Shown: positions 1-39,374 of the stretch, one piece after another
Layout of the letters: every line of letters starts with the position of its first letter
How positions within the stretch are numbered: the first letter of the stretch is position 1
Origin: a virus
Taxonomy: Duplodnaviria; Heunggongvirae; Uroviricota; Caudoviricetes
DNA: 39,374 bases
IMG/VR virus record: IMGVR_UViG_3300029009_000036
Coordinates: 1-39,374 of that record
Direction: 5' to 3' (one strand)
Program-made: the position numbers and the translations under genes
The notes under the pieces: generated by a model
Told to the model about the DNA's origin: nothing
Database searches by the model: none
What the model saw: only the letters and a program-made list of their open reading frames with translations

Positions 1-167
1 TAATCACCTTTACCGTGAATAATCGCCCCTGTGGTCACCATTTCGGTATACAGCAACGTATTGCGGGAAAGCAGACGCAGGAAATAACGGCAATGTCTGT
101 CCGTCCAGTCGAGCATAGGAGCAATGCTAAACCGAGAATTCCAGTAAACACCAGTTTTTTCAGGCAT
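1..167 (-). CDS. dusA: tRNA-dihydrouridine synthase A, 5' part (gene runs off the left edge of the window)
   Basis: Minus-strand ATG at 167 translates to [55 protein letters not shown] with no stop before position 1; recognised as DusA N-terminus from memory. Absent from ORF track because incomplete. Confidence 0.8.
109..125. other. attL core candidate (within restored dusA 5' end)
   Basis: tcgagcataggagcaat here matches tcgagcatcggggcaat at 38411-38427 (15/17). Confidence 0.5.
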
Positions 168-245
168 CACGCTGGTTTGATTAATTTTTTGTGTTTCATG
201 ATTATCGTGCATTTTTGAACATTTCAGGCTATTTTTCTCGCGTTA

Positions 246-280
246 GGTTCCCGCACAGGTTCCCACGTTTTATGGGAACC
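246..280. promoter_or_regulatory. GGTTCCC(A) repeat cluster upstream of int (candidate integrase arm-type or regulator sites)
   Basis: ggttccc at 246-252 and 258-264, inverted copy tgggaacc at 273-280; the same octamer ggttccca recurs at 38349-38356 next to attR. Confidence 0.35.
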
Positions 281-300
281 CGAAATAACGAGGTCGTGTA

Positions 301-1398
301 ATGGCGTACTATAACATAGAGAAACGACTAAAATCCGATGGCACACCACGCTATCGCTGTAATGTGATTATCAAAGAAAAAGGTGTTATCACTTACAGGG
401 AAAGCAAAACATTCCCTAAACATGCTCATGCCAAAACATGGGGCACACAGAAAGTGATGGAATTAGATCTATATGGCATTCCATCATCAAATGCAGTTGA
501 CGGACTTACAGTCCGTGACTTACTACACAAATATTTAAATGACCCAAATGCCGGAGGTAAAGCAGGCCGTACTAAAAGATATGTGCTGGAACTGCTTATG
601 GATAGTGACATCTCCGCGATCAAACTATCTGAACTGACAGAAAATGACGTAATTGAACATTGCAGGCTAAGAAACAACGCTGGTGCAGGTCCTGCAACAG
701 TCAGCCACGATGTTAGTTATCTTGGCAGTGTTCTGGATGCGGCCAAACCTGTATACGGAATTAATTACACATCAAACCCGGCGAAAAGCGCTCGCCCATA
801 TCTACTTAAACTTGGTTTGATTGGTAAATCAAACCGTCGTAATCGTAGACCAGCATCTGATGAACTGGACATGCTCATTGCAGGCCTTCAACAACGATCT
901 ACTCATAAATGCTCAAAAATTCCGTTCGTTGATATCCTCAAATTTTCTGTATGGTCCTGTATGCGAATCGGAGAAGTATGCCGGTTACGATGGGAAGATC
1001 TCGACCAGGAACAAAAATCTATACTCGTAAGAGACAGGAAAGATCCACGCAAAAAGGAAGGTAACCACATGAAAGTAGCCTTGCTTGGGGAAGCCTGGGA
1101 TATCGTCCAACGACAGCCCCAAAAATCGGAATTCATTTTTCCATATAACAGCACTTCTGTTACTGCGGGATTTCAGAGAGTAAGAAGCAAATTAGGTATT
1201 AAGGATCTGCGATACCATGATTTGCGTAGAGAAGGGGCAAGTCGCTTATTTGAGGCTGGTTTTAGTATTGAGGAAGTCGCCCAAGTTACAGGGCATCGTT
1301 CATTAAACGTGCTATGGCAGGTATATACCGAACTGTATCCGAAATCTTTACATAATCGTTTTGAAGAGCTCCAAAGGAGCAGAAATAAGACCTCTTGA
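301..1398 (+). CDS. Tyrosine-type site-specific integrase (dusA-targeting family inferred from context)
   Basis: 365 aa, ATG at 301 with GAGG upstream; C-terminal catalytic region ...RYHDLRREGASRLFEAGFSIEEVAQVTGHRSLNVLWQVYTELYP typical of tyrosine recombinases; sits directly beside the dusA 5' end. Confidence 0.9.
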   Translation: MAYYNIEKRLKSDGTPRYRCNVIIKEKGVITYRESKTFPKHAHAKTWGTQKVMELDLYGIPSSNAVDGLTVRDLLHKYLNDPNAGGKAGRTKRYVLELLMDSDISAIKLSELTENDVIEHCRLRNNAGAGPATVSHDVSYLGSVLDAAKPVYGINYTSNPAKSARPYLLKLGLIGKSNRRNRRPASDELDMLIAGLQQRSTHKCSKIPFVDILKFSVWSCMRIGEVCRLRWEDLDQEQKSILVRDRKDPRKKEGNHMKVALLGEAWDIVQRQPQKSEFIFPYNSTSVTAGFQRVRSKLGIKDLRYHDLRREGASRLFEAGFSIEEVAQVTGHRSLNVLWQVYTELYPKSLHNRFEELQRSRNKTS

Positions 1399-1459
1399 CA
1401 CTGTTTATCCATACAGTTAAAAATAATGCTGTATACAAACACAGTATGGAGGGACTTTT

Positions 1460-1708
1460 ATGCGTATTGAAATCTGCATAGCCAAAGAAAAAATGACTAA
1501 AATGCCAACCGGTGCTGTGGATGCGTTAAAGGAAGAATTAACCCGACGCATCAGTAAGCGTTATGACGATGTTGAGGTGTTAGTAAAAGCCACCAGCAAT
1601 GATGGCCTTTCTGTTACACGCACCGCAGATAAGGATTCTGCAAAAACTTTTGTTCAGGAGACTCTGAAAGATACCTGGGAATCTGCTGACGAGTGGTTTG
1701 TTCACTAA
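1460..1708 (+). CDS. DinI-family protein (DNA damage-inducible protein I homolog)
   Basis: 82 aa; [11 protein letters not shown]...[16 protein letters not shown] matches the DinI N-terminus and C-terminal WESADxWF motif as I recall them; RBS GGAGGG upstream of ATG 1460. Confidence 0.85.
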
Positions 1709-2056
1709 TAAACACGTAAAATCTGTAACGGCTGGAAATCATTCAATACTCGCACTATCGAAAGTTCACCAGCCAACCGCAGCGCGTTCTTGCATACGAC
1801 GTGGCTGCAGTCTCAACTCCGTCCCCCACCAATCATGATTGGGCAGTACCAGTACAGCACTAGTAAAAACTGGAAATAAGCAGTCTCAGCAAAATACCGG
1901 CCAGACGGTGAGAAGACAAAAAAGATACGCAAAGTAGCCGCGGCCCTTAGTGACATGAAATCCCGCTATACGGGCTTTTTTGTATCTGCACACGATTGAT
2001 TATTAGGTCCGTATAGCTAATAGTGGTCTTAACCTACATATAGAATCAGAGACTTT

Positions 2057-2752
2057 ATGAAAAAGGAAATACTCAAGGCTCTTTGCCCTACATGCGGTGG
2101 GTTACGTAACTGCACTGTGCATGGGAAGCTAACCACTAGCTGGGAGGATTCCCAATATCCAGTTTATGGGTACCATTACCATCACCTACTCCAATGCAAT
2201 GGCTGTGATACTGTCTTCTATCACCACAACGAACACTTCAGTGAGCATACTACCCACGAATATCGTGATGGTGAATTTGTAGAAACGCCTATAGATATGA
2301 TCACTACCTATCCTGCCGCTGAAACATTTCAAGCTCCGATATGGTTATCCAAGCTTGAATCAGTTGATCGTCAGCTCTTTCAAATATTTAATGAAATGTA
2401 TTCTTCATATACTTCTGACCATTTCATTCTTTCGTCCATCGGTTTACGGACGATTTTTGATCGAACTGCTGAACTGTTACAAATTCACCCCGGTTTGCCG
2501 CTTGGTGAAAAAGTTGAAAAATTAAAACAAGATGGAGTCATAGGCGACACTGAGGCATGCGTTATATCTTCAGTAATTGATGCAGGAAACGCCGCCGCAC
2601 ATCGCAGTTGGAGCCCGAATAAAAGTGAGTTCGAACAAATGCTAGAAGCTATAGAAAGTTTTGTCCAAAGAACTATCTTGGGCAAAAAATCACTTGAACA
2701 TATAACCAAACAACTCCCACCTCGGGTTACAAGACCTAAAAATAGTGCATAA
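2057..2752 (+). CDS. Hypothetical cargo protein: N-terminal Cys4 zinc ribbon plus C-terminal helical domain with GNAAAH motif (DUF4145/HEPN-like, unverified)
   Basis: 231 aa; CPTCGG...CNGC pair of CxxC motifs; C-terminal ...VIDAGNAAAHRSW... resembles the R/N..AH signature I associate with DUF4145/HEPN-type domains; lower GC than flanking phage genes. Confidence 0.6.
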   Translation: MKKEILKALCPTCGGLRNCTVHGKLTTSWEDSQYPVYGYHYHHLLQCNGCDTVFYHHNEHFSEHTTHEYRDGEFVETPIDMITTYPAAETFQAPIWLSKLESVDRQLFQIFNEMYSSYTSDHFILSSIGLRTIFDRTAELLQIHPGLPLGEKVEKLKQDGVIGDTEACVISSVIDAGNAAAHRSWSPNKSEFEQMLEAIESFVQRTILGKKSLEHITKQLPPRVTRPKNSA

Positions 2753-2778
2753 TCCGCGATCATCAATGTGGCGTAAGG

Positions 2779-3335
2779 CTATGGTTTACTTGCTACAGGG
2801 AATTTTTTATACACCGTTGAAATATCCAGATCATAAATCAGTGCGACTTGCTGCTGATATATTCCCGATTCAATCAACCTGCCAGCCTGCCCCCATTGTT
2901 CTACTGTCAGCTTTGGCTTTCGCCCACCGTTCCTCCCTTCTTGTCGTGCTGCGGCAAAGCCGCCCTAGTACGTTCGACAATAAACTCTCGCTCCATTTCA
3001 GCCAGGGCACCCATCACATGAAAGAAAAAGCGCCCCATTGGTGTGCTGGTATCAATAGCATCCGTCAGGCTGCGAAAATTAACGCCACGTTCGCGCAACT
3101 CTTCCACCAGCACGACAAGATGCCGCATACTGCGCCCCAGTCGGTCCAGTTTCCAGACCACCAGCGTGTCACCTGCCGATAATGTCCTGAGCAGCTTTTT
3201 CAGTCCTGGTCTGTCGGACTTTGTACCGCTTATCTTGTCTTCAAAAATCAGCTCACATCCTGCACAGTTCAACGCATTACGTTGTAGATCGGTGTTCTGG
3301 TCATTTGTTGATACGCGAACATAGCCAATAAGCAT
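2779..3335 (-). pseudogene. pin: Pin/Gin/Hin-family serine DNA invertase, frameshifted between catalytic and HTH domains
   Basis: ATG at 3335 with AGGAGG RBS; MLIGYVRVSTNDQNTDLQRNAL...LVVWKLDRLGRSMRHL is a canonical invertase catalytic domain; frame breaks near 2962-2968 (...VERTRAALPQHDKKGG...stop at 2907) while a shifted frame continues GGFAAARQEGRNGGKRPKLTVEQWGQAGRLIESGIYQQQVALIYDLDISTVYKKFPVASKP (HTH domain) to 2779. Confidence 0.75.
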
Positions 3336-3390
3336 GATAGCTCCTCCTGACAAAAACAGGAACGATGCCATTTGCGCGCTATTTCTGCAT

Positions 3391-3416
3391 TTTCATAAAC
3401 GTTGGTTTGGGAGAAG
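3391..3416. repeat. Invertase crossover site, left (gix/pix-like)
   Basis: tttcataaacgttggtttgggagaag; its reverse complement cttctcccaaaccaacgtttatgaaa matches 5224-5249 over ~20 bp; AAACC-NN-GGTTT core typical of gix/hix sites. Confidence 0.6.
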
Positions 3417-3754
3417 CGGCAAAAAGGAATGTGGGGACAGGGGCGAATCAGATACCTGATATGGGTAGCTTCACGCTTTCTGTTTCAGGTACTGGATATC
3501 AAAAATTACCATCTGGTTTTATTCTTCAGTGGGGCTCAATCGGCGCTCCAGGCATTGCACAGGATGTGGTAACCCATTTCCCGATTGCATTTCCGAACAG
3601 ATGTCTGCGTGTTTTGGTCTCACAAGACTACACACCAGATAGCGGGGCTGTTGGTTATATTGCCTGTGCAGGTTTTAGTCCCGACCCGGTTAAATTTATA
3701 TCCAGAGCCAGTACTCCAGGTCTCGGCGCTTCATTTTTAGCGTTAGGCTGTTAA
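3402..3754 (+). other. Alternative tail-fibre C-terminal coding segment (silent orientation, no own start)
   Basis: Open frame encoding ...[23 protein letters not shown]..., a tail-fibre C-terminal-like sequence, beginning at the left crossover site and followed by its own tfa gene. Confidence 0.5.
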
Positions 3755-3775
3755 TTTAGCTATATGGAATGAGAA

Positions 3776-4216
3776 ATGAATTATATATATTCCGCGACTA
3801 CAAACTCTTTCTATCCGTTAGAGATGAAAGAGGATTACACTCAAGCTGACTCATGGCCAGATGATGCTGTTGAAGTTGACGAGCAGGTGTATATTGAGTT
3901 TTCCGGATTACCGCCGAAAGGAAAAATCCGTATCGCTGGAGAAAATGGTTTTCCTGCATGGTCTGAAATTCCACCACCAACACATGAGGAACAGATTGCT
4001 GCAGCCGAACTGGAAAAGCAGCAATTGATTAATCAGGCCAACGATTATATGAACAGTAAACAATGGCCTGGTAAAGCGGCTATTGGTCGTCTGAAAGGTG
4101 AGGAACTGGCGCAATATAATTTGTGGCTGGATTATCTGGACGCACTGGAACTGGTTGATTCCTCCAGTGCTCCAGATATTGAATGGCCTACGCCTCCGGC
4201 AGTTCAGGCCAGATGA
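3776..4216 (+). CDS. Tail fibre assembly protein (alternative copy, Tfa family)
   Basis: 146 aa; C-terminus ...LWLDYLDALELVDSSSAPDIEWPTPP shares the conserved Tfa C-terminal motif with the convergent 4188-4781 gene. Confidence 0.8.
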   Translation: MNYIYSATTNSFYPLEMKEDYTQADSWPDDAVEVDEQVYIEFSGLPPKGKIRIAGENGFPAWSEIPPPTHEEQIAAAELEKQQLINQANDYMNSKQWPGKAAIGRLKGEELAQYNLWLDYLDALELVDSSSAPDIEWPTPPAVQAR

Positions 4217-4781
4217 CGTCCGGCGCGGTGCTGGTATCTGTTGCCGTCACCGCGTCAATGTAATCCAGCACGGCGTTAAGTCGGGTTGTTTCTGCCTGAG
4301 TCAGTTTCCGTCCGGCCTGTAATTTCAGCTGAATCAGACTAATGGAAGCCATTGCTGCATCAATCAGTGACTGGCGCTGTGCTTCTGCCGCGTCTACTGC
4401 GGCACTGTGTTGTGCCTCAGTGTCTGTCACCCATTTCTCACCATCCCATTTATCGTATGGCGTTAACGGTGAAATCGTGACATAACCGTCTTTGATGGCA
4501 CCGATATAATCCACTGTAGCAGCAGCACCATTTTCGATTGAGTAAACGGTCTCATTGCGATGGTCTTCTTCATGGCTCCATCCCTTACCTGTAAATACTG
4601 CCACTCTTCCCGGAATGTTTTCGCCAAGGTCAATACCAGTGGAATAGGCGGGCATACTTACGCCAGTATTAATATATTCATCAGACCAGCCCGTATACTC
4701 AGATGTTTCAGCATCATAATAAAAACAACGCATATCGCCCGGCACTGTAGCCAGCCCATTTTCATCAAAAACAGGTTTCAT
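4188..4781 (-). CDS. Tail fibre assembly protein (Tfa family, expressed orientation)
   Basis: 197 aa; ATG at 4781 overlaps tail-fibre stop (TAATG); C-terminus ...AVLDYIDAVTATDTSTAPDVIWPELPEA. Confidence 0.85.
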   Translation of the reverse strand: MKPVFDENGLATVPGDMRCFYYDAETSEYTGWSDEYINTGVSMPAYSTGIDLGENIPGRVAVFTGKGWSHEEDHRNETVYSIENGAAATVDYIGAIKDGYVTISPLTPYDKWDGEKWVTDTEAQHSAAVDAAEAQRQSLIDAAMASISLIQLKLQAGRKLTQAETTRLNAVLDYIDAVTATDTSTAPDVIWPELPEA

Positions 4782-5527
4782 TATTTAGCCCTCACCAGAA
4801 AGTTAAATGCAATATTTCGCGGTCTGACTGCAACAAAATTCACACCATCACCCACAGAGTTACTGGTGAAATTAAATCGTGAAAATCCTGGCTGATTTCC
4901 GGCGATGCCATCATGAAAGTTAATTGCGTGTCCCGCACCTTCGCCTATATTCCCGGCAAACTGAGAAAAGTTTGTAGCGTTCTGCCAGCTTAATAATTCG
5001 CGACCACCGTCTACACCTCGCCCGTCATCCCAGACACGAATGAAATCACCGCGTGCGTCAGGTAATGCCAGCGCCGGAAACACTTTCGCCAGCACAGGGT
5101 AATCAGTGGCAGAAAATTTCGCCCCGTTGAACTTCAAAAACACCATACTGGACCAGCTGTCGATTACAGTATTTGGCATTGCAGCGGACGGCCAGAAGAA
5201 CGGAACGCCAATAGCTGGAGCACCTTCTCCCAAACCAAGGTTTTCGAGAGCTGTTTTCACCGTGCCGTCCGATTTGATATCGCCAAACGGATTCTTGCGG
5301 CTTAACAGCAGCGCACGAAGCGCGGTAAGCAGCTGGTCGTGCCGCGCCTTCTCCAGACTGGCACCGGATGCCTCAACAACGCTACAAAGTTCTTCCTGCA
5401 ACATGTCAAAGTAGTCATCATCCAGATCGGTGGCAGGCGTGCCAGTCTGGGGGTTACCACGGGTAAAACCGTTCTTACCCGCGCCGAACTTATCCTTCTG
5501 CGCGGTTTTCGTGTCTATACGATGCAT
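4781..5527 (-). CDS. Side tail fibre protein (constant N-terminus outside, variable C-terminus inside the invertible segment)
   Basis: 248 aa, ATG at 5527; right crossover site lies at codon ~97; resembles e14-type short tail fibres from memory. Confidence 0.8.
5224..5249. repeat. Invertase crossover site, right (gix/pix-like), inside tail-fibre gene
   Basis: cttctcccaaaccaaggttttcgaga; inverted relative to 3391-3416; the two sites bracket ~1.84 kb. Confidence 0.6.
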
Positions 5528-5530
5528 GGA

Positions 5531-6115
5531 TTACTCCGGATATTTAAAAATTACGTAGGTATGCGACGGGCAGAGTTTGTTAAGCACACACTCGACAACG
5601 GTGTCACCCCAGATACGCAGCGCGGAATCACAGGGATCGCCACATGTCATCCAGGTGGTGTTGGTGGCGGCTGGCATGTTGATCTGCCAGTAATACCGCC
5701 ATTCCGGCGCATTCACCGCGTCAGTACAGGCCGATGAGCAGGTGAACGTGCTTTTATCGTATCGCGTGATAGTGGCGTCTGGTCTGCCCAGGGCAGCAAG
5801 CTGTGCAAGGTAAAAATCCTCATTGATGCCGCCCGCCAGATTAACCTTCGCATCCAGCCGTTGCTGACGCTGGCGAAGGGTCTGTGTCCCTGCGGGAATA
5901 CATTCATCCGGCAGACCGCACAGACGCTCCCAGCGATTTATCAGTTCGGTGGTGGTGCGCGGATCCAGCTCCCGCATCAGGGCATCCGCACGCTGATGAA
6001 TGCGGGTTAATGACGGTGCCGCACCGGCAATCGCCGGATCGCTGGCTGACCACGCCGGACCGGGGGGCAACAGTGCCGACAACAGACGGATGTAATCATC
6101 GTTTGTCACGTCCAT
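5531..6115 (-). CDS. Phage tail protein, YmfQ / Mu gp48-like
   Basis: 194 aa, ATG at 6115; position between baseplate J and tail fibre; size and sequence recall E. coli e14 YmfQ. Confidence 0.75.
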
Positions 6116-7164
6116 GAAATCGTCCCCAGTACCGCCAGTTCATTTTTTGCAATGGAGATATTGTCTGCCGGTGCAAGCAACTGATGGCTGTATTCCCCGT
6201 TCGCACCGGAAATCGCCTCACTGATACGCGACACCTTCAGTTCTCCCTGCGGATAACCATCACGCAGCAGGAACGAACGCAACTCGGCGGTGATGGCAGC
6301 CCGTATTTCCGGTGTGTCCGGCGTCACGCGGATATGAAAATCCACTTTATGCGCCACCGGCCTGAATACATACAAATCAGAGCCTGCCACCGGGGCCAGT
6401 GGCTCAATGTGTTGTCTTGCCGCCGTTTCCGTTGATTCTTCCGGAATGGGATTAATCAGGTCACTGCTGGCAATCATCACACCGACAGTTCCCGTTCCCA
6501 TCCAGTGACGGTATGTCCATGCGCGGGTAATGCCGGGCACTTCTTTAGCCCAGACAACATAGTCCCCGTCAGCCCCGCCCTGAGGCGTCCAGTAATACCG
6601 CTCAATGACGCGGGCGCGCCACGTTTCCAGATCTTCAGTATCGAATCCGCCAGTCAGGGTATCTGCAACACCGGAAGACGGCAGACCATTCACCGGCGTG
6701 ACCAGGATTAATGCCGTACCGTCGTCAGCGTTACCGACCGCGCCTGCACTTGAGCAGGCGATCGGCACGCGCAGGACACCACCGGAGCTGGTTGCATCAG
6801 CAGTTGCCGTGTACTGCACCAGGTCATCGCGCTGAATCACGCTCCCGGCGGTCACCTTCAGGCCATCGCTGACACCTTCCCAGCGCATATACCCGCTGGC
6901 AGCCGTGGCCCCCTTGCGCGGACACCGTTTCATCGCAGCATGTCGCGCCAGCCAGGACTCATCGCACAGGTCAGGCAGCATGTTCATTGCCAGATAATCG
7001 ATGTAACCGTAAACCGTATGCAGCGCCGCCGCATACACCTTTGCCCGCACGTCTTCATCCATGCGCCGGAGCGTGTCGCTGACGTCCAGCCTGGCGAATA
7101 AATCGTTACGGAGCATACTGATATTTTCTGCCAGCGTCGGGCGCTGAAATTCACTGTCCGCCAT
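6106..7164 (-). CDS. Baseplate J-like protein (Mu gp47 / P2 gpJ family)
   Basis: 352 aa, ATG at 7164; conserved position in Mu-like baseplate module. Confidence 0.8.
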
Positions 7165-7579
7165 GCGTTATCGCACTCCACAGATCATCAAAAGAAATCA
7201 TTACCGGTCCGTCACGACGCCAGAGGGTGATACTGTTACCCAGCTCATTAATCCCGGTGCGGCGGATATCCAGATCAATACGGGACACCACGCCGTCATC
7301 AATCATCCATTGCAGGCATTCGCGGATATACCCCCTTACTGTCTGCACCAGCTGATTGGTCAGTTTGCTGCGCTGAAGCAGCCACAGTCGGGAGCCGTAA
7401 CGGTCATTCTGTACCGCAGGCCAGGTATCCCCCCACCATCCCATCGGGACGTCGGCGTTGTCATCAGGCTCCGCCCGCCGCCAGGTAAACAGGGAAATCA
7501 CCACGGCGCGGGTCAGCGGATCCAGCGGTGCGCTGGCGCAGGTGCGTTTACCGTTCACCGTCAGCCACAGTTCCATCAT
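7151..7579 (-). CDS. Baseplate protein, Mu gp46-like
   Basis: 142 aa, ATG at 7579, overlapping neighbours in operon fashion. Confidence 0.7.
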   Translation of the reverse strand: MMELWLTVNGKRTCASAPLDPLTRAVVISLFTWRRAEPDDNADVPMGWWGDTWPAVQNDRYGSRLWLLQRSKLTNQLVQTVRGYIRECLQWMIDDGVVSRIDLDIRRTGINELGNSITLWRRDGPVMISFDDLWSAITHGGQ

Positions 7580-8124
7580 GCCTCCATCGCTTTATCCGGT
7601 TTGTCGGTGTTACTGCCCTGACCGTTCTCTCTGTGACGATGCCCGTTATAGGCAAGCCGCATCGCTGACATGGTAGTGCCGCCGGAGTCGCACAGGTCTT
7701 TCACCTGTCCTGTCACTTCCAGGTCCATTTCAAAACGTGCTTTAGGTGAATTGCGAAACGTGATCGTTTTACCTGCACCGTCCACCACGATCCCCTCCCG
7801 GGTCAGCGTCACGGACTGCCCCTGATCGTCATAGACAGCCACCTCACCCGTCTGCAGCCCTTTCAGGCGGTAGCGCCGGTCCGACACCGTAACAACCACC
7901 GCATGAGAACGGTCGCCATCCGGAAACAACACCACCGCTTCCGCACCGCTGTTTGCCCTTGCGGTAAAACCGTAGGGTTCAAGATGTTCAACCCCGGCTT
8001 TGGGTTCACCGGCAATCAGGGACACATCCACGGTCTGACATTTCGTGGCGGCACTGATGCTTTTCACCACGGCCCGCCCAATCAGGCCGAGGAGTTGTCG
8101 CTGCATGGCTTCAATCGCCCTCAT
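7576..8124 (-). CDS. Baseplate assembly protein V / spike (Mu gp45-like)
   Basis: 182 aa, ATG at 8124. Confidence 0.75.
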   Translation of the reverse strand: MRAIEAMQRQLLGLIGRAVVKSISAATKCQTVDVSLIAGEPKAGVEHLEPYGFTARANSGAEAVVLFPDGDRSHAVVVTVSDRRYRLKGLQTGEVAVYDDQGQSVTLTREGIVVDGAGKTITFRNSPKARFEMDLEVTGQVKDLCDSGGTTMSAMRLAYNGHRHRENGQGSNTDKPDKAMEA

Positions 8125-9203
8125 CAGAACGGGTCCTCCTGTACTCTGGCTTTTTTCTTTTTCCGCGCGCCGGGATCTTCGGGTTCAGGCAGATAAGCAT
8201 CAGGCGGGCCGACACGGATTTCCGTCAGGGTGCCGTTCTGGTCCTGAGTAAACGTGACTTCCGAAACAAGCAGTTCGGTATTGTCGAAACCACAGACCGG
8301 ATCGAAGACAATCACCCGCTGGTTGGGCTGCCACAGCGTACCGTTACCCTGTCGCCAGCCCTGCACCACATAAGTGGTTTCATCCGTCCGCGCCGCCCGT
8401 TGTCGGGCTTCAAAGTCAGCACGCGCAATACAGCCTGCCCCCGTGGCCTGCCCTGTCTGCCTGATATACATCGGACGGTAACGGGCAATAAATGCGTCCT
8501 CTGTGCGGGCCCGCAGCGCGGTGGTGGTGGCCTCACCGAAATCATCGTCGTTTCCGGCACGCTGCCCCGCCACCTGGTAAACTGAAAACCGCTCCCGGAT
8601 ACTCTTCTCCGTATCGCAGGAAAGGATGTTTTCCCCAAGTACCAGCGCGGTATGTGCCCGCGTTGAGCCAATACCGCCAATCACCAGCCTGCCGTGCGGG
8701 TCGTCGTAAGCCAGCGCCTGCTGCTGACCGAGTATTTTGTTGATCACCTCAATCACCGTTTCGCCGTGATCAGGCTGGACGTCAGGAATAACCCCCGACG
8801 GCGCACCGTTGTTCACCACCTCAATGCCGAAAGGCGCAGCAAGCGCCTGCGCAATCTGTACCAGCGATCGCCCGTTAAACTGTGTCGGTTCGGCTGCACA
8901 GTCAATCAGGTCAGCGGTCAGACTGCGTCCGGCAATACCGGTGCTGACCGAACGGGCATCGTAACGAACGGGCTTCGCCTCCACCCAGCCGGTGATCACC
9001 AGCTCATCACCAATCAGCACCTCCACTTTTGAACCGTTTTTAATGCGCGGCTGAAGCGTGGTAATACCCTCATCTCCCGGCCACTGGCGGGTGATCTCCA
9101 CACTGAAATCCCGCGCCAGCCGTTCAATACCGGCACCGATGCGCACCGATGTCCAGCCATTCCACTCCCGGCCATTTACCCGTAGCGTGACATTGTCGTT
9201 CAT
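8124..9203 (-). CDS. Tail/baseplate hub protein (Mu gp44 / P2 gpD-like)
   Basis: 359 aa, ATG at 9203; position after DNA circulation protein. Confidence 0.7.
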   Translation of the reverse strand: MNDNVTLRVNGREWNGWTSVRIGAGIERLARDFSVEITRQWPGDEGITTLQPRIKNGSKVEVLIGDELVITGWVEAKPVRYDARSVSTGIAGRSLTADLIDCAAEPTQFNGRSLVQIAQALAAPFGIEVVNNGAPSGVIPDVQPDHGETVIEVINKILGQQQALAYDDPHGRLVIGGIGSTRAHTALVLGENILSCDTEKSIRERFSVYQVAGQRAGNDDDFGEATTTALRARTEDAFIARYRPMYIRQTGQATGAGCIARADFEARQRAARTDETTYVVQGWRQGNGTLWQPNQRVIVFDPVCGFDNTELLVSEVTFTQDQNGTLTEIRVGPPDAYLPEPEDPGARKKKKARVQEDPF

Positions 9204-10573
9204 TGCACTGGCACCTTCAGAGGGATCACCGGCACAAAGCCGGGATGCGTAATGGCATTACGCCGAATAATGTCCGCGTCACGCGCCGCGTTATCAAACC
9301 AGGTCGCCGCCAGCACCAGCGCGGGTAAAACCTCATCCGGTGTGCGCTGAATGATCCGTGCAGACTGTTCAAGGCGCGTGTTGATATCCGCATTCAGATC
9401 TGCTTTCACCCGGCGCAGCGCCAGAAACAGCGCATCACTGGTTGTACGGGACAACTCCTTATCAATTGCCGTATTCAGTGTGTCGCGAATGTCAGTCAGT
9501 TCTTCCCACGTCGGCAGGTCAACTGTGTTTTTCACCGCCGGTGCATTGTTCAGTGCCGGATGCGTGACGGAAGTCCAGCCAGTGCTCTGCGCAGGTGTTG
9601 TTGCCTGCCCCACTGCGGCATTCTGCATCACCGCGGAAGTTGTTGGCGCAGGCAATCGGGTGACGGCATACGCCGCTTCGCTGATTGCGGTCGTACGAAG
9701 GGTGCTGGCAACCACGTTACGCTGCTGCGTAGCCGTGGCGGTGGTTTTACTGTCCGTTTTCCAGACGCCGCGCGGTTGCAGATCGCTGCCGAGGCTGACA
9801 CCGGAAAGCGTTTTGATCATGGTGACCAGGTCGCTGGCGTTACCATAAAGGCGTTTCCCGGTACGCCACATTTTCTGCACCTGCTCAACGAAATTTTTGC
9901 CTGACGATGGCGGCGGCAGAAGTACCGAGATATCCCCCTGCAACAGCCTGGCGGCATCCGATACGGCAGAATCCACCACTTTCATCGCATCAGAAACATA
10001 CCCCAGCATTATGCTGGCATTACCGATAACGTCGTTCTGCACGAAATCCGCCACACCATCGATACTGAAACCGCTGAAGCTGTCACTGATGCAGTCATCC
10101 AGTGCAGAACAGGATGACATCAGCGTCTGCGCCGTCGCCGTACCTGATGTGGGGTAAGAGAGTTCTCCTGCTTCGACAAACTTCAGGTCAAAGCGGACAA
10201 TACGCCCTTCACTTTTCGATGTGCTGACCCGAACTTCCCCGTCAACACAGACTTTCAGCTCACCATATGTCGGGTGGACAAGCGTGCCGGGACCGGGTTT
10301 ATTCAGCGCTTCAATCAGGCGATCGCGCTGGTCAAAGCAGTCATCTCCCACCACATAAGCTGTGATGGACGGGCGGAAAGTGACTTTTCCCAGATCTTCG
10401 GTATAGGGCTTGTCGCGGTTCGGGTATTCATGTGTTTCCACACGACGACCGGTTCCCGCACTTTCTTCTTCAACCTTAAACGGCACACCTCGAAATGATG
10501 CTTCAAGTAGCTTTTCACGCCAGCCACTTCGAGAATCAGAGGATAGGTACGAAGAAATATGAGAAAAATCCAT
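9200..10573 (-). CDS. DNA circulation protein-like tail protein (Mu gp43-like)
   Basis: 457 aa, ATG at 10573; position downstream of tape measure. Confidence 0.7.
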   Translation of the reverse strand: MDFSHISSYLSSDSRSGWREKLLEASFRGVPFKVEEESAGTGRRVETHEYPNRDKPYTEDLGKVTFRPSITAYVVGDDCFDQRDRLIEALNKPGPGTLVHPTYGELKVCVDGEVRVSTSKSEGRIVRFDLKFVEAGELSYPTSGTATAQTLMSSCSALDDCISDSFSGFSIDGVADFVQNDVIGNASIMLGYVSDAMKVVDSAVSDAARLLQGDISVLLPPPSSGKNFVEQVQKMWRTGKRLYGNASDLVTMIKTLSGVSLGSDLQPRGVWKTDSKTTATATQQRNVVASTLRTTAISEAAYAVTRLPAPTTSAVMQNAAVGQATTPAQSTGWTSVTHPALNNAPAVKNTVDLPTWEELTDIRDTLNTAIDKELSRTTSDALFLALRRVKADLNADINTRLEQSARIIQRTPDEVLPALVLAATWFDNAARDADIIRRNAITHPGFVPVIPLKVPVQ

Positions 10574-10589
10574 GGCGTCACCTCAAATA

Positions 10590-10616
10590 AAAACCGCGTG
10601 TAAACGCGGTTTTTTA
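10590..10616. terminator. Bidirectional rho-independent terminator
   Basis: Perfect 10-bp stem aaaaccgcgt / acgcggtttt with gtaa loop, T-run on plus strand and A-run giving U-run on minus strand; 14 nt downstream of moron stop. Confidence 0.7.
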
Positions 10617-10629
10617 TTAGGTAATAAAA

Positions 10630-11118
10630 TTAACGATCATAATCAACATTATGAGTATCTATTCTACATGATGAATAAGTAATTCCGCTTTCACCACTAA
10701 TATTTACGCCAGCCTTTACCTTCCCTGTTTTCGTAACATCAACAAAGAATTGCCCTCTTGGCATTTTAAATGCAAAAGAGAAACCAATAATTTCCGAGTC
10801 AAAGTTATTTTCATCCTCACTAATTGGTACAATAAAAGTCAATGGCGCAGATTGTGAGTTATTTTCAAAATCAAAAGCACCAATGCTTTTATTAAACTCG
10901 TAGGATGCTTTTTTTATTAAAAGAGTTCCACTTGCCGACTTTGCTGGGCATATTACAGACAGTTTATTTATTCCCTCTACATCTAGATCTATATTCTTAT
11001 CCGCTGAAGTTTTAACGTTATCTATAAAGTATGTAGCAAGCTGCTTTTCCGTTACTGGCTTCGCAAAGGAGTTTAATGGCAGTCCTACAGCCAACAACAA
11101 TATAAACATTTTCTTCAT
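10630..11118 (-). CDS. Moron: secreted (signal-peptide) protein of unknown function
   Basis: ATG at 11118 with AGGAGAG RBS; MKKMFILLLAVGLPLNSFA-KPV... is a classical Sec signal peptide with AxA-like cleavage site, no lipobox; very AT-rich; own terminator. Confidence 0.7.
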   Translation of the reverse strand: MKKMFILLLAVGLPLNSFAKPVTEKQLATYFIDNVKTSADKNIDLDVEGINKLSVICPAKSASGTLLIKKASYEFNKSIGAFDFENNSQSAPLTFIVPISEDENNFDSEIIGFSFAFKMPRGQFFVDVTKTGKVKAGVNISGESGITYSSCRIDTHNVDYDR

Positions 11119-11182
11119 ATTCTCTCCTACATTCAGCACAAACTTTACCACTCAATAACCCTACTTGATTAAAGTAGTTATA

Positions 11183-13084
11183 TTATCGTCTGAATGGAGA
11201 ATACCCCACATCGTGCGTGATTTTCATCAGGGGATCGGCTTTGCCCGGTACATCAATTATCTTCATACCTGGCGGAGCATTCTCGAACGTGACTTTCAGC
11301 TCGCTGTGCTGTGTCATGGAAGAAGATGGATTCAACAGCGGAACATTGGGTTTGTACTGACTCAGGCTGGCCTGATACTGCTCGTACTCTTTACGATCAA
11401 AAAAAGGCGTCCAGTCTGAAGCCAGAAACAGCCCTTTATTATCCAGCCAGTTAACCGTATCTTCAGGAATAACACTTTCCAGAGTATCTTTAACCGGCTC
11501 ATACATCAGGGTTCCCAGAAAACCATATACCCCGGCCTTCCCGATAAAGCCGCGGCCTTTCCCCATCAATCCCGTTTCTGCCGATACCTTCCCCAGCGTA
11601 CGCATCTCTCTGGTCACTGCGGTAATGGATTTGGTAACGTCAGCAACCCATTTGGTTGCCATAAACAGGGCAATCGCTTTCAGAACAGTTTCCCATCCCC
11701 CCATCGCCTGCGCCGTTTCATCCACCACGTGCCAGACTTTTTTTATGACAGGACCTACGGTTTCCCAGTTATCAATAATGAGGTAAGCGCCACCAACCAG
11801 AAGAGCAATCAACCCCTTAGCAGGCGTCATATTCATCACACCGCCGAGAACTTTCATAATTCTGGACAAAGAGCCTGCAGCGGCTCCCACCGTCAGTAAG
11901 GCCAGACCGATTTTAGCAATGGTCTTAACGAGCTCCGGGTTTTCACGAACAAACGTTCTCACTTCCTCAAGGAGCGGTTTTACCGCTTCAAGACCATCAT
12001 TAACCTCAGGAAGAAACGTTTCCCCCAGCGTGGAAGAAATGGCATCAAGTTGATTTTGCAGAAGTAAAAGCTGGTTTTCCGTCGTCGCTGCCCTCGAAGC
12101 ATATTCCTTCTGCATCGAACTGCCATACTGCTGGGAATCCGCAACCCGCCTGAAGTTGGTACGCAACAAATCAAGGTTAGTCAGCAGAGGTGCTATCGCG
12201 CCCAGAGACTCTTTCCCGAACAGGGCATTCAGCACAGCTGCCTGTTTTTCTTTAGGCACTTTAGCCATCGCATCCAGTACAGACAGCATGGTGCCCCGGG
12301 CATCTTTCTGCATATCAGCAGCTAATTTCTTCGGATTGATCCGCAGAAAACGCAATGCCTGTTTCTGCGATTTTGTCGCAGAATTTCCCGCGGTCAGGGA
12401 AAGCATGAAGTTCTTGATCCCTGTGGCGGCAATTTCTGACTCCACGCCCATCCCGGCAATGGTTGCCCCCATTGCCGCGATTTCGCCGGAAGCCACACCT
12501 GCAACACCACCTAAAGGACCAATACGCGTAACAATATCGGAGATTTTCTTCGCGTTCGCCGGGCCGGTATTACCAAGGTAGTTGATTTTGTCAGCCAGCC
12601 CGGCCACTTCATCCTGCGTCATATTAAACGCAGTACGCCACTGGGCCATCATCTGCCCGGACTCTTCAGCCGTGGTATCAAAGGCCACGCCCATCTTCAC
12701 CGCATCAGTGGCAAACTGCATCAGTTCATCACGTGCAATCCCGGCCTGACCGCCAGCCGCCACAATTTCCGCGATCCCGTCTGCAGACATGGGAAGCTCA
12801 GTAGACAAAGCGCGTACCTGCTCCGTCATGGCCTTAAACGCATCCGGCGTATCCAGACCGTCCACCACTTTGCGGACATCAGCCATCTTCGATTCAAGGG
12901 TGATGGCTGATTTTACAGGGAGTGCCAGTGCCCCCATTATTGCAGTACCCGCCCCGGCAGCGCCCAGAGCAAGGCTGGAGACTTCTTTCTGAAATCCCTT
13001 AAGCTGACGCTGCATACCTTTAAGCGGGCCGGACAGCCTGTCAACAGCGGTGATGATGGCTTTCAGCTGAAAATTATCAGCCAT
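11183..13084 (-). CDS. Tail tape measure protein
   Basis: 633 aa, ATG at 13084; Ala/Gly-rich helical sequence with hydrophobic segments; position after tail tube/chaperone. Confidence 0.85.
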   Translation of the reverse strand: MADNFQLKAIITAVDRLSGPLKGMQRQLKGFQKEVSSLALGAAGAGTAIMGALALPVKSAITLESKMADVRKVVDGLDTPDAFKAMTEQVRALSTELPMSADGIAEIVAAGGQAGIARDELMQFATDAVKMGVAFDTTAEESGQMMAQWRTAFNMTQDEVAGLADKINYLGNTGPANAKKISDIVTRIGPLGGVAGVASGEIAAMGATIAGMGVESEIAATGIKNFMLSLTAGNSATKSQKQALRFLRINPKKLAADMQKDARGTMLSVLDAMAKVPKEKQAAVLNALFGKESLGAIAPLLTNLDLLRTNFRRVADSQQYGSSMQKEYASRAATTENQLLLLQNQLDAISSTLGETFLPEVNDGLEAVKPLLEEVRTFVRENPELVKTIAKIGLALLTVGAAAGSLSRIMKVLGGVMNMTPAKGLIALLVGGAYLIIDNWETVGPVIKKVWHVVDETAQAMGGWETVLKAIALFMATKWVADVTKSITAVTREMRTLGKVSAETGLMGKGRGFIGKAGVYGFLGTLMYEPVKDTLESVIPEDTVNWLDNKGLFLASDWTPFFDRKEYEQYQASLSQYKPNVPLLNPSSSMTQHSELKVTFENAPPGMKIIDVPGKADPLMKITHDVGYSPFRR

Positions 13085-13168
13085 GCTTCATCTCCTCATT
13101 TATACGGACAGCCTCTGCCTCCAGATCAGCAAAGTGGGAAATAGCCGTCCGGCGAAGTTCAAGGGGGT

Positions 13169-13492
13169 TTAATTTCCAGAACCACGCGACATTGTAGAAT
13201 CGCTTCCGGAGCTCTCTTCCGTCTCCAAGCCGGTAAAAAAACGCATTACAATCATGCCTGCCTTGAAAATATCCAGCTTCGTCATCTGCGCTGCAGACGA
13301 GCGCGGGATCCCGGCCAGAAGCGGGATATATTTCAGCGCCACCTGACTGTCCATTTTCATACCACCATCAGGCGAAACAGAGAAAGGGAACCCCAGCGCC
13401 TCAATCTCGTCATACGTAGGCTCACGTATTTCCAGCACATGCAGTGTTTCTTTGTGGGCGATGATCGGTTTTTTAAGTACAAGCTCAATCAC
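13169..13492 (-). CDS. Tail assembly chaperone (Mu gp41 / P2 gpE-like)
   Basis: 107 aa; start codon is GTG at 13492; small acidic protein between tube and tape measure. Confidence 0.6.
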   Translation of the reverse strand: MIELVLKKPIIAHKETLHVLEIREPTYDEIEALGFPFSVSPDGGMKMDSQVALKYIPLLAGIPRSSAAQMTKLDIFKAGMIVMRFFTGLETEESSGSDSTMSRGSGN

Positions 13493-13845
13493 TGGTAATC
13501 CCCTTCTTCACCGTGGAACTCAAGATCAACCGTGCCTTCTTCGGCATTATGGTTCGCTTCGCCGTGCAGCCAGGCAGACGACAATACATAGACCTGACCG
13601 TTCGCCAGCTCGGCAGTGATGGTCATCTCATCAGACGAGGTGATTTTGCTCACCGGAAAATTCTTCGGCACCTTGAAGGTCCCTTTGACATAAGGCGCAC
13701 GGTGAGTTTCCTTGCGGTCCACTGAACCGTCCAGGCCGATGATGTCATCATTGACCGTCCTGTTCATGGGCACCTCAATGCCGCCGGTCAGCGATAGCTG
13801 CTGACCGTCAATTTTGAAATAACAGGTTCCCCCGATACGGGCCAT
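13489..13845 (-). CDS. Tail tube protein
   Basis: 118 aa, ATG at 13845, immediately after sheath gene. Confidence 0.75.
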   Translation of the reverse strand: MARIGGTCYFKIDGQQLSLTGGIEVPMNRTVNDDIIGLDGSVDRKETHRAPYVKGTFKVPKNFPVSKITSSDEMTITAELANGQVYVLSSAWLHGEANHNAEEGTVDLEFHGEEGDYQ

Positions 13846-15341
13846 TATGCAGACTCCTCTGAATACTGAAGACGGAACTGGTTAACCACGGCAAAAACAC
13901 GCAACTGGTTAACATAGTCAGGCGGGAACAGCGTGTTCAGGCGGTTCGGATCGCTGGCATCACGCTCCACAACCAGGTACTGCTTAAACAGTTCGTAGTT
14001 TTCCACGATCCCCGCTCGCTCAAGCTGACGGTAGGTTGCCAGCAGTTCCCCTTTGATCACCGCCGGGGTGACAATCGCCTGACCGGGACCAAAGCGGGTA
14101 CCGTCACTGGCAAGCTTGTGACGCCCGTACTTACTGGTAATGACGGATTTCAGTTTGCGCAGTACATACGCGCTGGTATGCAGCGTCTCGCTGTCGAGGT
14201 AGCTGTTATCCGCAACCCCGTAAGCGTTTTTCCTGTACGTGGTGACATCACGCTGAATGCGCAGTACCCCGCTTTCGACATACGCCGTTGCCACGCCATG
14301 AGACAGCAGGGTCTGTTGTTCGGTCATCGTGAACCGTTTCCCCTTCGGCGCAGGCAGCATACCCACCAGCTCACCGGTCTGCGTGGGACGTGCCGGATCG
14401 TTGCGAATAAACACCGCTGCGCGGGCGGTACGGCTTGCCGCCAGCTCATCGGCAGGCGTCTGGGTGTCTTTTTCATACCCCGCCAGGGTAATGTGCTGCT
14501 GGTTAAACTGGTCACCTGCGGTCACCAGTTCTGACAGCGTGCCGATCTTTGCCGTATACACATGACCATACAGCTGACGCGCATAGCTCCAGCGACCGCT
14601 GGTATCGTTCATCTCGGTCACCAGCGTGTTAACGGAGGCCGTGTCGTTGAACGGCAGGCCGATATAATCAAACGGCTCATCCGCCATTGCAGCCACCGCG
14701 CCAGTGAGAACAGGAGAGCCCGTTCCGGCGGTCCCCGTCGCCACGGCAATCTGTACGCCCGCAGGCAGCACTTCGCCCCCACCAAAGCCGTAGTAATTGA
14801 GGCTGACAGGAATTTCATTCCCGCAAAGCCCCTTATGACGCGCGGTCAGTGTGACCACGCCTGCCGAAGATGAGGCCGTAAACGGCAGGGTCGGAACGGC
14901 ATTGATGGCATCCTGGATACTGCTGGCAATCGTCGTGACGTTATCGCCGTTGGTCACCGAAGCCTGCACACGGGTACGTCCCACATAGACATTCACCGTG
15001 CCGCTTTCGGTTGCCGCCCCGGTCACCGTCAGCGTAACCGTTGCCGCCGCGCCTGTGGCTTCCGGAACGGCAATCACATACAGCTCACCAAACGGGTCGG
15101 TCTGGCGATAAGCCTCGACCATACGCGCCAGCTGACTTCCCGCACCACAAATCTGGCGTGCATAGTCTGCCGACGGCATCAGCACCAGACTGTTGGCAAC
15201 AATCTCTGCACCGTTATTGGCATGACCAATCAGCAGCGATGCTCCGCTGTCCTGTGCAGTATTCGCAGCCTGGTTATCCATTTCCGCATAAAACAGCGGA
15301 ACCAGCGTATTCGACGGAATGGTGTTAAAGCTTATCGTCAT
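13845..15341 (-). CDS. Contractile tail sheath protein
   Basis: 498 aa, ATG at 15341; size and position typical of Mu-like sheath. Confidence 0.85.
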   Translation of the reverse strand: MTISFNTIPSNTLVPLFYAEMDNQAANTAQDSGASLLIGHANNGAEIVANSLVLMPSADYARQICGAGSQLARMVEAYRQTDPFGELYVIAVPEATGAAATVTLTVTGAATESGTVNVYVGRTRVQASVTNGDNVTTIASSIQDAINAVPTLPFTASSSAGVVTLTARHKGLCGNEIPVSLNYYGFGGGEVLPAGVQIAVATGTAGTGSPVLTGAVAAMADEPFDYIGLPFNDTASVNTLVTEMNDTSGRWSYARQLYGHVYTAKIGTLSELVTAGDQFNQQHITLAGYEKDTQTPADELAASRTARAAVFIRNDPARPTQTGELVGMLPAPKGKRFTMTEQQTLLSHGVATAYVESGVLRIQRDVTTYRKNAYGVADNSYLDSETLHTSAYVLRKLKSVITSKYGRHKLASDGTRFGPGQAIVTPAVIKGELLATYRQLERAGIVENYELFKQYLVVERDASDPNRLNTLFPPDYVNQLRVFAVVNQFRLQYSEESA

Positions 15342-15495
15342 CGGTGTTCACCTTTTTATTCACGCGCCGGATATCACCCGCTGCTTCACGGCGCAGCCAG
15401 TAGTTGTTCTCATCAACATTTCGCCCTTCGGCGGGCAAAAGGTCGCCGCGGGCAGGGTCAGGCACTGACCGCCCTTTAACAGGTTTCACAAACAT
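15325..15495 (-). CDS. Small hypothetical protein (56 aa) preceding sheath gene
   Basis: ATG at 15495 with GAGGA upstream; MFVKPVKGRSVPDPARGDLLPAEGRNVDENNYWLRREAAGDIRRVNKKVNTDDDKL; below ORF-track size cut-off. Confidence 0.3.
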   Translation of the reverse strand: MFVKPVKGRSVPDPARGDLLPAEGRNVDENNYWLRREAAGDIRRVNKKVNTDDDKL

Positions 15496-15503
15496 GATGA
15501 TCC

Positions 15504-16064
15504 TCAGGAAGGAAGGGGTATTTCGGTGTGATGTTCGATATCGCCGTCAGGCCCGTTACCGGGATCGAGATAATCAACATCAATCGCCAGCGTTCGCAGT
15601 TCATCCAGACTGTTCAGGTCATCCTGCTGGCGGGTATCGTCTTCGGTCAGCTCGCTGATGACCGAAAAATCGAACTGATAAATCAGCTCATGACGATTCA
15701 GATCCAGCAGCGTGCCGCCGTCATAGGTAATCGGGTTACCACACGCTTCCGGGTTCCAGCCCAGCAGAGCCTTAAAGAGCATCTGCCGGACATCGTCCAC
15801 CACATCATACGAGGCAAACTGACCGCGCTCATCACGCCCGTTACTCAGTATGACAACCACGGAGAAGCCCTCTTTCAACTCCTGCCAGTAGTCGGTCTGG
15901 CTTTTGTTTTCTCCCGGAGAGTCATCACCCGGTACCACATACGCCGCCGGGAGTCTCAGCTTTCCGACCTCCGGCAGATTTTTGAACTGTGCCGCGCCTG
16001 CCACCCGGTTTTCAAAATACGGGCAGCGGGCACGCAGCGCAGCAATAACAGGCGTCAGTTTCAT
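15504..16064 (-). CDS. Tail completion / neck protein (hypothetical)
   Basis: 186 aa, ATG at 16064; position between head-tail joining genes and sheath. Confidence 0.55.
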   Translation of the reverse strand: MKLTPVIAALRARCPYFENRVAGAAQFKNLPEVGKLRLPAAYVVPGDDSPGENKSQTDYWQELKEGFSVVVILSNGRDERGQFASYDVVDDVRQMLFKALLGWNPEACGNPITYDGGTLLDLNRHELIYQFDFSVISELTEDDTRQQDDLNSLDELRTLAIDVDYLDPGNGPDGDIEHHTEIPLPS

Positions 16065-16567
16065 CTGTGTCGTCGCTCCGGCTTCAGTGATTTACGCAAT
16101 TCCCGCGCCAGAAAATAGCGTGTCCAGCTGCGGTTCTTTTCAAGCGTTTCCACCATGAAGTTATTACGTGGAGCCAGTCGCCAGCCGCTGCCACCGGATG
16201 CACCACGATGATGACTACGACGACGTTTTGCTCCTCCCCGGACACCAAAAAACAGAAACGCCGGATAGAAGTCACCAGAGATCATCCGGTTCCCCTTCCC
16301 GTTGCGCTGGTTAGGGGCAATGCGTGTCATAAAACCGGCTCGCTTTTTACTGGCTCTCGGCACCATATAACCAATCGAACGAGCCAGGCGTCCGGTCTGA
16401 TAACCGGGGTTTTCACCCGGTGCCGACCGCGCACGGCGCATCACCAGCCGACGGGCATCACGCATATGACGCTGCCCAATCGTGACAAACGCCCGCCGGA
16501 CACGGGCGCGGTTAAAGCGCATCTCGGCGGGCTGCTGAACATCAACGTGAAAAAAGGGAGTCGCCAT
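16061..16567 (-). CDS. HK97 gp10-like virion morphogenesis protein
   Basis: 168 aa, ATG at 16567; basic protein in head-tail joining cluster. Confidence 0.6.
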   Translation of the reverse strand: MATPFFHVDVQQPAEMRFNRARVRRAFVTIGQRHMRDARRLVMRRARSAPGENPGYQTGRLARSIGYMVPRASKKRAGFMTRIAPNQRNGKGNRMISGDFYPAFLFFGVRGGAKRRRSHHRGASGGSGWRLAPRNNFMVETLEKNRSWTRYFLARELRKSLKPERRHR

Positions 16568-16952
16568 TGCTGCCTCCGTGACTCTGCCTACATTCGCCCA
16601 GCTCCGTACACTCCAGCAGCAGAAAGCGCCGCGCCCCGTTCAGATCACGCTGACGTTTCACCCGGTACACACTGTCACCGCAGACCACCTCATAATCAGC
16701 GGTGATCCCCCGGCGGTAACGAATGGTGATGTAATGGGTGATGGCGTCCCCGGTCTGCGCGGTTTCCTGCCAGGTGGTGGCACTGGTCTGGATAACCTTC
16801 GCCCATGTCCGGAACGTAACCGGGTATTGAGGCTCCACGCCAAAGTTATCCGCGGGCATATCCACCCGCAGGCGGATCAGGACGTGTTTATTCAGTTCAC
16901 CGGGGTCCGGCAGAATGTAGGTTGCGCTGGTCTGCGCCTGACGAATTTTCAT
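16542..16952 (-). CDS. Head closure / head-tail adaptor protein
   Basis: 136 aa, ATG at 16952. Confidence 0.6.
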   Translation of the reverse strand: MKIRQAQTSATYILPDPGELNKHVLIRLRVDMPADNFGVEPQYPVTFRTWAKVIQTSATTWQETAQTGDAITHYITIRYRRGITADYEVVCGDSVYRVKRQRDLNGARRFLLLECTELGECRQSHGGSNGDSLFSR

Positions 16953-17272
16953 TGCGGAAAGTACCTGTACGGGCCGACAAGCCAGCCAAAACTCTGCGGC
17001 ATGTCGAGTTTCTCCACTTCCGTAACCGACGAGCGGTTTTCGTAAAAATGGCTGATAAGCATCAGCATCCCCAGACGAATATCATCCGGCAGGTGCAGCC
17101 CGTCCGGATCGCTCTCCGGAATGGTTTCATCCGGTGCATAGAGCTTCCGGTTCAGATACGTTTCCGTCCGCTTTTGCGCCGCACAGGCCAGCAGTTGCAG
17201 ATGGCGGTCATCAGCATCGAAATCCTCATCCAGCCGGAGTTGGGCTTTAATCTCTTCCATTGTCAGAAGCAT
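16949..17272 (-). CDS. Head-tail connector protein (gp6-like)
   Basis: 107 aa, ATG at 17272; MLLTMEEIKAQLRLDEDFDADD... typical of gp6-like connector proteins. Confidence 0.7.
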   Translation of the reverse strand: MLLTMEEIKAQLRLDEDFDADDRHLQLLACAAQKRTETYLNRKLYAPDETIPESDPDGLHLPDDIRLGMLMLISHFYENRSSVTEVEKLDMPQSFGWLVGPYRYFPQ

Positions 17273-17274
17273 AC

Positions 17275-17475
17275 TCAGCCCTCTTTACTGGTCGTGGCTT
17301 TTTTCTCTTTTGTCGCTTTACTGCTTTTTGCACTGGTTCCGCGCTCTACTACCCCGGCCTGAAGTGCAATCTCCTGCACCCGGGCAGGAAGCGCCCCGTC
17401 GTCATACTCACCGGCCCGAATGACCTCAACACGCATACCGTCCGGTGACCATTTCAGATCTTGTTTCAGGATCAT
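17275..17475 (-). CDS. Small hypothetical protein after major capsid gene
   Basis: 66 aa, ATG at 17475; Lys/Ser/Thr-rich C-terminus. Confidence 0.4.
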   Translation of the reverse strand: MILKQDLKWSPDGMRVEVIRAGEYDDGALPARVQEIALQAGVVERGTSAKSSKATKEKKATTSKEG

Positions 17476-17523
17476 AATTCTTCACCCGTCAGAACAGGGG
17501 CGCGGTTCCGCGCCCCTGAGTGA

Positions 17524-18729
17524 TTACGCCACTGCAATCTTCAGCAGTTTGATGGCCTGCGAATCGACCAGCATGCCGCCGGTGCGTTTGGTGGTATAAA
17601 AACCGACAAACGGTTTATTGGTGTACGGGTCGCGCAGAATGCGGGTGCCGATACGGTCAACGATGGTGTAACCCCGTTTGAAGTTACCAAATGCAATGGC
17701 TTTCGCATCAGCGGCGATATCCGGCATCTGTTCGTTTTCAGCGATACCGTAACCCGCCAGAGAGGACGGCTGCCCCAGCTCCAGCCCCGGACGCCACAGA
17801 TAGTTACCCTCGCTGTCTTTCAGCAGACGGATGGCAAACAGGCTGTTGTTGTTCATCATGAACTTCGCGCCTGTGCGGTGTGCCTTACGCAGCGTGTAAA
17901 TCAGTTTGATAATGGCGTCTGCGGTCACCGCCGTCGCGTCGCCGGATACAATATGCTGAAGTTTGCCGAACGCCCGGACCTTATCGGTTTCATCCGTGGA
18001 TTCATACGCCAGGAACCCTTTCGGCTTCTTGGTACCATCGCCGGTGGTAAAGGCAATTTCTTCCTGTTCGGCAAATTCGGTTGCCAGCTCGCTGTTGATC
18101 CATGCTTCCACGTTGAAAAAGGCATCATCCAGCATTTTCTGGGTGGCCTGCGGGTTACCGTAGATTTCCCCCATGAAAGGTTCAATCAGGCCCAGTTTTG
18201 AGGTGGCAGTCTGGGAGCGCGCGTCAGTCTCGCCAACCCATCCGGAAGCCGTGCCGCCCAGATTCACCAGTTTTTTATAGTCGGAACCACCAACGGTGAT
18301 CACCGTGGCTTCCTGGCGCATCACCACTTCATCTTTCAGCAGGGTGAGAATGTTGCGATCCAGTGCTTCCGGCACGGCATAGCCGCCGTCTTCATCGGTG
18401 CCCACCTGTAATGCCTTGCGCTCCAGATCGCGCAGACCATCTTCACGGCCTTTACGCAGGAAGCCCACAAACGCTTCTTTATGCTCGGTGGCCAGTTTAT
18501 TTTGCGCACCACCTGCCGGACGTTTCAGCTCAAGCAGCTCTTTTTCAAGATCGCTTTTGAGGTTTTCCAGCTCGCTGAGTTTCCCGTTCAGGGTTTCCAC
18601 CTGCCCGGCAAGCTTGCCTTTTTCCTGCTCAATCGCATCCACGCGCTTGTCGTTCTTTGCTTTGAAGTCGTCAAACTTCTGCTGCAGCTCCTGCGCGACC
18701 TGTTCGACATCTTTAATATCAACCGCCAT
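17524..18729 (-). CDS. Major capsid protein (HK97 fold with N-terminal coiled-coil delta/scaffold domain)
   Basis: 401 aa, ATG at 18729; N-terminal ~120 aa strongly coiled-coil (EQVAQELQQKFDDFKAKND...), followed by capsid-like domain; follows protease gene. Confidence 0.9.
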   Translation of the reverse strand: MAVDIKDVEQVAQELQQKFDDFKAKNDKRVDAIEQEKGKLAGQVETLNGKLSELENLKSDLEKELLELKRPAGGAQNKLATEHKEAFVGFLRKGREDGLRDLERKALQVGTDEDGGYAVPEALDRNILTLLKDEVVMRQEATVITVGGSDYKKLVNLGGTASGWVGETDARSQTATSKLGLIEPFMGEIYGNPQATQKMLDDAFFNVEAWINSELATEFAEQEEIAFTTGDGTKKPKGFLAYESTDETDKVRAFGKLQHIVSGDATAVTADAIIKLIYTLRKAHRTGAKFMMNNNSLFAIRLLKDSEGNYLWRPGLELGQPSSLAGYGIAENEQMPDIAADAKAIAFGNFKRGYTIVDRIGTRILRDPYTNKPFVGFYTTKRTGGMLVDSQAIKLLKIAVA

Positions 18730-18743
18730 CGTATTTCTCCTGA

Positions 18744-19394
18744 TTAGAAGTTCAGATTTTTCAGTGCATTCAGTGCAGAGCCCACATCCTCAGCGTCGCG
18801 CAGGGACAGTGCGCCATAGCCCCCGGCCATGAATGCTTTGGCCTGGGTACGGGAGAGTCCGACATCACGCAGGACTCTTTCGATTTTTTTCTGTTCGGGG
18901 ATTTCCCCGCGGGCCAGTGCGTTCTTGACGTCGCTGATCCGCGCCTCGTCGTTAGACGGGAACGTCACCAGACTGACTTCCCAGAGGTCGATTTCTTTCA
19001 GCAGAAAGGCTTCTTTCGTCCGGTCGTATTCCCAGTCCTTCAGGACGTACCCAATAGAAAGGCCGGTTAACGAACCGGCCTTCATGTGTGCATGTGCGCG
19101 TTTTGCCAGGGGATCATCATCAATGAGCAACCGCCCCCTGACGTAAAGCCCGACATCGTCTTCCTTCATTTCGGTGTAAACACCGATGGGCTCATCCATG
19201 CGGTGCTGCCAGAGCAGCGCAGGTAACGCTTTTCTGTCACTCCACGCCCGCAGGGAAGCAGCAAATGCCCCGGACATCACCACATCATCGTGGCTGTCCT
19301 TTACACCAAAGACGGAGCCATACCCTTCAAACTCACCGGAGTCACTGACAGATTTCAGACTCAGCGGTACATCAAGACGTTGTTTCGTCTGCAT
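18744..19394 (-). CDS. Prohead maturation protease (HK97 family)
   Basis: ORF open to 19430, but ATG at 19394 (MQTKQRLDV...) has AAGGA RBS whereas 19430 has none; ...GYGSVFGVKDSHDDVVMSGAF... protease-like. Confidence 0.8.
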   Translation of the reverse strand: MQTKQRLDVPLSLKSVSDSGEFEGYGSVFGVKDSHDDVVMSGAFAASLRAWSDRKALPALLWQHRMDEPIGVYTEMKEDDVGLYVRGRLLIDDDPLAKRAHAHMKAGSLTGLSIGYVLKDWEYDRTKEAFLLKEIDLWEVSLVTFPSNDEARISDVKNALARGEIPEQKKIERVLRDVGLSRTQAKAFMAGGYGALSLRDAEDVGSALNALKNLNF

Positions 19395-20613
19395 TGGCGT
19401 TATCCTTCTGCTTACCGGCTTTACTGCCATCGGAGGGTTTCGTGGTCATGTTCATCGGTGTGAGATAGACATCACCACCGGGACGCGGATTCATATCTTC
19501 CAGGTCGCGGCAGTCATTGGGAGAGTAAATTCCCCAGTTGATCCCGGTGGCGTAGGCTTCAAAACGGGACTTCATATCCCCGCGCAGTAACGCCCCGGCG
19601 TTAAATTTGGCGTAATAAACGCTCTGCTTACTTTTTCGTACCAGTCCGGTGTTGATCCGCTGTTCGATGCGGGTCAGATACGGCACCAGTGAATAGTTGA
19701 TAAATCCCAGCCCCAGCTCTTCGATATTGTTGAAGGTGGCGCGATCGGTGTTCTGCACCATGTGCAACGGCACCCGGAACAGACGACAGATTTCTTCAAG
19801 CTGAAACTTGCGGGTTTCCAGGAACTGGCTGTCCTCGGCGTTCAGCGCCATCGACTTCCAGTCCAGCCCCATCTCAAGGATCATCGGGCGGTGAGCATTG
19901 CCAAGCCCGGTGTGACGCTCCTCAAAATCTTTCTTCAGGCGCTCATAAGCCTGATCCGACAGCGTCTGCTCTGTACGCAACACACCGGACGTCACCGCAC
20001 CATTGCTGAACAGTCTGGCCCCGTGCTCTTCGGTCGCCGCTGCCAGCGATATTGCCTCGCGGGCATAGGCGATGGGATTCAGCCCCACCAGACCGTCCAG
20101 CGTCAGCGTGCGCACATGCCAGATATCTTCCTGGCTCAGTACATCCGTGGAGCCGTCCGGGAATGTGACCTGATAGACCGGCTCCCAGCTACTGTTAAGC
20201 TTCGGTACCACACAGCCGGGATCGACGGGCAGCAGTTCAGCCACTTCGCCAAATGCTTTCACTTTGTAGGCGTAAAAGTTTCCCCGCAGGCACAGACAGG
20301 TGACCACCAGCTCCCAGAACTCCTGCGGCGTCATATAGCCATTGGGATGCGTGGAGATCAGCTTATGCAGACGCTCGCCGGTGGCTCTCTGTTTCAGGCT
20401 GCCGTTCAGGTGATACAGATTGCAGGGCAACATCCCGACCGACTCTGCCAGCACCCTGACGCAGGAAAAAACCGCCGTCAGTCGCATGGCCCGCTGGCTG
20501 CTGATCTGCTTTCCGGTATAGGTGTCGTAGGACAACCCGATAGCATCCGCCAGCTCTGCTGGCGTGGTCACCGGTGCGTCACTTTTTCGTTGAAATAATC
20601 CCGAAAAGAACAC
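19372..20613 (-). CDS. Portal protein (HK97 family)
   Basis: 413 aa; start is GTG at 20613 preceded by GGAGGT; position between terminase and protease. Confidence 0.85.
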   Translation of the reverse strand: MFFSGLFQRKSDAPVTTPAELADAIGLSYDTYTGKQISSQRAMRLTAVFSCVRVLAESVGMLPCNLYHLNGSLKQRATGERLHKLISTHPNGYMTPQEFWELVVTCLCLRGNFYAYKVKAFGEVAELLPVDPGCVVPKLNSSWEPVYQVTFPDGSTDVLSQEDIWHVRTLTLDGLVGLNPIAYAREAISLAAATEEHGARLFSNGAVTSGVLRTEQTLSDQAYERLKKDFEERHTGLGNAHRPMILEMGLDWKSMALNAEDSQFLETRKFQLEEICRLFRVPLHMVQNTDRATFNNIEELGLGFINYSLVPYLTRIEQRINTGLVRKSKQSVYYAKFNAGALLRGDMKSRFEAYATGINWGIYSPNDCRDLEDMNPRPGGDVYLTPMNMTTKPSDGSKAGKQKDNANADETTS

Positions 20614-20795
20614 TATTTACCTCCGCCGACAGACGACTGTGTACGGTCGAGATATCGCGCCACCAGCCACGACCAGAACAGGCACAACGCCCCGGCAACA
20701 ACAAACCCCGCCGGGGGATAAATCAGCCAGGCACCATACGCCAGCAAAAGCGCCCCCAGCACGCCCACCAGAGGCGCGAGAATCAGCATGATCAT
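20613..20795 (-). CDS. Small membrane protein (two predicted TM helices)
   Basis: 60 aa, ATG at 20795 with GAGGT RBS; [49 protein letters not shown]... Confidence 0.45.
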
Positions 20796-20806
20796 AATTA
20801 CCTCAC

Positions 20807-22540
20807 TTAAAGCGAGCGGATCCCATAGGACTCAATGTGGTCAGACAGCGTGTCTTCTTTCTCGTACAGCATGGCTCTGCCAACCGCCATAATCAGCGCA
20901 ACTGCACCATCGATTTTGTTTTCCGCCTGCTCTTTGACGGGCTTCACCACATCATCGTTACCCGGAATGGTTTTGCCGACCACGTTGCCGATACACCAGG
21001 TCATGATGGGATTGCCATCATGATGAAAGCGCCCCGATTCAATTGCCGCTTCCAGCTCTTTCATCGGATCGGACATGTTGGTGTAGTTCTGAATGATAGT
21101 GATGGGGTTCAGGTCTTCATCAGCAAGGTCATGTGACAACCCGGTCGCCCCAAAGGGGTCGATGGGTGACTCACTGACCGGGCTGATTTTGTTCGCCGCT
21201 TTGGCCTCCTCGAGGATGTAGCGATAATCCACCTCCGCACCATCGGTAACGGTCAGAACGCCCATTTCCACCCATTTCTGAAAGCGTTCGGCTGTCCGGC
21301 GATCTTCATTTTTCTCGACGCTGTACACCGTGTCATACGGTACCCAGAAACGCGGGGCCACACTGTAGTAATGCGTTTTACCGTCAATCTCGCGGGTATA
21401 AAGTCGCGCCATGCTGTTCATATCCAGCTTACGCGCCAGGTCAAAGGCCAGAATGCACGGCTGCCCCTCGAACTGCTCAAGGGTCAGTGATTTATCCTCG
21501 CAGCTCTGCCAGCTCACCAGGTTGAAATACGCCGAACGCGCCGACACCCAGATATTGAGGTGTTTTGTTTTAAAGACGTTTGCCAGACGGGCGTTATTTT
21601 TCGCACGCTGCTGCTGACTTAACAAAAATTCGCGATAAACCGACACGCCAATATTTGGATTGGCTTTTTCCAGCACCTGCGGGTCGGTCCAGTCGTCACC
21701 TTCATCAACGGTATAGATGATCCCGAACAGTTCATCGTTAGGCACCGAGCCGTTGAGCATCTCGATGACTTCCCGCCGTTTGTCGTAGCACGGCCCCTCA
21801 ATGTTGTACCCGGCGGTAGTGATAGCCCACATCAGTGGCTGACGTCGCGCCCCCATCCCGGTAAGCATCGTGGTGTAAAGCGCATCTGTGGCGTGCTCGT
21901 GATATTCATCCACCACCGCACAGTGGGGTGATGAACCATCACCGGGGTTACCGATCAGCGGTTCAAAACGCGCACCATCCTCCGGACGGTTCATGTTTGA
22001 GGCGTTAACCTCAATCCCGAACGCTTCCGTCAGCATGGGTGTGCGTTTACACATCAGTCTTGCCGGACGAAAGACTTCCCATGCCTGTTTCTCCGTCGTG
22101 GCACCGGAATACACTTCCGCGCCGAACTCGTTATCACAGGCAAAACAATACAGGGCGACACCGGCAGAGATTGCCGATTTGCCGTTCTTACGGGGGATTT
22201 CGGTATACACCTCACGGAAGCGGCGCAGCCGGGAGCCTTTATTGACCCAGCCAAACGCGCAGCAGATCACAAAGAGCTGCCACGGCTCCAGCGTGATGGG
22301 CATCCTCTTAAATGCCCACTCACCCTTGGTGTGCGGCAACAGCTGAATAAATTTGGCGGCCCGTTCAGCCAGGTCCTTGTCGAAGCGGTAACGAAACGAC
22401 TTACTTTTTTCCGCCATCAGGTCATCAAGATGGCGCTGGCAGGCCTGAATCACAAACTGGCAGGCCACAATCTTTCCGCGCACGACATCCCGGGCATACT
22501 GATTTGCAGCATTTACGTTGGGGTAAGATTTCCGGCTCAT
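20807..22540 (-). CDS. Terminase large subunit
   Basis: 577 aa, ATG at 22540; 4-nt overlap with small-subunit gene. Confidence 0.9.
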
Positions 22541-23031
22541 GATTCGATAATTTTCAGAAACGGGTTAGTGGCTTTCTTCTGCCCCGCCAGGCCAATCAGA
22601 CGCTGGCGGCTGCTGGGGTCGAGTCCGAGCATTGCCCCCGTGCTGCTCATCTCGGACTCCTGTTCTTTTTTGGCGGTCAGCTCCGGATTTTTGACCCTGC
22701 CGCCCATTGCACCGGTGATGGTGTTGCCCTGTATGGCAATATTTTTCACGGCACGTCGCCAGAACTCGTAGGCCACGCACCACCGCTCAAGTACCGCCAG
22801 GTCAGTCACGCACAGCAGGCCCTGACCGCAGAGTTCTTTGGTTGTCAGTTGCCACATGATCGTGGCGAGAGGGAGATCTTCTTCAGCGAACCACTCTGGT
22901 GGCTCAACACCTTTGATGGGCGTAAAAACAGGTTCATCTTTGTTCAGGGCTCGCTTGCCGGGGTTTCCGGCCAGCGCCTTGCGCGCCGTTGGCTTGGGGC
23001 GACGCCCGGAACGCCCCGCCGTTCCAGCCAT
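22537..23031 (-). CDS. Terminase small subunit (P27-like)
   Basis: ORF-track start 23040 is GTG with no spacer to an SD; ATG at 23031 ([14 protein letters not shown]...) has CAGGAG ~9 nt upstream. Confidence 0.75.
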
Positions 23032-23040
23032 ATGCGGCAC

Positions 23041-23156
23041 TCCTGGTTAAATTTCATTTTTCGCGGGTATAAAAAAACGATGGGGCGGGCAGTCCGGAAG
23101 ACGTCAGGTCACAGGGATTTGACCCGCCCCTCCCCTCTGGCAGTGGGAACTGGTTC
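23041..23156. other. Candidate cos / packaging-site region between HNH and terS
   Basis: Non-coding 116 bp containing inverted GGGGCGGG...CCCGCCCC; HNH-cos-TerS arrangement is the norm in HK97-like cos phages. Confidence 0.3.
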
Positions 23157-23507
23157 TTACTTCAGCCGTTCACGGGCCGTCTTCGCCTTATGACACGGCC
23201 AGCACAGGCTCTGCAGATTGCTGTCGGCATCAGTGCCGCCATGCGCTTTAGGGATGATGTGGTCAACGGTTTTCGCCTCGCGCACCACACCGGCACGCAA
23301 ACACAACTGACACAGGCCTTTGTCACGCTTTAGTACACGCCCCCGGATAACATCCCATTTCGAACCATAACCGCGCTGGTGTCGGGACTGGCCTGGCTTG
23401 TATTGCTTCCAGCCCTCGCTTTTGTGGCTTTCGCAATAACCTGACGGGTCAGTCGTGGTATGGCGGCAGCCGCGAACTCGGCAGGCTTTTGGGGTTCGTG
23501 GTGGCAT
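23157..23507 (-). CDS. HNH endonuclease (terminase-associated)
   Basis: 116 aa from ATG 23507 (GGAG 5 nt upstream): MPPRTPKACRVRGC...CQLCLRAGVVREAKTVDHIIPKAHGGTDADSNLQSLCWPCHKAK has CxxC...DHI.P...N...CxxCH HNH signature. The longer ORF to 23606 uses TTG inside the repeat. Confidence 0.8.
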   Translation of the reverse strand: MPPRTPKACRVRGCRHTTTDPSGYCESHKSEGWKQYKPGQSRHQRGYGSKWDVIRGRVLKRDKGLCQLCLRAGVVREAKTVDHIIPKAHGGTDADSNLQSLCWPCHKAKTARERLK

Positions 23508-24017
23508 ATGTACTCCAATGAAGAAGCTACCGACATAGCCTCCTCCATTCGTCGTGAAACTATTTTCATCTACCCAGTAATGAATTCTTTGAAGAGTCGA
23601 GATCAATACAACTCACTGATGGGAGAGGCTTGCCTCACGCGTGAGGCAAGCCTCCTGTTTGATTTACTGGACAGTATAGGGGGGCAGAATGCCTTCCTCA
23701 CTCGAATAACATCAATTACGGAGCTTCAACACGGGTCAGTCGTGGTATGGCGGCAGCCGCGAACTCGGCATGCTTTTGAGGTTCGAGGGAGCATATGTAC
23801 TCCAATGAAGAAGCCACCGACATAGTCTCCTCCATTCGTCGTGAAACTATTTTCATCTACCCAGTAATGAATTCTTTGAAGAGTCGAGATCAATACAACT
23901 CACTGATGGGAGAGGCTTGTCTCACGCGTGAGGCAAGTTTCCCGTGTGATTTACTTGACACTATAGAAGGACAGAATGCCTTCCTCACTCGAATAACATC
24001 AATTAAGGAGGTTCAAC
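23431..24017. repeat. Tandem direct duplication, ~287-bp unit, two copies plus junction fragment
   Basis: 23444-23730 and 23731-24017 align at ~90% identity; each unit carries the first ~21 codons of HNH and a long palindrome; junctions share tcg(c)aataac. Confidence 0.85.
23625..23654. repeat. 30-bp perfect palindrome (degenerate second copy at ~23911-23940)
   Basis: gaggcttgcctcacgcgtgaggcaagcctc is its own reverse complement; no adjacent U-run, so not a canonical intrinsic terminator. Confidence 0.8.
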
Positions 24018-24140
24018 ATGTTTCATTCCACAAGTCATCAGGCTGTAATTATGGTAGCATCAGTTTGTGCCACATACCTTTTCCGCTTCACTTTGAGTCT
24101 GATTCATTTCTACCTGACCGGCTCGCCTCTATCTTTCTAA
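24018..24140 (+). CDS. Hypothetical small hydrophobic peptide (40 aa), antisense to o-spanin 3' end
   Basis: Near-consensus SD taaggagg (24004-24011) 6 nt before ATG 24018; MFHSTSHQAVIMVASVCATYLFRFTLSLIHFYLTGSPLSF; no promoter identified. Confidence 0.25.
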   Translation: MFHSTSHQAVIMVASVCATYLFRFTLSLIHFYLTGSPLSF

Positions 24141-24363
24141 TCCCCGCTTTGTCAATATTGCATTGTCCCAACGCTGACAACAGACTCACATTCAACTCCA
24201 GACTGGCACCATACGTCAGCGGATTGGGTATAAACGGTACAGGAGTATCAGAAGTCAGGCTGGCTGGCAGTGGTGCCACCGGAGCGCTCACGTAAACCGT
24301 TCGCGAATTTCCGCAACCGGTCAGCAGCGACAGCAGGCACAGGACGTGAAGCACAATCATCAT
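24088..24363 (-). CDS. o-spanin (Rz1-like outer-membrane lipoprotein)
   Basis: ATG at 24363 in +1 frame inside Rz; MMIVLHVLCLLSLLTGC... has lipobox LLTGC; Pro-rich mature part; extends past Rz stop (overlapped architecture). Confidence 0.7.
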   Translation of the reverse strand: MMIVLHVLCLLSLLTGCGNSRTVYVSAPVAPLPASLTSDTPVPFIPNPLTYGASLELNVSLLSALGQCNIDKAGIRKIEASRSGRNESDSK

Positions 24364-24640
24364 CCGCAACAGCCACTTTGATATCTTCCTGGGTTCTCTG
24401 TGACTCCAGTGTGATCTGCTGTTTTGCATGCTGGTTAGCCTCCAGAACTGTATTGACGATTTGCAGTGATTGCAGGACGTTATTGGTAATGACAGTTGCC
24501 GATTTGGCATTTTGTACAGCCTCATCAGCACGTTTCTTTTCGTGCTGATATTTGCTGTAGTAGTGGTTGGCAGACCAGATGAAAGAACCAATGACAGTAA
24601 AGAAGAATGCAGCGATAACCAACTTATAGCTCAACTTCAT
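24248..24640 (-). CDS. i-spanin (Rz-like)
   Basis: 130 aa, ATG at 24640; N-terminal TM helix LVIAAFFFTVIGSFIW then coiled-coil periplasmic domain; follows endolysin. Confidence 0.75.
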   Translation of the reverse strand: MKLSYKLVIAAFFFTVIGSFIWSANHYYSKYQHEKKRADEAVQNAKSATVITNNVLQSLQIVNTVLEANQHAKQQITLESQRTQEDIKVAVADDDCASRPVPAVAADRLRKFANGLRERSGGTTASQPDF

Positions 24641-25100
24641 TTACCACCCCACCAGCCTCTTTAAACCGGGCAATCAGATCACCGATTTTATGTTCATACT
24701 GACCGTAACCAGCACCCGGCAATGAAGCCCAGATATTGCTGCAACGGTCGATTGCCTGACGGATATCACCGCGATCAATCATCGGCAAAGCGCCACGCTC
24801 TTTAATCTGTTGCAATGCCACAGCGTCCTGACTTTTGGGAGAGAAGTCTTTCAGGCCAAGCTGATTACGGTAGGCATCCCACCAACGGGAAAGAAGCTGG
24901 TAACGTCCGGCAGCTGTTGATTTGAGTTTGGGGTTTAGCGTGACAAGTTTGCGAGGGTGATCGGAGTAATCAGTAAACATTTCACCACCGACAATAACAT
25001 CATAACCGTGGTTACGTGTCGGTTGTCGCCCGTTATCCGTTCCTTCTGACCATGCAACCATATCCAGGAAAGCTTTACGCTGGGAATTTAGTACCTGCAT
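24624..25100 (-). CDS. Endolysin, lambda R-like lytic transglycosylase
   Basis: 158 aa; ...QRKAFLDMVAWSEGTDNGRQPTRNHGYDVIVGGEMFTDYSDHPRKLVTLNPKLKSTAAGRYQLLSRWWDAYR... near-identical in pattern to lambda R as recalled. Confidence 0.9.
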   Translation of the reverse strand: MQVLNSQRKAFLDMVAWSEGTDNGRQPTRNHGYDVIVGGEMFTDYSDHPRKLVTLNPKLKSTAAGRYQLLSRWWDAYRNQLGLKDFSPKSQDAVALQQIKERGALPMIDRGDIRQAIDRCSNIWASLPGAGYGQYEHKIGDLIARFKEAGGVVNEVEL

Positions 25101-25103
25101 AAA

Positions 25104-25445
25104 TTACTCCTTAGAGCCACCAAACTTGTTACCGATTACTCTCATTGCAGCCCCACGAATAGCATCGACACCGATCAACCCAACACCACCACCAATGGCA
25201 ACAGAAAGCGATTTAGGCCATCCGACATACTCAAGAGCGGATGCAAAAGTCAGCGTCAGAGCGCCGCAGAGCAAAATCTCGAGCGTTTTTCGCTTCCAGC
25301 CACCACCACCGCCAAAATAGGCAATGCGCAAGCCAGCCATAACGATCGACATAATTACTGCGCCCAGCGGTGTGTCTCCACGCCACCAGCTCTGTAACAA
25401 TTCAAGTAAGTCAGACCAGGAATGAGGATCGTTATGCATTTTCAT
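25104..25445 (-). CDS. Holin with dual-start motif
   Basis: ORF opens at GTG 25454, but ATG 25445 (GGAGGTG RBS) and ATG 25439 give the M-K-M dual start seen in lambda S; hydrophobic helices follow. Confidence 0.7.
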   Translation of the reverse strand: MKMHNDPHSWSDLLELLQSWWRGDTPLGAVIMSIVMAGLRIAYFGGGGGWKRKTLEILLCGALTLTFASALEYVGWPKSLSVAIGGGVGLIGVDAIRGAAMRVIGNKFGGSKE

Positions 25446-25537
25446 AATTCCCACCTCCGGTTATCGGAAGTGCAACGAGTGAAGGGAAAGAAGCTGGTTA
25501 TAGCGCTGAGTCGCAAAAGTTGCGTAGTGCACAAAAA

Positions 25538-25565
25538 AGGCCGCCCACAGGCAGCCTCTTTTTAT
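25538..25565. terminator. Hairpin with flanking A/T runs between Cys-rich gene and holin (bidirectional terminator-like)
   Basis: aggccgcc-caca-ggcagcct (one mismatch) flanked by aaaaaa and ctttttat. Confidence 0.45.
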
Positions 25566-25576
25566 AATTCATTGAG

Positions 25577-25819
25577 TTAACAACATTTAAATGCTGGTGG
25601 TATAGAAGGTTTTTCACCAGAACGACAAGCCGGACACCATGACTGAACGATATGCCTTCCGTCTCCCATATCCCTATAACCAAAGTCTATTGTTTTATAA
25701 AAAACGTGCACTCCGGCATCAGCAGAACATTTTGGGCAAGATTTATATTCAACGCCATCTTGTTCAACTTCTCGTGAATAACTTAATGACTGCTCACAAA
25801 CAGAACAACGCTCCACCAT
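25577..25819 (-). CDS. Small Cys-rich (putative zinc-binding) protein, first late gene after tR'
   Basis: 80 aa, ATG at 25819 with AGGAGAG RBS; CxxC at residues 5-8, 28-31, 62-65 plus C-terminal CC. Confidence 0.45.
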   Translation of the reverse strand: MVERCSVCEQSLSYSREVEQDGVEYKSCPKCSADAGVHVFYKTIDFGYRDMGDGRHIVQSWCPACRSGEKPSIPPAFKCC

Positions 25820-25969
25820 ATATGCTCTCCTGTTTTTGATAGAGATTTATGGGTAGCAATTCCATTCAAAAGAAACATTGAAGGGTGTCACTTTTTCAAA
25901 ATGAGCGTAGCTGGCTGCCAGTTTTTTGTACAACACACTTTAAGGAAGGAGAGCCTTAAAAACACAATT

Positions 25970-26000
25970 GACATCAATAAAAAACCGCTCGGTGGCGGTT
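25970..26000 (-). terminator. tR'-like intrinsic terminator of the short late-promoter transcript
   Basis: Stem aaaccgc/gcggttt with 6-nt loop followed on minus strand by UUUUAUU; ~45-70 nt downstream of the pR'-like promoter. Confidence 0.45.
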
Positions 26001-26047
26001 TCTTGAAGATTATCAACGGTAGACACACAAAGCCCATCGTTAGGAGA

Positions 26048-26076
26048 ATTCTAACCAAATTTTTTGAAAAATGCAA
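26048..26076 (-). promoter_or_regulatory. pR'-like late promoter (sigma70 type) immediately downstream of Q
   Basis: Minus strand TTGCAT (26076-26071), 17-bp spacer, TAGAAT (26053-26048). Confidence 0.5.
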
Positions 26077-26107
26077 GAATCATGTCGCCATCTTCGGCGA
26101 AAATCAT

Positions 26108-26860
26108 TTATCTCGTCACTTTTCTTAATTGCGCCTCAGCATATGCTTCTTCCTGCCAGCACTTTGTCACCAGTTTATCAATGACATCTGCATATCCTTT
26201 GTACCACTGATAATCCGTCAGGTCTGGTACCAGCTTCTGGACATGATGCCGCGCCAGTGTGGTTGGTAAACGGCTAAACCGATTTCCATTGCAACGCCCA
26301 CAAATCTTATAAACAGGCGTGCCATGAAGCCGGGTCCTTTTTTCATCCAGGACAATACCTTTACCCTTACACCCTCTGCACGCGGTGCTGACTTCTCCCT
26401 TACCATGACAATGCTGACATAGTTCCTTCACCCACTCTTCCTTGATAACAGATTCCCCGCTTCTGGAGTGTTTCACCACTTCGCGCAATACATTATGAGA
26501 TCCAGTACCAGCACAATGCTCACAGCGAGCCTTACTTGCCGCAGACCTGGAATAATCAGCAAAGGCAAAATTCACAAGGTAAGGGATGATCTGTAACCGG
26601 GTTTCTTCACTCAATTTGTTCAATGTCGGGTTATCCAGTGCCATCGCGTAATTGAGCAGACCTTCAATCGCAAATTGAGGATCCTGAACACCAACTTTTG
26701 CCAGGAATAAGGCAAACCCAAGCGGTGCTTTCGACTGCACCATCCCCTGCGCAGCCATCACATCCGTAATCGTTAAACCACCTGAGCCTGTCGCCGGTGC
26801 GTCATCGCTCAATTTTGGAGATTTTGGGGAGTAATATTTTGGTAAGGCTTCAAGGTTCAT
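26108..26860 (-). CDS. Late-gene antiterminator Q (QuuQ-like)
   Basis: ORF-track start 26902 is GTG; ATG at 26860 (MNLEALPKYY...) has GGAGA RBS and gives 250 aa; four CxxCxGxG zinc-finger repeats; lies between DUF968 gene and pR'/lysis cassette, as in E. coli Qin (ydfU-quuQ) from memory. Confidence 0.7.
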   Translation of the reverse strand: MNLEALPKYYSPKSPKLSDDAPATGSGGLTITDVMAAQGMVQSKAPLGFALFLAKVGVQDPQFAIEGLLNYAMALDNPTLNKLSEETRLQIIPYLVNFAFADYSRSAASKARCEHCAGTGSHNVLREVVKHSRSGESVIKEEWVKELCQHCHGKGEVSTACRGCKGKGIVLDEKRTRLHGTPVYKICGRCNGNRFSRLPTTLARHHVQKLVPDLTDYQWYKGYADVIDKLVTKCWQEEAYAEAQLRKVTR

Positions 26861-26873
26861 GCTCGTTCTCCAC

Positions 26874-27869
26874 TTACGCCAGTACGCCAATTGCCAGCGC
26901 ACGATCGATAAAACGAAATATCAGCTCCAGCTGGGAGCCATACTTCTCTTCAAATGCCACGGTATCCGCATGCAGCTCGTCGTGATGCTTTCTGCACAAA
27001 GGCAACACAAAAAGGTCATGCGCTTTTGTTCCCATTCCACCCTGACCGTGACCTATCAGGTGGTGGGGATCATCAGCGGGCTTTCCACAACATGCACACG
27101 GCTGTGTCTTAACCCAGCGCGTGTACTTTTCATTAACCCAGCGGCGACGTTTTGGGCGTAACATAAAAGACTCCGGCGACTCCGGATCCACTTTCAGCGC
27201 CAGCACCTTTTTCGCCTTATCCTGGATGATGCTGGTGGCAGGAACCGAAGGCACAAGGTCACTTTCCCGGGTAACAGACGGCACAACAGGCTTCGGTAAT
27301 CTCAGTGCCTTACGGGCTGCACTTTCCGGTAAGGCATCCGCCAGATCATTACGAATCAGCCACCAGCACAGTTCCGGCATTGTCACAACGTGACTGTCAT
27401 CAAAACCGAGATCCCGACGCACAACAGACAACACCCAGCGGGCACAGTTATCCGTTGCCATTGATTCCAGCCGTTCCGTGAACTGATCGCGCAGCTGGTT
27501 ATCGCAGTGCCAGCACAGACGGATTGCACCCGGAGCGTGTCGCATTGTGGTCATGTTCTCGCTGTGCCAGTCGGAATGAGGCCACTGGCAGCCTTTTTCA
27601 CGAAGTAACCAGCTTTCAAGACATTCCACGCCACCAGCACGACGGATCACTGCCTCATTGCGGAACACGGCCCGAACGGCAGGATCATCCGCCAGCGGTT
27701 GTGATGCCGCCGGAACGGCACCACTGGCGAAAGATGAATAACGCTCCGGCTCAGGCTCCAGCAGGACACGCCCCTGCATAAACAGGGGCATCAGCTCTGA
27801 ACCTGGCCTGAACAATACGATCCCCATACGCGGGGCAATTTCAGGGGTCAGTAGTGCTCTCACGGTCAC
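26874..27869 (-). CDS. DUF968-family protein (YdfU-like) with C-terminal HNH-like zinc motif
   Basis: 331 aa (GTG start at 27869, uncertain); C-terminal ...CACCGKPADDPHHLIGHGQGG...CRKHHDELH. Confidence 0.65.
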   Translation of the reverse strand: MTVRALLTPEIAPRMGIVLFRPGSELMPLFMQGRVLLEPEPERYSSFASGAVPAASQPLADDPAVRAVFRNEAVIRRAGGVECLESWLLREKGCQWPHSDWHSENMTTMRHAPGAIRLCWHCDNQLRDQFTERLESMATDNCARWVLSVVRRDLGFDDSHVVTMPELCWWLIRNDLADALPESAARKALRLPKPVVPSVTRESDLVPSVPATSIIQDKAKKVLALKVDPESPESFMLRPKRRRWVNEKYTRWVKTQPCACCGKPADDPHHLIGHGQGGMGTKAHDLFVLPLCRKHHDELHADTVAFEEKYGSQLELIFRFIDRALAIGVLA

Positions 27870-27870
27870 C

Positions 27871-28680
27871 TCAATGAACGGTATCGAGCAGCTTTAACAG
27901 CTCAGGGAATCGGGATTCGAAGAAATGCGGCTGCGTCTCGCGCGGATTTGCGGGACTGGTGATGTTCTTGCCGAACATGCAGCCTTTCGCTGTCAGCGAC
28001 CAGAATCTTTTGATGTTGTTAATCGCGGTACGGCTGTATCGTTCGCGCTGCTCGACGATCCCCAGTTTCACCATCTGGTGATATGCCTGATTAGCCGTCA
28101 GGCGTATACCATACTGTTTCAGCAGTGCACTCAGTGACAGTGTCGGGCGACTTGAGCCATCGTGTGCATCAGCAGGAGCATCAATGGCATAGCGCGGTGC
28201 CAGATTCGGTAAGCCAACAGCCTCCTGGAGTTTCTGACAGGCACCAAGCACTGAAGAGTTAGACAGGTTTAACTCCCGGCGCATAAAGTCCAGCAGGATC
28301 ACGCCAGCCTGCATCTTGTCAGCAGCCTGTCCGGATAATTTTTCCGGTGCGCTGGTTACCATATCGAAAGTACGGATCACCTTCAGATGGAATGACGGGC
28401 TGATCCACATTGCATAGGCATACACCAGTTCCTTGCAGACATACGTTCCCCGTTCATTTCCCCCATGAATCACACTCACCGGGTCAACACCCAAATTCTG
28501 GGTGTTGGTCAATTCATGAACAAGCTCAACAGTTTGTTGGCTGGAAAGAAACTTTCCCGGCTCCTTGGTTCTGGCATTTGCACCAGATGCTACTGCTGCG
28601 CGATGCAGATCGTTCAGGCTGTAACGCCCATAAGCATCACGACGAACTTCAATACCATCAATGACCATCAGATTATTCAT
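27871..28680 (-). CDS. KilA-N domain protein / putative antirepressor
   Basis: ORF-track start 28713 is GTG; ATG at 28680 (MNNLMVIDGIEVRRDAYGRYSLNDLHRA...) has GAGGAG RBS; N-terminal KilA-N-like sequence. Confidence 0.55.
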   Translation of the reverse strand: MNNLMVIDGIEVRRDAYGRYSLNDLHRAAVASGANARTKEPGKFLSSQQTVELVHELTNTQNLGVDPVSVIHGGNERGTYVCKELVYAYAMWISPSFHLKVIRTFDMVTSAPEKLSGQAADKMQAGVILLDFMRRELNLSNSSVLGACQKLQEAVGLPNLAPRYAIDAPADAHDGSSRPTLSLSALLKQYGIRLTANQAYHQMVKLGIVEQRERYSRTAINNIKRFWSLTAKGCMFGKNITSPANPRETQPHFFESRFPELLKLLDTVH

Positions 28681-28699
28681 ACTTCGTTTCTCCTCTTGA

Positions 28700-29089
28700 T
28701 CAGGCGGCTGCACCCGCCGTTTTCTCGTACTTACTGATAGTGATCTCGACCTTCCCTTTCGGGATAACCGGTCCCCACTCCACCAGCATTCTTTTCACCT
28801 GACTGTCGTCTTCCCACACACCCGCGTGGGTCAGGGCGTCAAACAGCGCCTTGTTATAGTTGTCCAGATCGCGGATCCGGTTATCCGGAGGAAACAACAC
28901 GATCTCCACTGAAGCAGGTGCCGACGTTGGTTTCGGCAGACGACGTAACTGCTCAACTATTGCTGCGCACGCCGCGCTCTGGAATTTTCGCCCCGCCGAG
29001 CTTATCAGGCTCTTACCAGCAAACGCCCCTTTGTTGGGGTGTCGCCAGTACGTGTTCACGCTGGGCGGAAAAGGCAGGATCAGCTTCAT
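28700..29089 (-). CDS. rusA: RusA-family Holliday junction resolvase
   Basis: 129 aa; MKLILPFPPSVNTYWRH...DNRIRDLDNYNKALFDALTHAGVWEDDSQV matches RusA signature (PPS.N.Y...DLDN...DAL...D) as recalled. Confidence 0.85.
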   Translation of the reverse strand: MKLILPFPPSVNTYWRHPNKGAFAGKSLISSAGRKFQSAACAAIVEQLRRLPKPTSAPASVEIVLFPPDNRIRDLDNYNKALFDALTHAGVWEDDSQVKRMLVEWGPVIPKGKVEITISKYEKTAGAAA

Positions 29090-29412
29090 ACTTTCAGGTC
29101 CCTTTCATGTAACCAGTGGGTTGCACGCAGCCTTGCGTTTTCCTCCCCGGCAAGCAGTGCGCGGATAATCCCGACCGCCTCGCTGTCGTCGTCCTTCACC
29201 GCGGTATGAAGCGTTATCCCCCGGGCCACGCCACGCTTTATCGTGATGACGCCTTTTTTCTCCAGTGCGCGAAGATGCTCCACCGCTGCATTCACTGAAC
29301 GGTATCCCAGCATGGTTGCCACCTCCTGATTGGTTGGCGGGAAGCCACGTTCTTTCTGATAAGAAATCAGCATATCCAGCACCTGCTGCTGGCATTGAGT
29401 TAACGTCGTCAT
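29086..29412 (-). CDS. LexA DNA-binding-domain-only protein (no S24 peptidase domain)
   Basis: 108 aa; MTTLTQCQQQVLDMLISYQKERGFPPTNQEVATMLGYRSVNAAVEHLRALEKKGVITIKRGVARGITL aligns by eye with LexA N-terminal winged helix (MKALTARQQEVFDLI...[44 protein letters not shown]); C-terminus is unrelated and lacks Ser/Lys dyad region. Confidence 0.7.
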   Translation of the reverse strand: MTTLTQCQQQVLDMLISYQKERGFPPTNQEVATMLGYRSVNAAVEHLRALEKKGVITIKRGVARGITLHTAVKDDDSEAVGIIRALLAGEENARLRATHWLHERDLKV

Positions 29413-30062
29413 GCCGCCATCTCCCTGACCAGTTTTTCCGCCTGCTGGCGAACCTGCGCCAGAAACGCCTCACCACATGCCTCAAGTTCATCGCGCCCGA
29501 TGTAGCTGATTGCCGGTCCCTTCCAGGTCTTATCGAAAACAGCAATAGCACCAGCGAAGAAAGCGCCTGTCGGCACCTGCTTCTCATCCTTCGGGATAAA
29601 CCAGGCAGGCAGTTCAAAACCAATACGCCCGCGAATAAAAGCAATATGGTCCGCATCTTCCGGCCACCACACTTCGCTGGTGGCAGCTTTGATCAGGAAA
29701 ACATAGCGCCCACCCTTATCACGCATGGCACTGGCATGTTTCATGATGTAACGCATGCCGGTGATGTATTGCCCCTCATGCTGACTGGCGCGACTGTATG
29801 GGGGATTACCAAAGGCAGCCCCTTTAAGCTCCGCAAGACGTTCTGACCAGTCATGCGCCAGCGCGTTGTCTTCCGCCGTGTAATACGCAGCACATTTGGC
29901 GTTATCACCGTCAGTGAACAGATCCAGAACAAACGGGCCAAACAGGGTGTTAATTCCCCAGAAAATGTTGTCCGGCGTGCGCCACTGATCACCTACTTCC
30001 TTCAGTTCATGGGCTGGTTTGTTCCGCAGTTCCACCAGCGCCTGGCAATATTTATTACTCAT
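29409..30062 (-). CDS. Orphan DNA N6-adenine methyltransferase (phage Dam-like)
   Basis: ATG at 30062 overlaps upstream stop (TAATG); NPPY motif in ...FGNPPYSRASQ... Confidence 0.8.
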   Translation of the reverse strand: MSNKYCQALVELRNKPAHELKEVGDQWRTPDNIFWGINTLFGPFVLDLFTDGDNAKCAAYYTAEDNALAHDWSERLAELKGAAFGNPPYSRASQHEGQYITGMRYIMKHASAMRDKGGRYVFLIKAATSEVWWPEDADHIAFIRGRIGFELPAWFIPKDEKQVPTGAFFAGAIAVFDKTWKGPAISYIGRDELEACGEAFLAQVRQQAEKLVREMAA

Positions 30063-30550
30063 TAAGCCCCCACGTAATTCCCTGACAGATACCACTCATC
30101 ACCCGATACAGCGCGCTTGCTGCTTTTCCGTAAACACTGCTCACGACGCGCCAGAAAATTGTTTCGTTCTGGCTGGGAGTGGCTTTCACGGAATGCCGCT
30201 ATCCACACCGTTGCAGCACGACGGTATAAGCCCCTGGACTCCAGTTCTTCCGCCTGGCGGGTCAGGCACAAAATCACCCGGGGATCGTTAGTGCCGACAT
30301 AGAAATTGCGCACAGGTCTGGTTTCACGAACTGGTTGTGGTTCCGGCTCCTGCGCTCTCTCAGTCAGGCGTGGGAAATGTCTGCGTGTATCTCCTTCACA
30401 ACGGTGAGCCACACGCCCACTCTGACGTAACTTGCTTGCTGACTGCAGAACGCGCTGCCGTGAGTAACCTGCAAAAGCATCCGCAATGTCTCCGGAAGTA
30501 CACCCCGGATGGGCTTCAATGAATTTCTGAACGTCATTCAAAAGACTCAT
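30062..30550 (-). CDS. Hypothetical early protein (YfdN-like; PerC/ANR-like motif, unverified)
   Basis: 162 aa from ATG 30550 (GTG 30556 alternative); ...AEELESRGLYRRAATVWIAAF... resembles the PerC-type motif; same size and neighbourhood as K-12 CPS-53 yfdN from memory. Confidence 0.5.
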   Translation of the reverse strand: MSLLNDVQKFIEAHPGCTSGDIADAFAGYSRQRVLQSASKLRQSGRVAHRCEGDTRRHFPRLTERAQEPEPQPVRETRPVRNFYVGTNDPRVILCLTRQAEELESRGLYRRAATVWIAAFRESHSQPERNNFLARREQCLRKSSKRAVSGDEWYLSGNYVGA

Positions 30551-30552
30551 GA

Positions 30553-31371
30553 TCACCCCCTGAATCCTGCCGGGATCTGGCTGTAGTCCACATTGTCGTA
30601 ACTGGCTTTGAAGTACGGGTCTTCACGTCTGGCTGCAGATACCGCAGGAACTTCCCAGGATTCTTCGAAATGACGATCCGGACCAAAGAACGTGACAGCC
30701 TGTTTCACAAATTGTGTGCCGCTGTTACCCATCGCAGATACCCAGCCCGCGTAGCGTTTCACACCTTCCAGCATGGTTTCGGGGTTTACCCCCTCATTCA
30801 AACGGGCTTTCCAGGCTTTGAAGGCTGCAGATTTTGAATTGCCACCAGCACGTTTGGGATATGCCAGCCATGCCTGCTCAAACTCCGGAGAGTATTCCGG
30901 TCGGTTTGAACGAACTCGCACGGACTCATCAACTGATGCACCAACAGCTATTGGTTCATTGACTGGTTCTTTGACTGGTTCAAAAGAGTGACTGGTTCTG
31001 GGTGAATCTCCTGCACTACCCCCTGGTGCAACTCCTGCACTACCTAGTGAATTTGCTGCACCAGATAGTGAATTATTTGCACTACCCCCTAGTGAATCTC
31101 CTGCACCATCCAGATGAAGGAGATAGATATTACTTGAGTTACCTTTTTCACCTTTCCGGGTGACTTTTTTCACCAGCCCGGACTCACAAAGGGCCGCAAT
31201 ATGATTCATCACAGAACGTTTGCTAATCTCGCACTGGTCAGCAATATGCTGGTAGCTGGGCCAGCACTCACCCTGATCGCTGGCATTATCAGCCAGCTTG
31301 ATCAGAACCAGTTTTCGCAATGGATTACCCACTCGAATTTTCATCGCTTTAACCATCAGCTCCATACTCAT
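30553..31371 (-). CDS. Replication initiation protein (N-terminal HTH, lambda O-like organisation)
   Basis: 272 aa, ATG at 31371; N-terminal winged-helix-like region; central low-complexity linker GDSLGGSANNSLSGAANSLGSAGVAPGGSAGDSP encoded by iteron repeats. Confidence 0.75.
   Translation of the reverse strand: MSMELMVKAMKIRVGNPLRKLVLIKLADNASDQGECWPSYQHIADQCEISKRSVMNHIAALCESGLVKKVTRKGEKGNSSNIYLLHLDGAGDSLGGSANNSLSGAANSLGSAGVAPGGSAGDSPRTSHSFEPVKEPVNEPIAVGASVDESVRVRSNRPEYSPEFEQAWLAYPKRAGGNSKSAAFKAWKARLNEGVNPETMLEGVKRYAGWVSAMGNSGTQFVKQAVTFFGPDRHFEESWEVPAVSAARREDPYFKASYDNVDYSQIPAGFRG
30959..31110. repeat. Iteron cluster (putative origin of replication) inside replication gene
   Basis: Three copies of tgactggttc (30960-30969, 30972-30981, 30989-30998) followed by five ~21-24-bp repeats of agtgaat..ctgcac(t/c)a between 31002 and 31110. 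Confidence 0.6.
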
Positions 31372-31604
31372 GCTGCACCTCCGAGATGCTTCATGTTTTT
31401 TCCGGAGCGAAAGGCTATAAGCGGCATACTGACGCGGTAATTACGGCCCAGCGGTTCACAAATCACCTTCTGGCATTCACGGTCAACCAGGCTAACACGT
31501 AGAACATGCCCTGCAGGCGTGGTGTACCACTGCCCAACTGTAGGAATTGATGTTTTTTTACGCTGAAGCAAACGGCAAATATTGAGGATCAACGGATTAA
31601 GCAT
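31368..31604 (-). CDS. Small hypothetical early protein
   Basis: 78 aa, ATG at 31604, 4-nt overlaps with both neighbours. Confidence 0.4.
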   Translation of the reverse strand: MLNPLILNICRLLQRKKTSIPTVGQWYTTPAGHVLRVSLVDRECQKVICEPLGRNYRVSMPLIAFRSGKNMKHLGGAA

Positions 31605-32433
31605 GACGATGCCCTCCGCTGATATTCAGGAGACGGTGAATATGAAAATTAGCCTTATCCGCCAAACGAATACGTTCAGCCTGCAATTTAAGAAGTGTTT
31701 CTACCAGAACCTGATGCGCCTGCGGATCCGAAAGAGTTACCTTGCGCAGAGCACGTAGTGCAGTTGTTACATAACTGAGTTTATGTAAGTCTTCATCATT
31801 CAGACGAGCGAGGGTTGGGAGAGTAGTCATGGTGACAGCCCCTATGTTGAATTCAAAGAACTCACCACATGGGACGCCAATCACAGAGGTGGTGAGACGT
31901 ACAGGGTTGGCGTAACCGGTCAACATAGAACCCGGCGCATCTTGCGATGCCCCTGCACGCCCCACCATAATTTGGACGTAGCAATGCTCATGATACGAAA
32001 AAACCGCATGAGCGCGGTTATGCTCTATATTGAATTCCAGGACGCCAATCCCGACACCCGCTTTATAAGGTGCCTGAACAGTGTAACGTCCCGGAATGGC
32101 AGAATCAATGTGCTGGTGGTCCTTCACACTCAACAAAATCACGCCTGAATTTCCACAAAGGACTAAAGCACTCATGCGGGTAGTCTTTGCGAAGATAGAT
32201 AACGCGCTGTGTTTCTGGCTCCCAACGAATAACATGAACATAAAGTCCTCTTCCGTCACGAAACCAGCGGTTAAGTTCCTGCACAACTCGCCCCCCACAG
32301 TCAGGTAAAGTTCTCTGTGGTTACTTACAGCCAGGTGATTTGGTAATCTGCATTCATGCCGTAACAACAGGTGTTCAGCGACGCTGACCACCAGCTGTTG
32401 CGACAAACGGTTATTTGCCGTTAAACTGTTCAT
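31597..32433 (-). CDS. Hypothetical early protein
   Basis: 278 aa, ATG at 32433; no domain recognised by eye. Confidence 0.5.
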   Translation of the reverse strand: MNSLTANNRLSQQLVVSVAEHLLLRHECRLPNHLAVSNHRELYLTVGGELCRNLTAGFVTEEDFMFMLFVGSQKHSALSIFAKTTRMSALVLCGNSGVILLSVKDHQHIDSAIPGRYTVQAPYKAGVGIGVLEFNIEHNRAHAVFSYHEHCYVQIMVGRAGASQDAPGSMLTGYANPVRLTTSVIGVPCGEFFEFNIGAVTMTTLPTLARLNDEDLHKLSYVTTALRALRKVTLSDPQAHQVLVETLLKLQAERIRLADKANFHIHRLLNISGGHRHA

Positions 32434-32993
32434 GCGTTAGTTTCTCCACAGACACAAAACGCCACGACGCCCGGAGCTGCACACTCGCGGGCGTCACTCT
32501 TTTCTGGAGCGCAAAAGATTTTGTAGACCAGTGCTGCATGCTCCTGGAGCTTCGAAATTGACAGATACAACTCATCATTAATTGCTGTCTGCTCGTGTGG
32601 CTCCACTACCCCATCTTCGATTGCCGAACGAATCTGCTTTGAGTAACTCCCGATCTGTTCGATGACTTCCAGCAGGCGCTGGTTTATATCGGCGTTCTCT
32701 ACTTCCTCAATTTCAGGAAGCGATACAAACACCCCACCAGCAGACTGTGCGACAGCATCCGCAATGTAGTGAGTGCCAGCCGCGCGCTGTAAAATCATTG
32801 CCCATCCCAGCGGGAAAATCTGATCGCCATCTGCACGAAGGCGGTTGAATAAAGCGTTCTCTGTTACATCCAGCCACTCAGCAGCTTCAGCGTAACCCCC
32901 CGGCAACGCCGCGATAGTTTTTCTGACAGCTTTCACGTACCACTCAGGCTGTTTTTCTACTTTCCAGTGATGCTTACCCACGGTTAGCCTCAT
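32430..32993 (-). CDS. Hypothetical early regulatory protein (CII-like position)
   Basis: 187 aa, ATG at 32993; first gene after cro. Confidence 0.5.
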   Translation of the reverse strand: MRLTVGKHHWKVEKQPEWYVKAVRKTIAALPGGYAEAAEWLDVTENALFNRLRADGDQIFPLGWAMILQRAAGTHYIADAVAQSAGGVFVSLPEIEEVENADINQRLLEVIEQIGSYSKQIRSAIEDGVVEPHEQTAINDELYLSISKLQEHAALVYKIFCAPEKSDARECAAPGVVAFCVCGETNA

Positions 32994-33024
32994 CGTTCTG
33001 TGGTTAAAAATTGAAGGTGTTCTG

Positions 33025-33225
33025 TTAATCTTTCGGATAGATATCCGGTCTTAAGTCAGATTTCGTAATTGCACCTGACGTGCATTGCTCAAGTTTTTTA
33101 GCCAGCACAAAACTGGCTTTTTTATAACCATTGAAAACTAGCCGTAAGTAGCCTGGTGTTGAGCCAACTTTTCCGGCCAACTCGCCCTGCTGTTCTTTGG
33201 TTAAAGAGTCCCAATACGCTTTCAT
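33025..33225 (-). CDS. Cro-like HTH repressor
   Basis: ATG at 33225 (MKAYWDSLTKEQQGELAGKVGSTPGYLRLVFNGYKKASFVLAKKLEQCTS...) with GGAGGT RBS 9 nt upstream; 66 aa. Confidence 0.7.
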   Translation of the reverse strand: MKAYWDSLTKEQQGELAGKVGSTPGYLRLVFNGYKKASFVLAKKLEQCTSGAITKSDLRPDIYPKD

Positions 33226-33231
33226 ACAATA

Positions 33232-33248
33232 TGTACCTCCGATATACA
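33232..33248. promoter_or_regulatory. Operator-like site 1 (overlaps cro RBS)
   Basis: tgtacctccgatataca, consensus TGTACC-N5-NNTACA shared with two other sites. Confidence 0.45.
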
Positions 33249-33281
33249 TATTACATGATTGAGATGAACCTTCAAGATACT

Positions 33282-33298
33282 TGTACCCTATCGGTACA
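33282..33298. promoter_or_regulatory. Operator-like site 2 (cI-cro intergenic, perfect inverted repeat)
   Basis: tgtaccctatcggtaca: TGTACC / GGTACA arms with 5-bp spacer. Confidence 0.5.
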
Positions 33299-33315
33299 AA
33301 GGTTTTAATTTCGTT

Positions 33316-33990
33316 ATGAAAACAGTCCATGACATCCGGCGGTCTAACGCCAGAAAACTGAGAGATGGTGTTGGCGGGAATTCTTCCTTTGCCACCATGA
33401 TTGATCGCGAGCCAACCCAGACCAGCAGGTTTATGGGAGATGGTGCTACTAAAAATATCGGTGACAGCATGGCACGGCACATCGAAAAATGTTTCGACCT
33501 GCCTGTCGGATGGCTTGATCAAGAACACCAGACAACAAACATCACAAAAAAACCTGATGTTTCAATTACTAACAAACAAATAACGTTAGTCCCTGTCATA
33601 TCATGGGTACAGGCCGGAGCATGGAAAGAAGTTGGCTATTCTGAGGTTGATTTGAGCACAGCAGAAACTTATCCCTGCCCTGTACCCTGTGGCGAAATGA
33701 CTTATATCTTGCGGGTGATTGGTGATTCAATGATTGATGAGTACCGCCCGGGAGACATGATTTTTGTTGATCCCGAAGTCCCTGCCTGCCACGGTGACGA
33801 CGTTATTGCATTGATGCACGATACAGGCGAAACCACCTTCAAGCGATTGATAGAAGATGGAACACAGCGTTATCTCAAAGCATTAAACCCAAACTGGCCT
33901 GAGCCTTACATTAAGATTAACGGTAATTGCTCTATAATTGGTACAGTAATTTTCTCAGGAAAACCAAGAAGATACCAAATAAAGGCCTAA
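33316..33990 (+). CDS. CI-like repressor (HTH plus S24 LexA-type autopeptidase domain)
   Basis: 224 aa, ATG at 33316; C-terminal ...LRVIGDSMIDEYRPGDMIFVDPE... has GDSM Ser nucleophile context typical of S24 peptidases. Confidence 0.85.
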   Translation: MKTVHDIRRSNARKLRDGVGGNSSFATMIDREPTQTSRFMGDGATKNIGDSMARHIEKCFDLPVGWLDQEHQTTNITKKPDVSITNKQITLVPVISWVQAGAWKEVGYSEVDLSTAETYPCPVPCGEMTYILRVIGDSMIDEYRPGDMIFVDPEVPACHGDDVIALMHDTGETTFKRLIEDGTQRYLKALNPNWPEPYIKINGNCSIIGTVIFSGKPRRYQIKA

Positions 33991-34001
33991 TCAATATTTA
34001 T

Positions 34002-34026
34002 AACCTGCTTCGGCAGGTTTTTTTAT
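34002..34026 (+). terminator. Intrinsic terminator after cI
   Basis: aacctgc-ttcg-gcaggtt followed by ttttttt. Confidence 0.7.
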
Positions 34027-34028
34027 AC

Positions 34029-34056
34029 TTGACAATGTACCCTTGAGATACATAAT
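34029..34056 (+). promoter_or_regulatory. pL-like early-left promoter with embedded operator site 3 (34036-34052)
   Basis: TTGACA (34029-34034), 16-bp spacer, CATAAT (34051-34056); tgtacccttgagataca fills the spacer. Confidence 0.55.
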
Positions 34057-34474
34057 GTATCTAAAAGAAACATGCCACAGGCAAGATTAAACAAAATTTG
34101 GTTGTAACACGGCGTATGGCACATGCGTCGTTAGCGGTCTGGGGACGTTAAAGGGGACAATCCACTCCTTGCTCGGGCAAACAAACCAGGTAGCCGGAAT
34201 GTGCAAGTCAATGAGGATGCTGATAAGACGCCTAACCAGCGTGGCGATTCGGTTTGACGCCTGGGAAGAGACCAGGGTGCAACGATGAGGGCATTTATGG
34301 AACCGCGACAAAGTGTGGTGCCGTAACTGGCTAAGTGCTCTCAGCGTTGTGGTAATCCGCGAAATGGCGCGGCGGTAAGTATGGCGGGGTTACTCTTTCC
34401 CCGTTGAGGACACCGGATTGTCAGGTTGACCATACACCTGAGTGACAACCCCACCACAACAGCCACTGCTTTGG

Positions 34475-34520
34475 CGGTACCAGTTTGTACACTTGCTTCC
34501 GGCTGGTACCGCTCTTTTTA
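34475..34520 (+). terminator. Terminator-like hairpin inside the early-left leader
   Basis: Perfect 10-bp stem gcggtaccag / ctggtaccgc (34475-34484 / 34503-34512), 18-nt loop, followed by tcttttta. Confidence 0.5.
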
Positions 34521-34654
34521 CAAAACAGAGAAGAGCATCACCGGACGACGGGCTCATAACCCAATCCATCCGGGCGGCTGCACCGCAGGTGTTCTTCTCT
34601 GTTTTGTGGAGAAACCAACCGACCTTGCAGGGTCGATATGATGAGGAGCAGCAA

Positions 34655-35017
34655 ATGGCTAGCGAACGCAGTACTGATGTGCAGGCATTTATCGGGGAGC
34701 TGGACGGCGGCGTATTTGAAACCAAAATCGGCGCAGTTCTCAGTGAAGTCGCTTCCGGTGTGATGAACACGAAAACCAAAGGTAAGGTCTCGCTCAACCT
34801 GGAAATCGAACCGTTTGATGAGAACCGTGTGAAAATCAAACACAAACTCTCATATGTTCGCCCGACTAACCGCGGGGAAATTTCCGAAGAAGACACCACC
34901 GAAACGCCGATGTATGTCAATCGCGGTGGTCGCCTGACTATTCTGCAGGAAGACCAGGGACAATTACTGACTCTTGCCGGTGAGCCTGACGGAAAACTCC
35001 GCGCAGCAGGTCATTAA
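34655..35017 (+). CDS. Hypothetical early-left protein (YfdP-like)
   Basis: 120 aa, ATG at 34655 with GAGGAG RBS; ORF-track N-terminal extension lacks a start signal. Confidence 0.65.
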   Translation: MASERSTDVQAFIGELDGGVFETKIGAVLSEVASGVMNTKTKGKVSLNLEIEPFDENRVKIKHKLSYVRPTNRGEISEEDTTETPMYVNRGGRLTILQEDQGQLLTLAGEPDGKLRAAGH

Positions 35018-35082
35018 TATCGTTCTTAATTAACTGATTATTTATCTCATCACTGAATATCTTAATATAGTGAGGACTTATT

Positions 35083-35907
35083 ATGTCTCAGAACTTAGAC
35101 GCAACCGCAATTAATCAAATCCATGCCCTTATTTCTGCTCAGGGTGTTAATGAAATTATCAGTAAGATTGGTGCCGATGCTGTGGCATTGCCTGAGAATT
35201 TCCGCATTCATGATCTGGAAAAATTTAATTTAAATCGCTTCCGTTTCCGTGGTGCGCTTTCCACTGCCAGCATCGATGACTTTACCCGTTATTCTAAAGA
35301 TCTTGCAGATGAAGGCACCCGCTGCTTTATCGATGCCGATAATATGCGAGCAGTCAGTGTGCTTAACCTGGGTACTATTGATGAACCAGGTCACGCAGAT
35401 AACACCGCCACTCTCAAACTGAAAAAGACAGCACCGTTCTCTGCCCTGTTGTCTGTTAACGGCGAGCGTAACTCCCAGAAGTCACTGGCAGAATGGATTG
35501 AAGACTGGGCCGACTACCTTGTGGGCTTTGATGCTAATGGTGACGCTATTCAGGCAACAAAAGCGGCTGCGGCGGTCCGTAAAATCACAATTGAAGCGAA
35601 CCAGACTGCTGATTTTGAAGACAATGACTTCAGCGGCAAACGCTCCCTGATGGAGTCTGTCGAAGCGAAGACCAAAGACATTATGCCAGTGGCATTTGAA
35701 TTTAAATGCGTTCCGTTTGAAGGCCTGAAAGAACGTCCATTTAAATTACGACTCAGCATTATCACTGGTGATCGCCCTGTACTGGTTCTGCGCATTATTC
35801 AGCTGGAAGCAGTGCAGGAAGAAATGGCTAACGAATTTCGTGATCTGCTTGTTGAAAAATTCAAAGACAGCAAAGTAGAAACCTTTATTGGTACTTTCAC
35901 CGCCTGA
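35083..35907 (+). CDS. DUF2303-family protein (YfdQ-like)
   Basis: 274 aa, ATG at 35083 with GTGAGGA RBS; size and sequence recall CPS-53 YfdQ. Confidence 0.75.
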
Positions 35908-36083
35908 TTTCATTACTGCAAATGCCCCTGCGGGGGCGTTTACGGAAGCGATAATTTTAACTATTGCCGCCCCTATAAAGAACCATTAAACGATAACGTG
36001 ACGTAGCTATTGATAGTAAATGAAGCACTTGCAAAATAATTGCATTGCGTATATATACGCACATGTGTTGTATTACAGCGATA

Positions 36084-36878
36084 ATGGTAAAGCAAATGAT
36101 TAACTCTGAAGCAATTGAGCAACTAATGTGGTTATGGTCCTTATTTGACATTAAATTCTTATCTATTTTTGCCGCAGGCTTCACTATATATTTTGGCGTA
36201 CAAAAAATATCAAAAAAGGTGACAGTATCGTATTCAGCAAATGTAAGTAAAATATATGACATGCATATATCAACCATAATCCTGACTAATAAAAGAGATA
36301 ATGCAATTGCTATATCTTCAATCAATATGGAGGTTGAAGGGAAAGGGATACTACAAGTTATTAAATTTGACTCCCCTCTTCTTCTAAAGAACTATGATTC
36401 TTTAAAAGTTGAACTACCAAAATTTAGCAGCCTTTATAATAATGATGGCATAGTTAAGTTAGATATTTCTGATAAGTTTCATTTTTATATAATCACGACA
36501 TCTGGAGATGAAATCAAATGTATTTCTGAAAATAAACACGTGGCACCAAATATGAAAAACAAAATAATTCCAGACATAATAAAATTTAATGGCATTGTCT
36601 TAACAAACAGAATGTCTTATATTTTTTTCTATGCAAATGACAACGGAGAGAAATACTGCATAATAGATGCTTCATTGTCCATAAATGGCGACAACCCATT
36701 TCATTTTCATGTTCTTAAAGAAGATAAATTAAGAGATTTTTCTAGCATCCTTATTGGTTACGGATATCACCAACGGTTTAAAAGTTATGCATTATTTAAA
36801 ATAGACAACCATCTTGCTCCTTCTTTGGTTTTAAATAAATCAATGATAGAAAATAATATTATTGAAATGAATAAGTAA
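36084..36878 (+). CDS. AT-rich cargo gene: membrane-anchored protein of unknown function
   Basis: Start uncertain (ATG 36063, 36084 or 36096; track start 36045 is TTG); N-terminal TM helix LMWLWSLFDIKFLSIFAAGFTIYFGV then ~230-aa Asn/Lys/Ile-rich soluble domain; candidate promoter TTGCAA-N17-TATATA just upstream (hexamer positions approximate). Confidence 0.6.
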   Translation: MVKQMINSEAIEQLMWLWSLFDIKFLSIFAAGFTIYFGVQKISKKVTVSYSANVSKIYDMHISTIILTNKRDNAIAISSINMEVEGKGILQVIKFDSPLLLKNYDSLKVELPKFSSLYNNDGIVKLDISDKFHFYIITTSGDEIKCISENKHVAPNMKNKIIPDIIKFNGIVLTNRMSYIFFYANDNGEKYCIIDASLSINGDNPFHFHVLKEDKLRDFSSILIGYGYHQRFKSYALFKIDNHLAPSLVLNKSMIENNIIEMNK

Positions 36879-36914
36879 CTCACCGGGTGCAGCCGGTTAT
36901 GATGGAGAAATGAT

Positions 36915-37187
36915 ATGAATACCTTGTTTTTACTGATGGCTGAATTCAATACCCTAAACATTGAACTCTCAGCAGTTAGTCAAAAATACTTTGGTATGAG
37001 TCCAGCCACGGCAGAAGCAAAAGCAAACGCTTGTAAGTTGCCCGTTCCAACATATCGCATCGGCACATCACAAAAAGCAAAACGTTGCATCAATATTCAG
37101 GATCTTGCGGAATACATAGACAAAAGGCGAGAAGAAGGGCGTGCTGAGTGGGAAAGGGTCAGAACCCATAAACAAAGGCTCATTTAA
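36915..37187 (+). CDS. Excisionase-like winged-helix DNA-binding protein (PrtN/AlpA-like, unverified)
   Basis: 90 aa, ATG at 36915 with GGAGAAA RBS; MNTLFLLMAEF... recalls PrtN-family proteins; attR-proximal position opposite int mirrors torI in KplE1. Confidence 0.55.
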   Translation: MNTLFLLMAEFNTLNIELSAVSQKYFGMSPATAEAKANACKLPVPTYRIGTSQKAKRCINIQDLAEYIDKRREEGRAEWERVRTHKQRLI

Positions 37188-37194
37188 ATAGAAT

Positions 37195-37228
37195 ATGAAT
37201 AAACCCATCCAAAGGTGGGTTTATTCAT
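37195..37228. terminator. Perfect 13-bp hairpin between convergent genes
   Basis: atgaataaaccca / tgggtttattcat with 8-nt loop tccaaagg; U-rich tract on minus strand; overlaps stop of the 37221-37682 gene. Confidence 0.65.
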
Positions 37229-37682
37229 AATGTTGAAGAGCAGCGAGTATCAGTTTTTTATGCCGTTTAACCATGATTTTAGATATCTCAACTGCACATC
37301 GAACTTGTCTCATACAATGATCTGTAATGCGACCTTTTAGCACGTCGCCATATTGGATGGCTATTTTCTCTTTAATAATTTCAAGATCGAAAGCAGCATG
37401 AGCCTCAATGCAATTAACAAATGAGTCCCATTTAAGAAAATCATGGTCCTCTCTATTAATTTCGACCTGACAAGCCATAAGATCATTGTTTCTCTTAATA
37501 AATTCATTTATATCTGAATTTATTAGAAGAACTAAAAGAGGTTCACAGCAAACAACCACCATATATTTTACTTTAGGTGGGGTCGTAAAATCACAATGAA
37601 GATACAATACATCACCGGGTGATATACCTCTTTCACGACTAAAATTAGCCTTAAAATCAGGAGGGAAACAATCACCCAGCAT
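37221..37682 (-). CDS. Uncharacterised partner protein of Panacea-domain gene (candidate toxin/effector)
   Basis: 153 aa from ATG 37682 (TTG 37691 alternative); starts 6 nt after Panacea-gene stop; AT-rich; no domain recognised. Confidence 0.6.
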   Translation of the reverse strand: MLGDCFPPDFKANFSRERGISPGDVLYLHCDFTTPPKVKYMVVVCCEPLLVLLINSDINEFIKRNNDLMACQVEINREDHDFLKWDSFVNCIEAHAAFDLEIIKEKIAIQYGDVLKGRITDHCMRQVRCAVEISKIMVKRHKKLILAALQHYE

Positions 37683-37687
37683 AAGTA

Positions 37688-38269
37688 TCAATATCCGTTC
37701 TTCAGATAATCCAGTATTAATTTGCTATTTTTTAGCTGTGCAACTATCGATTCCAAAGACATCTCACCATTGTGATCTGCCTGTTCCCATGCCGCGTCAT
37801 GGCTCATGGTTCTGATAGCTTCAAAGGACATGTTTCCAAGCATCGCGATAGACTTATCAATACACTCTAAATCTGAGTCACTAAAAAAGTCTTCATCAGC
37901 TTCACGGCTCGGCACAATCATCATACCTGATACAGAAAATGCTTTTCGCACAGAATCGACATCACAACCATTAGGAATGTAACGTCCATCTCCACGAGCA
38001 ATTTTTATAATATCGTATGTGTTGCTTGCTACAGGCCCATCCTTCATAGCGTTATAGTGATCGCCCGTTATGAGGCGTCCAAAACTTTCAAGGTGAAACC
38101 TGTCAGCATAATAAAGAATTTTTCCGACATGATAGATATCTGGGATCGGTGCTTTAGAGGCGACGTACAGAATGGCCTCTAAAGCCTTTTCTGAATCAAA
38201 CCTTACATTTAGCATCAATACACCCTTCATCCAAACAACATCGTCAAGCTCTGGCAAATGCAACCGCAT
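37688..38269 (-). CDS. Panacea-domain (DUF4065, SocA-like) protein, candidate antitoxin
   Basis: 193 aa, ATG at 38269 with AGGAGG RBS; core ...KILYYADRFHLESFGRLITGDHYNAMKDGPVASNTYDIIK... fits the K.LYYA....G.P......A...GPV...Y pattern I associate with DUF4065. Confidence 0.65.
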   Translation of the reverse strand: MRLHLPELDDVVWMKGVLMLNVRFDSEKALEAILYVASKAPIPDIYHVGKILYYADRFHLESFGRLITGDHYNAMKDGPVASNTYDIIKIARGDGRYIPNGCDVDSVRKAFSVSGMMIVPSREADEDFFSDSDLECIDKSIAMLGNMSFEAIRTMSHDAAWEQADHNGEMSLESIVAQLKNSKLILDYLKNGY

Positions 38270-38390
38270 CCGCCTCCTGCAATCTTAAAGTCTTCACCTA
38301 CGCTAGGTCAATTGAAGTGATGAGCAAATGATGCTTTCTAAGAATAACAGGTTCCCAATAGGCTCCCACAAAGTGTATAACTACTTGTTT

Positions 38391-38472
38391 TTCAAAAACG
38401 GTACATCCTATCGAGCATCGGGGCAATCGAGAAACGGTAAGCGGGATAAACAGTGTGTGATTCTGCTGGCAT
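38391..38472 (-). pseudogene. dusA: Displaced original 5' end of dusA (remnant at attR)
   Basis: Minus-strand ATG 38472: [21 protein letters not shown] then diverges to a stop; ...RFSIAPMLD matches the restored dusA copy at the left end. Confidence 0.6.
38411..38427. other. attR core candidate
   Basis: tcgagcatcggggcaat, direct repeat of 109-125. Confidence 0.5.
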
Positions 38473-38627
38473 GGCGACTTTTTAAGCATCTGGTAAATTG
38501 GGGGCGCTACTATAGCATAACGAATATGCGATCAGGCAATGTGACAGCCATGACACCCTGTTCTCGGCGTTTAAGTGAGAACTATGATAAAGTAAGGACA
38601 TTCTTAACCCCACTGTCGAGGTGCCCA

Positions 38628-39143
38628 ATGGAAAAGACCACAACGCAGGAGTTATTAGCGCAGGCTGAAAAAATCTGCGCACAGCGTAATGTGCGCCTGA
38701 CCCCACAGCGCCTCGAAGTGTTGCGCCTGATGAGTCTGCAGGATGGCGCTATCAGCGCTTATGATCTGCTTGATTTGCTGCGCGAAGCTGAACCGCAAGC
38801 CAAGCCGCCAACGGTTTATCGCGCGCTGGAGTTTCTGCTTGAACAAGGTTTTGTGCATAAGGTGGAATCCACCAACAGTTATGTGCTCTGTCATCTGTTC
38901 GATCAGCCCACCCATACTTCAGCCATGTTTATTTGCGATCGCTGCGGCGCGGTGAAAGAAGAATGTGCTGAAGGCGTGGAAGACATCATGCATACGCTGG
39001 CGGCAAAAATGGGTTTTGCCCTGCGGCATAATGTTATTGAAGCACATGGATTATGTTCAGCATGTGTAGAAGTAGAAGCGTGTCGTCATCCTGAACAGTG
39101 CCATCATGACCACTCTATTCAGGTGAAAAAGAAACCTCGCTAA
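38628..39143 (+). CDS. zur: Zinc uptake regulator Zur (Fur family)
   Basis: 171 aa from ATG 38628: MEKTTTQELLAQAEKICAQRNVRLTPQRLEVLRLMSLQDGAISAYDLLDLLREAEPQAKPPTVYRALEFL...; ORF-track extension upstream has no support. Confidence 0.9.
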   Translation: MEKTTTQELLAQAEKICAQRNVRLTPQRLEVLRLMSLQDGAISAYDLLDLLREAEPQAKPPTVYRALEFLLEQGFVHKVESTNSYVLCHLFDQPTHTSAMFICDRCGAVKEECAEGVEDIMHTLAAKMGFALRHNVIEAHGLCSACVEVEACRHPEQCHHDHSIQVKKKPR

Positions 39144-39184
39144 AAGGGTGTACATCCTTGTACATGTCGGGCAGGAGGGATTAA

Positions 39185-39374
39185 TTACCAGCGGTAATCA
39201 TGGCGTTTTTCCCAACTATCAACCTCTTTTTCTGCCTGATCTTTCTGATAACCGTAGCGTTCCTGGATTTTACCCACTAACTGATCACGTTTTCCTTCAA
39301 TGATCGTCATATCATCATCGGTCAGTTTGCCCCATTGCTCTTTCACTTTACCTTTAAACTGTTTCCAGTTACCG
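39185..39374 (-). CDS. yjbJ: YjbJ (CsbD-like stress protein), 3' part; start lies beyond window
   Basis: Minus-strand translation ...GNWKQFKGKVKEQWGKLTDDDMTIIEGKRDQLVGKIQERYGYQKDQAEKEVDSWEKRHDYRW-stop. Confidence 0.8.
   Translation of the reverse strand, partial: GNWKQFKGKVKEQWGKLTDDDMTIIEGKRDQLVGKIQERYGYQKDQAEKEVDSWEKRHDYRW

What the first reader, a model, noticed from the sequence alone, without database searches (positions are those of the whole stretch)
1..38472. Prophage restores the 5' end of dusA; original 5' end displaced to attR
dusA at the left edge begins [21 protein letters not shown]..., while a 26-codon fragment [21 protein letters not shown] ending in a stop lies at 38391-38472 next to zur. 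The shared block TCGAGCATnGGnGCAAT at 109-125 and 38411-38427 marks the likely crossover. This fits integrases known to target the dusA 5' end; the intact dusA copy now uses phage-derived N-terminal codons and promoter.
Basis: partly seen in the sequence, partly recalled or inferred. Interest (0 to 1): 0.5.

Follow-up and report, generated by a model that had tools for sequence, protein, structure and literature searches.

The report
Prophage inserted in dusA gene start
A 38.3-kb E. coli prophage sits inside the start of the tRNA-modification gene dusA and supplies a replacement gene start, which is a well-documented behaviour of a known integrase family, so the finding is correct but ordinary.

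Summary
The observation and its interpretation are both right, and the phenomenon is already published.

- **Junctions.** The shared block TCGAGCATnGGnGCAAT occurs only at 109-125 and 38411-38427, with 0 expected by chance.
- **Empty site.** 1,043 complete E. coli genomes carry the uninterrupted zur-dusA site. Joining the window's two host arms rebuilds that site with one mismatch in 498 bases.
- **attP.** Free phage genomes (mEp460, SKA5) carry an attP made of the two phage arms around TCGAGCAT.
- **Integrase.** The integrase (301-1398) is 98.6-99.5% identical to those of mEp460 and Stx phage 1720a-02. mEp460 is listed by Farrugia et al. 2015 as carrying a dusA-associated integrase homologue. 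For 1720a-02, integration into dusA, a 7-base core and the phage dusA' ORF were shown experimentally.
- **Excision factor.** A PrtN/RdfN-type gene lies at 36915-37187.

Refinements:
- Strand exchange lies within the 8-bp TCGAGCAT. Its third base segregates reciprocally among lysogens.
- Heptamer repeats (GGTTCCC) flank the core like arm-type sites, and the heptamer differs in related phages.
- The phage-derived promoter is inferred, not shown.

Side finding: the K-12 reference dusA 5' end itself looks like a relic of such an element.

The parts
1..108 (-). Host-derived body of dusA (continues beyond the left edge of the window)
   Evidence: Identical to the empty-site genome L001 up to window 110. 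Annotated as dusA in RefSeq relatives.
109..125 (.). Left junction attL (host-core-P' arm). The 8-bp identity core TCGAGCAT is at 109-116, followed by phage-type AGGAGCAAT. The core covers the Met-Leu-Asp codons of the conserved APMLD motif.
   Evidence: Three-way alignments with attB and attP. Pattern count 2 against 0 expected.
117..212 (-). Phage-supplied 5' end of the chimeric dusA: 32 codons from the ATG at 212 ([32 protein letters not shown]).
   Evidence: Identical in free-phage SKA5 and near-identical in mEp460. The long ORF has constant length and no stops in 11 diverged elements. RefSeq uses the start at 212.
231..236 (-). Candidate -10 element (AAAAAT) for the chimeric dusA, about 20 nt upstream of the ATG at 212. 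Inferred only.
   Evidence: An AAAAT motif is conserved at the same spacing in diverged elements. It is not called by the consensus scan.
246..280 (.). P'-arm heptamer repeats GGTTCCC (246-252 +, 258-264 +, 274-280 inverted). Candidate integrase arm-type binding sites between the dusA 5' surrogate and int.
   Evidence: The same 2-direct-plus-1-inverted layout, with a different heptamer, occurs in YeP1, Morganella phage IME1369_02 and SMHB1.
301..1398 (+). dusA-specific tyrosine integrase (365 aa)
   Evidence: PF00589, E 8.4e-21. 98.6-99.5% identity to the integrases of mEp460, 1720a-02, SKA5 and Lys8385Vzw. Catalytic residues R (MRIGE), HxxR (HDLRR), H (GHRS) and Y (VYTEL) are visible.
109..38410 (.). 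The prophage, 38,302 bp from core to core: an SfV/SfIV/vB_EcoM-720R4/SKA5-like myovirus mosaic with an HK97-type head, a Mu-type contractile tail and a lambdoid early region
   Evidence: Megablast to phages, 96-98% identity over 45-74% of each half. Gene content follows the RefSeq annotation of a related lysogen.
36915..37187 (+). PrtN-like gene, probable recombination directionality factor (RdfN)
   Evidence: PF11112, E 1.5e-22. RdfN was shown to be the RDF of dusA-specific elements in PMC8409611.
38350..38367 (+). P-arm heptamer repeats GGTTCCC (38350-38356) and GGCTCCC (38361-38367)
   Evidence: Conserved in mEp460 and SKA5 attP.
38411..38427 (.). Right junction attR (P arm-core-host). The identity core TCGAGCAT is at 38411-38418, followed by host-type CGGGGCAAT.
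38392..38472 (-). Displaced native dusA 5' end: 26 codons plus stop. The first 18 to 21 codons (M1 to P17-D21, depending on where in the core the exchange occurred) are host-derived, and the last five codons (RMYRF) plus the stop are read from phage DNA.
   Evidence: Colinear with the native dusA start in L001. PGAP annotates the equivalent remnant as a partial tRNA-dihydrouridine synthase pseudogene in a K-12-type lysogen.
38473..38627 (.). Native zur-dusA intergenic region. It retains the native dusA upstream region, which now faces into the prophage. Candidate extended -10 TGnTATAGT near 38510-38518.
   Evidence: Identical to the empty site. Relaxed promoter scan, candidate only.
38628..39143 (+). 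zur (host)
   Evidence: RefSeq annotation of the matching loci.

Best explanation
A temperate myovirus of 38,302 bp is integrated by site-specific recombination into the 5' end of the E. coli dusA gene. Its tyrosine integrase (301-1398), of the dusA-associated integrase (DAI) family and the mEp460/1720a-02 type, recombined the phage attP with the host attB. The attP reads ...ACATCCTA TCGAGCAT AGGAGCAAT... and the attB reads ...GTCCAG TCRAGCAT CGGGGCAAT... . The attB lies over the codons for the conserved APMLD motif about 100 nt into the long form of the gene. Strand exchange took place inside the 8-bp identity block (inferred overlap TCGAGCA, flanked in attP by the inverted repeat TCCTAT/ATAGGA). 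The phage P' arm carries a surrogate dusA 5' end, so the left junction recreates a full-length in-frame dusA. Its first ~32 codons (17 if the internal ATG is used) and all of its upstream signals are phage DNA. The native first 20 codons, with their upstream region, remain as a 26-codon stump at the right junction next to zur. Heptamer repeats on both arms probably serve as arm-type Int binding sites. The PrtN-like gene near the right end is the probable excision factor. What is shown here: the junctions, attB, attP, integrase identity and the ORF fusion. What is inferred: the exact cleavage positions, promoter use, arm-site function and present-day excision competence.
For: - The junction block is unique to the two sites.
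- The empty site exists in 1,043 genomes, and the rebuilt attB matches CFT073, Nissle 1917 and others at 99.8% over 498 nt.
- The attP of free phages mEp460 and SKA5 equals the two phage arms around TCGAGCAT. SKA5 even annotates the 40-aa 'tRNA-dihydrouridine' ORF.
- Diagnostic bases at 107-108 and at 117/120 sort strictly by side. Core position 3 (A in 1,042 of 1,043 empty sites, G in attP) appears as A-left/G-right in AVS0790, G-left/A-right in T309.Ta3, and G/G here. This is what a mismatch inside the overlap predicts.
- The integrase is 98.6-99.5% identical to those of mEp460, 1720a-02 and SKA5, with a PF00589 domain.
- A PrtN/RdfN domain gene is present.
- The arm repeat layout is conserved, with a different heptamer, in four diverged phages.
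Against: - No sigma-70 consensus promoter is called on the dusA strand in the phage DNA upstream of the chimeric gene. Only weak candidates exist.
- Only 55-70 codons of dusA are in the window, so integrity of the rest is inferred from near-identical genomes.
- Both junctions carry the phage G allele at core position 3. Simple heteroduplex segregation does not give that result. It needs mismatch repair or a rare G-type attB (1 of 1,043 genomes).
- Excision of this particular prophage has not been observed.
Confidence: 0.96

Rival explanations
1. The same integration event occurred, but the element is now a fixed, defective prophage that can no longer excise. The junctions would then be historical scars and not working att sites.
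For: The resolvase-family (serine recombinase) gene next to the tail-fibre segment is only 154 aa, covers only the catalytic domain, and is annotated as frameshifted in a related lysogen. This shows some decay. Excision was not observed here.
Against: The int gene is full length and 99% identical to those of phages isolated as particles. The RdfN-type gene is intact. Both cores are perfect, and the arm repeats are identical to those of free phages. Head, tail, terminase and lysis ORFs have the same lengths as in related annotated prophages and phages.
Confidence: 0.12
2. The chimeric dusA is translated from the internal ATG at 167 (MPEKTG...). On this reading the upstream MHDN... codons are untranslated leader or promoter sequence.
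For: The best relaxed promoter match on this strand (CTGAAA-15-GATAAT, window 227-202) has its -10 inside codons 3-4 of the long ORF. The nucleotides ATGCAC..AAT are conserved with little synonymous variation, which would also fit a DNA signal.
Against: In 11 diverged elements the long ORF has exactly 22 variable codons and no stop, while the other two frames carry stops in 8 of 11 each. Median nucleotide identity is only 41%. Pectobacterium, Morganella and Xenorhabdus elements have no Met at the internal position. RefSeq annotates the long form.
Confidence: 0.2
3. The two similar blocks are a coincidence or the product of homologous recombination or duplication, not integrase-mediated site-specific recombination.
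For: None beyond the shortness (8 bp) of the perfect identity.
Against: The block has 0 expected occurrences. Exact attB and attP partners both exist. An adjacent integrase of a family with proven dusA specificity is present (PMC6328086).
Confidence: 0.01

Closest known systems
dusA-associated integrase (DAI) elements, Farrugia et al. 2015 (PMC4482086)
   Same: Integrase gene next to and divergent from dusA. Integration within the 5' end. Semi-conserved direct repeats at both junctions. The element supplies a replacement 5' end. A PrtN homologue lies near the far end. About half of the described elements are prophages, including E. coli lysogens and phage mEp460.
   Different: Nothing essential. 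This is a further E. coli instance with a different cargo (an SfV-like myovirus).
Stx2dact phage 1720a-02 in Citrobacter rodentium, Balasubramanian et al. 2019 (PMC6328086)
   Same: The integrase is 99.2% identical. That phage integrates about 100 bp into dusA and has a 7-base core shared by attL, attR, attB and attP. Its phage dusA' ORF is in frame with the host gene. Its int is required for phage production, measured there as attP detection, and attP was detected in vivo.
   Different: That phage is a lambdoid Stx-converting phage in another host. Here the same integration module is attached to a contractile-tailed phage without stx.
Enterobacteria phage mEp460 and Escherichia phage SKA5 (free phage genomes)
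   Same: The attP region, from the arm repeats through the core and surrogate dusA 5' end to int and dinI, is nearly identical. SKA5 also shares tail genes.
   Different: mEp460 is a lambda-like siphovirus. SKA5 lacks the DUF4145 gene found at 2057-2752.
IMEVchUSA3 and other Vibrio dusA-specific islands, Rivard et al. 2021 (PMC8409611)
   Same: Same target and same logic. [quoted passage not shown] The PrtN-like RdfN is the excision factor.
   Different: Those are mobilisable islands controlled by IncC plasmid activators, not phages, and their integrases are distant.
ICE SXT at the 5' end of prfC
   Same: [quoted passage not shown]
   Different: Unrelated target and element type. This is an analogy only.

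Membership tests
dusA-associated/specific integrase (DAI) elements | Tyrosine recombinase with the R-H-R-H plus Y catalytic set | tested here: met
   PF00589, 74.9 bits. R in MRIGE, HDLRR, GHRS and VYTEL are visible in the translation.
dusA-associated/specific integrase (DAI) elements | Sequence relationship to named family members | tested here: met
   98.6% identity over 365 aa to the integrase of mEp460, a phage that Farrugia et al. list among the bacteriophage hits of their DAI homologue search. 99.2% identity to that of 1720a-02 (PMC4482086; PMC6328086).
dusA-associated/specific integrase (DAI) elements | [quoted passage not shown] | tested here: met
   The core at 109-116 lies 97-104 nt into the long dusA ORF. 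The int gene starts 89 nt upstream of the dusA start, on the opposite strand.
dusA-associated/specific integrase (DAI) elements | Semi-conserved ~21-bp direct repeats at both junctions, matching attB and attP | tested here: met
   A 17-nt block with 2 differences at both junctions. attB is present in 1,043 genomes and attP in free phages. The published sequence logo could not be read (figures are not held). However, the C. rodentium attB quoted in PMC6328086 (TCCAGTCGAGCATGGGAGC) matches this core.
dusA-associated/specific integrase (DAI) elements | The element supplies a replacement 5' end that keeps dusA in frame | tested here: met
dusA-associated/specific integrase (DAI) elements | PrtN-like RdfN gene on the other side of attP from int | tested here: met
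   PF11112, E 1.5e-22, at 36915-37187, which is 1.2 kb from the right junction.
dusA-associated/specific integrase (DAI) elements | Excision as a circle that restores the native dusA | not testable with these tools
   Support is indirect only. Free phage genomes contain the predicted attP. One empty-site genome carries the phage allele at core position 3, a possible excision footprint.
SfV-like phages (Shigella phages SfV, SfI, SfII, SfIV) | Shared structural and early genes at high nucleotide identity | tested here: met
   96-98% identity over 45-69% of each half of the prophage.
SfV-like phages (Shigella phages SfV, SfI, SfII, SfIV) | Integration/accessory module of the Sf serotype-converting phages (from my own knowledge: integration at tRNA-thrW with O-antigen modification genes beside int) | tested here: not met
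   The matches to SfV, SfI, SfII and SfIV begin only at about window 5224 (query position 5108), so none covers int or the left end. The integration module here is the dusA type. No tRNA gene is in the window. O-antigen modification genes were not searched for specifically.

The most novel reading that the evidence does not exclude
The 5' end of the reference E. coli K-12 dusA gene (MHGNSEMQKINQTSAMPEKTD...), shared by about 4,290 of 5,426 complete genomes, may itself be a fossil left junction of an older dusA-specific element. The ancestral short start (MPAESHTVYPAY...) would then survive only in about 1,100 genomes, with CFT073, Nissle 1917 and ATCC 25922 among the listed examples. The 'MHxN + 22 codons' signature would mark similar fossils in Kosakonia, Yersinia, Xenorhabdus, Photorhabdus and others. 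If so, repeated phage traffic has permanently rewritten the N-terminus and upstream signals of a housekeeping gene in most E. coli, and experiments that treat K-12 dusA as 'native' use an already chimeric gene.
Probability: 0.7. Interest if true: 0.35.

Novelty: already known. Interest (0 to 1): 0.15.

Why it matters
For annotation, it fixes the prophage borders to the base. The element runs core to core for 38,302 bp. The short ORF at 38392-38472 is a displaced gene stump and not a gene. The dusA beside int is a host-phage chimera and not a pseudogene.

Biologically it is one more example of a documented strategy: insert into a conserved gene and carry a spare 5' end, so the host loses nothing.

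The small additions here could guide experiments on this integrase family:
- natural mapping of the exchange region through an A/G polymorphism;
- heptamer repeats on both arms whose sequence differs between related phages;
- evidence for the longer start codon;
- the K-12 relic.

None of these changes the general picture.

Tried and rejected
- **Consensus promoter and terminator scans of both junctions.** No sigma-70 match was found on the dusA strand upstream of either the chimeric or the native start, so the scan cannot support or deny the 'phage promoter'. A relaxed scan gave only weak candidates.
- **PADLOC search.** No hits for the accessory genes DUF4145, the Panacea-domain pair and others.
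- **tRNA scan.** None found, so this is not a tRNA-targeting element.
- **Genome-contig scan for dusA loci.** Deciding which E. coli dusA start is ancestral therefore rests on more distant Enterobacterales only.
- **Error.** My zur query started two bases late and was out of frame, so the zur identities printed there are not used.
- **GGTTCCC count over the whole window.** The total (9 against 4.2 expected) is only weakly significant. The argument rests on the clustering of 4 copies at the att arms and on the conserved layout in other phages.
- **Considered and rejected.** A chance repeat, homologous recombination, and the idea that the right-junction fragment is a phage-borne decoy. The fragment is colinear with native dusA in empty-site genomes.
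Full report
**1. The observation**

On the minus strand, window 167..3 translates to [55 protein letters not shown]. Window 38472..38392 translates to [26 protein letters not shown] followed by a stop. The block TCGAGCATnGGnGCAAT is found only at 109-125 and 38411-38427, even with one mismatch allowed, and none of 100 shuffles gave any match. zur (38628-39143) and the start of yjbJ follow on the right. The description is accurate apart from a one-base slip: the fragment with its stop spans 38392-38472.

**2. Empty site**

Every one of 5,426 complete E. coli genomes matches the flanks. In about 1,100 of them the right-junction query matches from its position 112 (window 38411) and runs straight into an annotated dusA.

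In one such genome (L001, strain Z0117EC0055), dusA and zur are 155 bp apart. A three-way alignment gave these results:
- Window 1-110 is identical to this locus.
- Window 38411 onward is identical to it, except for one base.
- The locus carries TCAAGCATCGGGGCAAT at the junction point.

Joining window 1-116 to 38419-38800 gives a 498-nt sequence. It matches CFT073, Nissle 1917, ATCC 25922 and others end to end at 99.8%. In all, 1,043 genomes cover at least 80% of it.

**3. attP**

The integrase protein (301-1398) finds isolated phages at 98.6-99.5% identity: Lys8385Vzw, PhiR40_1, mEp460, phiSTEC1575-Stx2k, SKA5 and 1720a-02.

In mEp460 and SKA5 the DNA upstream of int reads ...AACGGTACATCCTA TCGAGCAT AGGAGCAATGCTAAACCGAG.... 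To the left of the core it equals window 38350-38410, and to the right it equals window 117-300. SKA5 even annotates the 40-codon 'tRNA-dihydrouridine' ORF there.

So attL is host-core-P', attR is P-core-host, and the element measures 38,302 bp from core to core.

**4. Where the exchange happened**

Bases 107-108 (host AG, phage TA) and bases 117 and 120 (phage A and A, host C and G) sort strictly by side. The exchange therefore lies within TCGAGCAT (109-116 and 38411-38418).

The third base of this block is A in 1,042 of 1,043 empty sites, G in one (strain 2012C-4502), and G in attP. Near-identical prophages show different combinations:

| Genome | Left junction | Right junction |
|---|---|---|
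| AVS0790 | A | G |
| T309.Ta3 | G | A |
| This window | G | G |

Reciprocal segregants are what a tyrosine recombinase gives when a mismatch lies in the overlap between its two staggered cuts and is resolved by replication (established mechanism, applied here by inference). The G/G state needs mismatch repair or a G-type attB. The single G-type empty site may be an excision footprint.

In attP the core is embedded in TCCTAT-CGAGC-ATAGGA, a 6-bp inverted repeat that would suit core-type Int binding (read, inference).

**5. Other parts of the recombination module**

- **Arm repeats.** GGTTCCC occurs nine times in the window, and four of those lie at the att arms: 246, 258 and 274 (inverted) on the int side, and 38350 on the other side, followed by the variant GGCTCCC at 38361. 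Yersinia phage YeP1 (integrase 68% identical), Morganella phage IME1369_02 and Salinivibrio phage SMHB1 (about 55%) have the same layout around a TCGAGCAT- or TCCAGCAT-type core. The layout is two direct repeats on one arm, and two direct plus one inverted just upstream of int. The heptamers differ: GCACCCC, GGACACC and GTCTCCC. I read these as arm-type sites that change along with the integrase. I did not find this in the papers I read; a search of PMC8409611 for 'arm-type' gave no occurrence.
- **Excision factor.** The ORF at 36915-37187 has the PrtN domain (PF11112, E 1.5e-22). Rivard et al. showed that this protein family (RdfN) is the excision factor of dusA-specific elements (PMC8409611).

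**6. The chimeric gene**

The core covers the Met-Leu-Asp codons of the conserved APMLD motif. Everything upstream of it in the intact copy is phage DNA.

An in-frame ATG at 212 gives [21 protein letters not shown]..., and RefSeq uses it in equivalent lysogens.

I compared dusA loci from other Enterobacterales:
- Every locus with a DAI integrase immediately upstream starts with ATG CAC nnn AAT (AAC in one integrase-less locus with the same signature). Exactly 22 highly variable codons then follow before RF(S/A).
- Across 11 sequences the median nucleotide identity is 41%.
- None has a stop in this frame, whereas the two other frames have stops in 8 of 11 each. Shuffled versions are stop-free only 7-47% of the time.

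I therefore favour the start at 212, giving 32 phage-supplied codons and a 345-aa protein against 331 aa for the native form.

The promoter remains unresolved:
- The consensus scan finds nothing on this strand.
- A conserved AAAAT about 20 nt upstream of the ATG (window 236-231) is a candidate -10.
- A weaker candidate overlaps codons 3-4.
- That a dusA-specific element can supply a working promoter was shown for IMEVchUSA3 in E. coli, with reduced expression (PMC8409611).

**7. The displaced end**

The stump at the right junction keeps the native upstream region, which is identical to the empty site. A candidate extended -10 lies there. It now points into the prophage, towards the Panacea-domain gene pair on the same strand. 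Whether that matters is unknown.

**8. The element**

The two halves match vB_EcoM-720R4, SfIV, SfII, SfI, SfV and SKA5 at 96-98% over 45-74%. ORF lengths for sheath, tube, tape measure, baseplate, capsid, protease, portal, terminase and lysis genes agree with annotated relatives.

It is thus an SfV-like myovirus whose integration module has been exchanged for the dusA type. In one search the matches to the Sf phages begin only at about window 5224 and do not cover int. It looks intact, but excision was not tested.

**9. Comparison with what is known**

- Farrugia et al. (PMC4482086) defined the dusA-associated integrases, the 5'-end replacement and the frequent PrtN gene. They listed E. coli lysogens and phage mEp460.
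- Balasubramanian et al. (PMC6328086) worked with phage 1720a-02, whose integrase is 99.2% identical to this one. They sequenced attL, attR, attB and attP and found a 7-base core. They described the phage dusA' ORF, found int to be required for phage production (measured as attP), and detected attP in vivo.
- dusA and 'yjbM' are listed as Stx-phage insertion sites (PMC8065619).
- PGAP already labels the displaced stump as a partial pseudogene in a K-12-type lysogen.

The finding is a correct reading of a known system.

**10. Frequency**

| Feature | Complete E. coli genomes (of 5,426) |
|---|---|
| dusA-int-dinI junction (at least 80% of window 1-1500) | 727 |
| Left-junction 80-mer | 603 |
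| This phage arm joined to the native host arm at the right junction | 80 |

**11. Side result: the K-12 locus**

K-12-type genomes (about 4,290) match window 1-215 at about 90%, well past the core. From the core outward, K-12 follows the phage P' arm and not the native sequence. Its N-terminus MHGNSEMQKINQTSAMPEKTD... has the element signature.

In K-12 a frameshifted DUF2713 gene (yjbL/yjbM) lies between dusA and zur, and the native 5' end is gone.

Enterobacter, Kluyvera, Phytobacter, Cedecea and Buttiauxella, which have no integrase upstream, have short starts like the B2-type form.

I conclude that the K-12 dusA start is probably a relic of an old integration.

Noticed in passing
window 1-215 compared with K-12 locus L002 2285-2408: The reference K-12 dusA 5' end (MHGNSEMQKINQTSAMPEKTD...) is homologous to the phage P' arm and not to the native short start. 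K-12-type genomes (about 4,290 of 5,426) have a frameshifted DUF2713 gene (yjbL/yjbM) between dusA and zur and lack the native 5' end. This is probably a fossil of an older dusA-specific element. Similar 'MHxN' starts without a nearby integrase occur in Kosakonia, Yersinia, Xenorhabdus and Photorhabdus loci (L034, L041, L067, L080-L083).
   Followed up: partly
window 111 and 38413 (third base of the core): A natural A/G polymorphism is A in 1,042 of 1,043 empty sites and G in attP. Near-identical lysogens show A/G (AVS0790), G/A (T309.Ta3) and G/G (this window). One empty site (2012C-4502, L015) carries G and may be an excision footprint.
   Followed up: yes
window 2910-3371 (-), 3397-3416 and 5224-5243: A 1.85-kb tail-fibre segment is flanked by 20-nt inverted repeats (AAACGTTGGTTTGGGAGAAG / CTTCTCCCAAACCAAGGTTT). 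It holds opposed sets of tail-fibre tip and assembly genes and lies next to a resolvase-family (serine recombinase) gene, which resembles a Mu G-segment-like host-range switch (comparison from my own knowledge). The recombinase ORF is only 154 aa (catalytic domain only), and its counterpart is annotated as frameshifted in a related lysogen, so the segment may be locked.
   Followed up: partly
window 37221-38269 (-): A two-gene cassette sits at the very right end of the prophage: a SocA/Panacea-domain protein (193 aa) overlapping a 156-aa protein with no family hit. It is possibly a Panacea-type toxin-antitoxin pair. It lies on the same strand as, and downstream of, the displaced native dusA upstream region. 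PADLOC gave no hit.
   Followed up: partly
window 31885-31972 (-) and 31997-32073 (-): Rfam finds a C4 antisense RNA (80 bits) and isrK (60 bits) inside the early region, overlapping the mechanically called ORF that has an Ash-family domain. This suggests a P1/P7-style antisense-controlled regulatory module (my reading) in addition to the repressor with an S24 peptidase domain at 33316-33990.
   Followed up: no
window 2057-2752 (+): A DUF4145 gene lies between dinI and the recombinase gene. It is absent from the otherwise similar phage SKA5 and is a possible accessory (moron) gene of unknown role.
   Followed up: no
window 38560-39374 compared with K-12-type genomes: The zur-yjbJ region is only about 93% identical between the genomes that share this window's type (CFT073, Nissle 1917 and others) and K-12-type E. 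coli. To my knowledge that is unusually divergent for core genes, and it suggests that an old recombination or replacement tract surrounds the dusA site.
   Followed up: no
L016 (record titled Enterobacter hormaechei B17-3): The B2-type E. coli DusA is 98% identical to the DusA of a genome labelled Enterobacter hormaechei, far closer than to other Enterobacter species (91-94%). This may reflect a mislabelled genome or a transferred segment.
   Followed up: no

What the first reader, a model, noticed from the sequence alone, without database searches (positions are those of the whole stretch)
2057..2752. Zn-ribbon plus HEPN-like cargo gene in the slot beside the pin invertase
This 231-aa gene sits between dinI and pin, outside the structural and regulatory modules, where E. 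coli e14 carries mcrA next to pinE (from memory). It combines an N-terminal Cys4 zinc ribbon with a helical domain bearing a GNAAAH motif that I associate with DUF4145/HEPN-type domains found in abortive-infection and restriction contexts. Candidate defence effector; domain assignment unverified.
Basis: partly seen in the sequence, partly recalled or inferred. Interest (0 to 1): 0.65.

Follow-up and report, generated by a model that had tools for sequence, protein, structure and literature searches.

The report
Prophage zinc-ribbon HEPN candidate defence gene
A 231-residue gene carried as a 1-kb cargo cassette in an E. coli prophage joins a zinc-ribbon domain to a HEPN (DUF4145) domain, the same layout as the proven anti-phage RNase RAZR, but it belongs to a separate, untested family that lacks one of RAZR's two catalytic residues.

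Summary

A zinc ribbon plus DUF4145 is the architecture of RAZR/PD-T7-4 (Nature 2026), an abortive-infection RNase switched on by ring-shaped phage proteins.

This protein is not a RAZR orthologue. PADLOC's PD-T7-4 model does not hit it. Family profiles do not reach the RAZR chain in the PDB. The Arg eight residues before the catalytic His (R146 in RAZR, essential there) is T/V/I/A/L in all 118 relatives examined, and a family-specific H-R-G-W-x-P signature follows the His instead.

The gene sits on a 991-bp cassette that a sister prophage lacks; e14 carries mcrA at the equivalent position. Homologues lie at prophage ends and beside Gabija, a retron, Mrr and AbiTii.

Best reading: a RAZR-like single-gene defence. 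This is a new variant of a known kind, of moderate interest, and its function is untested.

The parts
1804..2794 (.). 991-bp cargo (moron) cassette that carries the gene. A sister dusA prophage (E. coli CX21) lacks it; there dinI and pinE are separated by about 21 bp.
   Evidence: blastn of the window against L011: homology ends at 1803 and resumes at 2795. L011 annotation. GC is 41-46% against 55-60% in the structural genes.
1812..1985 (+). Degenerate copy (about 80% identity) of the 3' end of ssrA (tmRNA) and the region downstream of it. It includes a short hairpin plus T-run (1961-1985) that looks like a terminator and would insulate the gene from dinI read-through.
   Evidence: the alignment to the ssrA-ypjA intergenic region runs to 1983. 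The hairpin is read directly from the sequence. No intact tmRNA or tRNA gene. No Rfam hit.
1986..2056 (+). 71-bp region that must hold the gene's own promoter and 5' UTR. This is inferred: only weak sigma-70-like hexamers are present (TTGATT 1996-2001, TAGAAT 2042-2047).
   Evidence: Sequence. The consensus scan reported no promoter here at its threshold.
2057..2752 (+). CDS of 231 aa encoding the zinc-ribbon plus DUF4145/HEPN protein (RefSeq WP_001514810.1, annotated 'DUF4145 domain-containing protein').
2057..2311 (+). N-terminal zinc-ribbon domain (aa 1-85): a five-stranded beta domain with Cys knuckles C10/C13 (nt 2084-2095) and C47/C50 (nt 2195-2206). Proposed sensor domain.
   Evidence: AF2 model with block pLDDT 82-95. 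Cys conservation at least 99%. More variable than the HEPN part.
2312..2344 (+). Interdomain linker (aa 86-96) with conserved P86, P94 and W96.
2345..2713 (+). Helical HEPN/DUF4145 domain (aa 97-219). Helix-2 carries R131-T-x-F-D135 (R131 codon 2447-2449) and K152 lies in the helix-2/3 insert.
2585..2617 (+). [quoted passage not shown] The canonical upstream Arg (position 174, codon 2576-2578) is Ile.
   Evidence: Motif position as described for HEPN domains in PMC3710099.
1460..1708 (+). Left neighbour: DinI-like gene with two perfect LexA boxes at 1401-1416 and 1429-1444. Context only, not part of the cassette.
2779..3335 (-). Right neighbour: pin-type DNA invertase, convergent with the gene and frameshifted in this window. 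Context only.
   Evidence: The gene is intact in strain SX12.

Best explanation
The gene is a stand-alone, prophage-borne anti-phage defence gene built like RAZR/PD-T7-4. An N-terminal Cys4 zinc-ribbon domain would act as the sensor that binds a protein of an infecting phage. A C-terminal DUF4145/HEPN domain would act as a metal-independent RNase, dimerising or oligomerising to form a composite active site around H182. Once activated it would cut cellular and phage RNA, stop translation and abort the infection, protecting the lysogen population. Shown here: the gene, its two domains, the HEPN fold, the pattern of invariant residues, its cassette-like insertion in a cargo slot, and its association with prophage ends and defence genes in other genomes. 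Inferred by analogy with RAZR: RNase activity, phage-protein sensing through the zinc ribbon, activation by assembly, and the abortive outcome. The family lacks the Arg equivalent to RAZR R146 and has its own invariant R183/W185 after the His. I therefore expect the catalytic basic residue to come from R183, or from R131 or K152, and I expect the trigger to differ from RAZR's.
For: Pfam DUF4145 hit at 39 bits against a 23.1 cutoff.

H182 is invariant. [quoted passage not shown]

RAZR has the same ZnR + DUF4145 layout, is a proven Abi RNase, has a conserved linker and has the zinc-finger domain as its most variable part. Here the linker is also conserved (P86, P94, W96). The zinc-finger domain is more variable than the HEPN domain (entropy 2.69 against 2.13 bits; lower identity in 99 of 117 relatives).

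The gene lies on a 991-bp low-GC cassette in a slot that is empty in one sister prophage. Other sister prophages carry morons after the same int-dinI module, and e14 carries mcrA after pinE.

Homologues sit at the outer ends of P2-like, lambda-like and P22-like prophages. Others lie next to Gabija, a retron III-A PRTase and a PD-T4-6-like kinase in Burkholderia, next to Mrr and an integrase in Rahnella, and next to an AbiTii protein.

There is no partner gene in the cassette, which fits a single-gene system.
Against: PADLOC 2.0 gives no hit for this protein at E <= 1, and only 3 of 118 relatives touch the PD-T7-4 model, at E >= 0.02.

Family profiles do not reach the RAZR chain in the PDB sequence set at E <= 10, although that set holds 9Y6U/9Y9C.

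The position eight residues before the His is never Arg in the family. The Pfam model strongly prefers Arg there (I174R adds 5.8 bits), and RAZR R146A abolishes defence.

The zinc-ribbon domain is larger (about 85 aa against about 65 aa) and could not be compared with RAZR's.

The slot also carries non-defence cargo, such as NleG-like effectors and a methyltransferase.

No homologue exists in 50,697 deposited phage genomes.

There is no expression or phenotype evidence.
Confidence: 0.6

Rival explanations
1. The HEPN domain has lost RNase activity because the canonical Arg is absent. The protein would then act without cleaving RNA: as an RNA- or nucleotide-binding regulator, as a superinfection-exclusion factor, or as a sensor that needs an unlinked effector.
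For: Position 174 is T/V/I/A/L in 118/118 relatives. The DUF4145 model expects Arg there. R146A inactivates RAZR. HEPN families that lack the motif are often non-catalytic (PMC3710099).
Against: H182, R131 and W185 are invariant, and R183, K152 and D135 are conserved at 96% or more, in a family with 27% mean column identity. That pattern suggests a maintained active site. PMC3710099 describes HEPN families in which another conserved basic residue replaces the motif Arg. Homologues show no conserved partner gene.
Confidence: 0.15
2. It is a toxin-like addiction or anti-plasmid module rather than an anti-phage one. One version: a HEPN toxin kept silent by autoinhibition that stabilises the prophage. 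Another version: an Ishtar-like barrier to conjugative plasmids.
For: DUF4145/HEPN proteins can block plasmids (Ishtar). HEPN toxins are common in TA systems. Homologues occur on Yersinia plasmids, including pMT1.
Against: There is no MNT or other antitoxin gene in the cassette or next to homologues. Ishtar places the HEPN domain at the N-terminus with a different C-terminal domain. The closest architecture, RAZR, is an anti-phage system and is not toxic on its own.
Confidence: 0.12
3. It is a DNA-binding or regulatory phage protein, as the PHROG annotation states.
For: phrog_1305 ('DNA binding protein') matches at E = 5e-43 over the full length. Zinc ribbons often bind nucleic acids.
Against: The PHROG label is an annotation, not a tested function. 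The C-terminal two-thirds of the protein is a HEPN fold. The gene is an optional cassette present in 34 of 712 genomes that share the int-dinI module, so it is not part of the phage's regulatory circuit. It lies outside the immunity region.
Confidence: 0.05

Closest known systems
RAZR / PD-T7-4 (ring-activated zinc-finger RNase; E. coli UMB1727; PDB 9Y9C, 9Y6U)
   Same: Single-gene system of about 220-230 aa. It has an N-terminal Cys4 zinc-ribbon domain, a conserved linker and a C-terminal DUF4145/HEPN domain with an essential His at the end of helix-3. The zinc-finger domain is the most variable part. It is carried on or near mobile elements.
   Different: Not detected by the PD-T7-4 HMM, and family profiles do not reach the RAZR chain. 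The zinc-finger domain is about 20 residues longer with long beta-hairpins. The Arg eight residues before the His (R146 in RAZR) is absent, and a family-specific H-R-G-W-x-P follows the His. Trigger, oligomer state and RNase activity are unknown. I could not obtain the RAZR sequence, so no residue-level alignment was made.
DS-38 (DefensePredictor-validated E. coli system; zinc finger + HEPN; WP_001313577.1)
   Same: Another validated E. coli defence protein that combines a zinc finger with a HEPN domain. Its authors describe its Zn-finger as distinct from that of PD-T7-4.
   Different: DS-38 is encoded by a 1101-nt gene (about 366 aa) with a different accession, so it is not this protein.
Other DUF4145/HEPN defence proteins: BxaP (BREX-associated) and Ishtar1 (anti-plasmid)
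   Same: They use a DUF4145-type HEPN domain in defence against mobile elements.
   Different: In both, the HEPN domain is N-terminal and fused to other domains (HEAT-like, or a beta/alpha domain). Neither has a zinc ribbon.
McrA of prophage e14
   Same: It occupies the equivalent position: the cargo gene immediately beyond the pin invertase and the invertible tail-fibre segment of a prophage with the same ymfQ-stf-tfa-pin module.
   Different: McrA is an unrelated protein, an HNH type IV restriction enzyme. The similarity is positional only.
HEPN-MNT toxin-antitoxin toxins (e.g. SO_3166 HEPT, 5yep; 7ae2)
   Different: No MNT antitoxin gene is present. An added zinc-ribbon domain is present. 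The motif lacks the canonical R-x4-H arginine.

Membership tests
DUF4145 (PF13643), HEPN superfamily | Match to the Pfam model above the gathering score | tested here: met
   39 bits against 23.1, E = 8.8e-10, aa 115-199 on profile positions 4-87 of 88.
DUF4145 (PF13643), HEPN superfamily | [quoted passage not shown] | tested here: met
DUF4145 (PF13643), HEPN superfamily | Catalytic His at the end of helix-3 | tested here: met
   H182 is invariant in 118/118. H182A costs 9.8 bits against the Pfam model. Its position matches the description in PMC3710099.
DUF4145 (PF13643), HEPN superfamily | Conserved Arg upstream of the His (Rx4-6H; in DUF4145 it is R-x-x-G-N-x-x-x-H) | tested here: not met
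   There is no Arg at any of positions 170-181. Position 174 is T/V/I/A/L in 118/118. In-silico I174R raises the Pfam score by 5.8 bits, so the model expects Arg there.
RAZR / PD-T7-4 | N-terminal Cys4 zinc-ribbon domain followed by a C-terminal DUF4145 domain in one protein of about 220 aa | tested here: met
   compared with the description in PMC13017515.
RAZR / PD-T7-4 | Sequence match to the family model (PADLOC PDLC04109) or to the RAZR chain | tested here: not met
   No hit at E <= 1 for this protein, and 3 of 118 relatives at E >= 0.02. phmmer and hmmsearch against PDB sequences, which include 9Y6U/9Y9C, give no RAZR hit at E <= 10.
RAZR / PD-T7-4 | Both catalytic residues (R146 and H154, eight residues apart) | tested here: not met
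   The His equivalent is present and the Arg equivalent is absent. The equivalence rests on spacing and on the shared Pfam model, not on a direct alignment to RAZR.
RAZR / PD-T7-4 | Zinc-finger domain is the most variable region; linker is conserved | tested here: met
   Mean column entropy is 2.69 bits for the zinc-finger domain and 2.13 bits for HEPN. Zinc-finger identity is lower than HEPN identity in 99 of 117 relatives. Linker residues P86, P94 and W96 are conserved at 92% or more.
RAZR / PD-T7-4 | Activation by assembly around ring-shaped phage proteins; non-specific ssRNA cleavage; abortive infection | not testable with these tools
   This needs phage challenge, escape mutants, biochemistry and cryo-EM.
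HEPN-MNT toxin-antitoxin | Adjacent minimal nucleotidyltransferase antitoxin gene | tested here: not met
   No such ORF in the cassette or beside homologues.
Prophage moron / cargo cassette | Discrete insertion absent from sister prophages, with deviant composition, at a module boundary | tested here: met
   The 991-bp insert is absent from CX21. GC is 41-46%. It is present in 34 genomes, whereas 712 carry the int-dinI module.

The most novel reading that the evidence does not exclude
This is the E. coli representative of a large, uncharacterised sister family of RAZR (at least 287 clusters at 50% identity with E <= 1e-30). The family would have rebuilt the HEPN active site around an H-R-G-W-x-P signature in place of the upstream Arg. 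It would also use an enlarged beta-rich zinc-ribbon sensor, recognising a different class of phage trigger or activating by a different assembly geometry than RAZR's 24-mer ring.
Probability: 0.35. Interest if true: 0.6.

Novelty: new variant of a known kind. Interest (0 to 1): 0.42.

Why it matters
If the prediction holds, a widespread protein family would be added to the catalogue of single-gene abortive-infection systems. PADLOC 2.0 does not currently call this family, and RefSeq annotates it only as a DUF4145 protein.

Comparing it with RAZR would show how one sensor-plus-HEPN design is retuned. That covers which residues can substitute for the canonical Arg, and how changes in the zinc ribbon change which phage proteins are sensed.

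It would also add a defined example of the pin-adjacent slot of e14/SfV-like prophages acting as an exchangeable cargo position, with mcrA, effectors, a methyltransferase or this gene. Finally, it would give a traceable case of a cargo cassette that appears to have moved from the ssrA locus into a dusA prophage.

Tried and rejected

2. Identity with DS-38 of DefensePredictor is rejected: DS-38 is a gene of about 366 aa with a different accession. WP_001514810 was not found in the held, truncated supplement text.

3. tblastn against 50,697 phage records gave no match.

4. Rfam and tRNA/tmRNA scans of the upstream region found nothing. The ssrA similarity came from blastn instead.

5. The afdb50 fold library was unavailable. 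BFVD gave two unnamed full-length matches only.

6. A partner gene (antitoxin or effector) was considered and rejected: none is in the cassette and none is conserved beside homologues.

7. The 'plasmid' copy pSX12-2 is a chromosomal fragment, not a plasmid.

8. The consensus promoter scan found nothing in the 71 bp upstream of the ATG.

Full report
**The locus**

The window is a complete prophage of about 40 kb, integrated at dusA in E. coli. It has an HK97-type head, a Mu/SfV-like contractile tail and an e14-like ymfQ-stf-tfa-pin module. It is 99.9% identical to a prophage of strain HH107.

Reading from attL, the genes are:
- integrase, 301-1398;
- a DinI-like gene, 1460-1708, preceded by two perfect LexA boxes at 1401-1416 and 1429-1444;
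- the ORF in question, 2057-2752 (+);
- convergent with it, a pin-type invertase at about 2779-3335, which is frameshifted here;
- the invertible tail-fibre segment.

**The observation**

The ORF is real. RefSeq already labels it a 'DUF4145 domain-containing protein' (WP_001514810.1).

Library results:
- Pfam gives DUF4145 at 39 bits against a cutoff of 23.1 (E = 8.8e-10), covering residues 115-199.
- PADLOC 2.0 gives nothing.
- PHROGs gives phrog_1305, 'DNA binding protein', at 5e-43.
- NCBIfam gives nothing meaningful.

An AlphaFold2 model built on 16 homologues has mean pLDDT 83. It shows a five-stranded beta domain (residues 5-85), a linker (86-96) and a helical bundle (97-219). The two Cys pairs, C10/C13 and C47/C50, sit at hairpin turns, which is the zinc-ribbon arrangement.

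**The family**

A profile search of 1.84 billion cluster representatives returned 2693 hits at E <= 1e-3, 1381 at <= 1e-10 and 287 at <= 1e-30. Nearly all of the best 150 match over essentially the full length of the profile, both domains; a few are truncated at the N-terminal end.

In an alignment of 118 members (mean column identity 27%), the invariant or near-invariant positions are:
- the four Cys;
- P86, P94 and W96 in the linker;
- R131-T-x-F-D135 on helix-2;
- K152 in the helix-2/3 insert;
- A176-G-[S/N]-A-A-A-H182-R183-G-W185-x-P187 at the end of helix-3;
- E200 and P221.

The zinc-ribbon domain is more variable than the HEPN domain. Mean column entropy is 2.69 against 2.13 bits, and identity is lower in 99 of 117 relatives. 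Some members of 380-507 aa carry extra N-terminal Lar-like zinc ribbons.

**The active site**

According to PMC3710099, the HEPN Rx4-6H motif lies at the end of helix-3. A second conserved residue on helix-2 faces it, and some families replace the motif Arg with another conserved basic residue. H182 is exactly at that place.

To learn what the Pfam DUF4145 model expects, I scored point mutants of the protein against it. The wild type scores 39.0 bits.

| Mutant | Score (bits) | Change |
|---|---|---|
| H182A | 29.2 | -9.8 |
| R131A | 32.5 | -6.5 |
| N178A | 33.2 | -5.8 |
| K152A | 35.8 | -3.2 |
| G177R | 36.7 | -2.3 |
| I174R | 44.8 | +5.8 |
| R183A | 38.7 | -0.3 |
| W185A | 40.8 | +1.8 |

The generic DUF4145 signature is therefore R(helix-2) ... 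R-x-x-G-N-x-x-x-H. That gives the Arg-to-His spacing of eight that RAZR shows (R146, H154).

This family keeps R131, K152, G177, N178 and H182. It has T/V/I/A/L at position 174 in 118 of 118 members, and it adds its own R183 and W185 after the His. In RAZR, R146A abolishes defence. So either another basic residue (R183, R131 or K152) has taken over, or the chemistry differs.

**Known relatives**

RAZR, formerly PD-T7-4, is described in Zhang et al., Nature 2026 (PMC13017515). It is a single protein with an N-terminal Cys4 zinc-ribbon domain, a conserved linker and a C-terminal DUF4145/HEPN RNase. It is not toxic alone. It is activated when 24 copies assemble around ring-shaped phage proteins (an Erf-like recombinase or a portal). 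It then cuts ssRNA non-specifically and aborts infection, and its zinc-finger domain sets the specificity.

The architecture is the same here, but membership fails on sequence:
- The PADLOC PD-T7-4 model does not hit this protein, and it touches only 3 of 118 relatives, at E >= 0.02.
- Neither family profile reaches the RAZR chain in the PDB sequence set at E <= 10, although that set contains 9Y6U/9Y9C.

DS-38, a validated E. coli 'HEPN plus zinc finger' system whose authors stress that its zinc finger differs from PD-T7-4's, is a different protein of about 366 aa. BxaP and Ishtar1 use DUF4145 in other architectures.

**Genomic context**

The gene occurs in 34 of 5426 complete E. coli genomes, always at 99.7% identity or more. 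In every case examined the order is dusA-int-dinI-gene-pin. The int-dinI module itself is in 712 genomes.

What follows that module varies among sister prophages:
- nothing in strain CX21, where dinI abuts pinE;
- a SAM methyltransferase;
- three NleG-like DUF1076 genes in O157:H7.

Comparison with CX21 delimits a 991-bp insert, window 1804-2794, with GC of 41-46% against 55-60% in the structural genes. In e14, which shares the ymfQ-stf-tfa-pin module, the gene after pinE is mcrA.

Homologues of 63-70% identity in Citrobacter and Enterobacter lie at the outermost end of P2-like, lambda-like and P22-like prophages. Their neighbours are DinI, UmuD-like, Gtr and Macro genes.

More distant homologues lie:
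- in a Burkholderia island beside Gabija (GajA 5.7e-49, GajB 7.8e-25), a retron III-A PRTase (7.9e-105) with a reverse-transcriptase (RVT_1) gene, and a PD-T4-6-like kinase;
- in Rahnella beside Mrr, an integrase and a second family member;
- in an icd-integrated prophage beside an AbiTii protein.

Plasmid copies exist in Yersinia, including pMT1. No deposited phage genome has a homologue.

**Origin of the cassette**

The 253 bp upstream of the ATG contains a copy, about 80% identical, of the last bases of ssrA and the roughly 150 nt that follow it in E. coli. That includes a hairpin plus T-run at 1961-1985. No intact tmRNA gene is present.

The simplest reading is that the gene once lay directly downstream of ssrA, a classic island integration site, in another enterobacterium, and that it was captured together with that flank. 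The hairpin would insulate the gene from SOS-driven dinI transcription. If so, the gene's promoter must lie in the 71 bp before the ATG, where only weak sigma-70-like hexamers are visible.

**Verdict**

The most likely function is a RAZR-like, single-gene, abortive-infection RNase carried as a prophage moron (confidence about 0.6). The sensing, activation and cleavage steps are inferred by analogy, not shown.

It is not a RAZR orthologue. It represents a separate, large family with a rebuilt motif and a larger zinc-ribbon domain, so I class it as a new variant of a known kind. Interest is moderate. The architecture and its defence role are now established by RAZR, but this family is untested, is not called by PADLOC 2.0, and offers a natural experiment on HEPN active-site plasticity and sensor retargeting.

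Noticed in passing
window 1812-1985: A degenerate copy (about 80% identity) of the 3' end of ssrA (tmRNA) and its downstream region, including a hairpin plus T-run, sits just upstream of the gene inside the 991-bp cassette. In E. coli the same sequence lies between ssrA and ypjA, or at the right end of CP4-57. This suggests the cassette came from an ssrA-adjacent locus.
   Followed up: yes
window 1401-1416 and 1429-1444: Two perfect LexA boxes (CTGT-N8-ACAG) lie directly upstream of the DinI-like gene (ATG at 1460). This prophage cargo gene is probably SOS-induced.
   Followed up: partly
window 2779-3335 (-): The pin-type invertase is frameshifted in this window and in strains HH107 and 720632, but intact in strain SX12. 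The tail-fibre inversion switch is probably frozen in this prophage.
   Followed up: partly
L002 38949-39997 (window about 38925 to beyond the end at 39374): At the opposite prophage end, next to the dusA remnant, lie a Panacea-domain protein and a small upstream ORF. This could be a PanA-type toxin-antitoxin or defence pair, and it is only partly inside the window.
   Followed up: no
L011, L012, L013, L014 (sister dusA prophages); L020 (e14): The position after dinI, or beside pin, is an exchangeable cargo slot. It is empty in CX21, holds a SAM-dependent methyltransferase in two strains, holds three NleG-like DUF1076 genes in O157:H7 SS17, and holds mcrA in e14.
   Followed up: yes
P0078, P0100, P0105, P0159 (proteins of 380-507 aa): Long family members carry one or more extra N-terminal zinc-ribbon modules with weak similarity to Lar (restriction alleviation), ahead of the complete ZnR-HEPN unit.
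   Followed up: partly
plasmid hits H41-H80 (e.g. NC_004838.1 50257-50907): Yersinia pestis pMT1 and Y. enterocolitica plasmids encode homologues that are 41-46% identical, annotated only as DUF4145 proteins.
   Followed up: no
L018/L019 6694-8690: In an icd-integrated prophage, a 67%-identical homologue sits directly after an AbiTii-domain gene and an icd remnant. This is the same prophage end where e14 carries mcrA.
   Followed up: partly
L017 3304-4050 and 8001-8764: A Rahnella island holds two paralogues of the family within 5 kb, together with an Mrr-type endonuclease and an integrase.
   Followed up: partly
NZ_CP142787.1 (pSX12-2), L021: This record is deposited as a 55.6-kb plasmid. It is actually a chromosomal fragment (uvrA ... 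dnaB ... dusA plus the prophage), which points to an assembly artefact.
   Followed up: partly
window about 24940-26000 and 29900-30560 (from L002 24967-26019 and 29927-30580): The prophage encodes two DNA methyltransferases. One lies next to the lysis genes and the other is an N6-adenine methyltransferase in the early region. Both are possible anti-restriction cargo.
   Followed up: no

What the first reader, a model, noticed from the sequence alone, without database searches (positions are those of the whole stretch)
2779..5249. Invertible tail-fibre switch with a frameshifted pin invertase
Inverted sites at 3391-3416 and 5224-5249 bracket ~1.84 kb holding two convergent tfa genes and an alternative fibre C-terminus, like the e14 P / Mu G / P1 C segments. 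The invertase reading frame breaks between catalytic and HTH domains, with the HTH readable in another frame to 2779. If real, the switch is locked unless a host invertase acts in trans; a sequencing error or programmed frameshift cannot be excluded.
Basis: partly seen in the sequence, partly recalled or inferred. Interest (0 to 1): 0.55.

Follow-up and report, generated by a model that had tools for sequence, protein, structure and literature searches.

The report
Tail-fibre inversion switch, broken invertase gene
This is an ordinary e14/Mu-type invertible tail-fibre (host-range) switch in an E. coli prophage whose own invertase gene is truly broken by a one-base deletion, yet comparison of near-identical genomes shows the segment still flips, most likely through an invertase encoded elsewhere in the cell.

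Summary
The window is a complete SfV-like prophage lying between dusA and zur of an E. coli-type chromosome.

- **Sites and segment:** two 26-bp crossover sites (3390-3415 and 5225-5250) are letter-for-letter those of the e14 P segment. They bracket 1835 bp holding two tail-to-tail tfa genes and an alternative fibre C-terminus.
- **Switch is coherent:** inverting the segment in silico gives an in-frame 213-aa fibre.
- **Invertase gene:** the Pin/Gin-type gene (3335->2779, minus strand) has lost one G from GGGCGGGC at 2960-2961. This separates the catalytic domain from the HTH domain.
- **Not a sequencing error:** the same deletion is in 20 of the 34 complete E. coli genomes that carry this pin lineage, where the carriers I fetched are annotated "frameshifted". 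It is also in 8 IMG/VR contigs.
- **Not a lock:** two otherwise identical genomes (40,242 bp, 0 differences), both with the deletion, differ only by an exact inversion between the site centres. Carriers overall split about evenly between the two orientations.
- **Programmed frameshifting is unlikely:** there is no slippery sequence and no stimulatory RNA structure.

The most likely mechanism is trans action by a co-resident Pin-family invertase, which has published precedent. This was not shown for this host. The finding is a known kind of system and of low novelty.

The parts
2779..3335 (-). Pin/Gin-type serine invertase pseudogene. It would encode 185 aa if one G were restored.
   Evidence: Translations. 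Pfam Resolvase 5e-49 and HTH_7 1e-9. The repaired protein is 155/185 identical to e14 PinE and matches Mu Gin 3UJ3 at E=2e-90. The homologous gene in the 14 E. coli carrier loci I fetched (L001, L003-L014, L024) is annotated 'frameshifted'.
2960..2961 (-). Site of the 1-nt deletion. GGGCGGGC became GGGCGGC on the coding strand, and GG remains where the intact allele has GGG.
   Evidence: Alignment with the intact UTAK-14 allele and 13 carriers. The deletion turns the imperfect hairpin GCGGGC-TTT-GCCGC into the perfect GCGGC-TTT-GCCGC (read from the sequence; that hairpin appears in the fold).
2907..3335 (-). Reading frame left after the deletion: catalytic domain (about 125 aa) plus 17 missense residues, ending at TGA 2907-2909.
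2779..2964 (-). Stranded HTH (DNA-binding) domain in the -1 frame, open down to TAG 2779-2781. It has no ATG of its own.
3251..3314 (-). Candidate recombinational enhancer inside the 5' end of the invertase gene: two G-N13-C 15-mers at gene nt 22-36 and 71-85. This is inferred, not shown.
   Evidence: The first 180 nt of the gene are 169/180 identical to e14 pinE. Placing the enhancer here rests on my knowledge of hin, gin and cin.
3390..3415 (.). Left 26-bp crossover site, next to the invertase gene. Central dinucleotide TT at 3402-3403.
   Evidence: Identical to the pinE-proximal site of K-12 e14.
5225..5250 (.). Right 26-bp crossover site, inside the fibre gene. Central dinucleotide AA at 5237-5238.
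   Evidence: Identical to the stfP site of K-12 e14. Similarity to phages SfIV, SfII, SfI and SfV stops at 5224.
3403..5237 (.). Invertible segment, 1835 bp.
   Evidence: The homologous 1755-bp segment is exactly inverted between E. coli 20KM0223N and MEI148-20EC.
3365..3754 (+). Unfused alternative fibre C-terminus (Gp53-like_C), counterpart of e14 stfE. Its ATG lies 25 nt outside the segment.
   Evidence: Pfam 4e-15. After in-silico inversion it joins the fibre N-terminus in frame, giving a 213-aa protein. The leader is conserved with e14.
3776..4216 (+). Tail fibre assembly gene (146 aa), partner of the unfused C-terminus.
   Evidence: Caudo_TAP 2e-37.
4188..4781 (-). Tail fibre assembly gene (197 aa), partner of the currently expressed C-terminus.
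   Evidence: Caudo_TAP 2e-27.
4781..5527 (-). Tail fibre gene as now configured (248 aa). The two predicted forms share residues 1-101; residues from about 97 on are encoded inside the segment.
   Evidence: Weak Collar match.

Best explanation
This is a Din-family (Pin/Gin/Cin/Hin) invertible tail-fibre segment, the direct counterpart of the e14 P segment. It sits at the left end of a complete SfV-like prophage integrated at dusA.

How it works: recombination between the two 26-bp sites flips 1835 bp. The constant fibre N-terminus is then joined either to a collar-type C-terminus with its 197-aa assembly protein (the state in the window) or to a gp53-like C-terminus with its 146-aa assembly protein.

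The adjacent invertase gene is a true pseudogene. One G was lost, probably by a template-switch event that made a small imperfect hairpin perfect. The catalytic domain is therefore translated without its DNA-binding domain.

The cis-acting parts of the switch are intact: both sites, and the 5' part of the gene where the enhancer of this family lies. The segment can therefore still be inverted by a compatible serine invertase made elsewhere in the cell.

Shown here: the anatomy, the reality and spread of the deletion, and that precise inversion happened in a lineage that already had the deletion. Inferred: that the enzyme acts in trans, which enzyme it is, and that the host of this window has one.
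For: Anatomy:
- Sites, domains and cassettes are as described.
- In-silico inversion gives an in-frame 213-aa fibre.
- Sites are identical to e14, gene order is identical, and the repaired protein is 155/185 identical to PinE. It also matches Mu Gin at 2e-90.

The deletion is real and widespread:
- It is identical in 13 aligned E. coli loci; all 14 carrier loci I fetched, CT29 included, are annotated 'frameshifted'.
- In the 242-nt search, 20 records have the query's length and 15 have one base more.
- It is present in 8 IMG/VR contigs.

Inversion happened after the deletion:
- 20KM0223N and MEI148-20EC are identical over 40,242 bp once the 1755-bp segment is turned back, and both are frameshifted.
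- A variant base in the inner half-site moved with the segment while the outer half-sites stayed in place. That is the pattern expected of exchange at the central dinucleotide.
- Carriers with both sites present split 10:9 between the two orientations.

Trans action is plausible:
- Those two genomes hold further pin-like places.
- PinQ of prophage Qin inverts the e14 P segment, which has the same sites (PMC12529663).
- Kutsukake et al. [quoted passage not shown]
- The window itself has no other serine recombinase.
Against: - The acting enzyme was not identified.
- In the clonal pair, one of the two extra pin-like places is only a remnant of about 125 nt. The third place was not located.
- The host genome of this window is unknown, so in this particular cell the switch could be locked.
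- The enhancer is placed by homology and from memory of hin/gin. My two candidate Fis 15-mers are 49 nt apart, not the 48 nt I recall.
- The two clonal assemblies also differ in their second prophage in a way that could reflect assembly polishing, so assembly quality is not beyond question. An exact inversion at the site centres is nevertheless hard to produce as an artefact.
Confidence: 0.78

Rival explanations
1. Locked switch. In the host of this window no compatible invertase is made, so the fibre is frozen in the collar-type form and the pseudogene, sites and silent cassette are simply decaying.
For: - There is no other serine recombinase in the 39-kb window.
- Some carriers show further decay. 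CT29 has lost the gene's 5' end and part of the segment, and 873.10 has lost both sites.
- Among carriers with a single megablast-detectable pin place, most have the same orientation class. This is only a weak trend, and the genomes are not independent samples.
Against: - In the window both sites are intact and identical to working e14 sites, and both cassettes and both tfa genes are open.
- Inversion demonstrably occurred in another carrier lineage.
- Distant invertases such as PinQ, reported as 38% identical to PinE, act on these sites and would not be found by the DNA searches used here.
Confidence: 0.15
2. The gene still yields full-length invertase by programmed -1 ribosomal frameshifting or a similar recoding event, so the switch remains autonomous.
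For: - The deletion allele is the majority allele of this lineage (20 of 34 genomes).
- The HTH frame is still open in every carrier aligned.
- The segment flips in carriers.
Against: - The shift would have to occur between the TAG in the HTH frame (overlapping ACT AGG) and the GGRKPK arm. No X XXY YYZ heptamer or homopolymer run exists there (sequence).
- The downstream RNA folds no better than shuffled sequence (z = +0.70).
- The part of the gene after the deletion is almost invariant among carriers (1-2 variable columns). The allele is therefore young, and an open HTH frame says nothing about selection.
- One carrier has also lost its start codon (ATG to ATA, L012) and others have large deletions.
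Confidence: 0.03
3. The deletion toggles. It lies in a short G run within a quasi-palindrome, so rare reversion restores the invertase for a time, making the enzyme itself phase-variable.
For: - The deletion lies in GGG/GG within GCGG(G)C-TTT-GCCGC.
- Both alleles circulate in closely related prophages.
Against: - A run of 2-3 G is far too short for frequent slippage.
- Template switching at a quasi-palindrome favours the perfect hairpin, which is the deleted form, not the reverse.
- Intact and deleted alleles also differ at other linked positions (columns 445 and 490), so they look like separate lineages rather than a toggling site.
- The clonal pair with opposite orientations has the deletion in both members.
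Confidence: 0.03
4. Sequencing or assembly error: the gene is intact in the real genome.
For: A single-base loss in a G run is a typical error type.
Against: The identical deletion is present in 20 complete genomes from different laboratories and in 8 IMG/VR contigs. The carriers I fetched are annotated as frameshifted.
Confidence: 0.01

Closest known systems
e14 P segment with pinE (E. coli K-12 cryptic prophage e14; Plasterk & van de Putte 1985; Mehta et al. 2004)
   Same: - Both 26-bp sites are identical.
- Gene order is the same: ymfQ, fibre, tfa, tfa (opposite strand), unfused fibre C-terminus with its own ATG 25 nt outside the site, then pin.
- The two tfa genes overlap by 29 nt in both elements.
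- The catalytic domain is about 97% identical.
   Different: - Here the prophage looks complete and sits at dusA, not icd.
- The HTH domain is only about 60% identical to that of PinE.
- The cassettes differ in sequence.
- The invertase gene carries a 1-nt deletion, whereas pinE of K-12 is intact.
Mu G segment / Gin and P1 C segment / Cin
   Same: - Serine invertase next to a segment that swaps fibre C-termini together with their assembly genes.
- 26-bp sites with a 2-bp core.
- The repaired protein aligns end to end with Gin structures 3UJ3 and 4M6F.
   Different: - The segment is shorter: 1.8 kb against about 3 kb (Mu) and 4.2 kb (P1), sizes from my own knowledge.
- The fibre is short, at 213 or 248 aa.
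- The invertase is inactive.
Trans-acting prophage invertases: PinQ of Qin acting on e14 (Kirigo et al. 2025, PMC12529663); Fin of Fels-2 acting on the Salmonella H segment (Kutsukake et al. 2006)
   Same: An invertase encoded in one prophage flips a segment in another element. PinQ acts on sites identical to those in the window.
   Different: - In those cases the target's own invertase is intact. Here trans action would be the only route.
- It is inferred here from a clonal pair of genomes, not demonstrated by genetics.
SfV / SfII / SfIV / SfI Shigella serotype-converting phages
   Same: Head and tail genes are 97-98% identical, up to the fibre's constant N-terminus.
   Different: Similarity ends at 5224, the outer edge of the right site. 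The matched stretches of those phages include no part of the segment or the invertase gene.

Membership tests
Din-family invertible tail-fibre segment (Pin/Gin/Cin/Hin type) | Adjacent gene homologous to small serine invertases (resolvase catalytic domain with the active-site serine, plus a C-terminal HTH) | tested here: met
   Resolvase 5e-49 and HTH_7 1e-9. Ser at residue 9 in YVRVST, aligned over residues 1-181 with Gin 3UJ3. 155/185 identical to PinE.
Din-family invertible tail-fibre segment (Pin/Gin/Cin/Hin type) | The invertase reading frame is intact, so the system is autonomous | tested here: not met
   A 1-nt deletion at 2960-2961 leads to a stop at 2907-2909, 17 codons later.
Din-family invertible tail-fibre segment (Pin/Gin/Cin/Hin type) | Two 26-bp crossover sites in inverted orientation with a 2-bp central core | tested here: met
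   Sites at 3390-3415 and 5225-5250, core TT/AA, identical to the e14 sites. 0 chance matches in 100 shuffles.
Din-family invertible tail-fibre segment (Pin/Gin/Cin/Hin type) | The segment carries alternative fibre C-termini with cognate assembly genes, and both orientations give an in-frame fibre | tested here: met
   Pfam domains. 248-aa and 213-aa fibres that share 101 N-terminal residues.
Din-family invertible tail-fibre segment (Pin/Gin/Cin/Hin type) | Fis-dependent recombinational enhancer in cis, within the 5' part of the invertase gene | tested here: inconclusive
   169/180 nt identical to the 5' end of e14 pinE. Two G-N13-C 15-mers lie 49 nt apart. There is no binding data, and the site positions are recalled from hin/gin.
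Din-family invertible tail-fibre segment (Pin/Gin/Cin/Hin type) | The segment is actually found in both orientations, with exchange at the site core | tested here: met
   Shown for the same allele family, not for this window itself. The clonal pair 20KM0223N / MEI148-20EC differs by an exact inversion, with the inner half-site variant carried along. Orientations split 10:9 among carriers.
Programmed -1 ribosomal frameshift gene | Slippery heptamer (X XXY YYZ) or homopolymer at the frame junction | tested here: not met
   The junction reads ACU AGG GCG GCU UUG CCG, with no such motif between the TAG of the HTH frame and the GGRKPK arm.
Programmed -1 ribosomal frameshift gene | Stimulatory RNA structure downstream of the shift site | tested here: not met
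   Fold of 2975->2860: -24.7 kcal/mol, z = +0.70 against shuffles.
Programmed -1 ribosomal frameshift gene | Both frames kept open by selection across diverged relatives | tested here: inconclusive
   The HTH frame is open in all carriers, but that part of the gene has only 1-2 variable columns among them, so the test has no power.

The most novel reading that the evidence does not exclude
The deletion allele is not mere decay. It is the majority allele of this pin lineage (20 of 34 genomes), and its segment still flips. The prophage may therefore have handed inversion over to invertases of co-resident prophages. What remains of the gene may be kept for a reason: as the cis enhancer, or because the truncated 142-aa catalytic-domain protein modulates other Pin enzymes by forming mixed dimers. 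In the clonal pair a second prophage keeps only the first 125 nt or so of its pin gene, which fits an 'enhancer-only remnant' reading.
Probability: 0.08. Interest if true: 0.45.

Novelty: new member of a known kind. Interest (0 to 1): 0.22.

Why it matters
It matters modestly. The result shows that a tail-fibre switch with a dead invertase gene should not be scored as locked. Host-range (or, following PMC12529663, phage-defence) variation from such "orphan" segments depends on which other invertases the cell carries. This bears on predicting prophage host range and on annotating invertons.

It also gives a ready natural test case: a clonal pair of genomes that differ only in the orientation of the segment. 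It does not reveal a new kind of system.

Tried and rejected
- **Source genome.** No complete E. coli RefSeq genome matches the whole 2700-5600 region (best 84% coverage at 95%). CT29 matches the 242-nt stretch 2779-3020 (the 3' part of the invertase gene, including the frameshift site) at 100% but has a degraded locus. The source stays unknown. I did not use the genome contigs or metagenome scans because they would not change the verdict.
- **Selection on the stranded HTH.** I tried to test this from substitutions among carriers. There are too few variable columns after the deletion.
- **Orientation versus number of pin-like places per genome.** Single-place genomes are mostly one orientation. 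The sample is small and not independent, LWY6 is a likely exception, and distant invertases are invisible to megablast. I draw no conclusion.
- **Locating the other pin-like genes of the clonal pair by walking the chromosome.** I found a second SfV-like prophage at icd whose pin is only a 144-bp remnant. The third place could not be located, because the search tool reports one place per record.
- **Second candidate inverted pair (L016/L021).** The segments are only 92% identical and the flanks differ, so they are not clonal.
- **Downstream RNA structure as a frameshift stimulator.** None found. A 13-nt perfect inverted repeat in the gene is present in intact and deleted alleles alike, so it is not tied to the frameshift.
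- **NCBIfam.** No specific family for the fibre, the tfa genes or the invertase.
Full report
**Context.** The window is a whole prophage in an E. coli-type chromosome.
- It starts inside dusA, with the integrase at 301-1398. In related E. coli genomes the same integrase follows dusA directly.
- It ends at zur, which every complete E. coli genome matches.
- Its head and tail genes are 97-98% identical to the Shigella phages SfIV, SfII, SfI and SfV and to Escherichia phage vB_EcoM-720R4. That similarity stops at 5224.

**Observation.**
- The inverted repeat is real: arms 3397-3416 / 5224-5243, 95% complementary.
No match to the site turns up in 100 shuffles of the window at up to 3 mismatches.
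- The central dinucleotides are at 3402-3403 and 5237-5238, so the segment is 3403-5237, 1835 bp.
- Inside it are two convergent Caudo_TAP genes, 3776-4216 (+) and 4188-4781 (-), overlapping by 29 nt, and a Gp53-like_C fibre end in ORF 3365-3754 (+).
- The expressed fibre gene runs 5527->4781 (-) across the right site.
- Turning the segment in silico gives an in-frame 213-aa fibre that shares 101 N-terminal residues with the present 248-aa form. Its stop lies just upstream of the 146-aa tfa gene. The switch is therefore structurally coherent in both states.

**The invertase.**
- On the minus strand from 3335, the Resolvase domain reads to a TGA at 2907-2909. The HTH_7 domain is in the -1 frame and is open to TAG at 2779-2781.
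- Alignment with the intact 185-aa allele of E. coli UTAK-14 places the lesion exactly. One G is missing from GGGCGGGC, at window 2960-2961.
- With the G restored, the protein is 155/185 identical to e14 PinE (about 97% in the catalytic domain, about 60% in the HTH). It aligns over residues 1-181 with Mu Gin structures (E=2e-90).
- The deletion turns the imperfect hairpin GCGGGC-TTT-GCCGC into the perfect GCGGC-TTT-GCCGC (sequence; the hairpin is visible). From established knowledge of quasi-palindrome mutagenesis, I infer a template-switch origin.

**Not an error.**
- The same deletion is in all 13 related E. coli loci I aligned. All 14 carrier loci I fetched, CT29 included, are annotated "recombinase family protein, frameshifted".
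- A 242-nt query across the lesion finds this pin lineage in 35 records (34 genomes) of 5,426 complete genomes. Twenty records have the query's length and 15 have one base more, as in UTAK-14.
- An exact 39-mer spanning the deletion also occurs in 8 IMG/VR contigs.

**Not a lock.**
- E. coli 20KM0223N (dog) and MEI148-20EC (soil), both from Switzerland, both carry the deletion.
- Over 40,242 bp (17 kb of chromosome plus 23 kb of prophage) they differ only by the 1755-bp segment. Once it is turned back there are 0 differences.
- One inner half-site has a variant base (TTCTCCA...). It sits at the right site in one genome and at the left site in the other, while the outer half-sites stay put. This is what exchange at the central dinucleotide by a serine invertase predicts. 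RecA-type recombination across about 13 bp of identity is much less likely to produce it.
- Among the 19 carriers with both sites present (one pair may be the same genome), 10 have the orientation of the window and 9 the opposite. Every pairwise comparison aligned in one orientation only, so the cassettes fall into two families in a fixed relative order.

**Who does the inversion?**
- The window has no other serine recombinase (phmmer against all stop-to-stop pieces).
- The clonal pair has two more pin-like places per chromosome. One is in a second SfV-like prophage at icd, where pin is cut down to about the first 125 nt. The other overlaps the end of the catalytic domain, but I could not locate it.
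- Published work shows that PinQ of prophage Qin inverts the e14 P segment (PMC12529663), whose sites are identical to those here. [quoted passage not shown]
- e14 inversion in ordinary cultures is documented in PMC4272514. That paper's reference list also holds Kutsukake et al. [quoted passage not shown]
- From my own knowledge, Gin, Cin, Pin and Hin complement one another.
- Trans action is therefore the most likely route. It remains an inference.

**Recoding.**
- To give a working enzyme, the ribosome would have to slip -1 between the TAG of the HTH frame (within ACT AGG) and the GGRKPK arm. The stretch ACU AGG GCG GCU UUG CCG has no slippery heptamer or homopolymer.
- The downstream RNA is no more structured than shuffled sequence (z = +0.70).
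- The HTH frame is open in all carriers, but that region is nearly invariant among them, so this carries no weight.
- One carrier has also lost the start codon (L012). CT29 and 873.10 show larger deletions. This looks like a pseudogene decaying.

**Comparison with known systems and verdict.**
- In mechanism and membership this is an e14-P / Mu-G / P1-C type switch. All the cis features tested are met.
- The one family feature not met is an intact invertase frame. The enhancer is only inferred: 169/180 nt identity to pinE's 5' end, and two G-N13-C 15-mers 49 nt apart.
- I could find no publication on this particular dusA-prophage allele in two literature searches. The RefSeq annotation of the carriers I fetched already flags the frameshift.
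- I rate it a new member of a known kind, of low interest. The useful addition is that the orphaned switch still flips.

Noticed in passing
window 2057-2752: A DUF4145 gene lies between the dinI-like gene and the invertase. Its protein (WP_001514810.1) is identical in all 14 fetched carrier loci and in UTAK-14, which has the intact pin allele. The same slot next to pin holds mcrA in K-12 e14 and a DUF262 gene in the icd prophage of MEI148-20EC. This looks like a cargo or defence-gene slot at the prophage end.
   Followed up: partly
window 5224: Similarity to phages SfIV, SfII, SfI, SfV and vB_EcoM-720R4 stops at the outer edge of the right crossover site. The constant/variable boundary of the fibre therefore coincides with the site even for phages whose matched stretches include no part of the segment or the invertase gene.
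   Followed up: no
L029 (NZ_CM149554.1 2757000-2779000) and L030 (NZ_CP151045.1 1908500-1920500): Both clonal genomes carry a second SfV-like prophage at icd with its own fibre segment. Its pin is cut to about the first 125 nt, the part where the enhancer of this family lies, and is followed by a DUF262 gene.
   Followed up: partly
L029 versus L030: In the icd prophage, the fibre, the short tfa and several baseplate proteins differ between the two otherwise clonal genomes. In 20KM0223N the fibre, the short tfa and baseplate protein V are the same proteins as in its dusA prophage. This is either gene conversion between co-resident prophages or an assembly-polishing artefact.
   Followed up: no
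window 2939-2951 and 3108-3120: A perfect 13-nt inverted repeat lies within the invertase gene, with its 3' arm about 10 nt downstream of the deletion. It is present in both intact and deleted alleles of this lineage, and its 3' arm is absent from e14 pinE. Its meaning is unknown and it may be chance.
   Followed up: partly
window 3365-3402: The unfused fibre C-terminus has its own ATG 25 nt outside the segment, as e14 stfE does. PMC12529663 reports that the equivalent e14 chimera (StfE2) is made and blocks phage T2 adsorption, so this ORF may not be silent.
   Followed up: no
L024 (E. coli CT29) and L010 (E. coli 873.10): Further decay of the same allele. CT29 has lost the gene's 5' end, with a ClpP-like gene inserted and the segment partly deleted. 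873.10 has lost both crossover sites.
   Followed up: partly
window 35500-39374 compared with 2779-3020: The right arm of the prophage is 99.9% identical to strains T309.Ta3, AVS0790 and AVS0196, whose pin allele is one base longer (presumed intact). The window is therefore a mosaic of a left arm carrying the deletion and a right arm shared with carriers of the presumed-intact allele.
   Followed up: no
L002 (E. coli UTAK-14) 5993-6739: The 248-aa fibre gene homologous to window 4781-5527 is annotated 'integrase' in RefSeq. This looks like a misannotation.
   Followed up: no

What the first reader, a model, noticed from the sequence alone, without database searches (positions are those of the whole stretch)
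10583..11182. Secreted-protein moron inserted between tape measure and DNA-circulation genes
A ~0.6 kb AT-rich block interrupts the GC-rich tail operon. It carries one gene with a strong RBS, a textbook Sec signal peptide (MKKMFILLLAVGLPLNSFA) without lipobox, and its own perfect 10-bp bidirectional terminator. This layout suggests lysogen expression independent of late transcription; function is unknown.
Basis: partly seen in the sequence, partly recalled or inferred. Interest (0 to 1): 0.55.

Follow-up and report, generated by a model that had tools for sequence, protein, structure and literature searches.

The report
Exported-protein cargo gene in prophage tail operon
An optional, AT-rich single-gene cassette sits between the tape-measure and DNA-circulation genes of an E. 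coli prophage; it encodes an uncharacterised small exported beta-barrel protein and is one of at least four alternative envelope-protein cargos at this hotspot, so it is an ordinary phage "moron" whose function (most likely blocking other phages at the cell envelope) is untested.

Summary
Window 10574-11182 is a 609-nt block of 34.5% GC in a 55% GC tail operon. It holds one 162-aa ORF (10630-11118, minus strand) with an AGGAGA ribosome-binding site, a Sec-type signal peptide and an 11-bp perfect hairpin with a U-run. Phage SfIV has the same flanks with only 24 nt between them.

The site is a hotspot. In 80 related viral contigs it carries this gene (14), three unrelated AT-rich envelope-protein genes (15, 12, 6) or nothing (29). 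One alternative matches a family annotated "Sie-like".

The protein family is tiny: 17 hits among 1.84 billion representatives, with no Pfam match. AlphaFold (pLDDT 85.7) predicts a helix plus an eight-stranded beta-barrel with two invariant cysteines, and no specific structural relative.

Diverged relatives (35-53% identity) occupy the same slot in other E. coli, Shigella and Salmonella tail modules. Two more lie beside plasmid-maintenance genes.

Expression independent of late transcription is not shown. No promoter scores above background, and the Salmonella version starts 16 nt after the tape-measure stop codon.

Verdict: a new member of a known kind (a moron), probably an envelope-acting superinfection-exclusion factor. 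Interest is moderate.

The parts
11183..13084 (-). Tail tape-measure gene (633 aa), the upstream flank of the hotspot. Its stop codon TAA at 11183-11185 is the left edge of the cargo block.
   Evidence: PF10145 PhageMin_Tail, E 2e-42. Annotated Mup42/tape measure in vB_EcoM-720R4 and ETEC H10407. The C-terminal 150 aa are 98-99% identical in SfIV-type phages that lack the cargo.
11119..11182 (-). 64-nt AT-rich spacer upstream of the cargo ORF. It contains the Shine-Dalgarno AGGAGA (11123-11128) and only a weak promoter-like match (TTAATC-19 nt-TAAAGT).
   Evidence: Read directly. Promoter scoring 6.7 is within the operon background. The consensus scan found none.
11062..11118 (-). Codons 1-19, the Sec-type signal peptide MKKMFILLLAVGLPLNSFA, with predicted signal-peptidase I cleavage after SFA.
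   Evidence: The A|K cleavage context is aligned in most full-length homologues, including the five closest. There is no Cys, so no lipobox.
10630..11118 (-). Cargo ORF of 162 aa. The mature protein is 143 aa, 15.7 kDa, pI 5.2, with no transmembrane segment. Predicted structure: N-terminal helix plus an 8-stranded beta-barrel, with invariant Cys57 and Cys151.
10581..10614 (-). Intrinsic-terminator-like hairpin (arms 10604-10614 and 10589-10599, 11 bp, loop UUAC) followed by UUUUUAUUU. It sits directly upstream of the GAGG ribosome-binding site of the DNA-circulation gene.
   Evidence: Absent from the SfIV empty site. Analogous hairpins with T-runs follow the homologues in L109, L112, L115 and L125 and follow cargos B and C.
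9200..10573 (-). DNA-circulation (Mu gp43/N-like) gene, the downstream flank. Its first ~17 codons (about 10520-10573, 41% GC) differ between hotspot states and belong to the exchanged segment.
   Evidence: PF07157 DNA_circ_N, E 9e-34. Alignment of junction states. GC of the first 54 nt.
26108..26902 (-). Q-type late antiterminator gene. It explains how a terminator inside the tail operon can be tolerated during lytic growth.
   Evidence: PF03589 Antiterm, E 2.6e-53. Read-through of terminators by Q-modified RNA polymerase is established lambda biology, inferred here and not tested.

Best explanation
This is a moron-type cargo cassette occupying a recombination hotspot between the tape-measure and DNA-circulation genes of an SfI/SfII/SfIV-like (lambdoid regulation, Mu-type tail) E. 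coli prophage.

Shown: the cassette is dispensable. It is compositionally foreign. It holds one ORF that is under purifying selection over long divergence, plus a terminator. It is interchangeable with three unrelated AT-rich genes that all encode proteins with N-terminal signal or membrane-anchor segments.

Strongly inferred (about 0.8): the product is exported by Sec, cleaved after SFA, and folds in the periplasm into a soluble, probably disulfide-bonded (Cys57-Cys151) eight-stranded beta-barrel. It is therefore not a virion part.

Inferred (about 0.35-0.4, the most likely single function): in the lysogen it acts at the envelope as a superinfection-exclusion or anti-phage factor, interfering with an incoming phage in the periplasm during tail-tip or tape-measure passage or genome delivery.

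During lytic growth the Q-antiterminated late transcript reads through the cassette's terminator. In the repressed prophage any Q-independent transcription of the cassette would stop at that terminator, before the baseplate genes.
For: Optional and foreign: SfIV has the same flanks with a 24-nt spacer. GC is 34.5% against 55%.

Hotspot occupancy: in 80 N-selected IMG/VR loci the site holds cargo A (14), B (15), C (12), D (6, on the opposite strand) or nothing (29). Among 5,426 complete E. coli genomes, A is in 101, B in 85, C in 178 and D in 72, of 1,060 genomes that carry the flank.

Real gene: dN/dS is 0.19 against the 49%-identical homologue. The two cysteines are invariant across 10 family members. 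The AF2 model is confident.

Exported and soluble: signal-peptide features are conserved while the hydrophobic-core sequence is not, and the mature part has no hydrophobic stretch.

Not structural: an inducible phage, vB_EcoM-720R4, carries it while SfIV-type phages lack it. Distant homologues lie among RepA, PemIK, ParA and repressor genes of phage-plasmid-like contigs, as monocistronic units with their own terminator.

Anti-phage reading: sibling cargo D matches phrog_8545, annotated 'superinfection exclusion Sie-like' (E 1.5e-49). Cargos B, C and D have their own promoter-like sites or the opposite orientation. The first described moron, HK97 gp15, lies beside the tape-measure gene and is a prophage-expressed exclusion protein (PMC3594210). 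The cargo evolves faster (35-53% identity) than the tube (81-91%), N (53-73%) and tape-measure (48-75%) proteins, and recent alleles show dN/dS of 0.5-0.7.

Terminator tolerance: the Q antiterminator is present.
Against: No promoter above background lies upstream of this gene. In the Salmonella homologues only 16 nt separate the tape-measure stop codon from the start codon, so the family may be made only with late genes.

The 'Sie-like' label on cargo D is an annotation, not an experiment, and position in a hotspot is only circumstantial evidence.

The dN/dS values among close alleles rest on 12-16 substitutions.

SfII-type empty sites also keep a terminator at this junction, so a terminator alone does not prove an independent transcription unit.
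Confidence: 0.5

Rival explanations
1. It is a lysogenic-conversion factor for host fitness or virulence rather than phage defence. In this reading it is a periplasmic ligand-binding (calycin-like) protein or an enzyme inhibitor, for example of lysozyme, that protects or adapts the lysogen in the animal gut.
Confidence: 0.2
2. It is a late-expressed helper of the lytic cycle. It would be co-transcribed with the tape-measure gene from the Q-dependent late promoter and exported late in infection, for example to block receptors or the periplasmic route so that progeny or competing phages do not inject into the doomed cell or its debris. It would not be expressed in the lysogen.
For: It lies on the same strand as, and immediately downstream of, the tape-measure gene. 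No promoter above background lies upstream. The Salmonella homologues have a 16-nt spacer with a GGAG site. The family recurs in this slot across diverged tail modules. The Q antiterminator would carry late transcription through the terminator.
Against: A terminator follows the gene in all five examined slot-resident homologues (window, L109, L112, L115, L125), as it does the P0020 copy in the phage-plasmid contig. That is pointless for antiterminated transcription but is the classic moron layout. Distant homologues are monocistronic among plasmid-maintenance and immunity genes that are expressed in the prophage state. Sibling cargos have their own promoters or the opposite orientation. The gene is dispensable for SfIV-type phages.
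Confidence: 0.2
3. It is a hitch-hiking or decaying gene with no current function, kept only because it sits between two essential genes.
For: Function is unknown. Close alleles show dN/dS of 0.5-1.1. Internally deleted variants exist in metagenome assemblies (P0002-P0004). One genome has an IS1 in or beside the gene.
Against: The ORF is intact at full length in 100 of 101 E. coli genomes that hold it. Long-range dN/dS is 0.19, with invariant cysteines and conserved motifs across 26-50%-identical relatives. The fold prediction is confident. The family is kept in several lineages and genera.
Confidence: 0.05
4. It is a structural or assembly component of the Mu-type tail that some lineages have lost.
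For: It is located inside the tail module, in the same slot in several lineages.
Against: The signal peptide would send the protein out of the cytoplasm, where tails assemble. SfIV, SfII and many relatives have no gene here. The slot is filled by unrelated genes in other relatives, one of them on the opposite strand. Some homologues lie in plasmid-maintenance regions.
Confidence: 0.03

Closest known systems
HK97 gp15 moron (Juhala et al. 2000; Cumby et al. 2012, as summarised in PMC3594210)
   Same: Both are a single small gene of foreign base composition inserted in a tail operon next to the tape-measure gene of a temperate E. coli phage, encoding an envelope-targeted protein. gp15 is expressed from the prophage and blocks genome entry in a way that depends on the incoming phage's tail.
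   Different: gp15 is a small inner-membrane protein related to YebO. This protein is a cleaved, soluble 143-aa beta-barrel with no transmembrane segment and no sequence relationship to gp15. gp15 lies upstream of the tape-measure gene, this gene lies downstream. Prophage expression and exclusion are proven for gp15 and untested here, and no clear promoter was found.
Accessory-gene hotspots of temperate phages, such as the P2 old/tin and Z/fun hotspots (Rousset et al. 2022, cited in bioRxiv 10.1101/2024.10.15.618418)
   Same: Two conserved flanking genes bracket a site holding mutually exclusive, AT-rich, unrelated cargos or nothing. Exchange appears to occur by recombination in the flanks.
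   Different: Here the cargos are single small genes that all encode signal-peptide or membrane-anchored proteins, rather than cytoplasmic multi-gene defence systems, and none matches PADLOC. I found no description of this tape-measure/DNA-circulation site in SfI-like phages in the papers searched.
Periplasmic or lipoprotein superinfection-exclusion proteins (T4 Sp, T5 Llp, Cor of phi80/N15, P1 Sim, TP-J34 Ltp); comparison from general knowledge, not tested here
   Same: These are phage-encoded proteins exported beyond the inner membrane that stop another phage at the receptor, cell-wall or DNA-entry step. This is the proposed mode of action.
   Different: There is no detectable sequence or specific fold relationship. 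The only PHROG match is the unknown-function family 5586. No phenotype is known.
Calycin-like eight-stranded beta-barrels (avidins, lipocalins, MoaF, MliC/PliC/PhiA lysozyme inhibitors)
   Different: Sequence identity is 3-14%. Foldseek E-values are at least 0.01 against PDB and BFVD. hhalign against MliC gives probability 0.1%. This protein has an extra N-terminal helix and its own conserved motifs (CP..SASG, FKMP.GQFFV, GVN..GESG).

Membership tests
Moron (Hendrix/Juhala definition, as given in PMC3594210) | Extra DNA between two genes that are adjacent in related phages | tested here: met
   SfIV and about 29 IMG/VR relatives have 15-27 nt between the same two genes. The window has 609 nt.
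Moron (Hendrix/Juhala definition, as given in PMC3594210) | Base composition different from the surrounding genes | tested here: met
   34.5% GC against 55.0% (sd 4.5%) for the late region.
Moron (Hendrix/Juhala definition, as given in PMC3594210) | Own transcription terminator | tested here: met
   An 11-bp perfect hairpin plus U-run at 10581-10614, z = -4.4, absent from the empty site. Termination activity itself was not measured, and the simple consensus scan missed the site.
Moron (Hendrix/Juhala definition, as given in PMC3594210) | Own promoter | tested here: inconclusive
   The consensus scan found 0 sites. The best in-insert match scores 6.7, within the operon background (90th percentile 8.5). 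Salmonella homologues have only a 16-nt spacer. Weak, activator-dependent or alternative-sigma promoters cannot be excluded.
Moron (Hendrix/Juhala definition, as given in PMC3594210) | Expression from the repressed prophage | not testable with these tools
   This needs RNA-seq, 5'-end mapping or proteomics of a lysogen. No paper mentioning WP_000738066 or vB_EcoM-720R4 was found.
Sec/signal-peptidase I secreted protein | Basic n-region, hydrophobic h-region of 7-15 residues, small residues at -3 and -1, no downstream transmembrane segment | tested here: met
   MKK / FILLLAVGLPL / NSFA|K. The mature part has a maximum 19-residue hydrophobicity of 0.99. The A|K site is aligned in most full-length homologues, including the five closest. 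SignalP was not available.
Bacterial lipoprotein (signal peptidase II substrate) | Lipobox [LVI][ASTVI][GAS]C at the end of the signal peptide | tested here: not met
   No Cys occurs before residue 57. The Shigella homologue P0007 has LTSC within its signal peptide, but it also has the aligned AQA|K site.
PHROG 5586 (unknown function) | Full-length match to the family profile | tested here: met
   E 4.1e-85, residues 1-161 of a 161-position profile.
MliC/PliC periplasmic lysozyme inhibitors | Sequence-profile membership (Pfam MliC family; conserved SxSGAxY loop) | tested here: not met
   No family member matches any Pfam family at E of 1 or below. hhalign of the family alignment against E. coli MliC (sequence verified against PDB 2f09) gives probability 0.1%.
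MliC/PliC periplasmic lysozyme inhibitors | Eight-stranded beta-barrel fold | tested here: inconclusive
Known anti-phage defence systems (PADLOC-DB v2) | Match to any defence-protein model | tested here: not met
   0 families at E of 10 or below.
HK97 gp15 / YebO-type exclusion proteins | Small inner-membrane protein with a transmembrane helix | tested here: not met
   The mature protein has no transmembrane-like stretch and a predicted soluble barrel.
Mu-type tail structural or assembly proteins | Present in all members of the tail-module family, and cytoplasmic | tested here: not met
   Absent from SfIV, SfII and many relatives, replaced by unrelated genes in others, and carries an export signal.

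The most novel reading that the evidence does not exclude
The tape-measure/DNA-circulation junction of SfI-like (Mu-type tail) prophages is a dedicated slot for envelope-acting anti-phage genes. On this reading the beta-barrel family found here is a new class of soluble periplasmic superinfection-exclusion protein that recognises the tape-measure or tail-tip complex of incoming phages. Its persistent linkage to the tape-measure gene across E. coli, Shigella and Salmonella would then reflect matching of exclusion specificity to the tail type. The three sibling cargos (phrog_8976, phrog_5485 and the OB-fold Sie-like protein) would be further untested exclusion factors.
Probability: 0.25. Interest if true: 0.65.

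Novelty: new member of a known kind. Interest (0 to 1): 0.4.

Why it matters
If the protein blocks phage entry, it would be a new soluble periplasmic exclusion factor, and few of those are understood mechanistically.

The hotspot would also become a ready-made source of candidates. Four small envelope proteins, each present in 70-180 of 5,426 complete E. coli genomes, could influence phage-therapy host range and prophage competition in E. coli, Shigella and Salmonella.

If the protein instead binds a ligand or inhibits a host enzyme, it would be a lysogenic-conversion factor carried by ETEC, APEC and clinical strains.

As it stands, this is a well-documented but ordinary moron of unknown function.

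Tried and rejected
1. Sequence annotation of the protein gave nothing usable. Pfam gave only a sub-threshold Pect-lyase hit (E 0.047). NCBIfam, PADLOC, PDB phmmer, a family profile against PDB and Pfam on all family members gave no usable hit.

2. The first AlphaFold run, with a 3-sequence alignment, was useless (pLDDT 37.8). It only worked after distant homologues from the 1.84-billion-protein search were added.

4. The lysozyme-inhibitor idea came from a shared 'SASG' motif and the barrel fold. It was rejected for membership because hhalign gave probability 0.1%.

5. The 2,363-aa repeat protein P0025 (E 5.8e-4) was judged a spurious low-complexity match.

6. Lipoprotein status was rejected for this protein because there is no Cys in the signal peptide.

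7. A transposon-type insertion was rejected. No flanking direct repeats or terminal inverted repeats exceed chance-level short matches.

8. Co-divergence of the cargo with the tape-measure gene was tested. The pairwise identities show mosaicism and no clean pattern.

9. The genome-contig scan with the 10-sequence alignment failed because no stretch was conserved enough. With 4 sequences it found only 2 E. coli/Shigella loci plus one dubious hit.

10. Literature searches for the protein accession, the phage name, and descriptions of this hotspot in SfI/SfII/SfIV papers found nothing specific.

11. An Rfam scan found no RNA family in the block.

Full report
**1. What is in the sequence**

The window is a temperate phage or prophage with lambdoid regulation:
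- Q antiterminator PF03589 at 26108-26902
- S24 repressor at 33316-33990
- integrase at 301-1398 (all)

Its tail module is Mu-type and lies on the minus strand:
- sheath 13845-15341, tube 13489-13845, chaperone 13169-13492
- tape measure 11183-13084 (PF10145)
- DNA-circulation gene 9200-10573 (PF07157)
- gp44/P 8124-9203 and gp45 7576-8124

By DNA similarity it belongs with Shigella phages SfI, SfII and SfIV and with E. coli prophages. The induced phage vB_EcoM-720R4 is 99.7% identical over the region.

Between the tape-measure stop codon (11183-11185) and the DNA-circulation start codon (10571-10573) lie 609 nt of 34.5% GC. The late region averages 55.0% with sd 4.5%.

The block contains a single ORF, 10630-11118 on the minus strand. 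It encodes 162 aa from an ATG preceded by AGGAGA with a 4-nt spacing. RefSeq and GenBank annotators call the same CDS.

Downstream of the ORF is an 11-bp perfect hairpin, arms 10589-10599 and 10604-10614 with a 4-nt loop. On the minus strand it is followed by UUUUUAUUU and then by the GAGG ribosome-binding site of the next gene. The fold has z = -4.4 against shuffles. A simple consensus scan did not list it, probably because the A and U tracts pair with each other and so lie inside the stem.

The stem has 11 pairs, not 10. And the exchanged segment extends into the first ~17 codons of the DNA-circulation gene, to about 10520.

**2. It is optional DNA at a hotspot**

Phage SfIV has the same two genes with a 24-nt spacer and no hairpin. 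Its tape-measure C-terminus is 98-99% identical to the window's.

I fetched 80 IMG/VR contigs selected only by similarity to the DNA-circulation protein and classified the junction in each:

| Junction state | Loci | Description |
|---|---|---|
| Cargo A | 14 | this gene |
| Cargo B | 15 | unrelated 164-170-aa signal-peptide protein (phrog_8976) |
| Cargo C | 12 | unrelated 176-aa protein with an N-terminal hydrophobic anchor (phrog_5485) |
| Cargo D | 6 | 148-aa membrane-anchored OB-fold protein on the opposite strand |
| Empty | 29 | 15-27 nt between the two genes |
| Unresolved | 4 | no upstream sequence held |

Cargo D matches PF12869 tRNA_anti-like and phrog_8545, annotated 'superinfection exclusion Sie-like', E 1.5e-49. 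All four cargos are 31-38% GC.

Among 5,426 complete E. coli genomes, 1,060 carry the flank. Cargo A is in 101, B in 85, C in 178 and D in 72.

No transposon-like repeats flank the block. The junctions suggest cassette exchange by recombination in the flanking genes.

**3. The protein**

It matches only phrog_5586, a family of unknown function. Pfam, NCBIfam, PADLOC and PDB sequence searches found nothing.

An exhaustive HMMER search of 1.84 billion representative proteins found only 17 relatives. The full-length ones are 148-176 aa.

Signal-peptide evidence:
- In most full-length relatives, including the five closest, the signal peptide aligns to the same Ala|Lys cleavage context, although the hydrophobic cores differ.
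- Two cysteines (C57 and C151) are invariant across the family.
- The window protein has no cysteine in its signal peptide, so it is not a lipoprotein.
- The mature part is 143 aa, 15.7 kDa and pI 5.2, with no transmembrane-like stretch.

A shared 'SASG' motif suggested the MliC lysozyme inhibitors. A profile comparison with verified E. coli MliC gave probability 0.1%, so membership is rejected.

The gene is under purifying selection at long range: dN/dS is 0.19 against the 49%-identical homologue, with dS saturated. Among close alleles the ratio is 0.5-0.7, but on few substitutions.

**4. The family is a recurrent resident of this slot**

| Homologue | Identity to window protein | Host | Context |
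|---|---|---|---|
| P0007 | 49% | Shigella, E. coli | directly after a 649-aa tape-measure gene, own terminator; the next gene is cut by IS1 |
| P0012-like | ~50% | E. coli | between the tape-measure and DNA-circulation genes |
| P0014-type | ~35% | Salmonella enterica (very common) | between the tape-measure and DNA-circulation genes |
| P0019 | ~30% | unknown | after a tape-measure gene and a HIRAN-domain gene |
| P0018 | 27% | Pantoea | phage-plasmid-like contig, beside ParA and a repressor gene |
| P0020 | 26% | unknown | phage-plasmid-like contig, among RepA, PemIK, ParA and repressor genes |

The P0012-like and P0014-type genes are AT-rich (35-40% GC against 48-54% for their loci). P0020 is a monocistronic unit with its own terminator.

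Pairwise identities show that the cargo (35-53%) diverges faster than the tube (81-91%), N (53-73%) and tape-measure (48-75%) proteins. The pattern is mosaic, with no clean co-divergence.

Only one of 50,697 deposited phage genomes, vB_EcoM-720R4, contains any member of the family.

**5. Expression logic**

All late genes are on the minus strand, downstream of Q. From established lambda biology, Q-modified polymerase ignores terminators, so the hairpin need not interrupt tail-gene expression during lytic growth. This is inferred, not tested.

For the repressed prophage the evidence is mixed.

For independent expression:
- All five slot-resident homologues examined (window, L109, L112, L115, L125), and the P0020 copy in the phage-plasmid contig, are followed by a terminator.
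- Cargo C has a strong promoter-like site, TTGTAA-16 nt-TAGAAT, scoring 11.4. That is above every 300-nt window of the tail operon.
- Cargo B has sites scoring about 9.
- Cargo D is on the opposite strand.

Against independent expression:
- The 64-nt spacer upstream of this gene has no site above background. The best is 6.7, against a 90th percentile of 8.5.
- The Salmonella homologues start 16 nt after the tape-measure stop codon.
- SfII-type empty sites also keep a terminator at this junction.

So independent expression in the lysogen remains a hypothesis.

**6. Interpretation**

The best-supported account is a moron-type cargo cassette at a recombination hotspot. It encodes a Sec-exported, probably disulfide-bonded, soluble periplasmic beta-barrel that is not part of the virion.

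The most likely function is superinfection exclusion or phage defence at the envelope (about 0.35-0.4). The grounds are:
- the export signal
- the company it keeps at the hotspot, including a Sie-like sibling
- its restriction to temperate phages and phage-plasmids
- its fast evolution
- the precedent of HK97 gp15, the first described moron, which lies next to the tape-measure gene and is a prophage-expressed exclusion protein (PMC3594210)

The rivals are a host-fitness or virulence conversion factor (about 0.2), a late-expressed lytic helper (about 0.2), a functionless passenger (about 0.05) and a tail component (about 0.03).

**7. Novelty**

The kind of element is well known: a moron, or hotspot cargo, in a tail operon. 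The protein family is uncharacterised and rare. I found no description of the hotspot in the SfI/SfII/SfIV literature or in general hotspot surveys.

I rate it a new member of a known kind. Interest is moderate (0.4), mainly as an experimentally tractable candidate for a new periplasmic exclusion factor.

Noticed in passing
window 35700-37900: A second strongly AT-rich zone (31-39% GC) lies in the early region. It holds a 277-aa ORF (36045-36878, plus strand) with no Pfam or PADLOC match and a PrtN-like gene (36915-37187, plus strand). It also holds a SocA/Panacea antitoxin-domain gene (37688-38269, minus strand) followed by an overlapping 156-aa ORF (37221-37691, minus strand). That pair looks like a Panacea-type toxin-antitoxin pair.
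   Followed up: partly
window 31885-32073 (minus strand): Rfam finds C4 antisense RNA (RF01695, 80 bits) and isrK (RF01394, 60 bits) side by side. This is a P1/P7-type c4/ant-like immunity element in an otherwise lambdoid early region.
   Followed up: no
window 2057-4781: A DUF4145 gene (2057-2752) lies next to the integrase. At the tail-fibre end there is a Gp53-like C-terminal fibre fragment (3365-3754, plus strand) and two tail-fibre-assembly genes in opposite orientation (3776-4216 plus, 4188-4781 minus). This suggests an alternative or invertible fibre cassette.
   Followed up: no
L051 2934-3446; L059 2903-3433; L092 2974-3420 (minus strand); SKA5 L005 3220-3732: Three unrelated AT-rich single-gene cargos occupy the same tape-measure/DNA-circulation junction in related prophages. 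Each encodes a signal-peptide or membrane-anchored protein: phrog_8976, phrog_5485, and the OB-fold phrog_8545 'Sie-like'. They are present in 85, 178 and 72 complete E. coli genomes respectively.
   Followed up: partly
L003 (SfII) 3139-3177; L068, L087 and similar loci: Empty junctions of the second tape-measure type still carry a terminator hairpin directly upstream of the DNA-circulation gene. It could be a remnant of a lost cargo or a native attenuator inside the tail operon.
   Followed up: no
L109/L110 4477-4640 (Shigella flexneri SFBU1023, E. coli ECMA0423): The 49%-identical homologue and its terminator are intact, but the DNA-circulation gene that follows is cut after about 15 codons by an IS1 end. 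The cargo survives in a degraded prophage.
   Followed up: partly
E. coli PEC122 NZ_CM168021.1 4438347-4440124 (H14/H54): An IS1B element lies in or beside the cargo gene, and only 93% of the gene is matched. This is the only one of the 101 E. coli genomes holding the gene in which it is not full-length.
   Followed up: no
L107 2387-3423: A distant family member (P0019) directly follows a HIRAN-domain gene downstream of a tape-measure gene, so this is a two-gene cargo.
   Followed up: no
P0002, P0003, P0004 (ENA metagenome assemblies): Variants of the protein carry in-frame internal deletions that remove 18-41 residues of the barrel. They are either real deletion alleles or assembly artefacts.
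   Followed up: no
L019/L034 (IMGVR_UViG_2913147268_000006): This contig has exactly the window's length (39,374 bp) but carries a 96%-identical allele at different coordinates. This is probably a coincidence.
   Followed up: no

What the first reader, a model, noticed from the sequence alone, without database searches (positions are those of the whole stretch)
23431..24017. 287-bp tandem duplication with a 30-bp perfect palindrome at the head of the packaging operon
Two ~90% identical units duplicate the first ~21 codons of HNH and its upstream region, including the perfect palindrome gaggcttgcctcacgcgtgaggcaagcctc (23625-23654; second copy degenerate). It lies between the lysis cassette and HNH/terS. 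The palindrome has no U-run, so it is more likely a protein-binding or RNA-processing site than a terminator. The second copy carries a decoy HNH start (MLPRTSKACRVRGCRHTTTDP).
Basis: seen in the sequence. Interest (0 to 1): 0.55.

Follow-up and report, generated by a model that had tools for sequence, protein, structure and literature searches.

The report
Duplicated HNH leader with conserved hairpin
A 287-bp stretch just upstream of a prophage's HNH packaging nuclease gene really is duplicated head-to-tail and carries a structurally conserved hairpin, but the duplication looks like an inherited recombination scar rather than a new regulatory device.

Summary
Window 23444-23730 and 23731-24017 are tandem 287-nt copies (19 mismatches, no indels). 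Each holds the first 21 HNH codons plus 223 nt of non-coding leader with a 30-bp palindrome, perfect in the inner copy. It is not an assembly artefact: the exact junction occurs in 19 of 5426 complete E. coli genomes, 6 IMG/VR contigs and 7 metagenome contigs, never with more than two copies. About 1200 E. coli genomes, SfIV and O157:H7 prophages carry one copy. All carriers share one junction (about 1 nt of microhomology), and most share the same mutated decoy start (MLPRTSKAC...DPC*). This fits a single illegitimate recombination event later spread by recombination. In every non-window-type carrier examined (11 loci, including three sampled E. coli genomes), the block sits beside a dead HNH remnant and a lambda-type terminase. 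It therefore travels as a passenger, not as an HNH regulator. The palindrome keeps its pairing through compensatory changes although it is the most variable part of the element. That favours a nucleic-acid hairpin over a protein site. It is 534 bp from cos, matches no Rfam family, and has no U-run on the sense strand and only a weak one on the antisense strand. Function is unproven. Interest is low.

The parts
23444..23730 (-). Inner (HNH-proximal) copy of the 287-nt unit: 223-nt non-coding leader plus HNH codons 1-21 of the real gene
   Evidence: 98-99% identical to single-copy loci L091/L004
23731..24017 (-). Outer (Rz1-proximal) copy of the unit; its leader is identical to single-copy locus L106, and its HNH piece is the mutated decoy
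23730..23731 (-). Duplication junction ...ACTGACCCGT|GTTGAAGC... (HNH codon 21 joined to leader position 1), about 1 nt of microhomology; same position in every two-copy locus
23625..23654 (.). Perfect 30-bp palindrome; 13-14 bp hairpin with a 4-nt loop, -26.4 kcal/mol on either strand
23912..23941 (.). Degenerate copy of the palindrome: -12.3 kcal/mol as minus-strand RNA (C.A mismatches), -22.0 as plus-strand RNA (G.U wobbles)
23726..23794 (-). Decoy ORF with intact SD and ATG: MLPRTSKACRVRGCRHTTTDPC*. P2L and P6S fall at residues that are Pro in the intact HNH starts aligned here; the stop lies just past the junction
23157..23507 (-). HNH endonuclease gene (116 aa, PF01844), the packaging-associated type placed next to cos
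   Evidence: PMC3592412 abstract
23082..23091 (-). cos cohesive-end sequence TGCCCGCCCC (determined experimentally for SfI), between HNH and terS
22537..23040 (-). Small terminase subunit (Terminase_4 / P27 family)
24088..24363 (-). Rz1/LysC o-spanin gene, whose stop lies 70 nt upstream of the repeat
23566..23622 (-). Conserved box downstream of the hairpin (unit positions 109-165); nearly invariant in all variants and identical in both copies. The outer-copy equivalent is 23853-23909
24005..24140 (+). Plus-strand TAAGGAGGT-N5-ATG plus a 40-codon ORF at the outer edge of the repeat. The signal is conserved but the peptide is not

Best explanation
The prophage is an SfV/SfIV-like, HK97-type cos phage. 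Its late operon runs Q - holin - endolysin - Rz/Rz1 - HNH - cos - terS - terL on the minus strand. Between Rz1 and HNH lies a lineage-specific non-coding module confined to Escherichia/Shigella phages, and it contains one stable hairpin. In an ancestor, one illegitimate recombination event joined HNH codon 21 to the first base of this leader, using about 1 nt of microhomology. That event created a 287-nt tandem duplication. (The shared junction is shown; the single event is inferred.) Homologous recombination in the flanks and inside the copies then moved the two-copy block between lambdoid phages, so the copies now differ by 7% or more. (The different haplotypes and backgrounds are shown; the mechanism is inferred.) The outer partial HNH is a decaying pseudo-start. 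It probably still yields a 22-residue peptide during late transcription, but the duplication has no demonstrated function and is best read as a tolerated scar. The palindrome itself appears to be selected as a nucleic-acid hairpin. Its most likely role is as an intercistronic stem-loop in the late (minus-strand) mRNA, acting as a 3'-exonuclease barrier or processing point between the lysis and packaging segments, much like REP-type intercistronic hairpins. That role is inferred, not shown.
For: The repeat and palindrome are real. Single-copy relatives include SfIV, O157:H7 prophages and about 1200 E. coli genomes. The junction is found in 19 complete genomes and 13 further contigs, always with 2 copies. 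Junction position is identical in all, and the same decoy substitutions are shared across carriers with different outer-copy leaders. Backgrounds differ. The window type has an intact HNH and a P27-type terS. In L103, L093 and L100, homology to the window ends 162 nt upstream and 83 nt downstream of the repeat. That type has an HNH remnant (C14Y, frame lost after about 49 codons, called a pseudogene by PGAP), a Nu1/A-type terminase and at least two different lysis cassettes. The decoy carries P2L and P6S. For the hairpin, 4 of 13 pairs change on both sides, and 85.9% of cells are paired against 25-46% in slid controls. No shuffle out of 500 reaches the observed covariation score. The hairpin is the most variable 40 nt of the element (diversity 0.22 against 0.01-0.08 in the flanks). 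1-nt indels rule out coding on either strand. Other GC-rich intercistronic hairpins exist in this late operon.
Against: No transcript data are available, so the hairpin's role in mRNA is inferred only from position and structure. Hairpin energies favour the plus strand in 15 of 18 variants, which does not fit a minus-strand mRNA role, although it rests on only about 4-5 versus about 3 independent substitutions. The L127/L258 haplotype has a different, unmutated decoy right up to the junction. That requires either gene conversion or a second event at the same nucleotide. The block has persisted through several recombination events and into backgrounds where HNH is dead. That could mean it has a function of its own rather than none. 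The covariation rests on a shallow family (at least 80% identity) of related sequences.
Confidence: 0.68

Rival explanations
1. The hairpin is a plus-strand intrinsic terminator. It would either stop antisense transcription coming out of the packaging genes or form the 3' end of a cis-antisense RNA covering the HNH translation start. The duplicated unit would then carry a whole antisense gene.
For: The scan flags 23625-23654 as terminator-like on the plus strand (13 pairs, tail CTGTTTGATT). A U-rich tail ending in UGAUUUA follows the stem in almost every variant. 15 of 18 variants fold better as plus-strand RNA because minus-strand A.C mismatches become G.U.
Against: No sigma-70-like promoter was found on either strand in 22500-25500 or by eye upstream of the hairpin. 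There is no plus-strand gene upstream. The U-tract is interrupted, and the outer copy is not flagged. Terminator-like hits in the region are not enriched over shuffles (5 against 3.1). The strand asymmetry rests on few independent events. There is no Rfam match.
Confidence: 0.14
2. The duplication is adaptive. Doubling a palindrome lets the two copies pair with each other into a long-range duplex of about 30 bp in the late mRNA. That would be a good RNase III substrate, uncoupling lysis from packaging mRNA or tuning HNH expression. Alternatively, the decoy start could act as a regulatory upstream ORF.
For: Both the MFE and the centroid of the 541-nt two-copy leader pair the two palindromes with each other. 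The arms at 23629-23654 and 23912-23937 are 96% complementary over 26 nt. The decoy keeps a good SD and ATG in all carriers. The block has survived transfer into several backgrounds.
Against: It is rare: 19 of about 1200 element-bearing E. coli genomes. All 11 non-window-type carriers examined have a dead HNH downstream. The decoy has nonsynonymous changes at residues that are Pro in the intact HNH starts aligned here. Co-transcriptional folding would favour local hairpins. Inter-copy complementarity is poorer in the common haplotype. Copy number never exceeds two.
Confidence: 0.08
3. The palindrome has no function. Its symmetry is kept by a mutational mechanism, hairpin-templated strand switching at quasi-palindromes, which copies a change in one arm onto the other.
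For: The hairpin is the fastest-evolving part of an otherwise nearly invariant element, and adjacent double changes are mirrored on both arms (TCA/TGA to CAA/TTG). The family is very shallow (at least 80% identity). Half-converted intermediates exist (C.A in the outer copy). Template-switch mutagenesis at quasi-palindromes is established in E. coli (own knowledge, not checked in the paper library).
Against: This does not explain why a stable stem of at least 13 bp is retained in every lineage, including SfIV where an outer stem is rebuilt differently. Imperfect copies persist without being corrected.
Confidence: 0.1
4. The palindrome is the binding site of a dimeric DNA-binding protein (an operator or a packaging accessory site).
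For: It has perfect dyad symmetry, and mirrored changes in both half-sites are also what a co-evolving dimer site would show.
Against: The half-site sequence is the least conserved part of the element among phages whose neighbouring genes are nearly identical. Complementarity runs continuously through the centre. The site is 534 and 821 bp from cos, whereas the HK97 small-terminase site lies 15-29 bp from the cut. The site also occurs in phages with an unrelated terminase and a dead HNH.
Confidence: 0.04

Closest known systems
HK97-type packaging module: HNH endonuclease (gp74-like) - cos - small and large terminase
   Same: The gene order HNH-cos-terS-terL is the same. The HNH is a small PF01844 protein with an N-terminal CxxC. 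The SfI cos overhang TGCCCGCCCC is present 65 nt after the HNH stop (PMC3592412 abstract).
   Different: The feature under study lies upstream of HNH and outside the cos region that HK97 work defines as functional (-80 to +472, terS site at +15 to +29). It also occurs beside lambda-type terminases.
Mosaic 'moron' region between the lysis cassette and cos of lambdoid phages (for example lambda bor, O157 prophage iss)
   Same: The position is the same. The content is highly mosaic: 38 different 60-nt sequences abut near-identical HNH genes. iss/bor lies on the opposite strand next to the element in O157 and L122 loci.
   Different: The element encodes no conserved protein on either strand (1-nt indels; ORF40 pN/pS of 2-3) and has no recognisable promoter. 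It therefore does not meet the promoter-gene-terminator definition of a moron.
Intercistronic stabilising hairpins of polycistronic mRNAs (REP/BIME-type, for example malE-malF) and the hairpins that follow phage capsid genes
   Same: It is a stable GC-rich stem-loop without a U-run in a transcribed intergenic gap. The structure is conserved while the sequence drifts. Similar hairpins occur elsewhere in this late operon.
   Different: It has no sequence relation to REP/BIME and is a single-locus element, not a dispersed repeat. A stabilising effect has not been tested.
Canonical intrinsic terminators placed just upstream of HNH in sister phages
   Same: They occupy the same position relative to HNH. 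Several alternative modules carry a GC hairpin there (L037, L044, L068, L082, L024).
   Different: Those have a T-run on the sense strand directly before the HNH SD. This hairpin lies 125 nt upstream of the ATG and has no sense-strand U-run.

Membership tests
Tandem duplication by illegitimate recombination | Head-to-tail copies with a novel joint absent from single-copy relatives | tested here: met
   Period 287 with no indels. SfIV and O157 prophages lack the joint.
Tandem duplication by illegitimate recombination | Same joint in all carriers (single origin) with little or no microhomology | tested here: met
   ...GACCCGT|GTTGAA... in all 2-copy loci, with 1 nt (T) shared. Caveat: the L127/L258 haplotype differs up to the joint.
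Intrinsic (Rho-independent) terminator | GC-rich stem-loop immediately followed by a U-tract on the transcribed (sense, minus) strand | tested here: not met
   The stem is present (-26.4 kcal/mol), but the sense-strand tail is UCCCAUCAGUGAG.
Intrinsic (Rho-independent) terminator | The same on the plus strand, with a transcription unit ending there | tested here: inconclusive
   The tail CUGUUUGAUU is flagged for the inner copy only. No promoter or gene lies upstream on the plus strand.
Palindromic operator / protein-binding site | Half-site sequence conserved among phages that share the binding protein | tested here: not met
   The arms are the most variable segment (diversity 0.22) while the flanks are nearly invariant.
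cos / terminase recognition elements | Located within the cos region next to the cut site (HK97: -80 to +472, terS site at +15 to +29) | tested here: not met
   cos is at 23082-23091. The palindromes lie 534 and 821 bp away, on the far side of HNH.
RNase III processing site | About 20 bp or more of (near-)continuous dsRNA | tested here: inconclusive
   The local hairpin is only 13-14 bp. A duplex of about 30 bp between the two copies is predicted thermodynamically. Cleavage is not testable here.
Known RNA family (Rfam 15) | Match at or near the gathering score | tested here: not met
   The only hit is a chance miRNA match: 20.9 bits against a 58-bit threshold, E = 2.4.
Small protein gene (plus-strand ORF 24018-24140) | Purifying selection on the peptide and/or a family match | tested here: not met
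   SD, ATG and the 40-codon length are conserved in 28 loci. However, pN/pS is 2-3 in its own frame, higher than in the other frames. There is no Pfam or PHROG hit and no promoter.

The most novel reading that the evidence does not exclude
The Rz1-HNH spacer could be an undescribed autonomous cis-regulatory RNA module of Escherichia/Shigella lambdoid phages. It comprises an invariant box containing the exact 16S 3'-end sequence ACCUCCUUA, a hairpin that varies in sequence but conserves its structure, and a second invariant box. The anti-SD box and hairpin would control translation or processing of the late mRNA. Alternatively, on the other strand, they would provide a translated leader and a terminator. 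The duplication would double the module and allow a long-range RNase III duplex of about 30 bp.
Probability: 0.12. Interest if true: 0.45.

Novelty: new member of a known kind. Interest (0 to 1): 0.18.

Why it matters
If the main reading is right, this matters mostly as housekeeping. It explains an odd repeat and a 'decoy' start at the lysis/packaging boundary as a scar of illegitimate recombination. The scar has then been shuffled between lambdoid prophages, which makes a clear small example of mosaic evolution. It also warns annotators not to call the decoy or the antisense ORFs as genes. The modest open lead is the non-coding module itself, which is present in about 22% of complete E. coli genomes and is unannotated in every record examined here. 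It has two nearly invariant boxes around a co-varying hairpin. Should it prove to be a late-mRNA processing or translation-control element, it would add a regulatory layer between lysis and packaging gene expression in HK97-like temperate phages.

Tried and rejected
(1) Assembly artefact. Rejected: the junction is found in 19 complete genomes and 13 other contigs.
(2) Packaging signal. Rejected on distance from the mapped cos site and on HK97 terS-site data.
(3) Known RNA family. No Rfam match.
(4) Promoter in the unit. The sigma-70 scan found none on either strand. Inspection by eye found a perfect TTGACA in the outer copy but no -10 at a usable spacing.
(5) Coding capacity of the unit. Long ORFs exist on both strands (23795-24295 plus strand; an in-frame N-terminal extension of HNH), but 1-nt indels among relatives break them, and there are no PHROG or Pfam hits.
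(6) Plus-strand 40-codon ORF with a perfect SD. Start signal and length are conserved, but pN/pS of 2-3 argues against a conserved protein.
(7) iss/bor link. In O157 and L122, iss lies beyond the element with its own upstream region, so it is not informative about the hairpin.
(8) Strand of the functional RNA from G.U against A.C. It leans to the plus strand, but there are too few independent events to decide.
(10) Distant homologues. None were found beyond Escherichia/Shigella phages and 3 E. coli plasmids.
(11) A phage-wide repeated motif. The palindrome occurs only at these two places in the window.

Full report
**Observation.** The window carries two head-to-tail copies of a 287-nt unit at 23444-23730 and 23731-24017. 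The repeat finder and TRF both report them (TRF score 1017, no indels). A direct count gives 19 mismatches, or 93.4% identity. All genes here are on the minus strand: Q antiterminator 26108-26902, holin, endolysin, Rz 24248-24640, Rz1/LysC ending at 24088, then the repeat. After it come HNH 23157-23507, terS 22537-23040, terL 20807-22540 and portal. Each unit holds 223 nt of leader plus HNH codons 1-21. The inner copy has a perfect 30-bp palindrome at 23625-23654. It is the longest perfect palindrome in the window, and none is expected by chance. The outer copy's version (23912-23941) is degenerate. The outer copy keeps the SD and ATG and encodes MLPRTSKACRVRGCRHTTTDPC*, which stops just past the junction.

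**Context.** Megablast places the region in the SfV/SfIV/SfI/ST64B group of HK97-like cos phages, and several of those records end inside this region. The SfI paper determined the cohesive end as TGCCCGCCCC (PMC3636060). That sequence sits at window 23082-23091 on the minus strand, between the HNH stop and the terS start. The palindromes are therefore 534 and 821 bp from cos. In HK97 the small-terminase site lies 15-29 bp from the cut, and the functional cos region was bounded at -80 to +472 (PMC11331095). A packaging role is unlikely.

**Not an artefact, but rare.**
- An 80-nt probe across the junction matches continuously at 100% in 19 of 5426 complete E. coli genomes, from human, pig, plant, street and probiotic sources.
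- The unit region as a whole is present in 1209 genomes, nearly all with one copy.
- SfIV and the O157:H7 prophage have one copy.
- A junction-specific pattern finds 6 IMG/VR contigs and 7 genuine metagenome contigs. None has more than two copies.

**Origin and spread.** Every two-copy locus has the joint at the same nucleotides...ACTGACCCGT|GTTGAA..., with about 1 nt of microhomology. All but one haplotype share the same decoy substitutions, which change P2L and P6S. These are residues that are Pro in the intact HNH starts aligned here.

The outer-copy leader differs between carriers. In the window it is identical to single-copy locus L106, and in L117/L103 it resembles the O157 type. The flanking phages also differ:
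- The window type (the window itself plus four E. coli genomes) and L117 have an intact HNH and a P27-type terS.
- In L103, L093 and L100, homology to the window ends 162 nt upstream and 83 nt downstream of the repeat.
- In all 11 non-window-type carriers examined, including three sampled E. coli genomes, the inner copy is followed by an HNH remnant. It has a zinc-knuckle Cys changed to Tyr, loses frame after about 49 codons, and PGAP calls it a pseudogene. It sits beside a Nu1/A-type terminase, with at least two different lysis cassettes.

The simplest reading is one illegitimate recombination event followed by homologous exchange that carried the block into other lambdoid phages. A third haplotype (L127/L258) has an unmutated decoy (MPPRIPKVC...) right up to the joint and an intact inner 5' end. 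This needs either gene conversion from a real HNH or a second event at the same nucleotide, and I cannot decide between them. Because the block mostly sits beside a dead HNH and is rare, I read the duplication as a tolerated scar, not a regulator of HNH.

**The leader is a separable non-coding module.**
- Only 9 of 80 IMG/VR loci with HNH at least 96% identical have this leader. The others carry 30 or more unrelated sequences up to about 20 nt before the ATG, several with canonical sense-strand terminators.
- In L122 the first 198 nt of the element are separated from HNH by an insert of about 350 nt.
- Distant-mode BLAST finds the element only in Escherichia/Shigella phages and three E. coli plasmids, at 80% identity or more, and it is never annotated.
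- One-nucleotide indels among variants exclude coding on either strand.
- Rfam gives nothing.

**The hairpin.** Across 18 distinct variants, 4 of the 13 stem pairs show changes on both sides that preserve pairing (for example CCTCACG/CGTGAGG, GTCTCAC/GTGAGAC and GTCCAAC/GTTGGAC).
- 16 cells show such double changes, against 5.9 ± 1.8 in shuffles and 0-5 in slid controls.
- 85.9% of cells are paired, against 25-46% in slid controls.
- No shuffle out of 500 reaches the observed covariation score.

The stem is nevertheless the most variable 40 nt of the element (pairwise diversity 0.22), while the flanking boxes are at 0.01-0.08, below HNH itself. Structure is kept while sequence drifts. This favours a nucleic-acid hairpin over a protein site with conserved half-sites. 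The family is shallow and its members are related, so the statistics are indicative only. Hairpin-templated strand switching at quasi-palindromes could also produce mirrored changes without selection.

**Which strand.** On the sense strand the stem is followed by UCCCAUCAGUGAG, so it is not a terminator there. On the plus strand it is followed by CUGUUUGAUUU, and the scan flags the inner copy as terminator-like. The outer copy folds at -12.3 kcal/mol as minus-strand RNA but at -22.0 as plus-strand RNA, and 15 of 18 variants fold better as plus-strand RNA. This reflects only about 4-5 substitutions favouring the plus strand against about 3 favouring the minus strand. I also found no promoter or gene that would send plus-strand transcripts into the hairpin. 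The late mRNA is the only transcript certain to cover it. I therefore favour an intercistronic stem-loop acting as an exonuclease barrier or processing point, and I keep the plus-strand terminator as the main rival.

**A consequence of the duplication.** Both the MFE and the centroid of the 541-nt two-copy leader pair the two palindromes with each other into a duplex of about 30 bp (26 nt at 96% complementarity). A one-copy phage cannot form this, and it is long enough for RNase III. Co-transcriptional folding would favour the local hairpins, so this remains a speculative but testable reading.

**Side observation.** The plus strand reads TAAGGAGGTTCAACATG at 24005-24020. This is a 9-mer perfectly complementary to the 16S 3' end, at ideal spacing from an ATG, and it opens a 40-codon ORF. 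Signal and length are conserved in all 28 distinct loci. However, the peptide shows pN/pS of 2-3 in its own frame, matches no family and has no promoter. On the mRNA strand the same 9-mer is ACCUCCUUA, and RNAalifold pairs its CUCC with the HNH SD without covariation support. In window-type inner copies this motif carries two substitutions. These are the only differences from the closest single-copy relative over 223 nt. They are absent from L258, so they are not a necessary by-product of the duplication.

**Verdict.** The feature is real and inherited. The duplication is an ordinary recombination scar carried as a passenger. The palindrome is a structurally conserved hairpin of unproven function, lying in a lineage-specific non-coding module.

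Noticed in passing
window 24005-24140 (+): TAAGGAGGT-N5-ATG (a perfect 9-mer complement of the 16S 3' end) opens a 40-codon ORF antisense to the Rz1 3' end. Signal and length are conserved in 28 loci, but the peptide is not (pN/pS 2-3). There is no promoter and no family hit. On the mRNA strand the motif is an anti-SD mimic, ACCUCCUUA.
   Followed up: partly
window 23719-23724 versus single-copy L091: The inner copy differs from its closest single-copy relative only by two substitutions (unit positions 7 and 12; window 23724 and 23719), both inside the 9-nt SD/anti-SD motif and within 12 nt of the junction. The L258 haplotype lacks them.
   Followed up: partly
L103 (oriented) 3503-4417; L248-L250: Two-copy block followed by an HNH remnant (C14Y, frame lost after about 49 codons; a PGAP pseudogene) and a lambda-type Nu1/A terminase. 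This is evidence that an HK97-type packaging module was replaced by a lambda-type one, leaving the HNH 5' end behind.
   Followed up: partly
L002 4431-5027; L122 5472-6265: In O157:H7 and related prophages, an iss/bor lipoprotein gene lies on the opposite strand just beyond the element. A 117-nt remnant of an Rz1 3' end is kept between them, although a different, complete Rz gene follows.
   Followed up: partly
L037, L044, L068, L082, L024 (60 nt upstream of HNH): Sister phages with near-identical HNH carry unrelated upstream modules. Several end in a canonical sense-strand intrinsic terminator directly before the HNH SD, which implies that late transcription must read through them.
   Followed up: no
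window 17495-17518 and 10589-10614: There is a GC-rich hairpin (CAGGGGCGCGG/CCGCGCCCCTG) just downstream of the ORF at 17524-18729 (capsid by position; not checked against a family library). There is also a symmetric AAAAACCGCGT/ACGCGGTTTTT bidirectional terminator-like hairpin in the tail region.
   Followed up: no
window 30952-31106: A cluster of short tandem repeats (periods 12, 21 and 24 nt, up to 4.6 copies) lies inside or next to ORF 30553-31371. It looks like replication-origin iterons within a replication gene.
   Followed up: no
window 26108-26902 (-): The Q antiterminator (PF03589) carries a DnaJ-type CXXCXGXG zinc-finger region.
   Followed up: no

What the first reader, a model, noticed from the sequence alone, without database searches (positions are those of the whole stretch)
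24004..24140. Strongest SD in the window drives a 40-codon hydrophobic ORF antisense to the spanin 3' end
taaggagg sits 6 nt before an ATG opening MFHSTSHQAVIMVASVCATYLFRFTLSLIHFYLTGSPLSF on the plus strand, overlapping the last 53 nt of the o-spanin gene and abutting the tandem repeat. Small hydrophobic peptides in antisense arrangements are reminiscent of type I toxin systems, but no promoter is evident and this may be coincidence.
Basis: inference. Interest (0 to 1): 0.4.

Follow-up and report, generated by a model that had tools for sequence, protein, structure and literature searches.

The report
Small prophage gene with T7/SP6-type promoters
The 40-codon ORF is a real, conserved micro-gene of E. 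coli, Shigella and Klebsiella prophages, and it sits behind promoter sequences of T7- and SP6-like phages, so it is probably switched on only when such a phage infects the lysogen.

Summary
TAAGGAGG lies at 24004-24011, the ATG at 24018, and the 40-codon ORF runs 24018-24140. The ORF overlaps the last 53 nt of the LysC/Rz1 gene and abuts a 287-bp tandem duplication.

The ORF is not a coincidence.
- Its C-terminal half is under purifying selection in its own frame: 11 of 15 changes are silent (p about 0.0002-0.003).
- E. coli and Klebsiella copies differ by 5 synonymous and 0 nonsynonymous changes over the last 15 codons.
- Relatives sit in the same place, between the lysis and packaging genes on the opposite strand, in many otherwise unrelated prophages.
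- The promoter-plus-ORF stretch occurs in 632 of 5426 complete E. coli genomes. RefSeq does not annotate the ORF in any record inspected.

"No promoter" holds only for sigma-70. About 50 nt upstream of the SD is a near-perfect SP6/K1E-type phage promoter (23949-23971). About 60 nt further up is a T7-type one (23891-23913) followed by a covarying 5' stem-loop. Klebsiella copies carry promoter types of Klebsiella podophages. The window encodes no such polymerase.

Best reading: a moron-like micro-gene transcribed by the polymerase of a superinfecting podophage. An anti-phage role is inferred, not shown. Membership of the type I toxin family is not supported. Tandem T7-like promoters in enterobacterial islands were reported in 2006, but I could not read that paper.

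The parts
24018..24140 (+). 40-codon micro-gene (MFHSTSHQAVIMVASVCATYLFRFTLSLIHFYLTGSPLSF). Residues 21-40 are conserved, with the core LSLIHFYLTGSPLSF. Residues 5-20 are hypervariable.
   Evidence: Open in 28 of 30 haplotypes. Silent changes are in excess in the C-half and pN/pS is 0-0.27. Homologues P0035, P0037 and P0039. AlphaFold2 predicts one helix over residues 2-34, pLDDT 82.5.
24004..24012 (+). Shine-Dalgarno TAAGGAGGT, a 9-nt complement of the 16S rRNA 3' end, 5-6 nt before the ATG.
   Evidence: Invariant in nearly all relatives; two alleles have TAAGGAAG. Distant homologues also have strong SDs: AAGGAG in Klebsiella, GGAGGA in L355.
23949..23971 (+). P2: SP6/K1E-type single-subunit RNA-polymerase promoter-like sequence ATTTACTTGACACTATAGAAGGA. 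The predicted +1 is G23966, giving a 52-nt leader.
   Evidence: 19/21 to the SP6 core, with 0 of 100 shuffles matching. One mismatch from the consensus of phage K1E's own 11 promoters. BLAST hits 6-10 intergenic places per genome in SP6-like phages. The commonest allele (148 of 239 loci) is identical to a K1E promoter.
23891..23913 (+). P1: T7-type promoter-like sequence CAATACAACTCACTGATGGGAGA. The predicted +1 is G23908.
   Evidence: 18/23 to the T7 consensus, the best match in the window, where background is 16/23 or less. Better alleles exist elsewhere: L364 19/23; Klebsiella L357 and L361 19/23 to K11. BLAST hits promoters of T7-like phages, some annotated 'promoter'.
23912..23941 (+). 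13-bp stem-loop starting 4 nt after the predicted P1 start, read as a 5'-terminal stem-loop of the P1 transcript. The simple scan flagged its copy-1 twin as terminator-like.
   Evidence: P1-transcript fold z = -1.99. Compensatory changes: CTCAC/GTGAG <-> CCAAC/GTTGG <-> CCAGC/GCTGG between the window, SfIV/L002/Klebsiella and L355.
23604..23684 (+). Second, upstream copy of P1 (23604-23626), stem-loop (23625-23654) and a degenerate P2 (23662-23684), created by the tandem duplication. In this copy the SD and ATG are destroyed (TACGGAGC...ACG).
23444..24018 (.). 287-bp tandem duplication (2 copies, 93% identical). It duplicates the HNH 5' end plus the promoter region. Most relatives have one copy.
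24033..24078 (+). Hypervariable block (codons 6-20 of the micro-gene), lying between the LysC stop and the conserved initiation region.
   Evidence: 26 of 29 changes in the N-half are non-silent.
24088..24360 (-). LysC/Rz1-type o-spanin gene. Its last about 12 codons (ASRSGRNESDSK, 24088-24124) are read from the antisense of the micro-gene's 3' half.
   Evidence: Other LysC homologues have unrelated tails. Tail changes fall on LysC second codon positions.

Best explanation
The ORF is a genuine micro-gene. It forms a compact, moron-like unit inserted on the opposite strand between the lysis cassette and the packaging genes of temperate phages of E. coli, Shigella and Klebsiella.

The unit reads, on the + strand:
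- a T7-type promoter (P1, start at 23908) followed at once by a stable, covarying 5' stem-loop;
- an SP6/K1E-type promoter (P2, start at 23966);
- a 52-nt leader;
- a perfect Shine-Dalgarno sequence;
- a 38-40-codon ORF that encodes a single-helix peptide with a conserved C-terminus, LSLIHFYLTGSPLSF.

The prophage has no single-subunit RNA polymerase and the unit has no sigma-70 promoter. The unit should therefore be silent in the lysogen and be transcribed only when a T7-, K11-, K1E- or SP6-like podophage infects and supplies its polymerase.

The overlap with LysC is incidental. The unit replaced the end of LysC, which now reads into the antisense of the micro-gene until it meets a stop.

Shown: the gene is real and selected; the promoter-like sequences are there, on the right strand and at the right distance; and their type matches the podophages of the host genus.

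Inferred: that these promoters are used in vivo, and that the peptide harms the invader or kills the infected cell, as a promoter-trap form of exclusion or abortive infection.
For: Gene reality:
- In codons 24-40, 11 of 15 site-allele changes are silent in the ORF frame, against 26-35% expected (p 0.0002-0.003). The result is unchanged without the peptide-biased loci.
- These changes fall on LysC second codon positions. Just past the ORF stop, the LysC core shows the normal third-position pattern.
- E. coli versus Klebsiella: 5 synonymous and 0 nonsynonymous differences in codons 26-40. pN/pS is 0-0.27 over all pairs.
- A profile search of 1.8 billion representatives, and a second profile search, found 38-40-aa homologues ending in the same motif.
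- They lie between lysis and terminase/portal genes on the opposite strand, with quite different neighbours.

Optional insertion:
- In SfV-type phages LysC has another tail, and HNH starts about 27 nt after its stop.
- GC is 44% in the unit against 52-60% in its neighbours.

Promoters:
- P2 matches the SP6 core 19/21 with 0 of 100 shuffles.
- P2 is 1 mismatch from the consensus of K1E's 11 promoters, and the commonest allele is identical to one of them.
- P1 and P2 are the best T7-group matches in every locus but one, always upstream on the ORF strand.
- BLAST of P2 and P1 hits SP6-like and T7-like phages at several intergenic places per genome, some annotated 'promoter'.
- The Klebsiella L357 allele hits 135 Klebsiella phages out of 144 records.
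- Similarity to K1E stops at about +8, so only the promoter is shared.
- The stem-loop begins at +5 of P1 and covaries.

No polymerase and no host promoter:
- No ORF in the window exceeds 633 aa.
- No sigma-70-like site lies in 23000-25000.

Context:
- A PD-T7-4 homologue is the neighbour in L355.
Against: - There are no expression data of any kind.
- P1 is degenerate in most E. coli alleles: 14-15/23, with TA->AT at -2/-1.
- The window's P2 has a G->T change in the specificity region, although K1E has a natural promoter with the same TTGACAC.
- L355 shows no match to my five consensus models.
- The T7, T3, SP6 and K11 consensus strings came from my memory. Only the K1E consensus was derived here.
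- The peptide has no match in PADLOC, Pfam, PHROGs or NCBIfam.
- Its N-half is unconstrained, and a transmembrane-grade segment is not conserved (best 19-residue hydropathy 0.81-2.03). A common toxic mechanism is therefore not obvious.
- All selection statistics rest on few sites in a 40-codon gene.
Confidence: 0.55

Rival explanations
1. Fossil of horizontal transfer. The promoters and strong SD are relics of DNA captured from a T7/SP6-like phage and are no longer used. The micro-gene is expressed, if at all, from read-through or an unrecognised host promoter, as an ordinary lysogenic-conversion moron like bor.
For: It occupies the classic moron site. In many prophages it lies just upstream of bor/iss in the same orientation. 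P1 is degenerate in most E. coli alleles.
Against: Only the 23-bp promoter is shared with podophages, not flanking sequence. tblastn finds the peptide in no T7/SP6-like phage. P2 is intact in most loci. Promoter type tracks the host genus. No sigma-70 promoter was found.
Confidence: 0.15
2. Hitch-hiking or satellite-like use of the invader's polymerase for the prophage's own benefit. Examples would be driving downstream plus-strand genes such as bor/iss, or making antisense RNA across the lysis cassette. The peptide would be secondary.
For: Transcripts from P1/P2 would run antisense into lysC, Rz, the endolysin and the holin in the window. They would run sense into iss/bor or a 125-aa gene in other loci. 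From memory, Chen and Schneider (2006) proposed a satellite-like reading for tandem T7-like promoter islands.
Against: The conserved, selected element next to the promoters is the micro-gene itself with a perfect SD. Downstream content differs between loci. In L355 and L358 a terminator-like hairpin follows about 150 nt after the ORF.
Confidence: 0.12
3. Type I toxin-antitoxin-like pair. The hydrophobic peptide is a toxin whose mRNA is controlled by the antisense 3' end of the lysC/late transcript.
For: It is a small, helical, hydrophobic peptide with a 53-nt antisense overlap.
Against: No dedicated antisense sRNA promoter or terminator was found, and there is no Rfam hit. There is no homology to toxin families. 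In many loci the LysC partner is only a fossil or the context is different, yet the ORF persists. The hydrophobic span is not conserved. The late transcript is absent in a lysogen, so it could not serve as a standing antitoxin.
Confidence: 0.06
4. Chance ORF. An SD-like sequence and an open frame happen to lie in a young, well conserved non-coding spacer.
For: The whole 23795-24030 region is about as conserved as the SD. The N-half evolves like non-coding DNA, with 3 of 29 changes silent. Other frames are also open. PGAP leaves it unannotated in every RefSeq record inspected.
Against: Silent changes are in excess in phase with the ORF in the C-half. There are synonymous-only differences to Klebsiella. 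Homologues have unrelated N-halves and upstream DNA but the same C-terminus, length and stop.
Confidence: 0.05

Closest known systems
Tandem T7-like promoter regions in enterobacterial genetic islands (Chen and Schneider, Nucleic Acids Res 2006;34:1133; doi 10.1093/nar/gkj511)
   Same: Two or more T7-group promoter-like sequences in tandem inside prophage-like DNA that encodes no matching polymerase. This implies use of an infecting phage's enzyme.
   Different: I saw only the citation; the text is not held. From memory, those are 4-13-kb integrase-bearing islands whose promoters precede 2-5 phage-related genes. Here the promoters sit at the lysis/packaging junction of full lambdoid or HK97-like prophages and precede a single 40-codon gene. 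Whether any of their 12 clusters is this locus could not be checked. The CFT073 sit region, which a review links to that paper, has no such promoter.
Morons of lambdoid phages (for example lambda bor)
   Same: An extra transcription unit inserted between two genes that are adjacent in related phages. It has a different base composition, is on the opposite strand to the late operon, and occupies the same genome position as bor/iss.
   Different: There is no sigma-70 promoter. The promoter sequences are of the phage single-subunit polymerase type, so expression in the plain lysogen is not expected.
Promoters and leaders of T7- and SP6-like phages (T7 phi10 leader; SP6, K1E, K1-5 and K11 promoters)
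   Same: A 23-bp promoter with the CACTATAG core and an initiating G. The transcript starts with a stem-loop and carries a very strong SD. Several specificity classes are present (ACGACT, ACTGG, AGGTG, GGGC).
   Different: They are located in temperate phages that lack the polymerase, and they drive a gene absent from the podophages themselves.
Type I toxin-antitoxin systems (Hok/Sok, Ldr, TisB, Ibs, Zor)
   Same: A small helical hydrophobic peptide with a strong SD and some antisense overlap.
   Different: No dedicated antisense RNA, no sequence homology, hydrophobic span not conserved, and a different inferred trigger.
Engineered phage-triggered suicide cassettes (a phage-inducible promoter driving a lethal gene in Lactococcus; from memory, Djordjevic et al. 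1997)
   Same: The logic of a host-borne gene that only the invader's transcription machinery can turn on.
   Different: That system is synthetic. Here the arrangement is natural and widespread, and the effector is an uncharacterised 40-aa peptide.

Membership tests
Type I toxin-antitoxin system | Small toxin with a conserved transmembrane-grade hydrophobic helix | tested here: not met
   The best 19-residue Kyte-Doolittle window is 1.77 (window allele) and 1.83-2.03 (Klebsiella). It is only 0.81-1.53 in the common E. coli alleles and 1.21 in P0035, and D/E/R residues sit mid-segment.
Type I toxin-antitoxin system | Dedicated antisense or trans sRNA antitoxin with its own promoter and terminator | tested here: not met
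   No sigma-70-like promoter on either strand in 23000-25000. No Rfam family. The only antisense partner is the late-operon lysC 3' end, which is a fossil or absent in many loci.
Type I toxin-antitoxin system | Homology to a known toxin family | tested here: not met
   No hit in Pfam, NCBIfam, PHROGs or PADLOC.
Type I toxin-antitoxin system | Toxicity of the peptide on expression | not testable with these tools
   Needs an expression experiment.
Moron (extra transcription unit in a lambdoid late region) | Inserted between genes that are adjacent in related phages | tested here: met
   SfV-type relatives have the LysC stop and the HNH start about 27 nt apart. Here about 290 nt plus a new LysC tail intervene.
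Moron (extra transcription unit in a lambdoid late region) | Base composition unlike the neighbours | tested here: met
   GC is about 0.44 across 23800-24200, against 0.58-0.61 in HNH/terminase and 0.52-0.55 in lysC/Rz. Low GC is also normal for intergenic DNA.
Moron (extra transcription unit in a lambdoid late region) | Own host-type promoter and terminator, expressed from the prophage | tested here: not met
   No sigma-70-like site and no terminator after the ORF in the window. A hairpin with a T-run follows about 150 nt downstream in L355 and L358. Expression was not testable.
T7-group (single-subunit RNA polymerase) promoter | 23-bp match (-17 to +6) with the CACTATAG core and an initiating G | tested here: met
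   P2 matches 19/21 to SP6 and 20/23 to K1E, with 0 of 100 shuffles. P1 matches 18/23 to T7 in the window and 19/23 in L364, L357 and L361. Background in the window is 16/23 or less.
T7-group (single-subunit RNA polymerase) promoter | The same sequence is the repeated intergenic promoter of real podophages | tested here: met
   6-10 places per genome in SP6, K1-5, K1E and Klebsiella SP6-likes. K1E's 11 sites are listed. T7-like phages include annotated 'promoter' features. Klebsiella T7-likes appear.
T7-group (single-subunit RNA polymerase) promoter | Recognised and fired by the cognate polymerase | not testable with these tools
   Needs in-vitro run-off transcription or infection RNA-seq.
Tandem T7-like promoter islands (Chen and Schneider 2006) | Two or more tandem T7-like promoters within a few hundred bases | tested here: met
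   P1 and P2 are 58 nt apart. With the duplication there are four sites in 23604-23971.
Tandem T7-like promoter islands (Chen and Schneider 2006) | No cognate polymerase gene in the element | tested here: met
   The longest ORF in the 39-kb window is 633 aa. T7-type polymerases are about 880 aa (my knowledge).
Tandem T7-like promoter islands (Chen and Schneider 2006) | Island architecture as defined in that paper (4-13 kb, integrase, flanking direct repeats; recalled from memory) | not tested
   Paper not held. The identity of the loci could not be compared.

The most novel reading that the evidence does not exclude
A natural 'promoter trap'. Temperate phages carry a micro-protein effector that host and prophage cannot express, and that only the RNA polymerase of an invading T7-, K11-, K1E- or SP6-like phage can switch on. 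Its promoter alleles are swapped to track the podophages of each host genus. This would be an immune sensor that reads the invader's transcription specificity, and it would still work after the host polymerase is shut off.
Probability: 0.35. Interest if true: 0.85.

Novelty: new variant of a known kind. Interest (0 to 1): 0.66.

Why it matters
T7- and SP6-like phages shut down the host RNA polymerase early, so most host or prophage genes cannot respond to them. A gene wired to the invader's own promoter escapes that block.

If the reading is right, about one in nine sequenced E. coli strains, and many Klebsiella strains, carry an unannotated 40-codon gene that is expressed only during podophage infection. 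That bears on phage-therapy host range, because K1E/K1-5-like and Klebsiella T7-like phages are therapy candidates. It also adds a sensing principle to prophage-encoded defence.

Two further points follow:
- A 'missing promoter' can be a promoter for someone else's polymerase.
- Standard annotation misses a selected gene that overlaps a spanin.

The hypothesis can be tested directly with commercially available SP6 and T7 polymerases and common phages.

Tried and rejected
- Sigma-70 promoter and terminator scan: no promoter. The 'terminator' it flagged is better read as a 5' stem-loop.
- Rfam at a permissive threshold: nothing.
- Whole-region RNA folds on both strands: not significant, z = -0.94 and +0.54.
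- The SD as an anti-SD mimic in the late mRNA pairing with the HNH ribosome-binding site: only 4-5 bp by eye, so dropped.
- The 166-aa plus-strand ORF 23795..24295 as the real gene: frameshifts and stops in relatives.
- Hidden coding in the 190 nt upstream: no three-base periodicity.
- The conserved spacer as cos: the SfIV genome ends lie beyond HNH, so cos is between HNH and TerS. SfV-type phages lack the spacer.
- The micro-gene as part of the bor/iss moron: the bor module boundary is at 24204, downstream of the ORF.
- Peptide in Pfam, PHROGs, NCBIfam or PADLOC: none.
- Peptide patterns in one genome per species (GTDB representatives): only a spurious hit.
- Peptide strings in the paper library and in the supplements of Hücker 2017 and Fesenko 2024: none.
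- Sakai prophage Sp1: lacks the module.
- Searches for papers on prophage genes under phage-polymerase promoters: nothing beyond the 2006 citation.
- The CFT073 sit region: no T7-like promoter.
Full report
**1. Observation**

The sequence is as described. TAAGGAGG lies at 24004-24011, followed by six bases and the ATG at 24018. The 40-codon ORF ends at 24140.

On the minus strand the neighbourhood is a late operon:
- holin, 25104-25454
- endolysin, 24624-25100
- Rz-type i-spanin, 24248-24640
- LysC/Rz1-type o-spanin, 24088-24360
- HNH endonuclease, 23157-23507
- P27-family small terminase, 22537-23040
- large terminase, 20807-22540

These assignments rest. The ORF overlaps the last 53 nt of lysC. 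A 287-bp, two-copy repeat at 23444-24018 ends on the ATG. This is the only TAAGGAGG in the window, but one such octamer is not improbable by itself: 41 of 100 shuffles contain one.

**2. First pass: it looked like a chance ORF**

Several results pointed to a chance ORF.
- No sigma-70-like promoter exists in 23000-25000, and there is no Rfam family.
- In about 100 related IMG/VR loci and in E. coli genomes the SD, the ATG and the open frame are always present.
- However, the whole 23795-24030 spacer is equally conserved.
- Codons 6-20 form a hypervariable block in which almost every change alters the amino acid.
- Gene callers report the ORF only sporadically, as 'hypothetical'. PGAP leaves it unannotated in every RefSeq record inspected.
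- A longer 166-aa plus-strand ORF across the spacer is broken in relatives.

**3. Selection**

I split the ORF at the lysC stop, a boundary fixed before looking at the data. This gave two opposite signals.

| Region | Site-allele changes | Silent in ORF frame |
|---|---|---|
| Codons 2-23 | 29 | 3 |
| Codons 24-40 plus stop | 15 | 11 |

- For the C-half, 26-35% silent was expected, giving p = 0.0002-0.003.
- In the least biased subset of loci the C-half count is 9 of 12.
- The ORF's third codon positions coincide with LysC second positions. The same changes therefore alter LysC (D/G, N/S, K/R, S/N).
- Immediately past the ORF stop, the LysC core shows the normal third-position pattern.
- LysC tails differ completely among LysC homologues, so the tail is unconstrained.

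The constrained frame in 24088-24140 is therefore that of the small ORF.

**4. Distant homologues**

A profile search of 1.8 billion representative proteins found P0035, MTKLITKYVIINFLFSKELTRFILSLTHYYLTGSPLTF. A second profile search found two more:
- the Klebsiella peptide MLKISLLSTIVNHKITFAVIYFLLSLIHFYLTGSPLSF, recorded in 563 blocks of the collection;
- P0037.

All of them are encoded between a lysis cassette and terminase/portal genes, on the strand opposite to both. Their neighbours are very different: Rz1, LysC or DUF2570 spanins on one side, and HNH+P27 or DUF2280+metallopeptidase packaging modules on the other.

Over codons 26-40 the window and Klebsiella differ by five synonymous and no nonsynonymous changes. 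pN/pS over all pairs is 0-0.27. AlphaFold2 predicts one helix over residues 2-34, followed by the GSPLSF tail (pLDDT 82.5).

The promoter-plus-ORF stretch (23885-24140) occurs in 632 of 5426 complete E. coli genomes.

The peptide is absent from the following:
- one-genome-per-species representatives;
- all T7/SP6-like phages in a 50,697-genome collection;
- Pfam, PHROGs, NCBIfam and PADLOC.

**5. An inserted unit**

In SfV-type relatives LysC ends with a different tail and HNH starts about 27 nt later. The stretch 23795 to about 24124 is therefore optional. Its GC content is 44%, against 52-60% in the flanks.

The unit travels with the HNH side. In other prophages it is joined at 24204 to the bor/iss moron, whose own boundary is confirmed against phage 21 and lambda-like phages.

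An antisense 3' fragment of lysC always follows the ORF, even where it is only a fossil. The simplest history is that the unit landed in the end of a lysC gene, which now reads into it.

**6. The missing promoter**

Comparing the upstream DNA of the distant copies revealed phage single-subunit polymerase promoters on the ORF strand.

*P2 (23949-23971, ATTTACTTGACACTATAGAAGGA)*
- It matches the SP6 core at 19 of 21 positions, with none in 100 shuffles.
- I derived a consensus from phage K1E's own 11 promoters, ATTTACTGGACACTATAGAAG. P2 differs from it at one base, and K1E has a natural variant with the same TTGACAC.
- The commonest allele, in 148 of 239 loci, is identical to the K1E promoter at 13934 over -17 to +6. 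Other alleles carry the SP6-type AGGTG.
- BLAST of P2 hits SP6, K1-5, K1E, Vectrevirus and Klebsiella SP6-like phages at 6-10 unannotated places per genome.

*P1 (23891-23913, CAATACAACTCACTGATGGGAGA)*
- It matches T7 at 18 of 23 positions.
- L364 has AATTACGACTCACTATTGGGAAA (19/23).
- Klebsiella loci have TATTAAGACTCACTATTGGGAAG, AATTAGGGCCCACTATAGAGACC or AATTAGGTAGCACTATAGGGAGG. The last two match K11 at 19/23.
- These sequences hit promoters of T7-like phages, some annotated as such.
- The L357 allele hits 135 Klebsiella phages among 144 records.
- Elsewhere in the window no 23-mer exceeds 16/23.

*Leaders*
- The predicted start of P2 is G23966, which gives a 52-nt leader.
- The predicted start of P1 is G23908, followed at once by the 13-bp stem-loop at 23912-23941.
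- That stem-loop keeps its pairing through compensatory changes in SfIV, L002, Klebsiella and L355.
- It makes the P1 transcript fold better than shuffles (z = -1.99).
- From my own knowledge, the T7 phi10 leader (GGGAGACCACAACGGTTTCCC) begins in the same way.

*Polymerase and duplication*
- The window has no ORF above 633 aa, and so no T7-type polymerase.
- The tandem duplication adds a second P1, stem-loop and degenerate P2 upstream, in a copy where the SD and ATG are destroyed.

**7. Mechanism**

Shown:
- The micro-gene is selected.
- It has a perfect SD.
- Promoter sequences of podophage types matched to the host genus lie upstream, in the right orientation and at the right spacing.
- There is no cognate polymerase and no host-type promoter.

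Inferred:
- The unit is silent in the lysogen and is transcribed by the polymerase of an infecting T7-, K11-, K1E- or SP6-like phage.
- Its peptide acts against that phage or kills the infected cell.

The neighbour in L355 is a PD-T7-4 homologue. This fits a defence hotspot but proves nothing.

Weak points:
- There are no expression data.
- P1 is degenerate in most E. coli alleles.
- L355 matches none of my five consensus strings.
- The T7, T3, SP6 and K11 consensus strings are from memory.
- The peptide's hydrophobicity varies.

**8. Comparison with what is known**

The type I toxin analogy fails its defining features; see the membership table.

The unit behaves like a moron in position and composition, but it lacks a host promoter.

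The nearest precedent is the 2006 report of tandem T7-like promoters in enterobacterial genetic islands. I found it only as a citation and could not read it. I therefore cannot say whether this locus was among its clusters.

I rate the finding as a new variant of a known kind: a known type of signal (orphan T7-like promoters) attached here to an undescribed, selected micro-gene family at the lysis/packaging junction of temperate phages.

**9. Verdict**

- Probability that the ORF is a real gene: about 0.85-0.9.
- Probability that it is driven by invading-phage polymerases: about 0.55-0.65.
- Probability that it is an anti-phage effector: about 0.35-0.4.
- Interest: 0.66.

Noticed in passing
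window 23444-24018: The 287-bp tandem duplication copies the first 64 nt of the HNH gene plus the promoter region. Only a minority of relatives have two copies. The junction lies at TTCAACA|CGGG, the same spot where other contigs (P0002, P0017) join the ORF to unrelated upstream DNA. This suggests a recombination hotspot at the ORF start.
   Followed up: partly
window 24088-24124 and loci L103-L182: LysC/Rz1 homologues share a core ending ...QCNIDKAGIRKIE, but their C-terminal tails are unrelated in sequence and length (ASRSGRNESDSK, MRRNALLAAGK, SERTNH and others). The tail seems to be whatever follows the recombination point.
   Followed up: partly
L355 3112-3255 (-); L357-L362 about 3570-3750: A truncated LysC 3' fragment (about 47 aa with its own ATG, ...SALGQCNLDKAGIRK...) accompanies the micro-gene even where a separate intact spanin gene exists. 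It is nearly identical between L355 and the Klebsiella loci, although the micro-gene N-halves differ completely.
   Followed up: no
L355 3346-4029 (-): The gene next to the micro-gene is a DUF4145 protein that matches the PADLOC model PD-T7-4 (6.5e-12), a candidate anti-T7 defence gene.
   Followed up: no
L357-L362, 55-150 nt upstream of the ATG: Klebsiella copies carry extra promoter-like repeats between the stem-loop and the SD: GGCGAGTATAGAAC, GTTACACGAGTAGGAAC and GTTACACAATAGAAATC. They match my SP6 model only at 13-15/23. They could be promoters of other podophage groups.
   Followed up: no
window 24204; L003 and L004: In O157:H7 and many other strains the lysis cassette to the right of 24204 is replaced by a lambda-type cassette plus the serum-resistance gene iss/bor on the plus strand. 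Promoter-driven transcripts there would run into iss in the sense direction.
   Followed up: partly
L355 3290-3320; L358 equivalent: A hairpin (GCCACC TTTA GGTGGC) flanked by an A-run and a T-run lies about 150 nt downstream of the micro-gene stop. It looks like a bidirectional terminator closing the unit. There is no equivalent in the window.
   Followed up: no
window 23505-23510 and 23792-23797: The HNH start codon sits in a CATATG palindrome, so an ATG opens on both strands. This creates the spurious 121-aa and 166-aa plus-strand ORFs.
   Followed up: yes
ON470600, ON470607, ON470621 (phage records): The micro-gene is annotated there as 'protein of unknown function DUF4347'. This label looks like an annotation artefact for a 40-aa peptide.
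   Followed up: no
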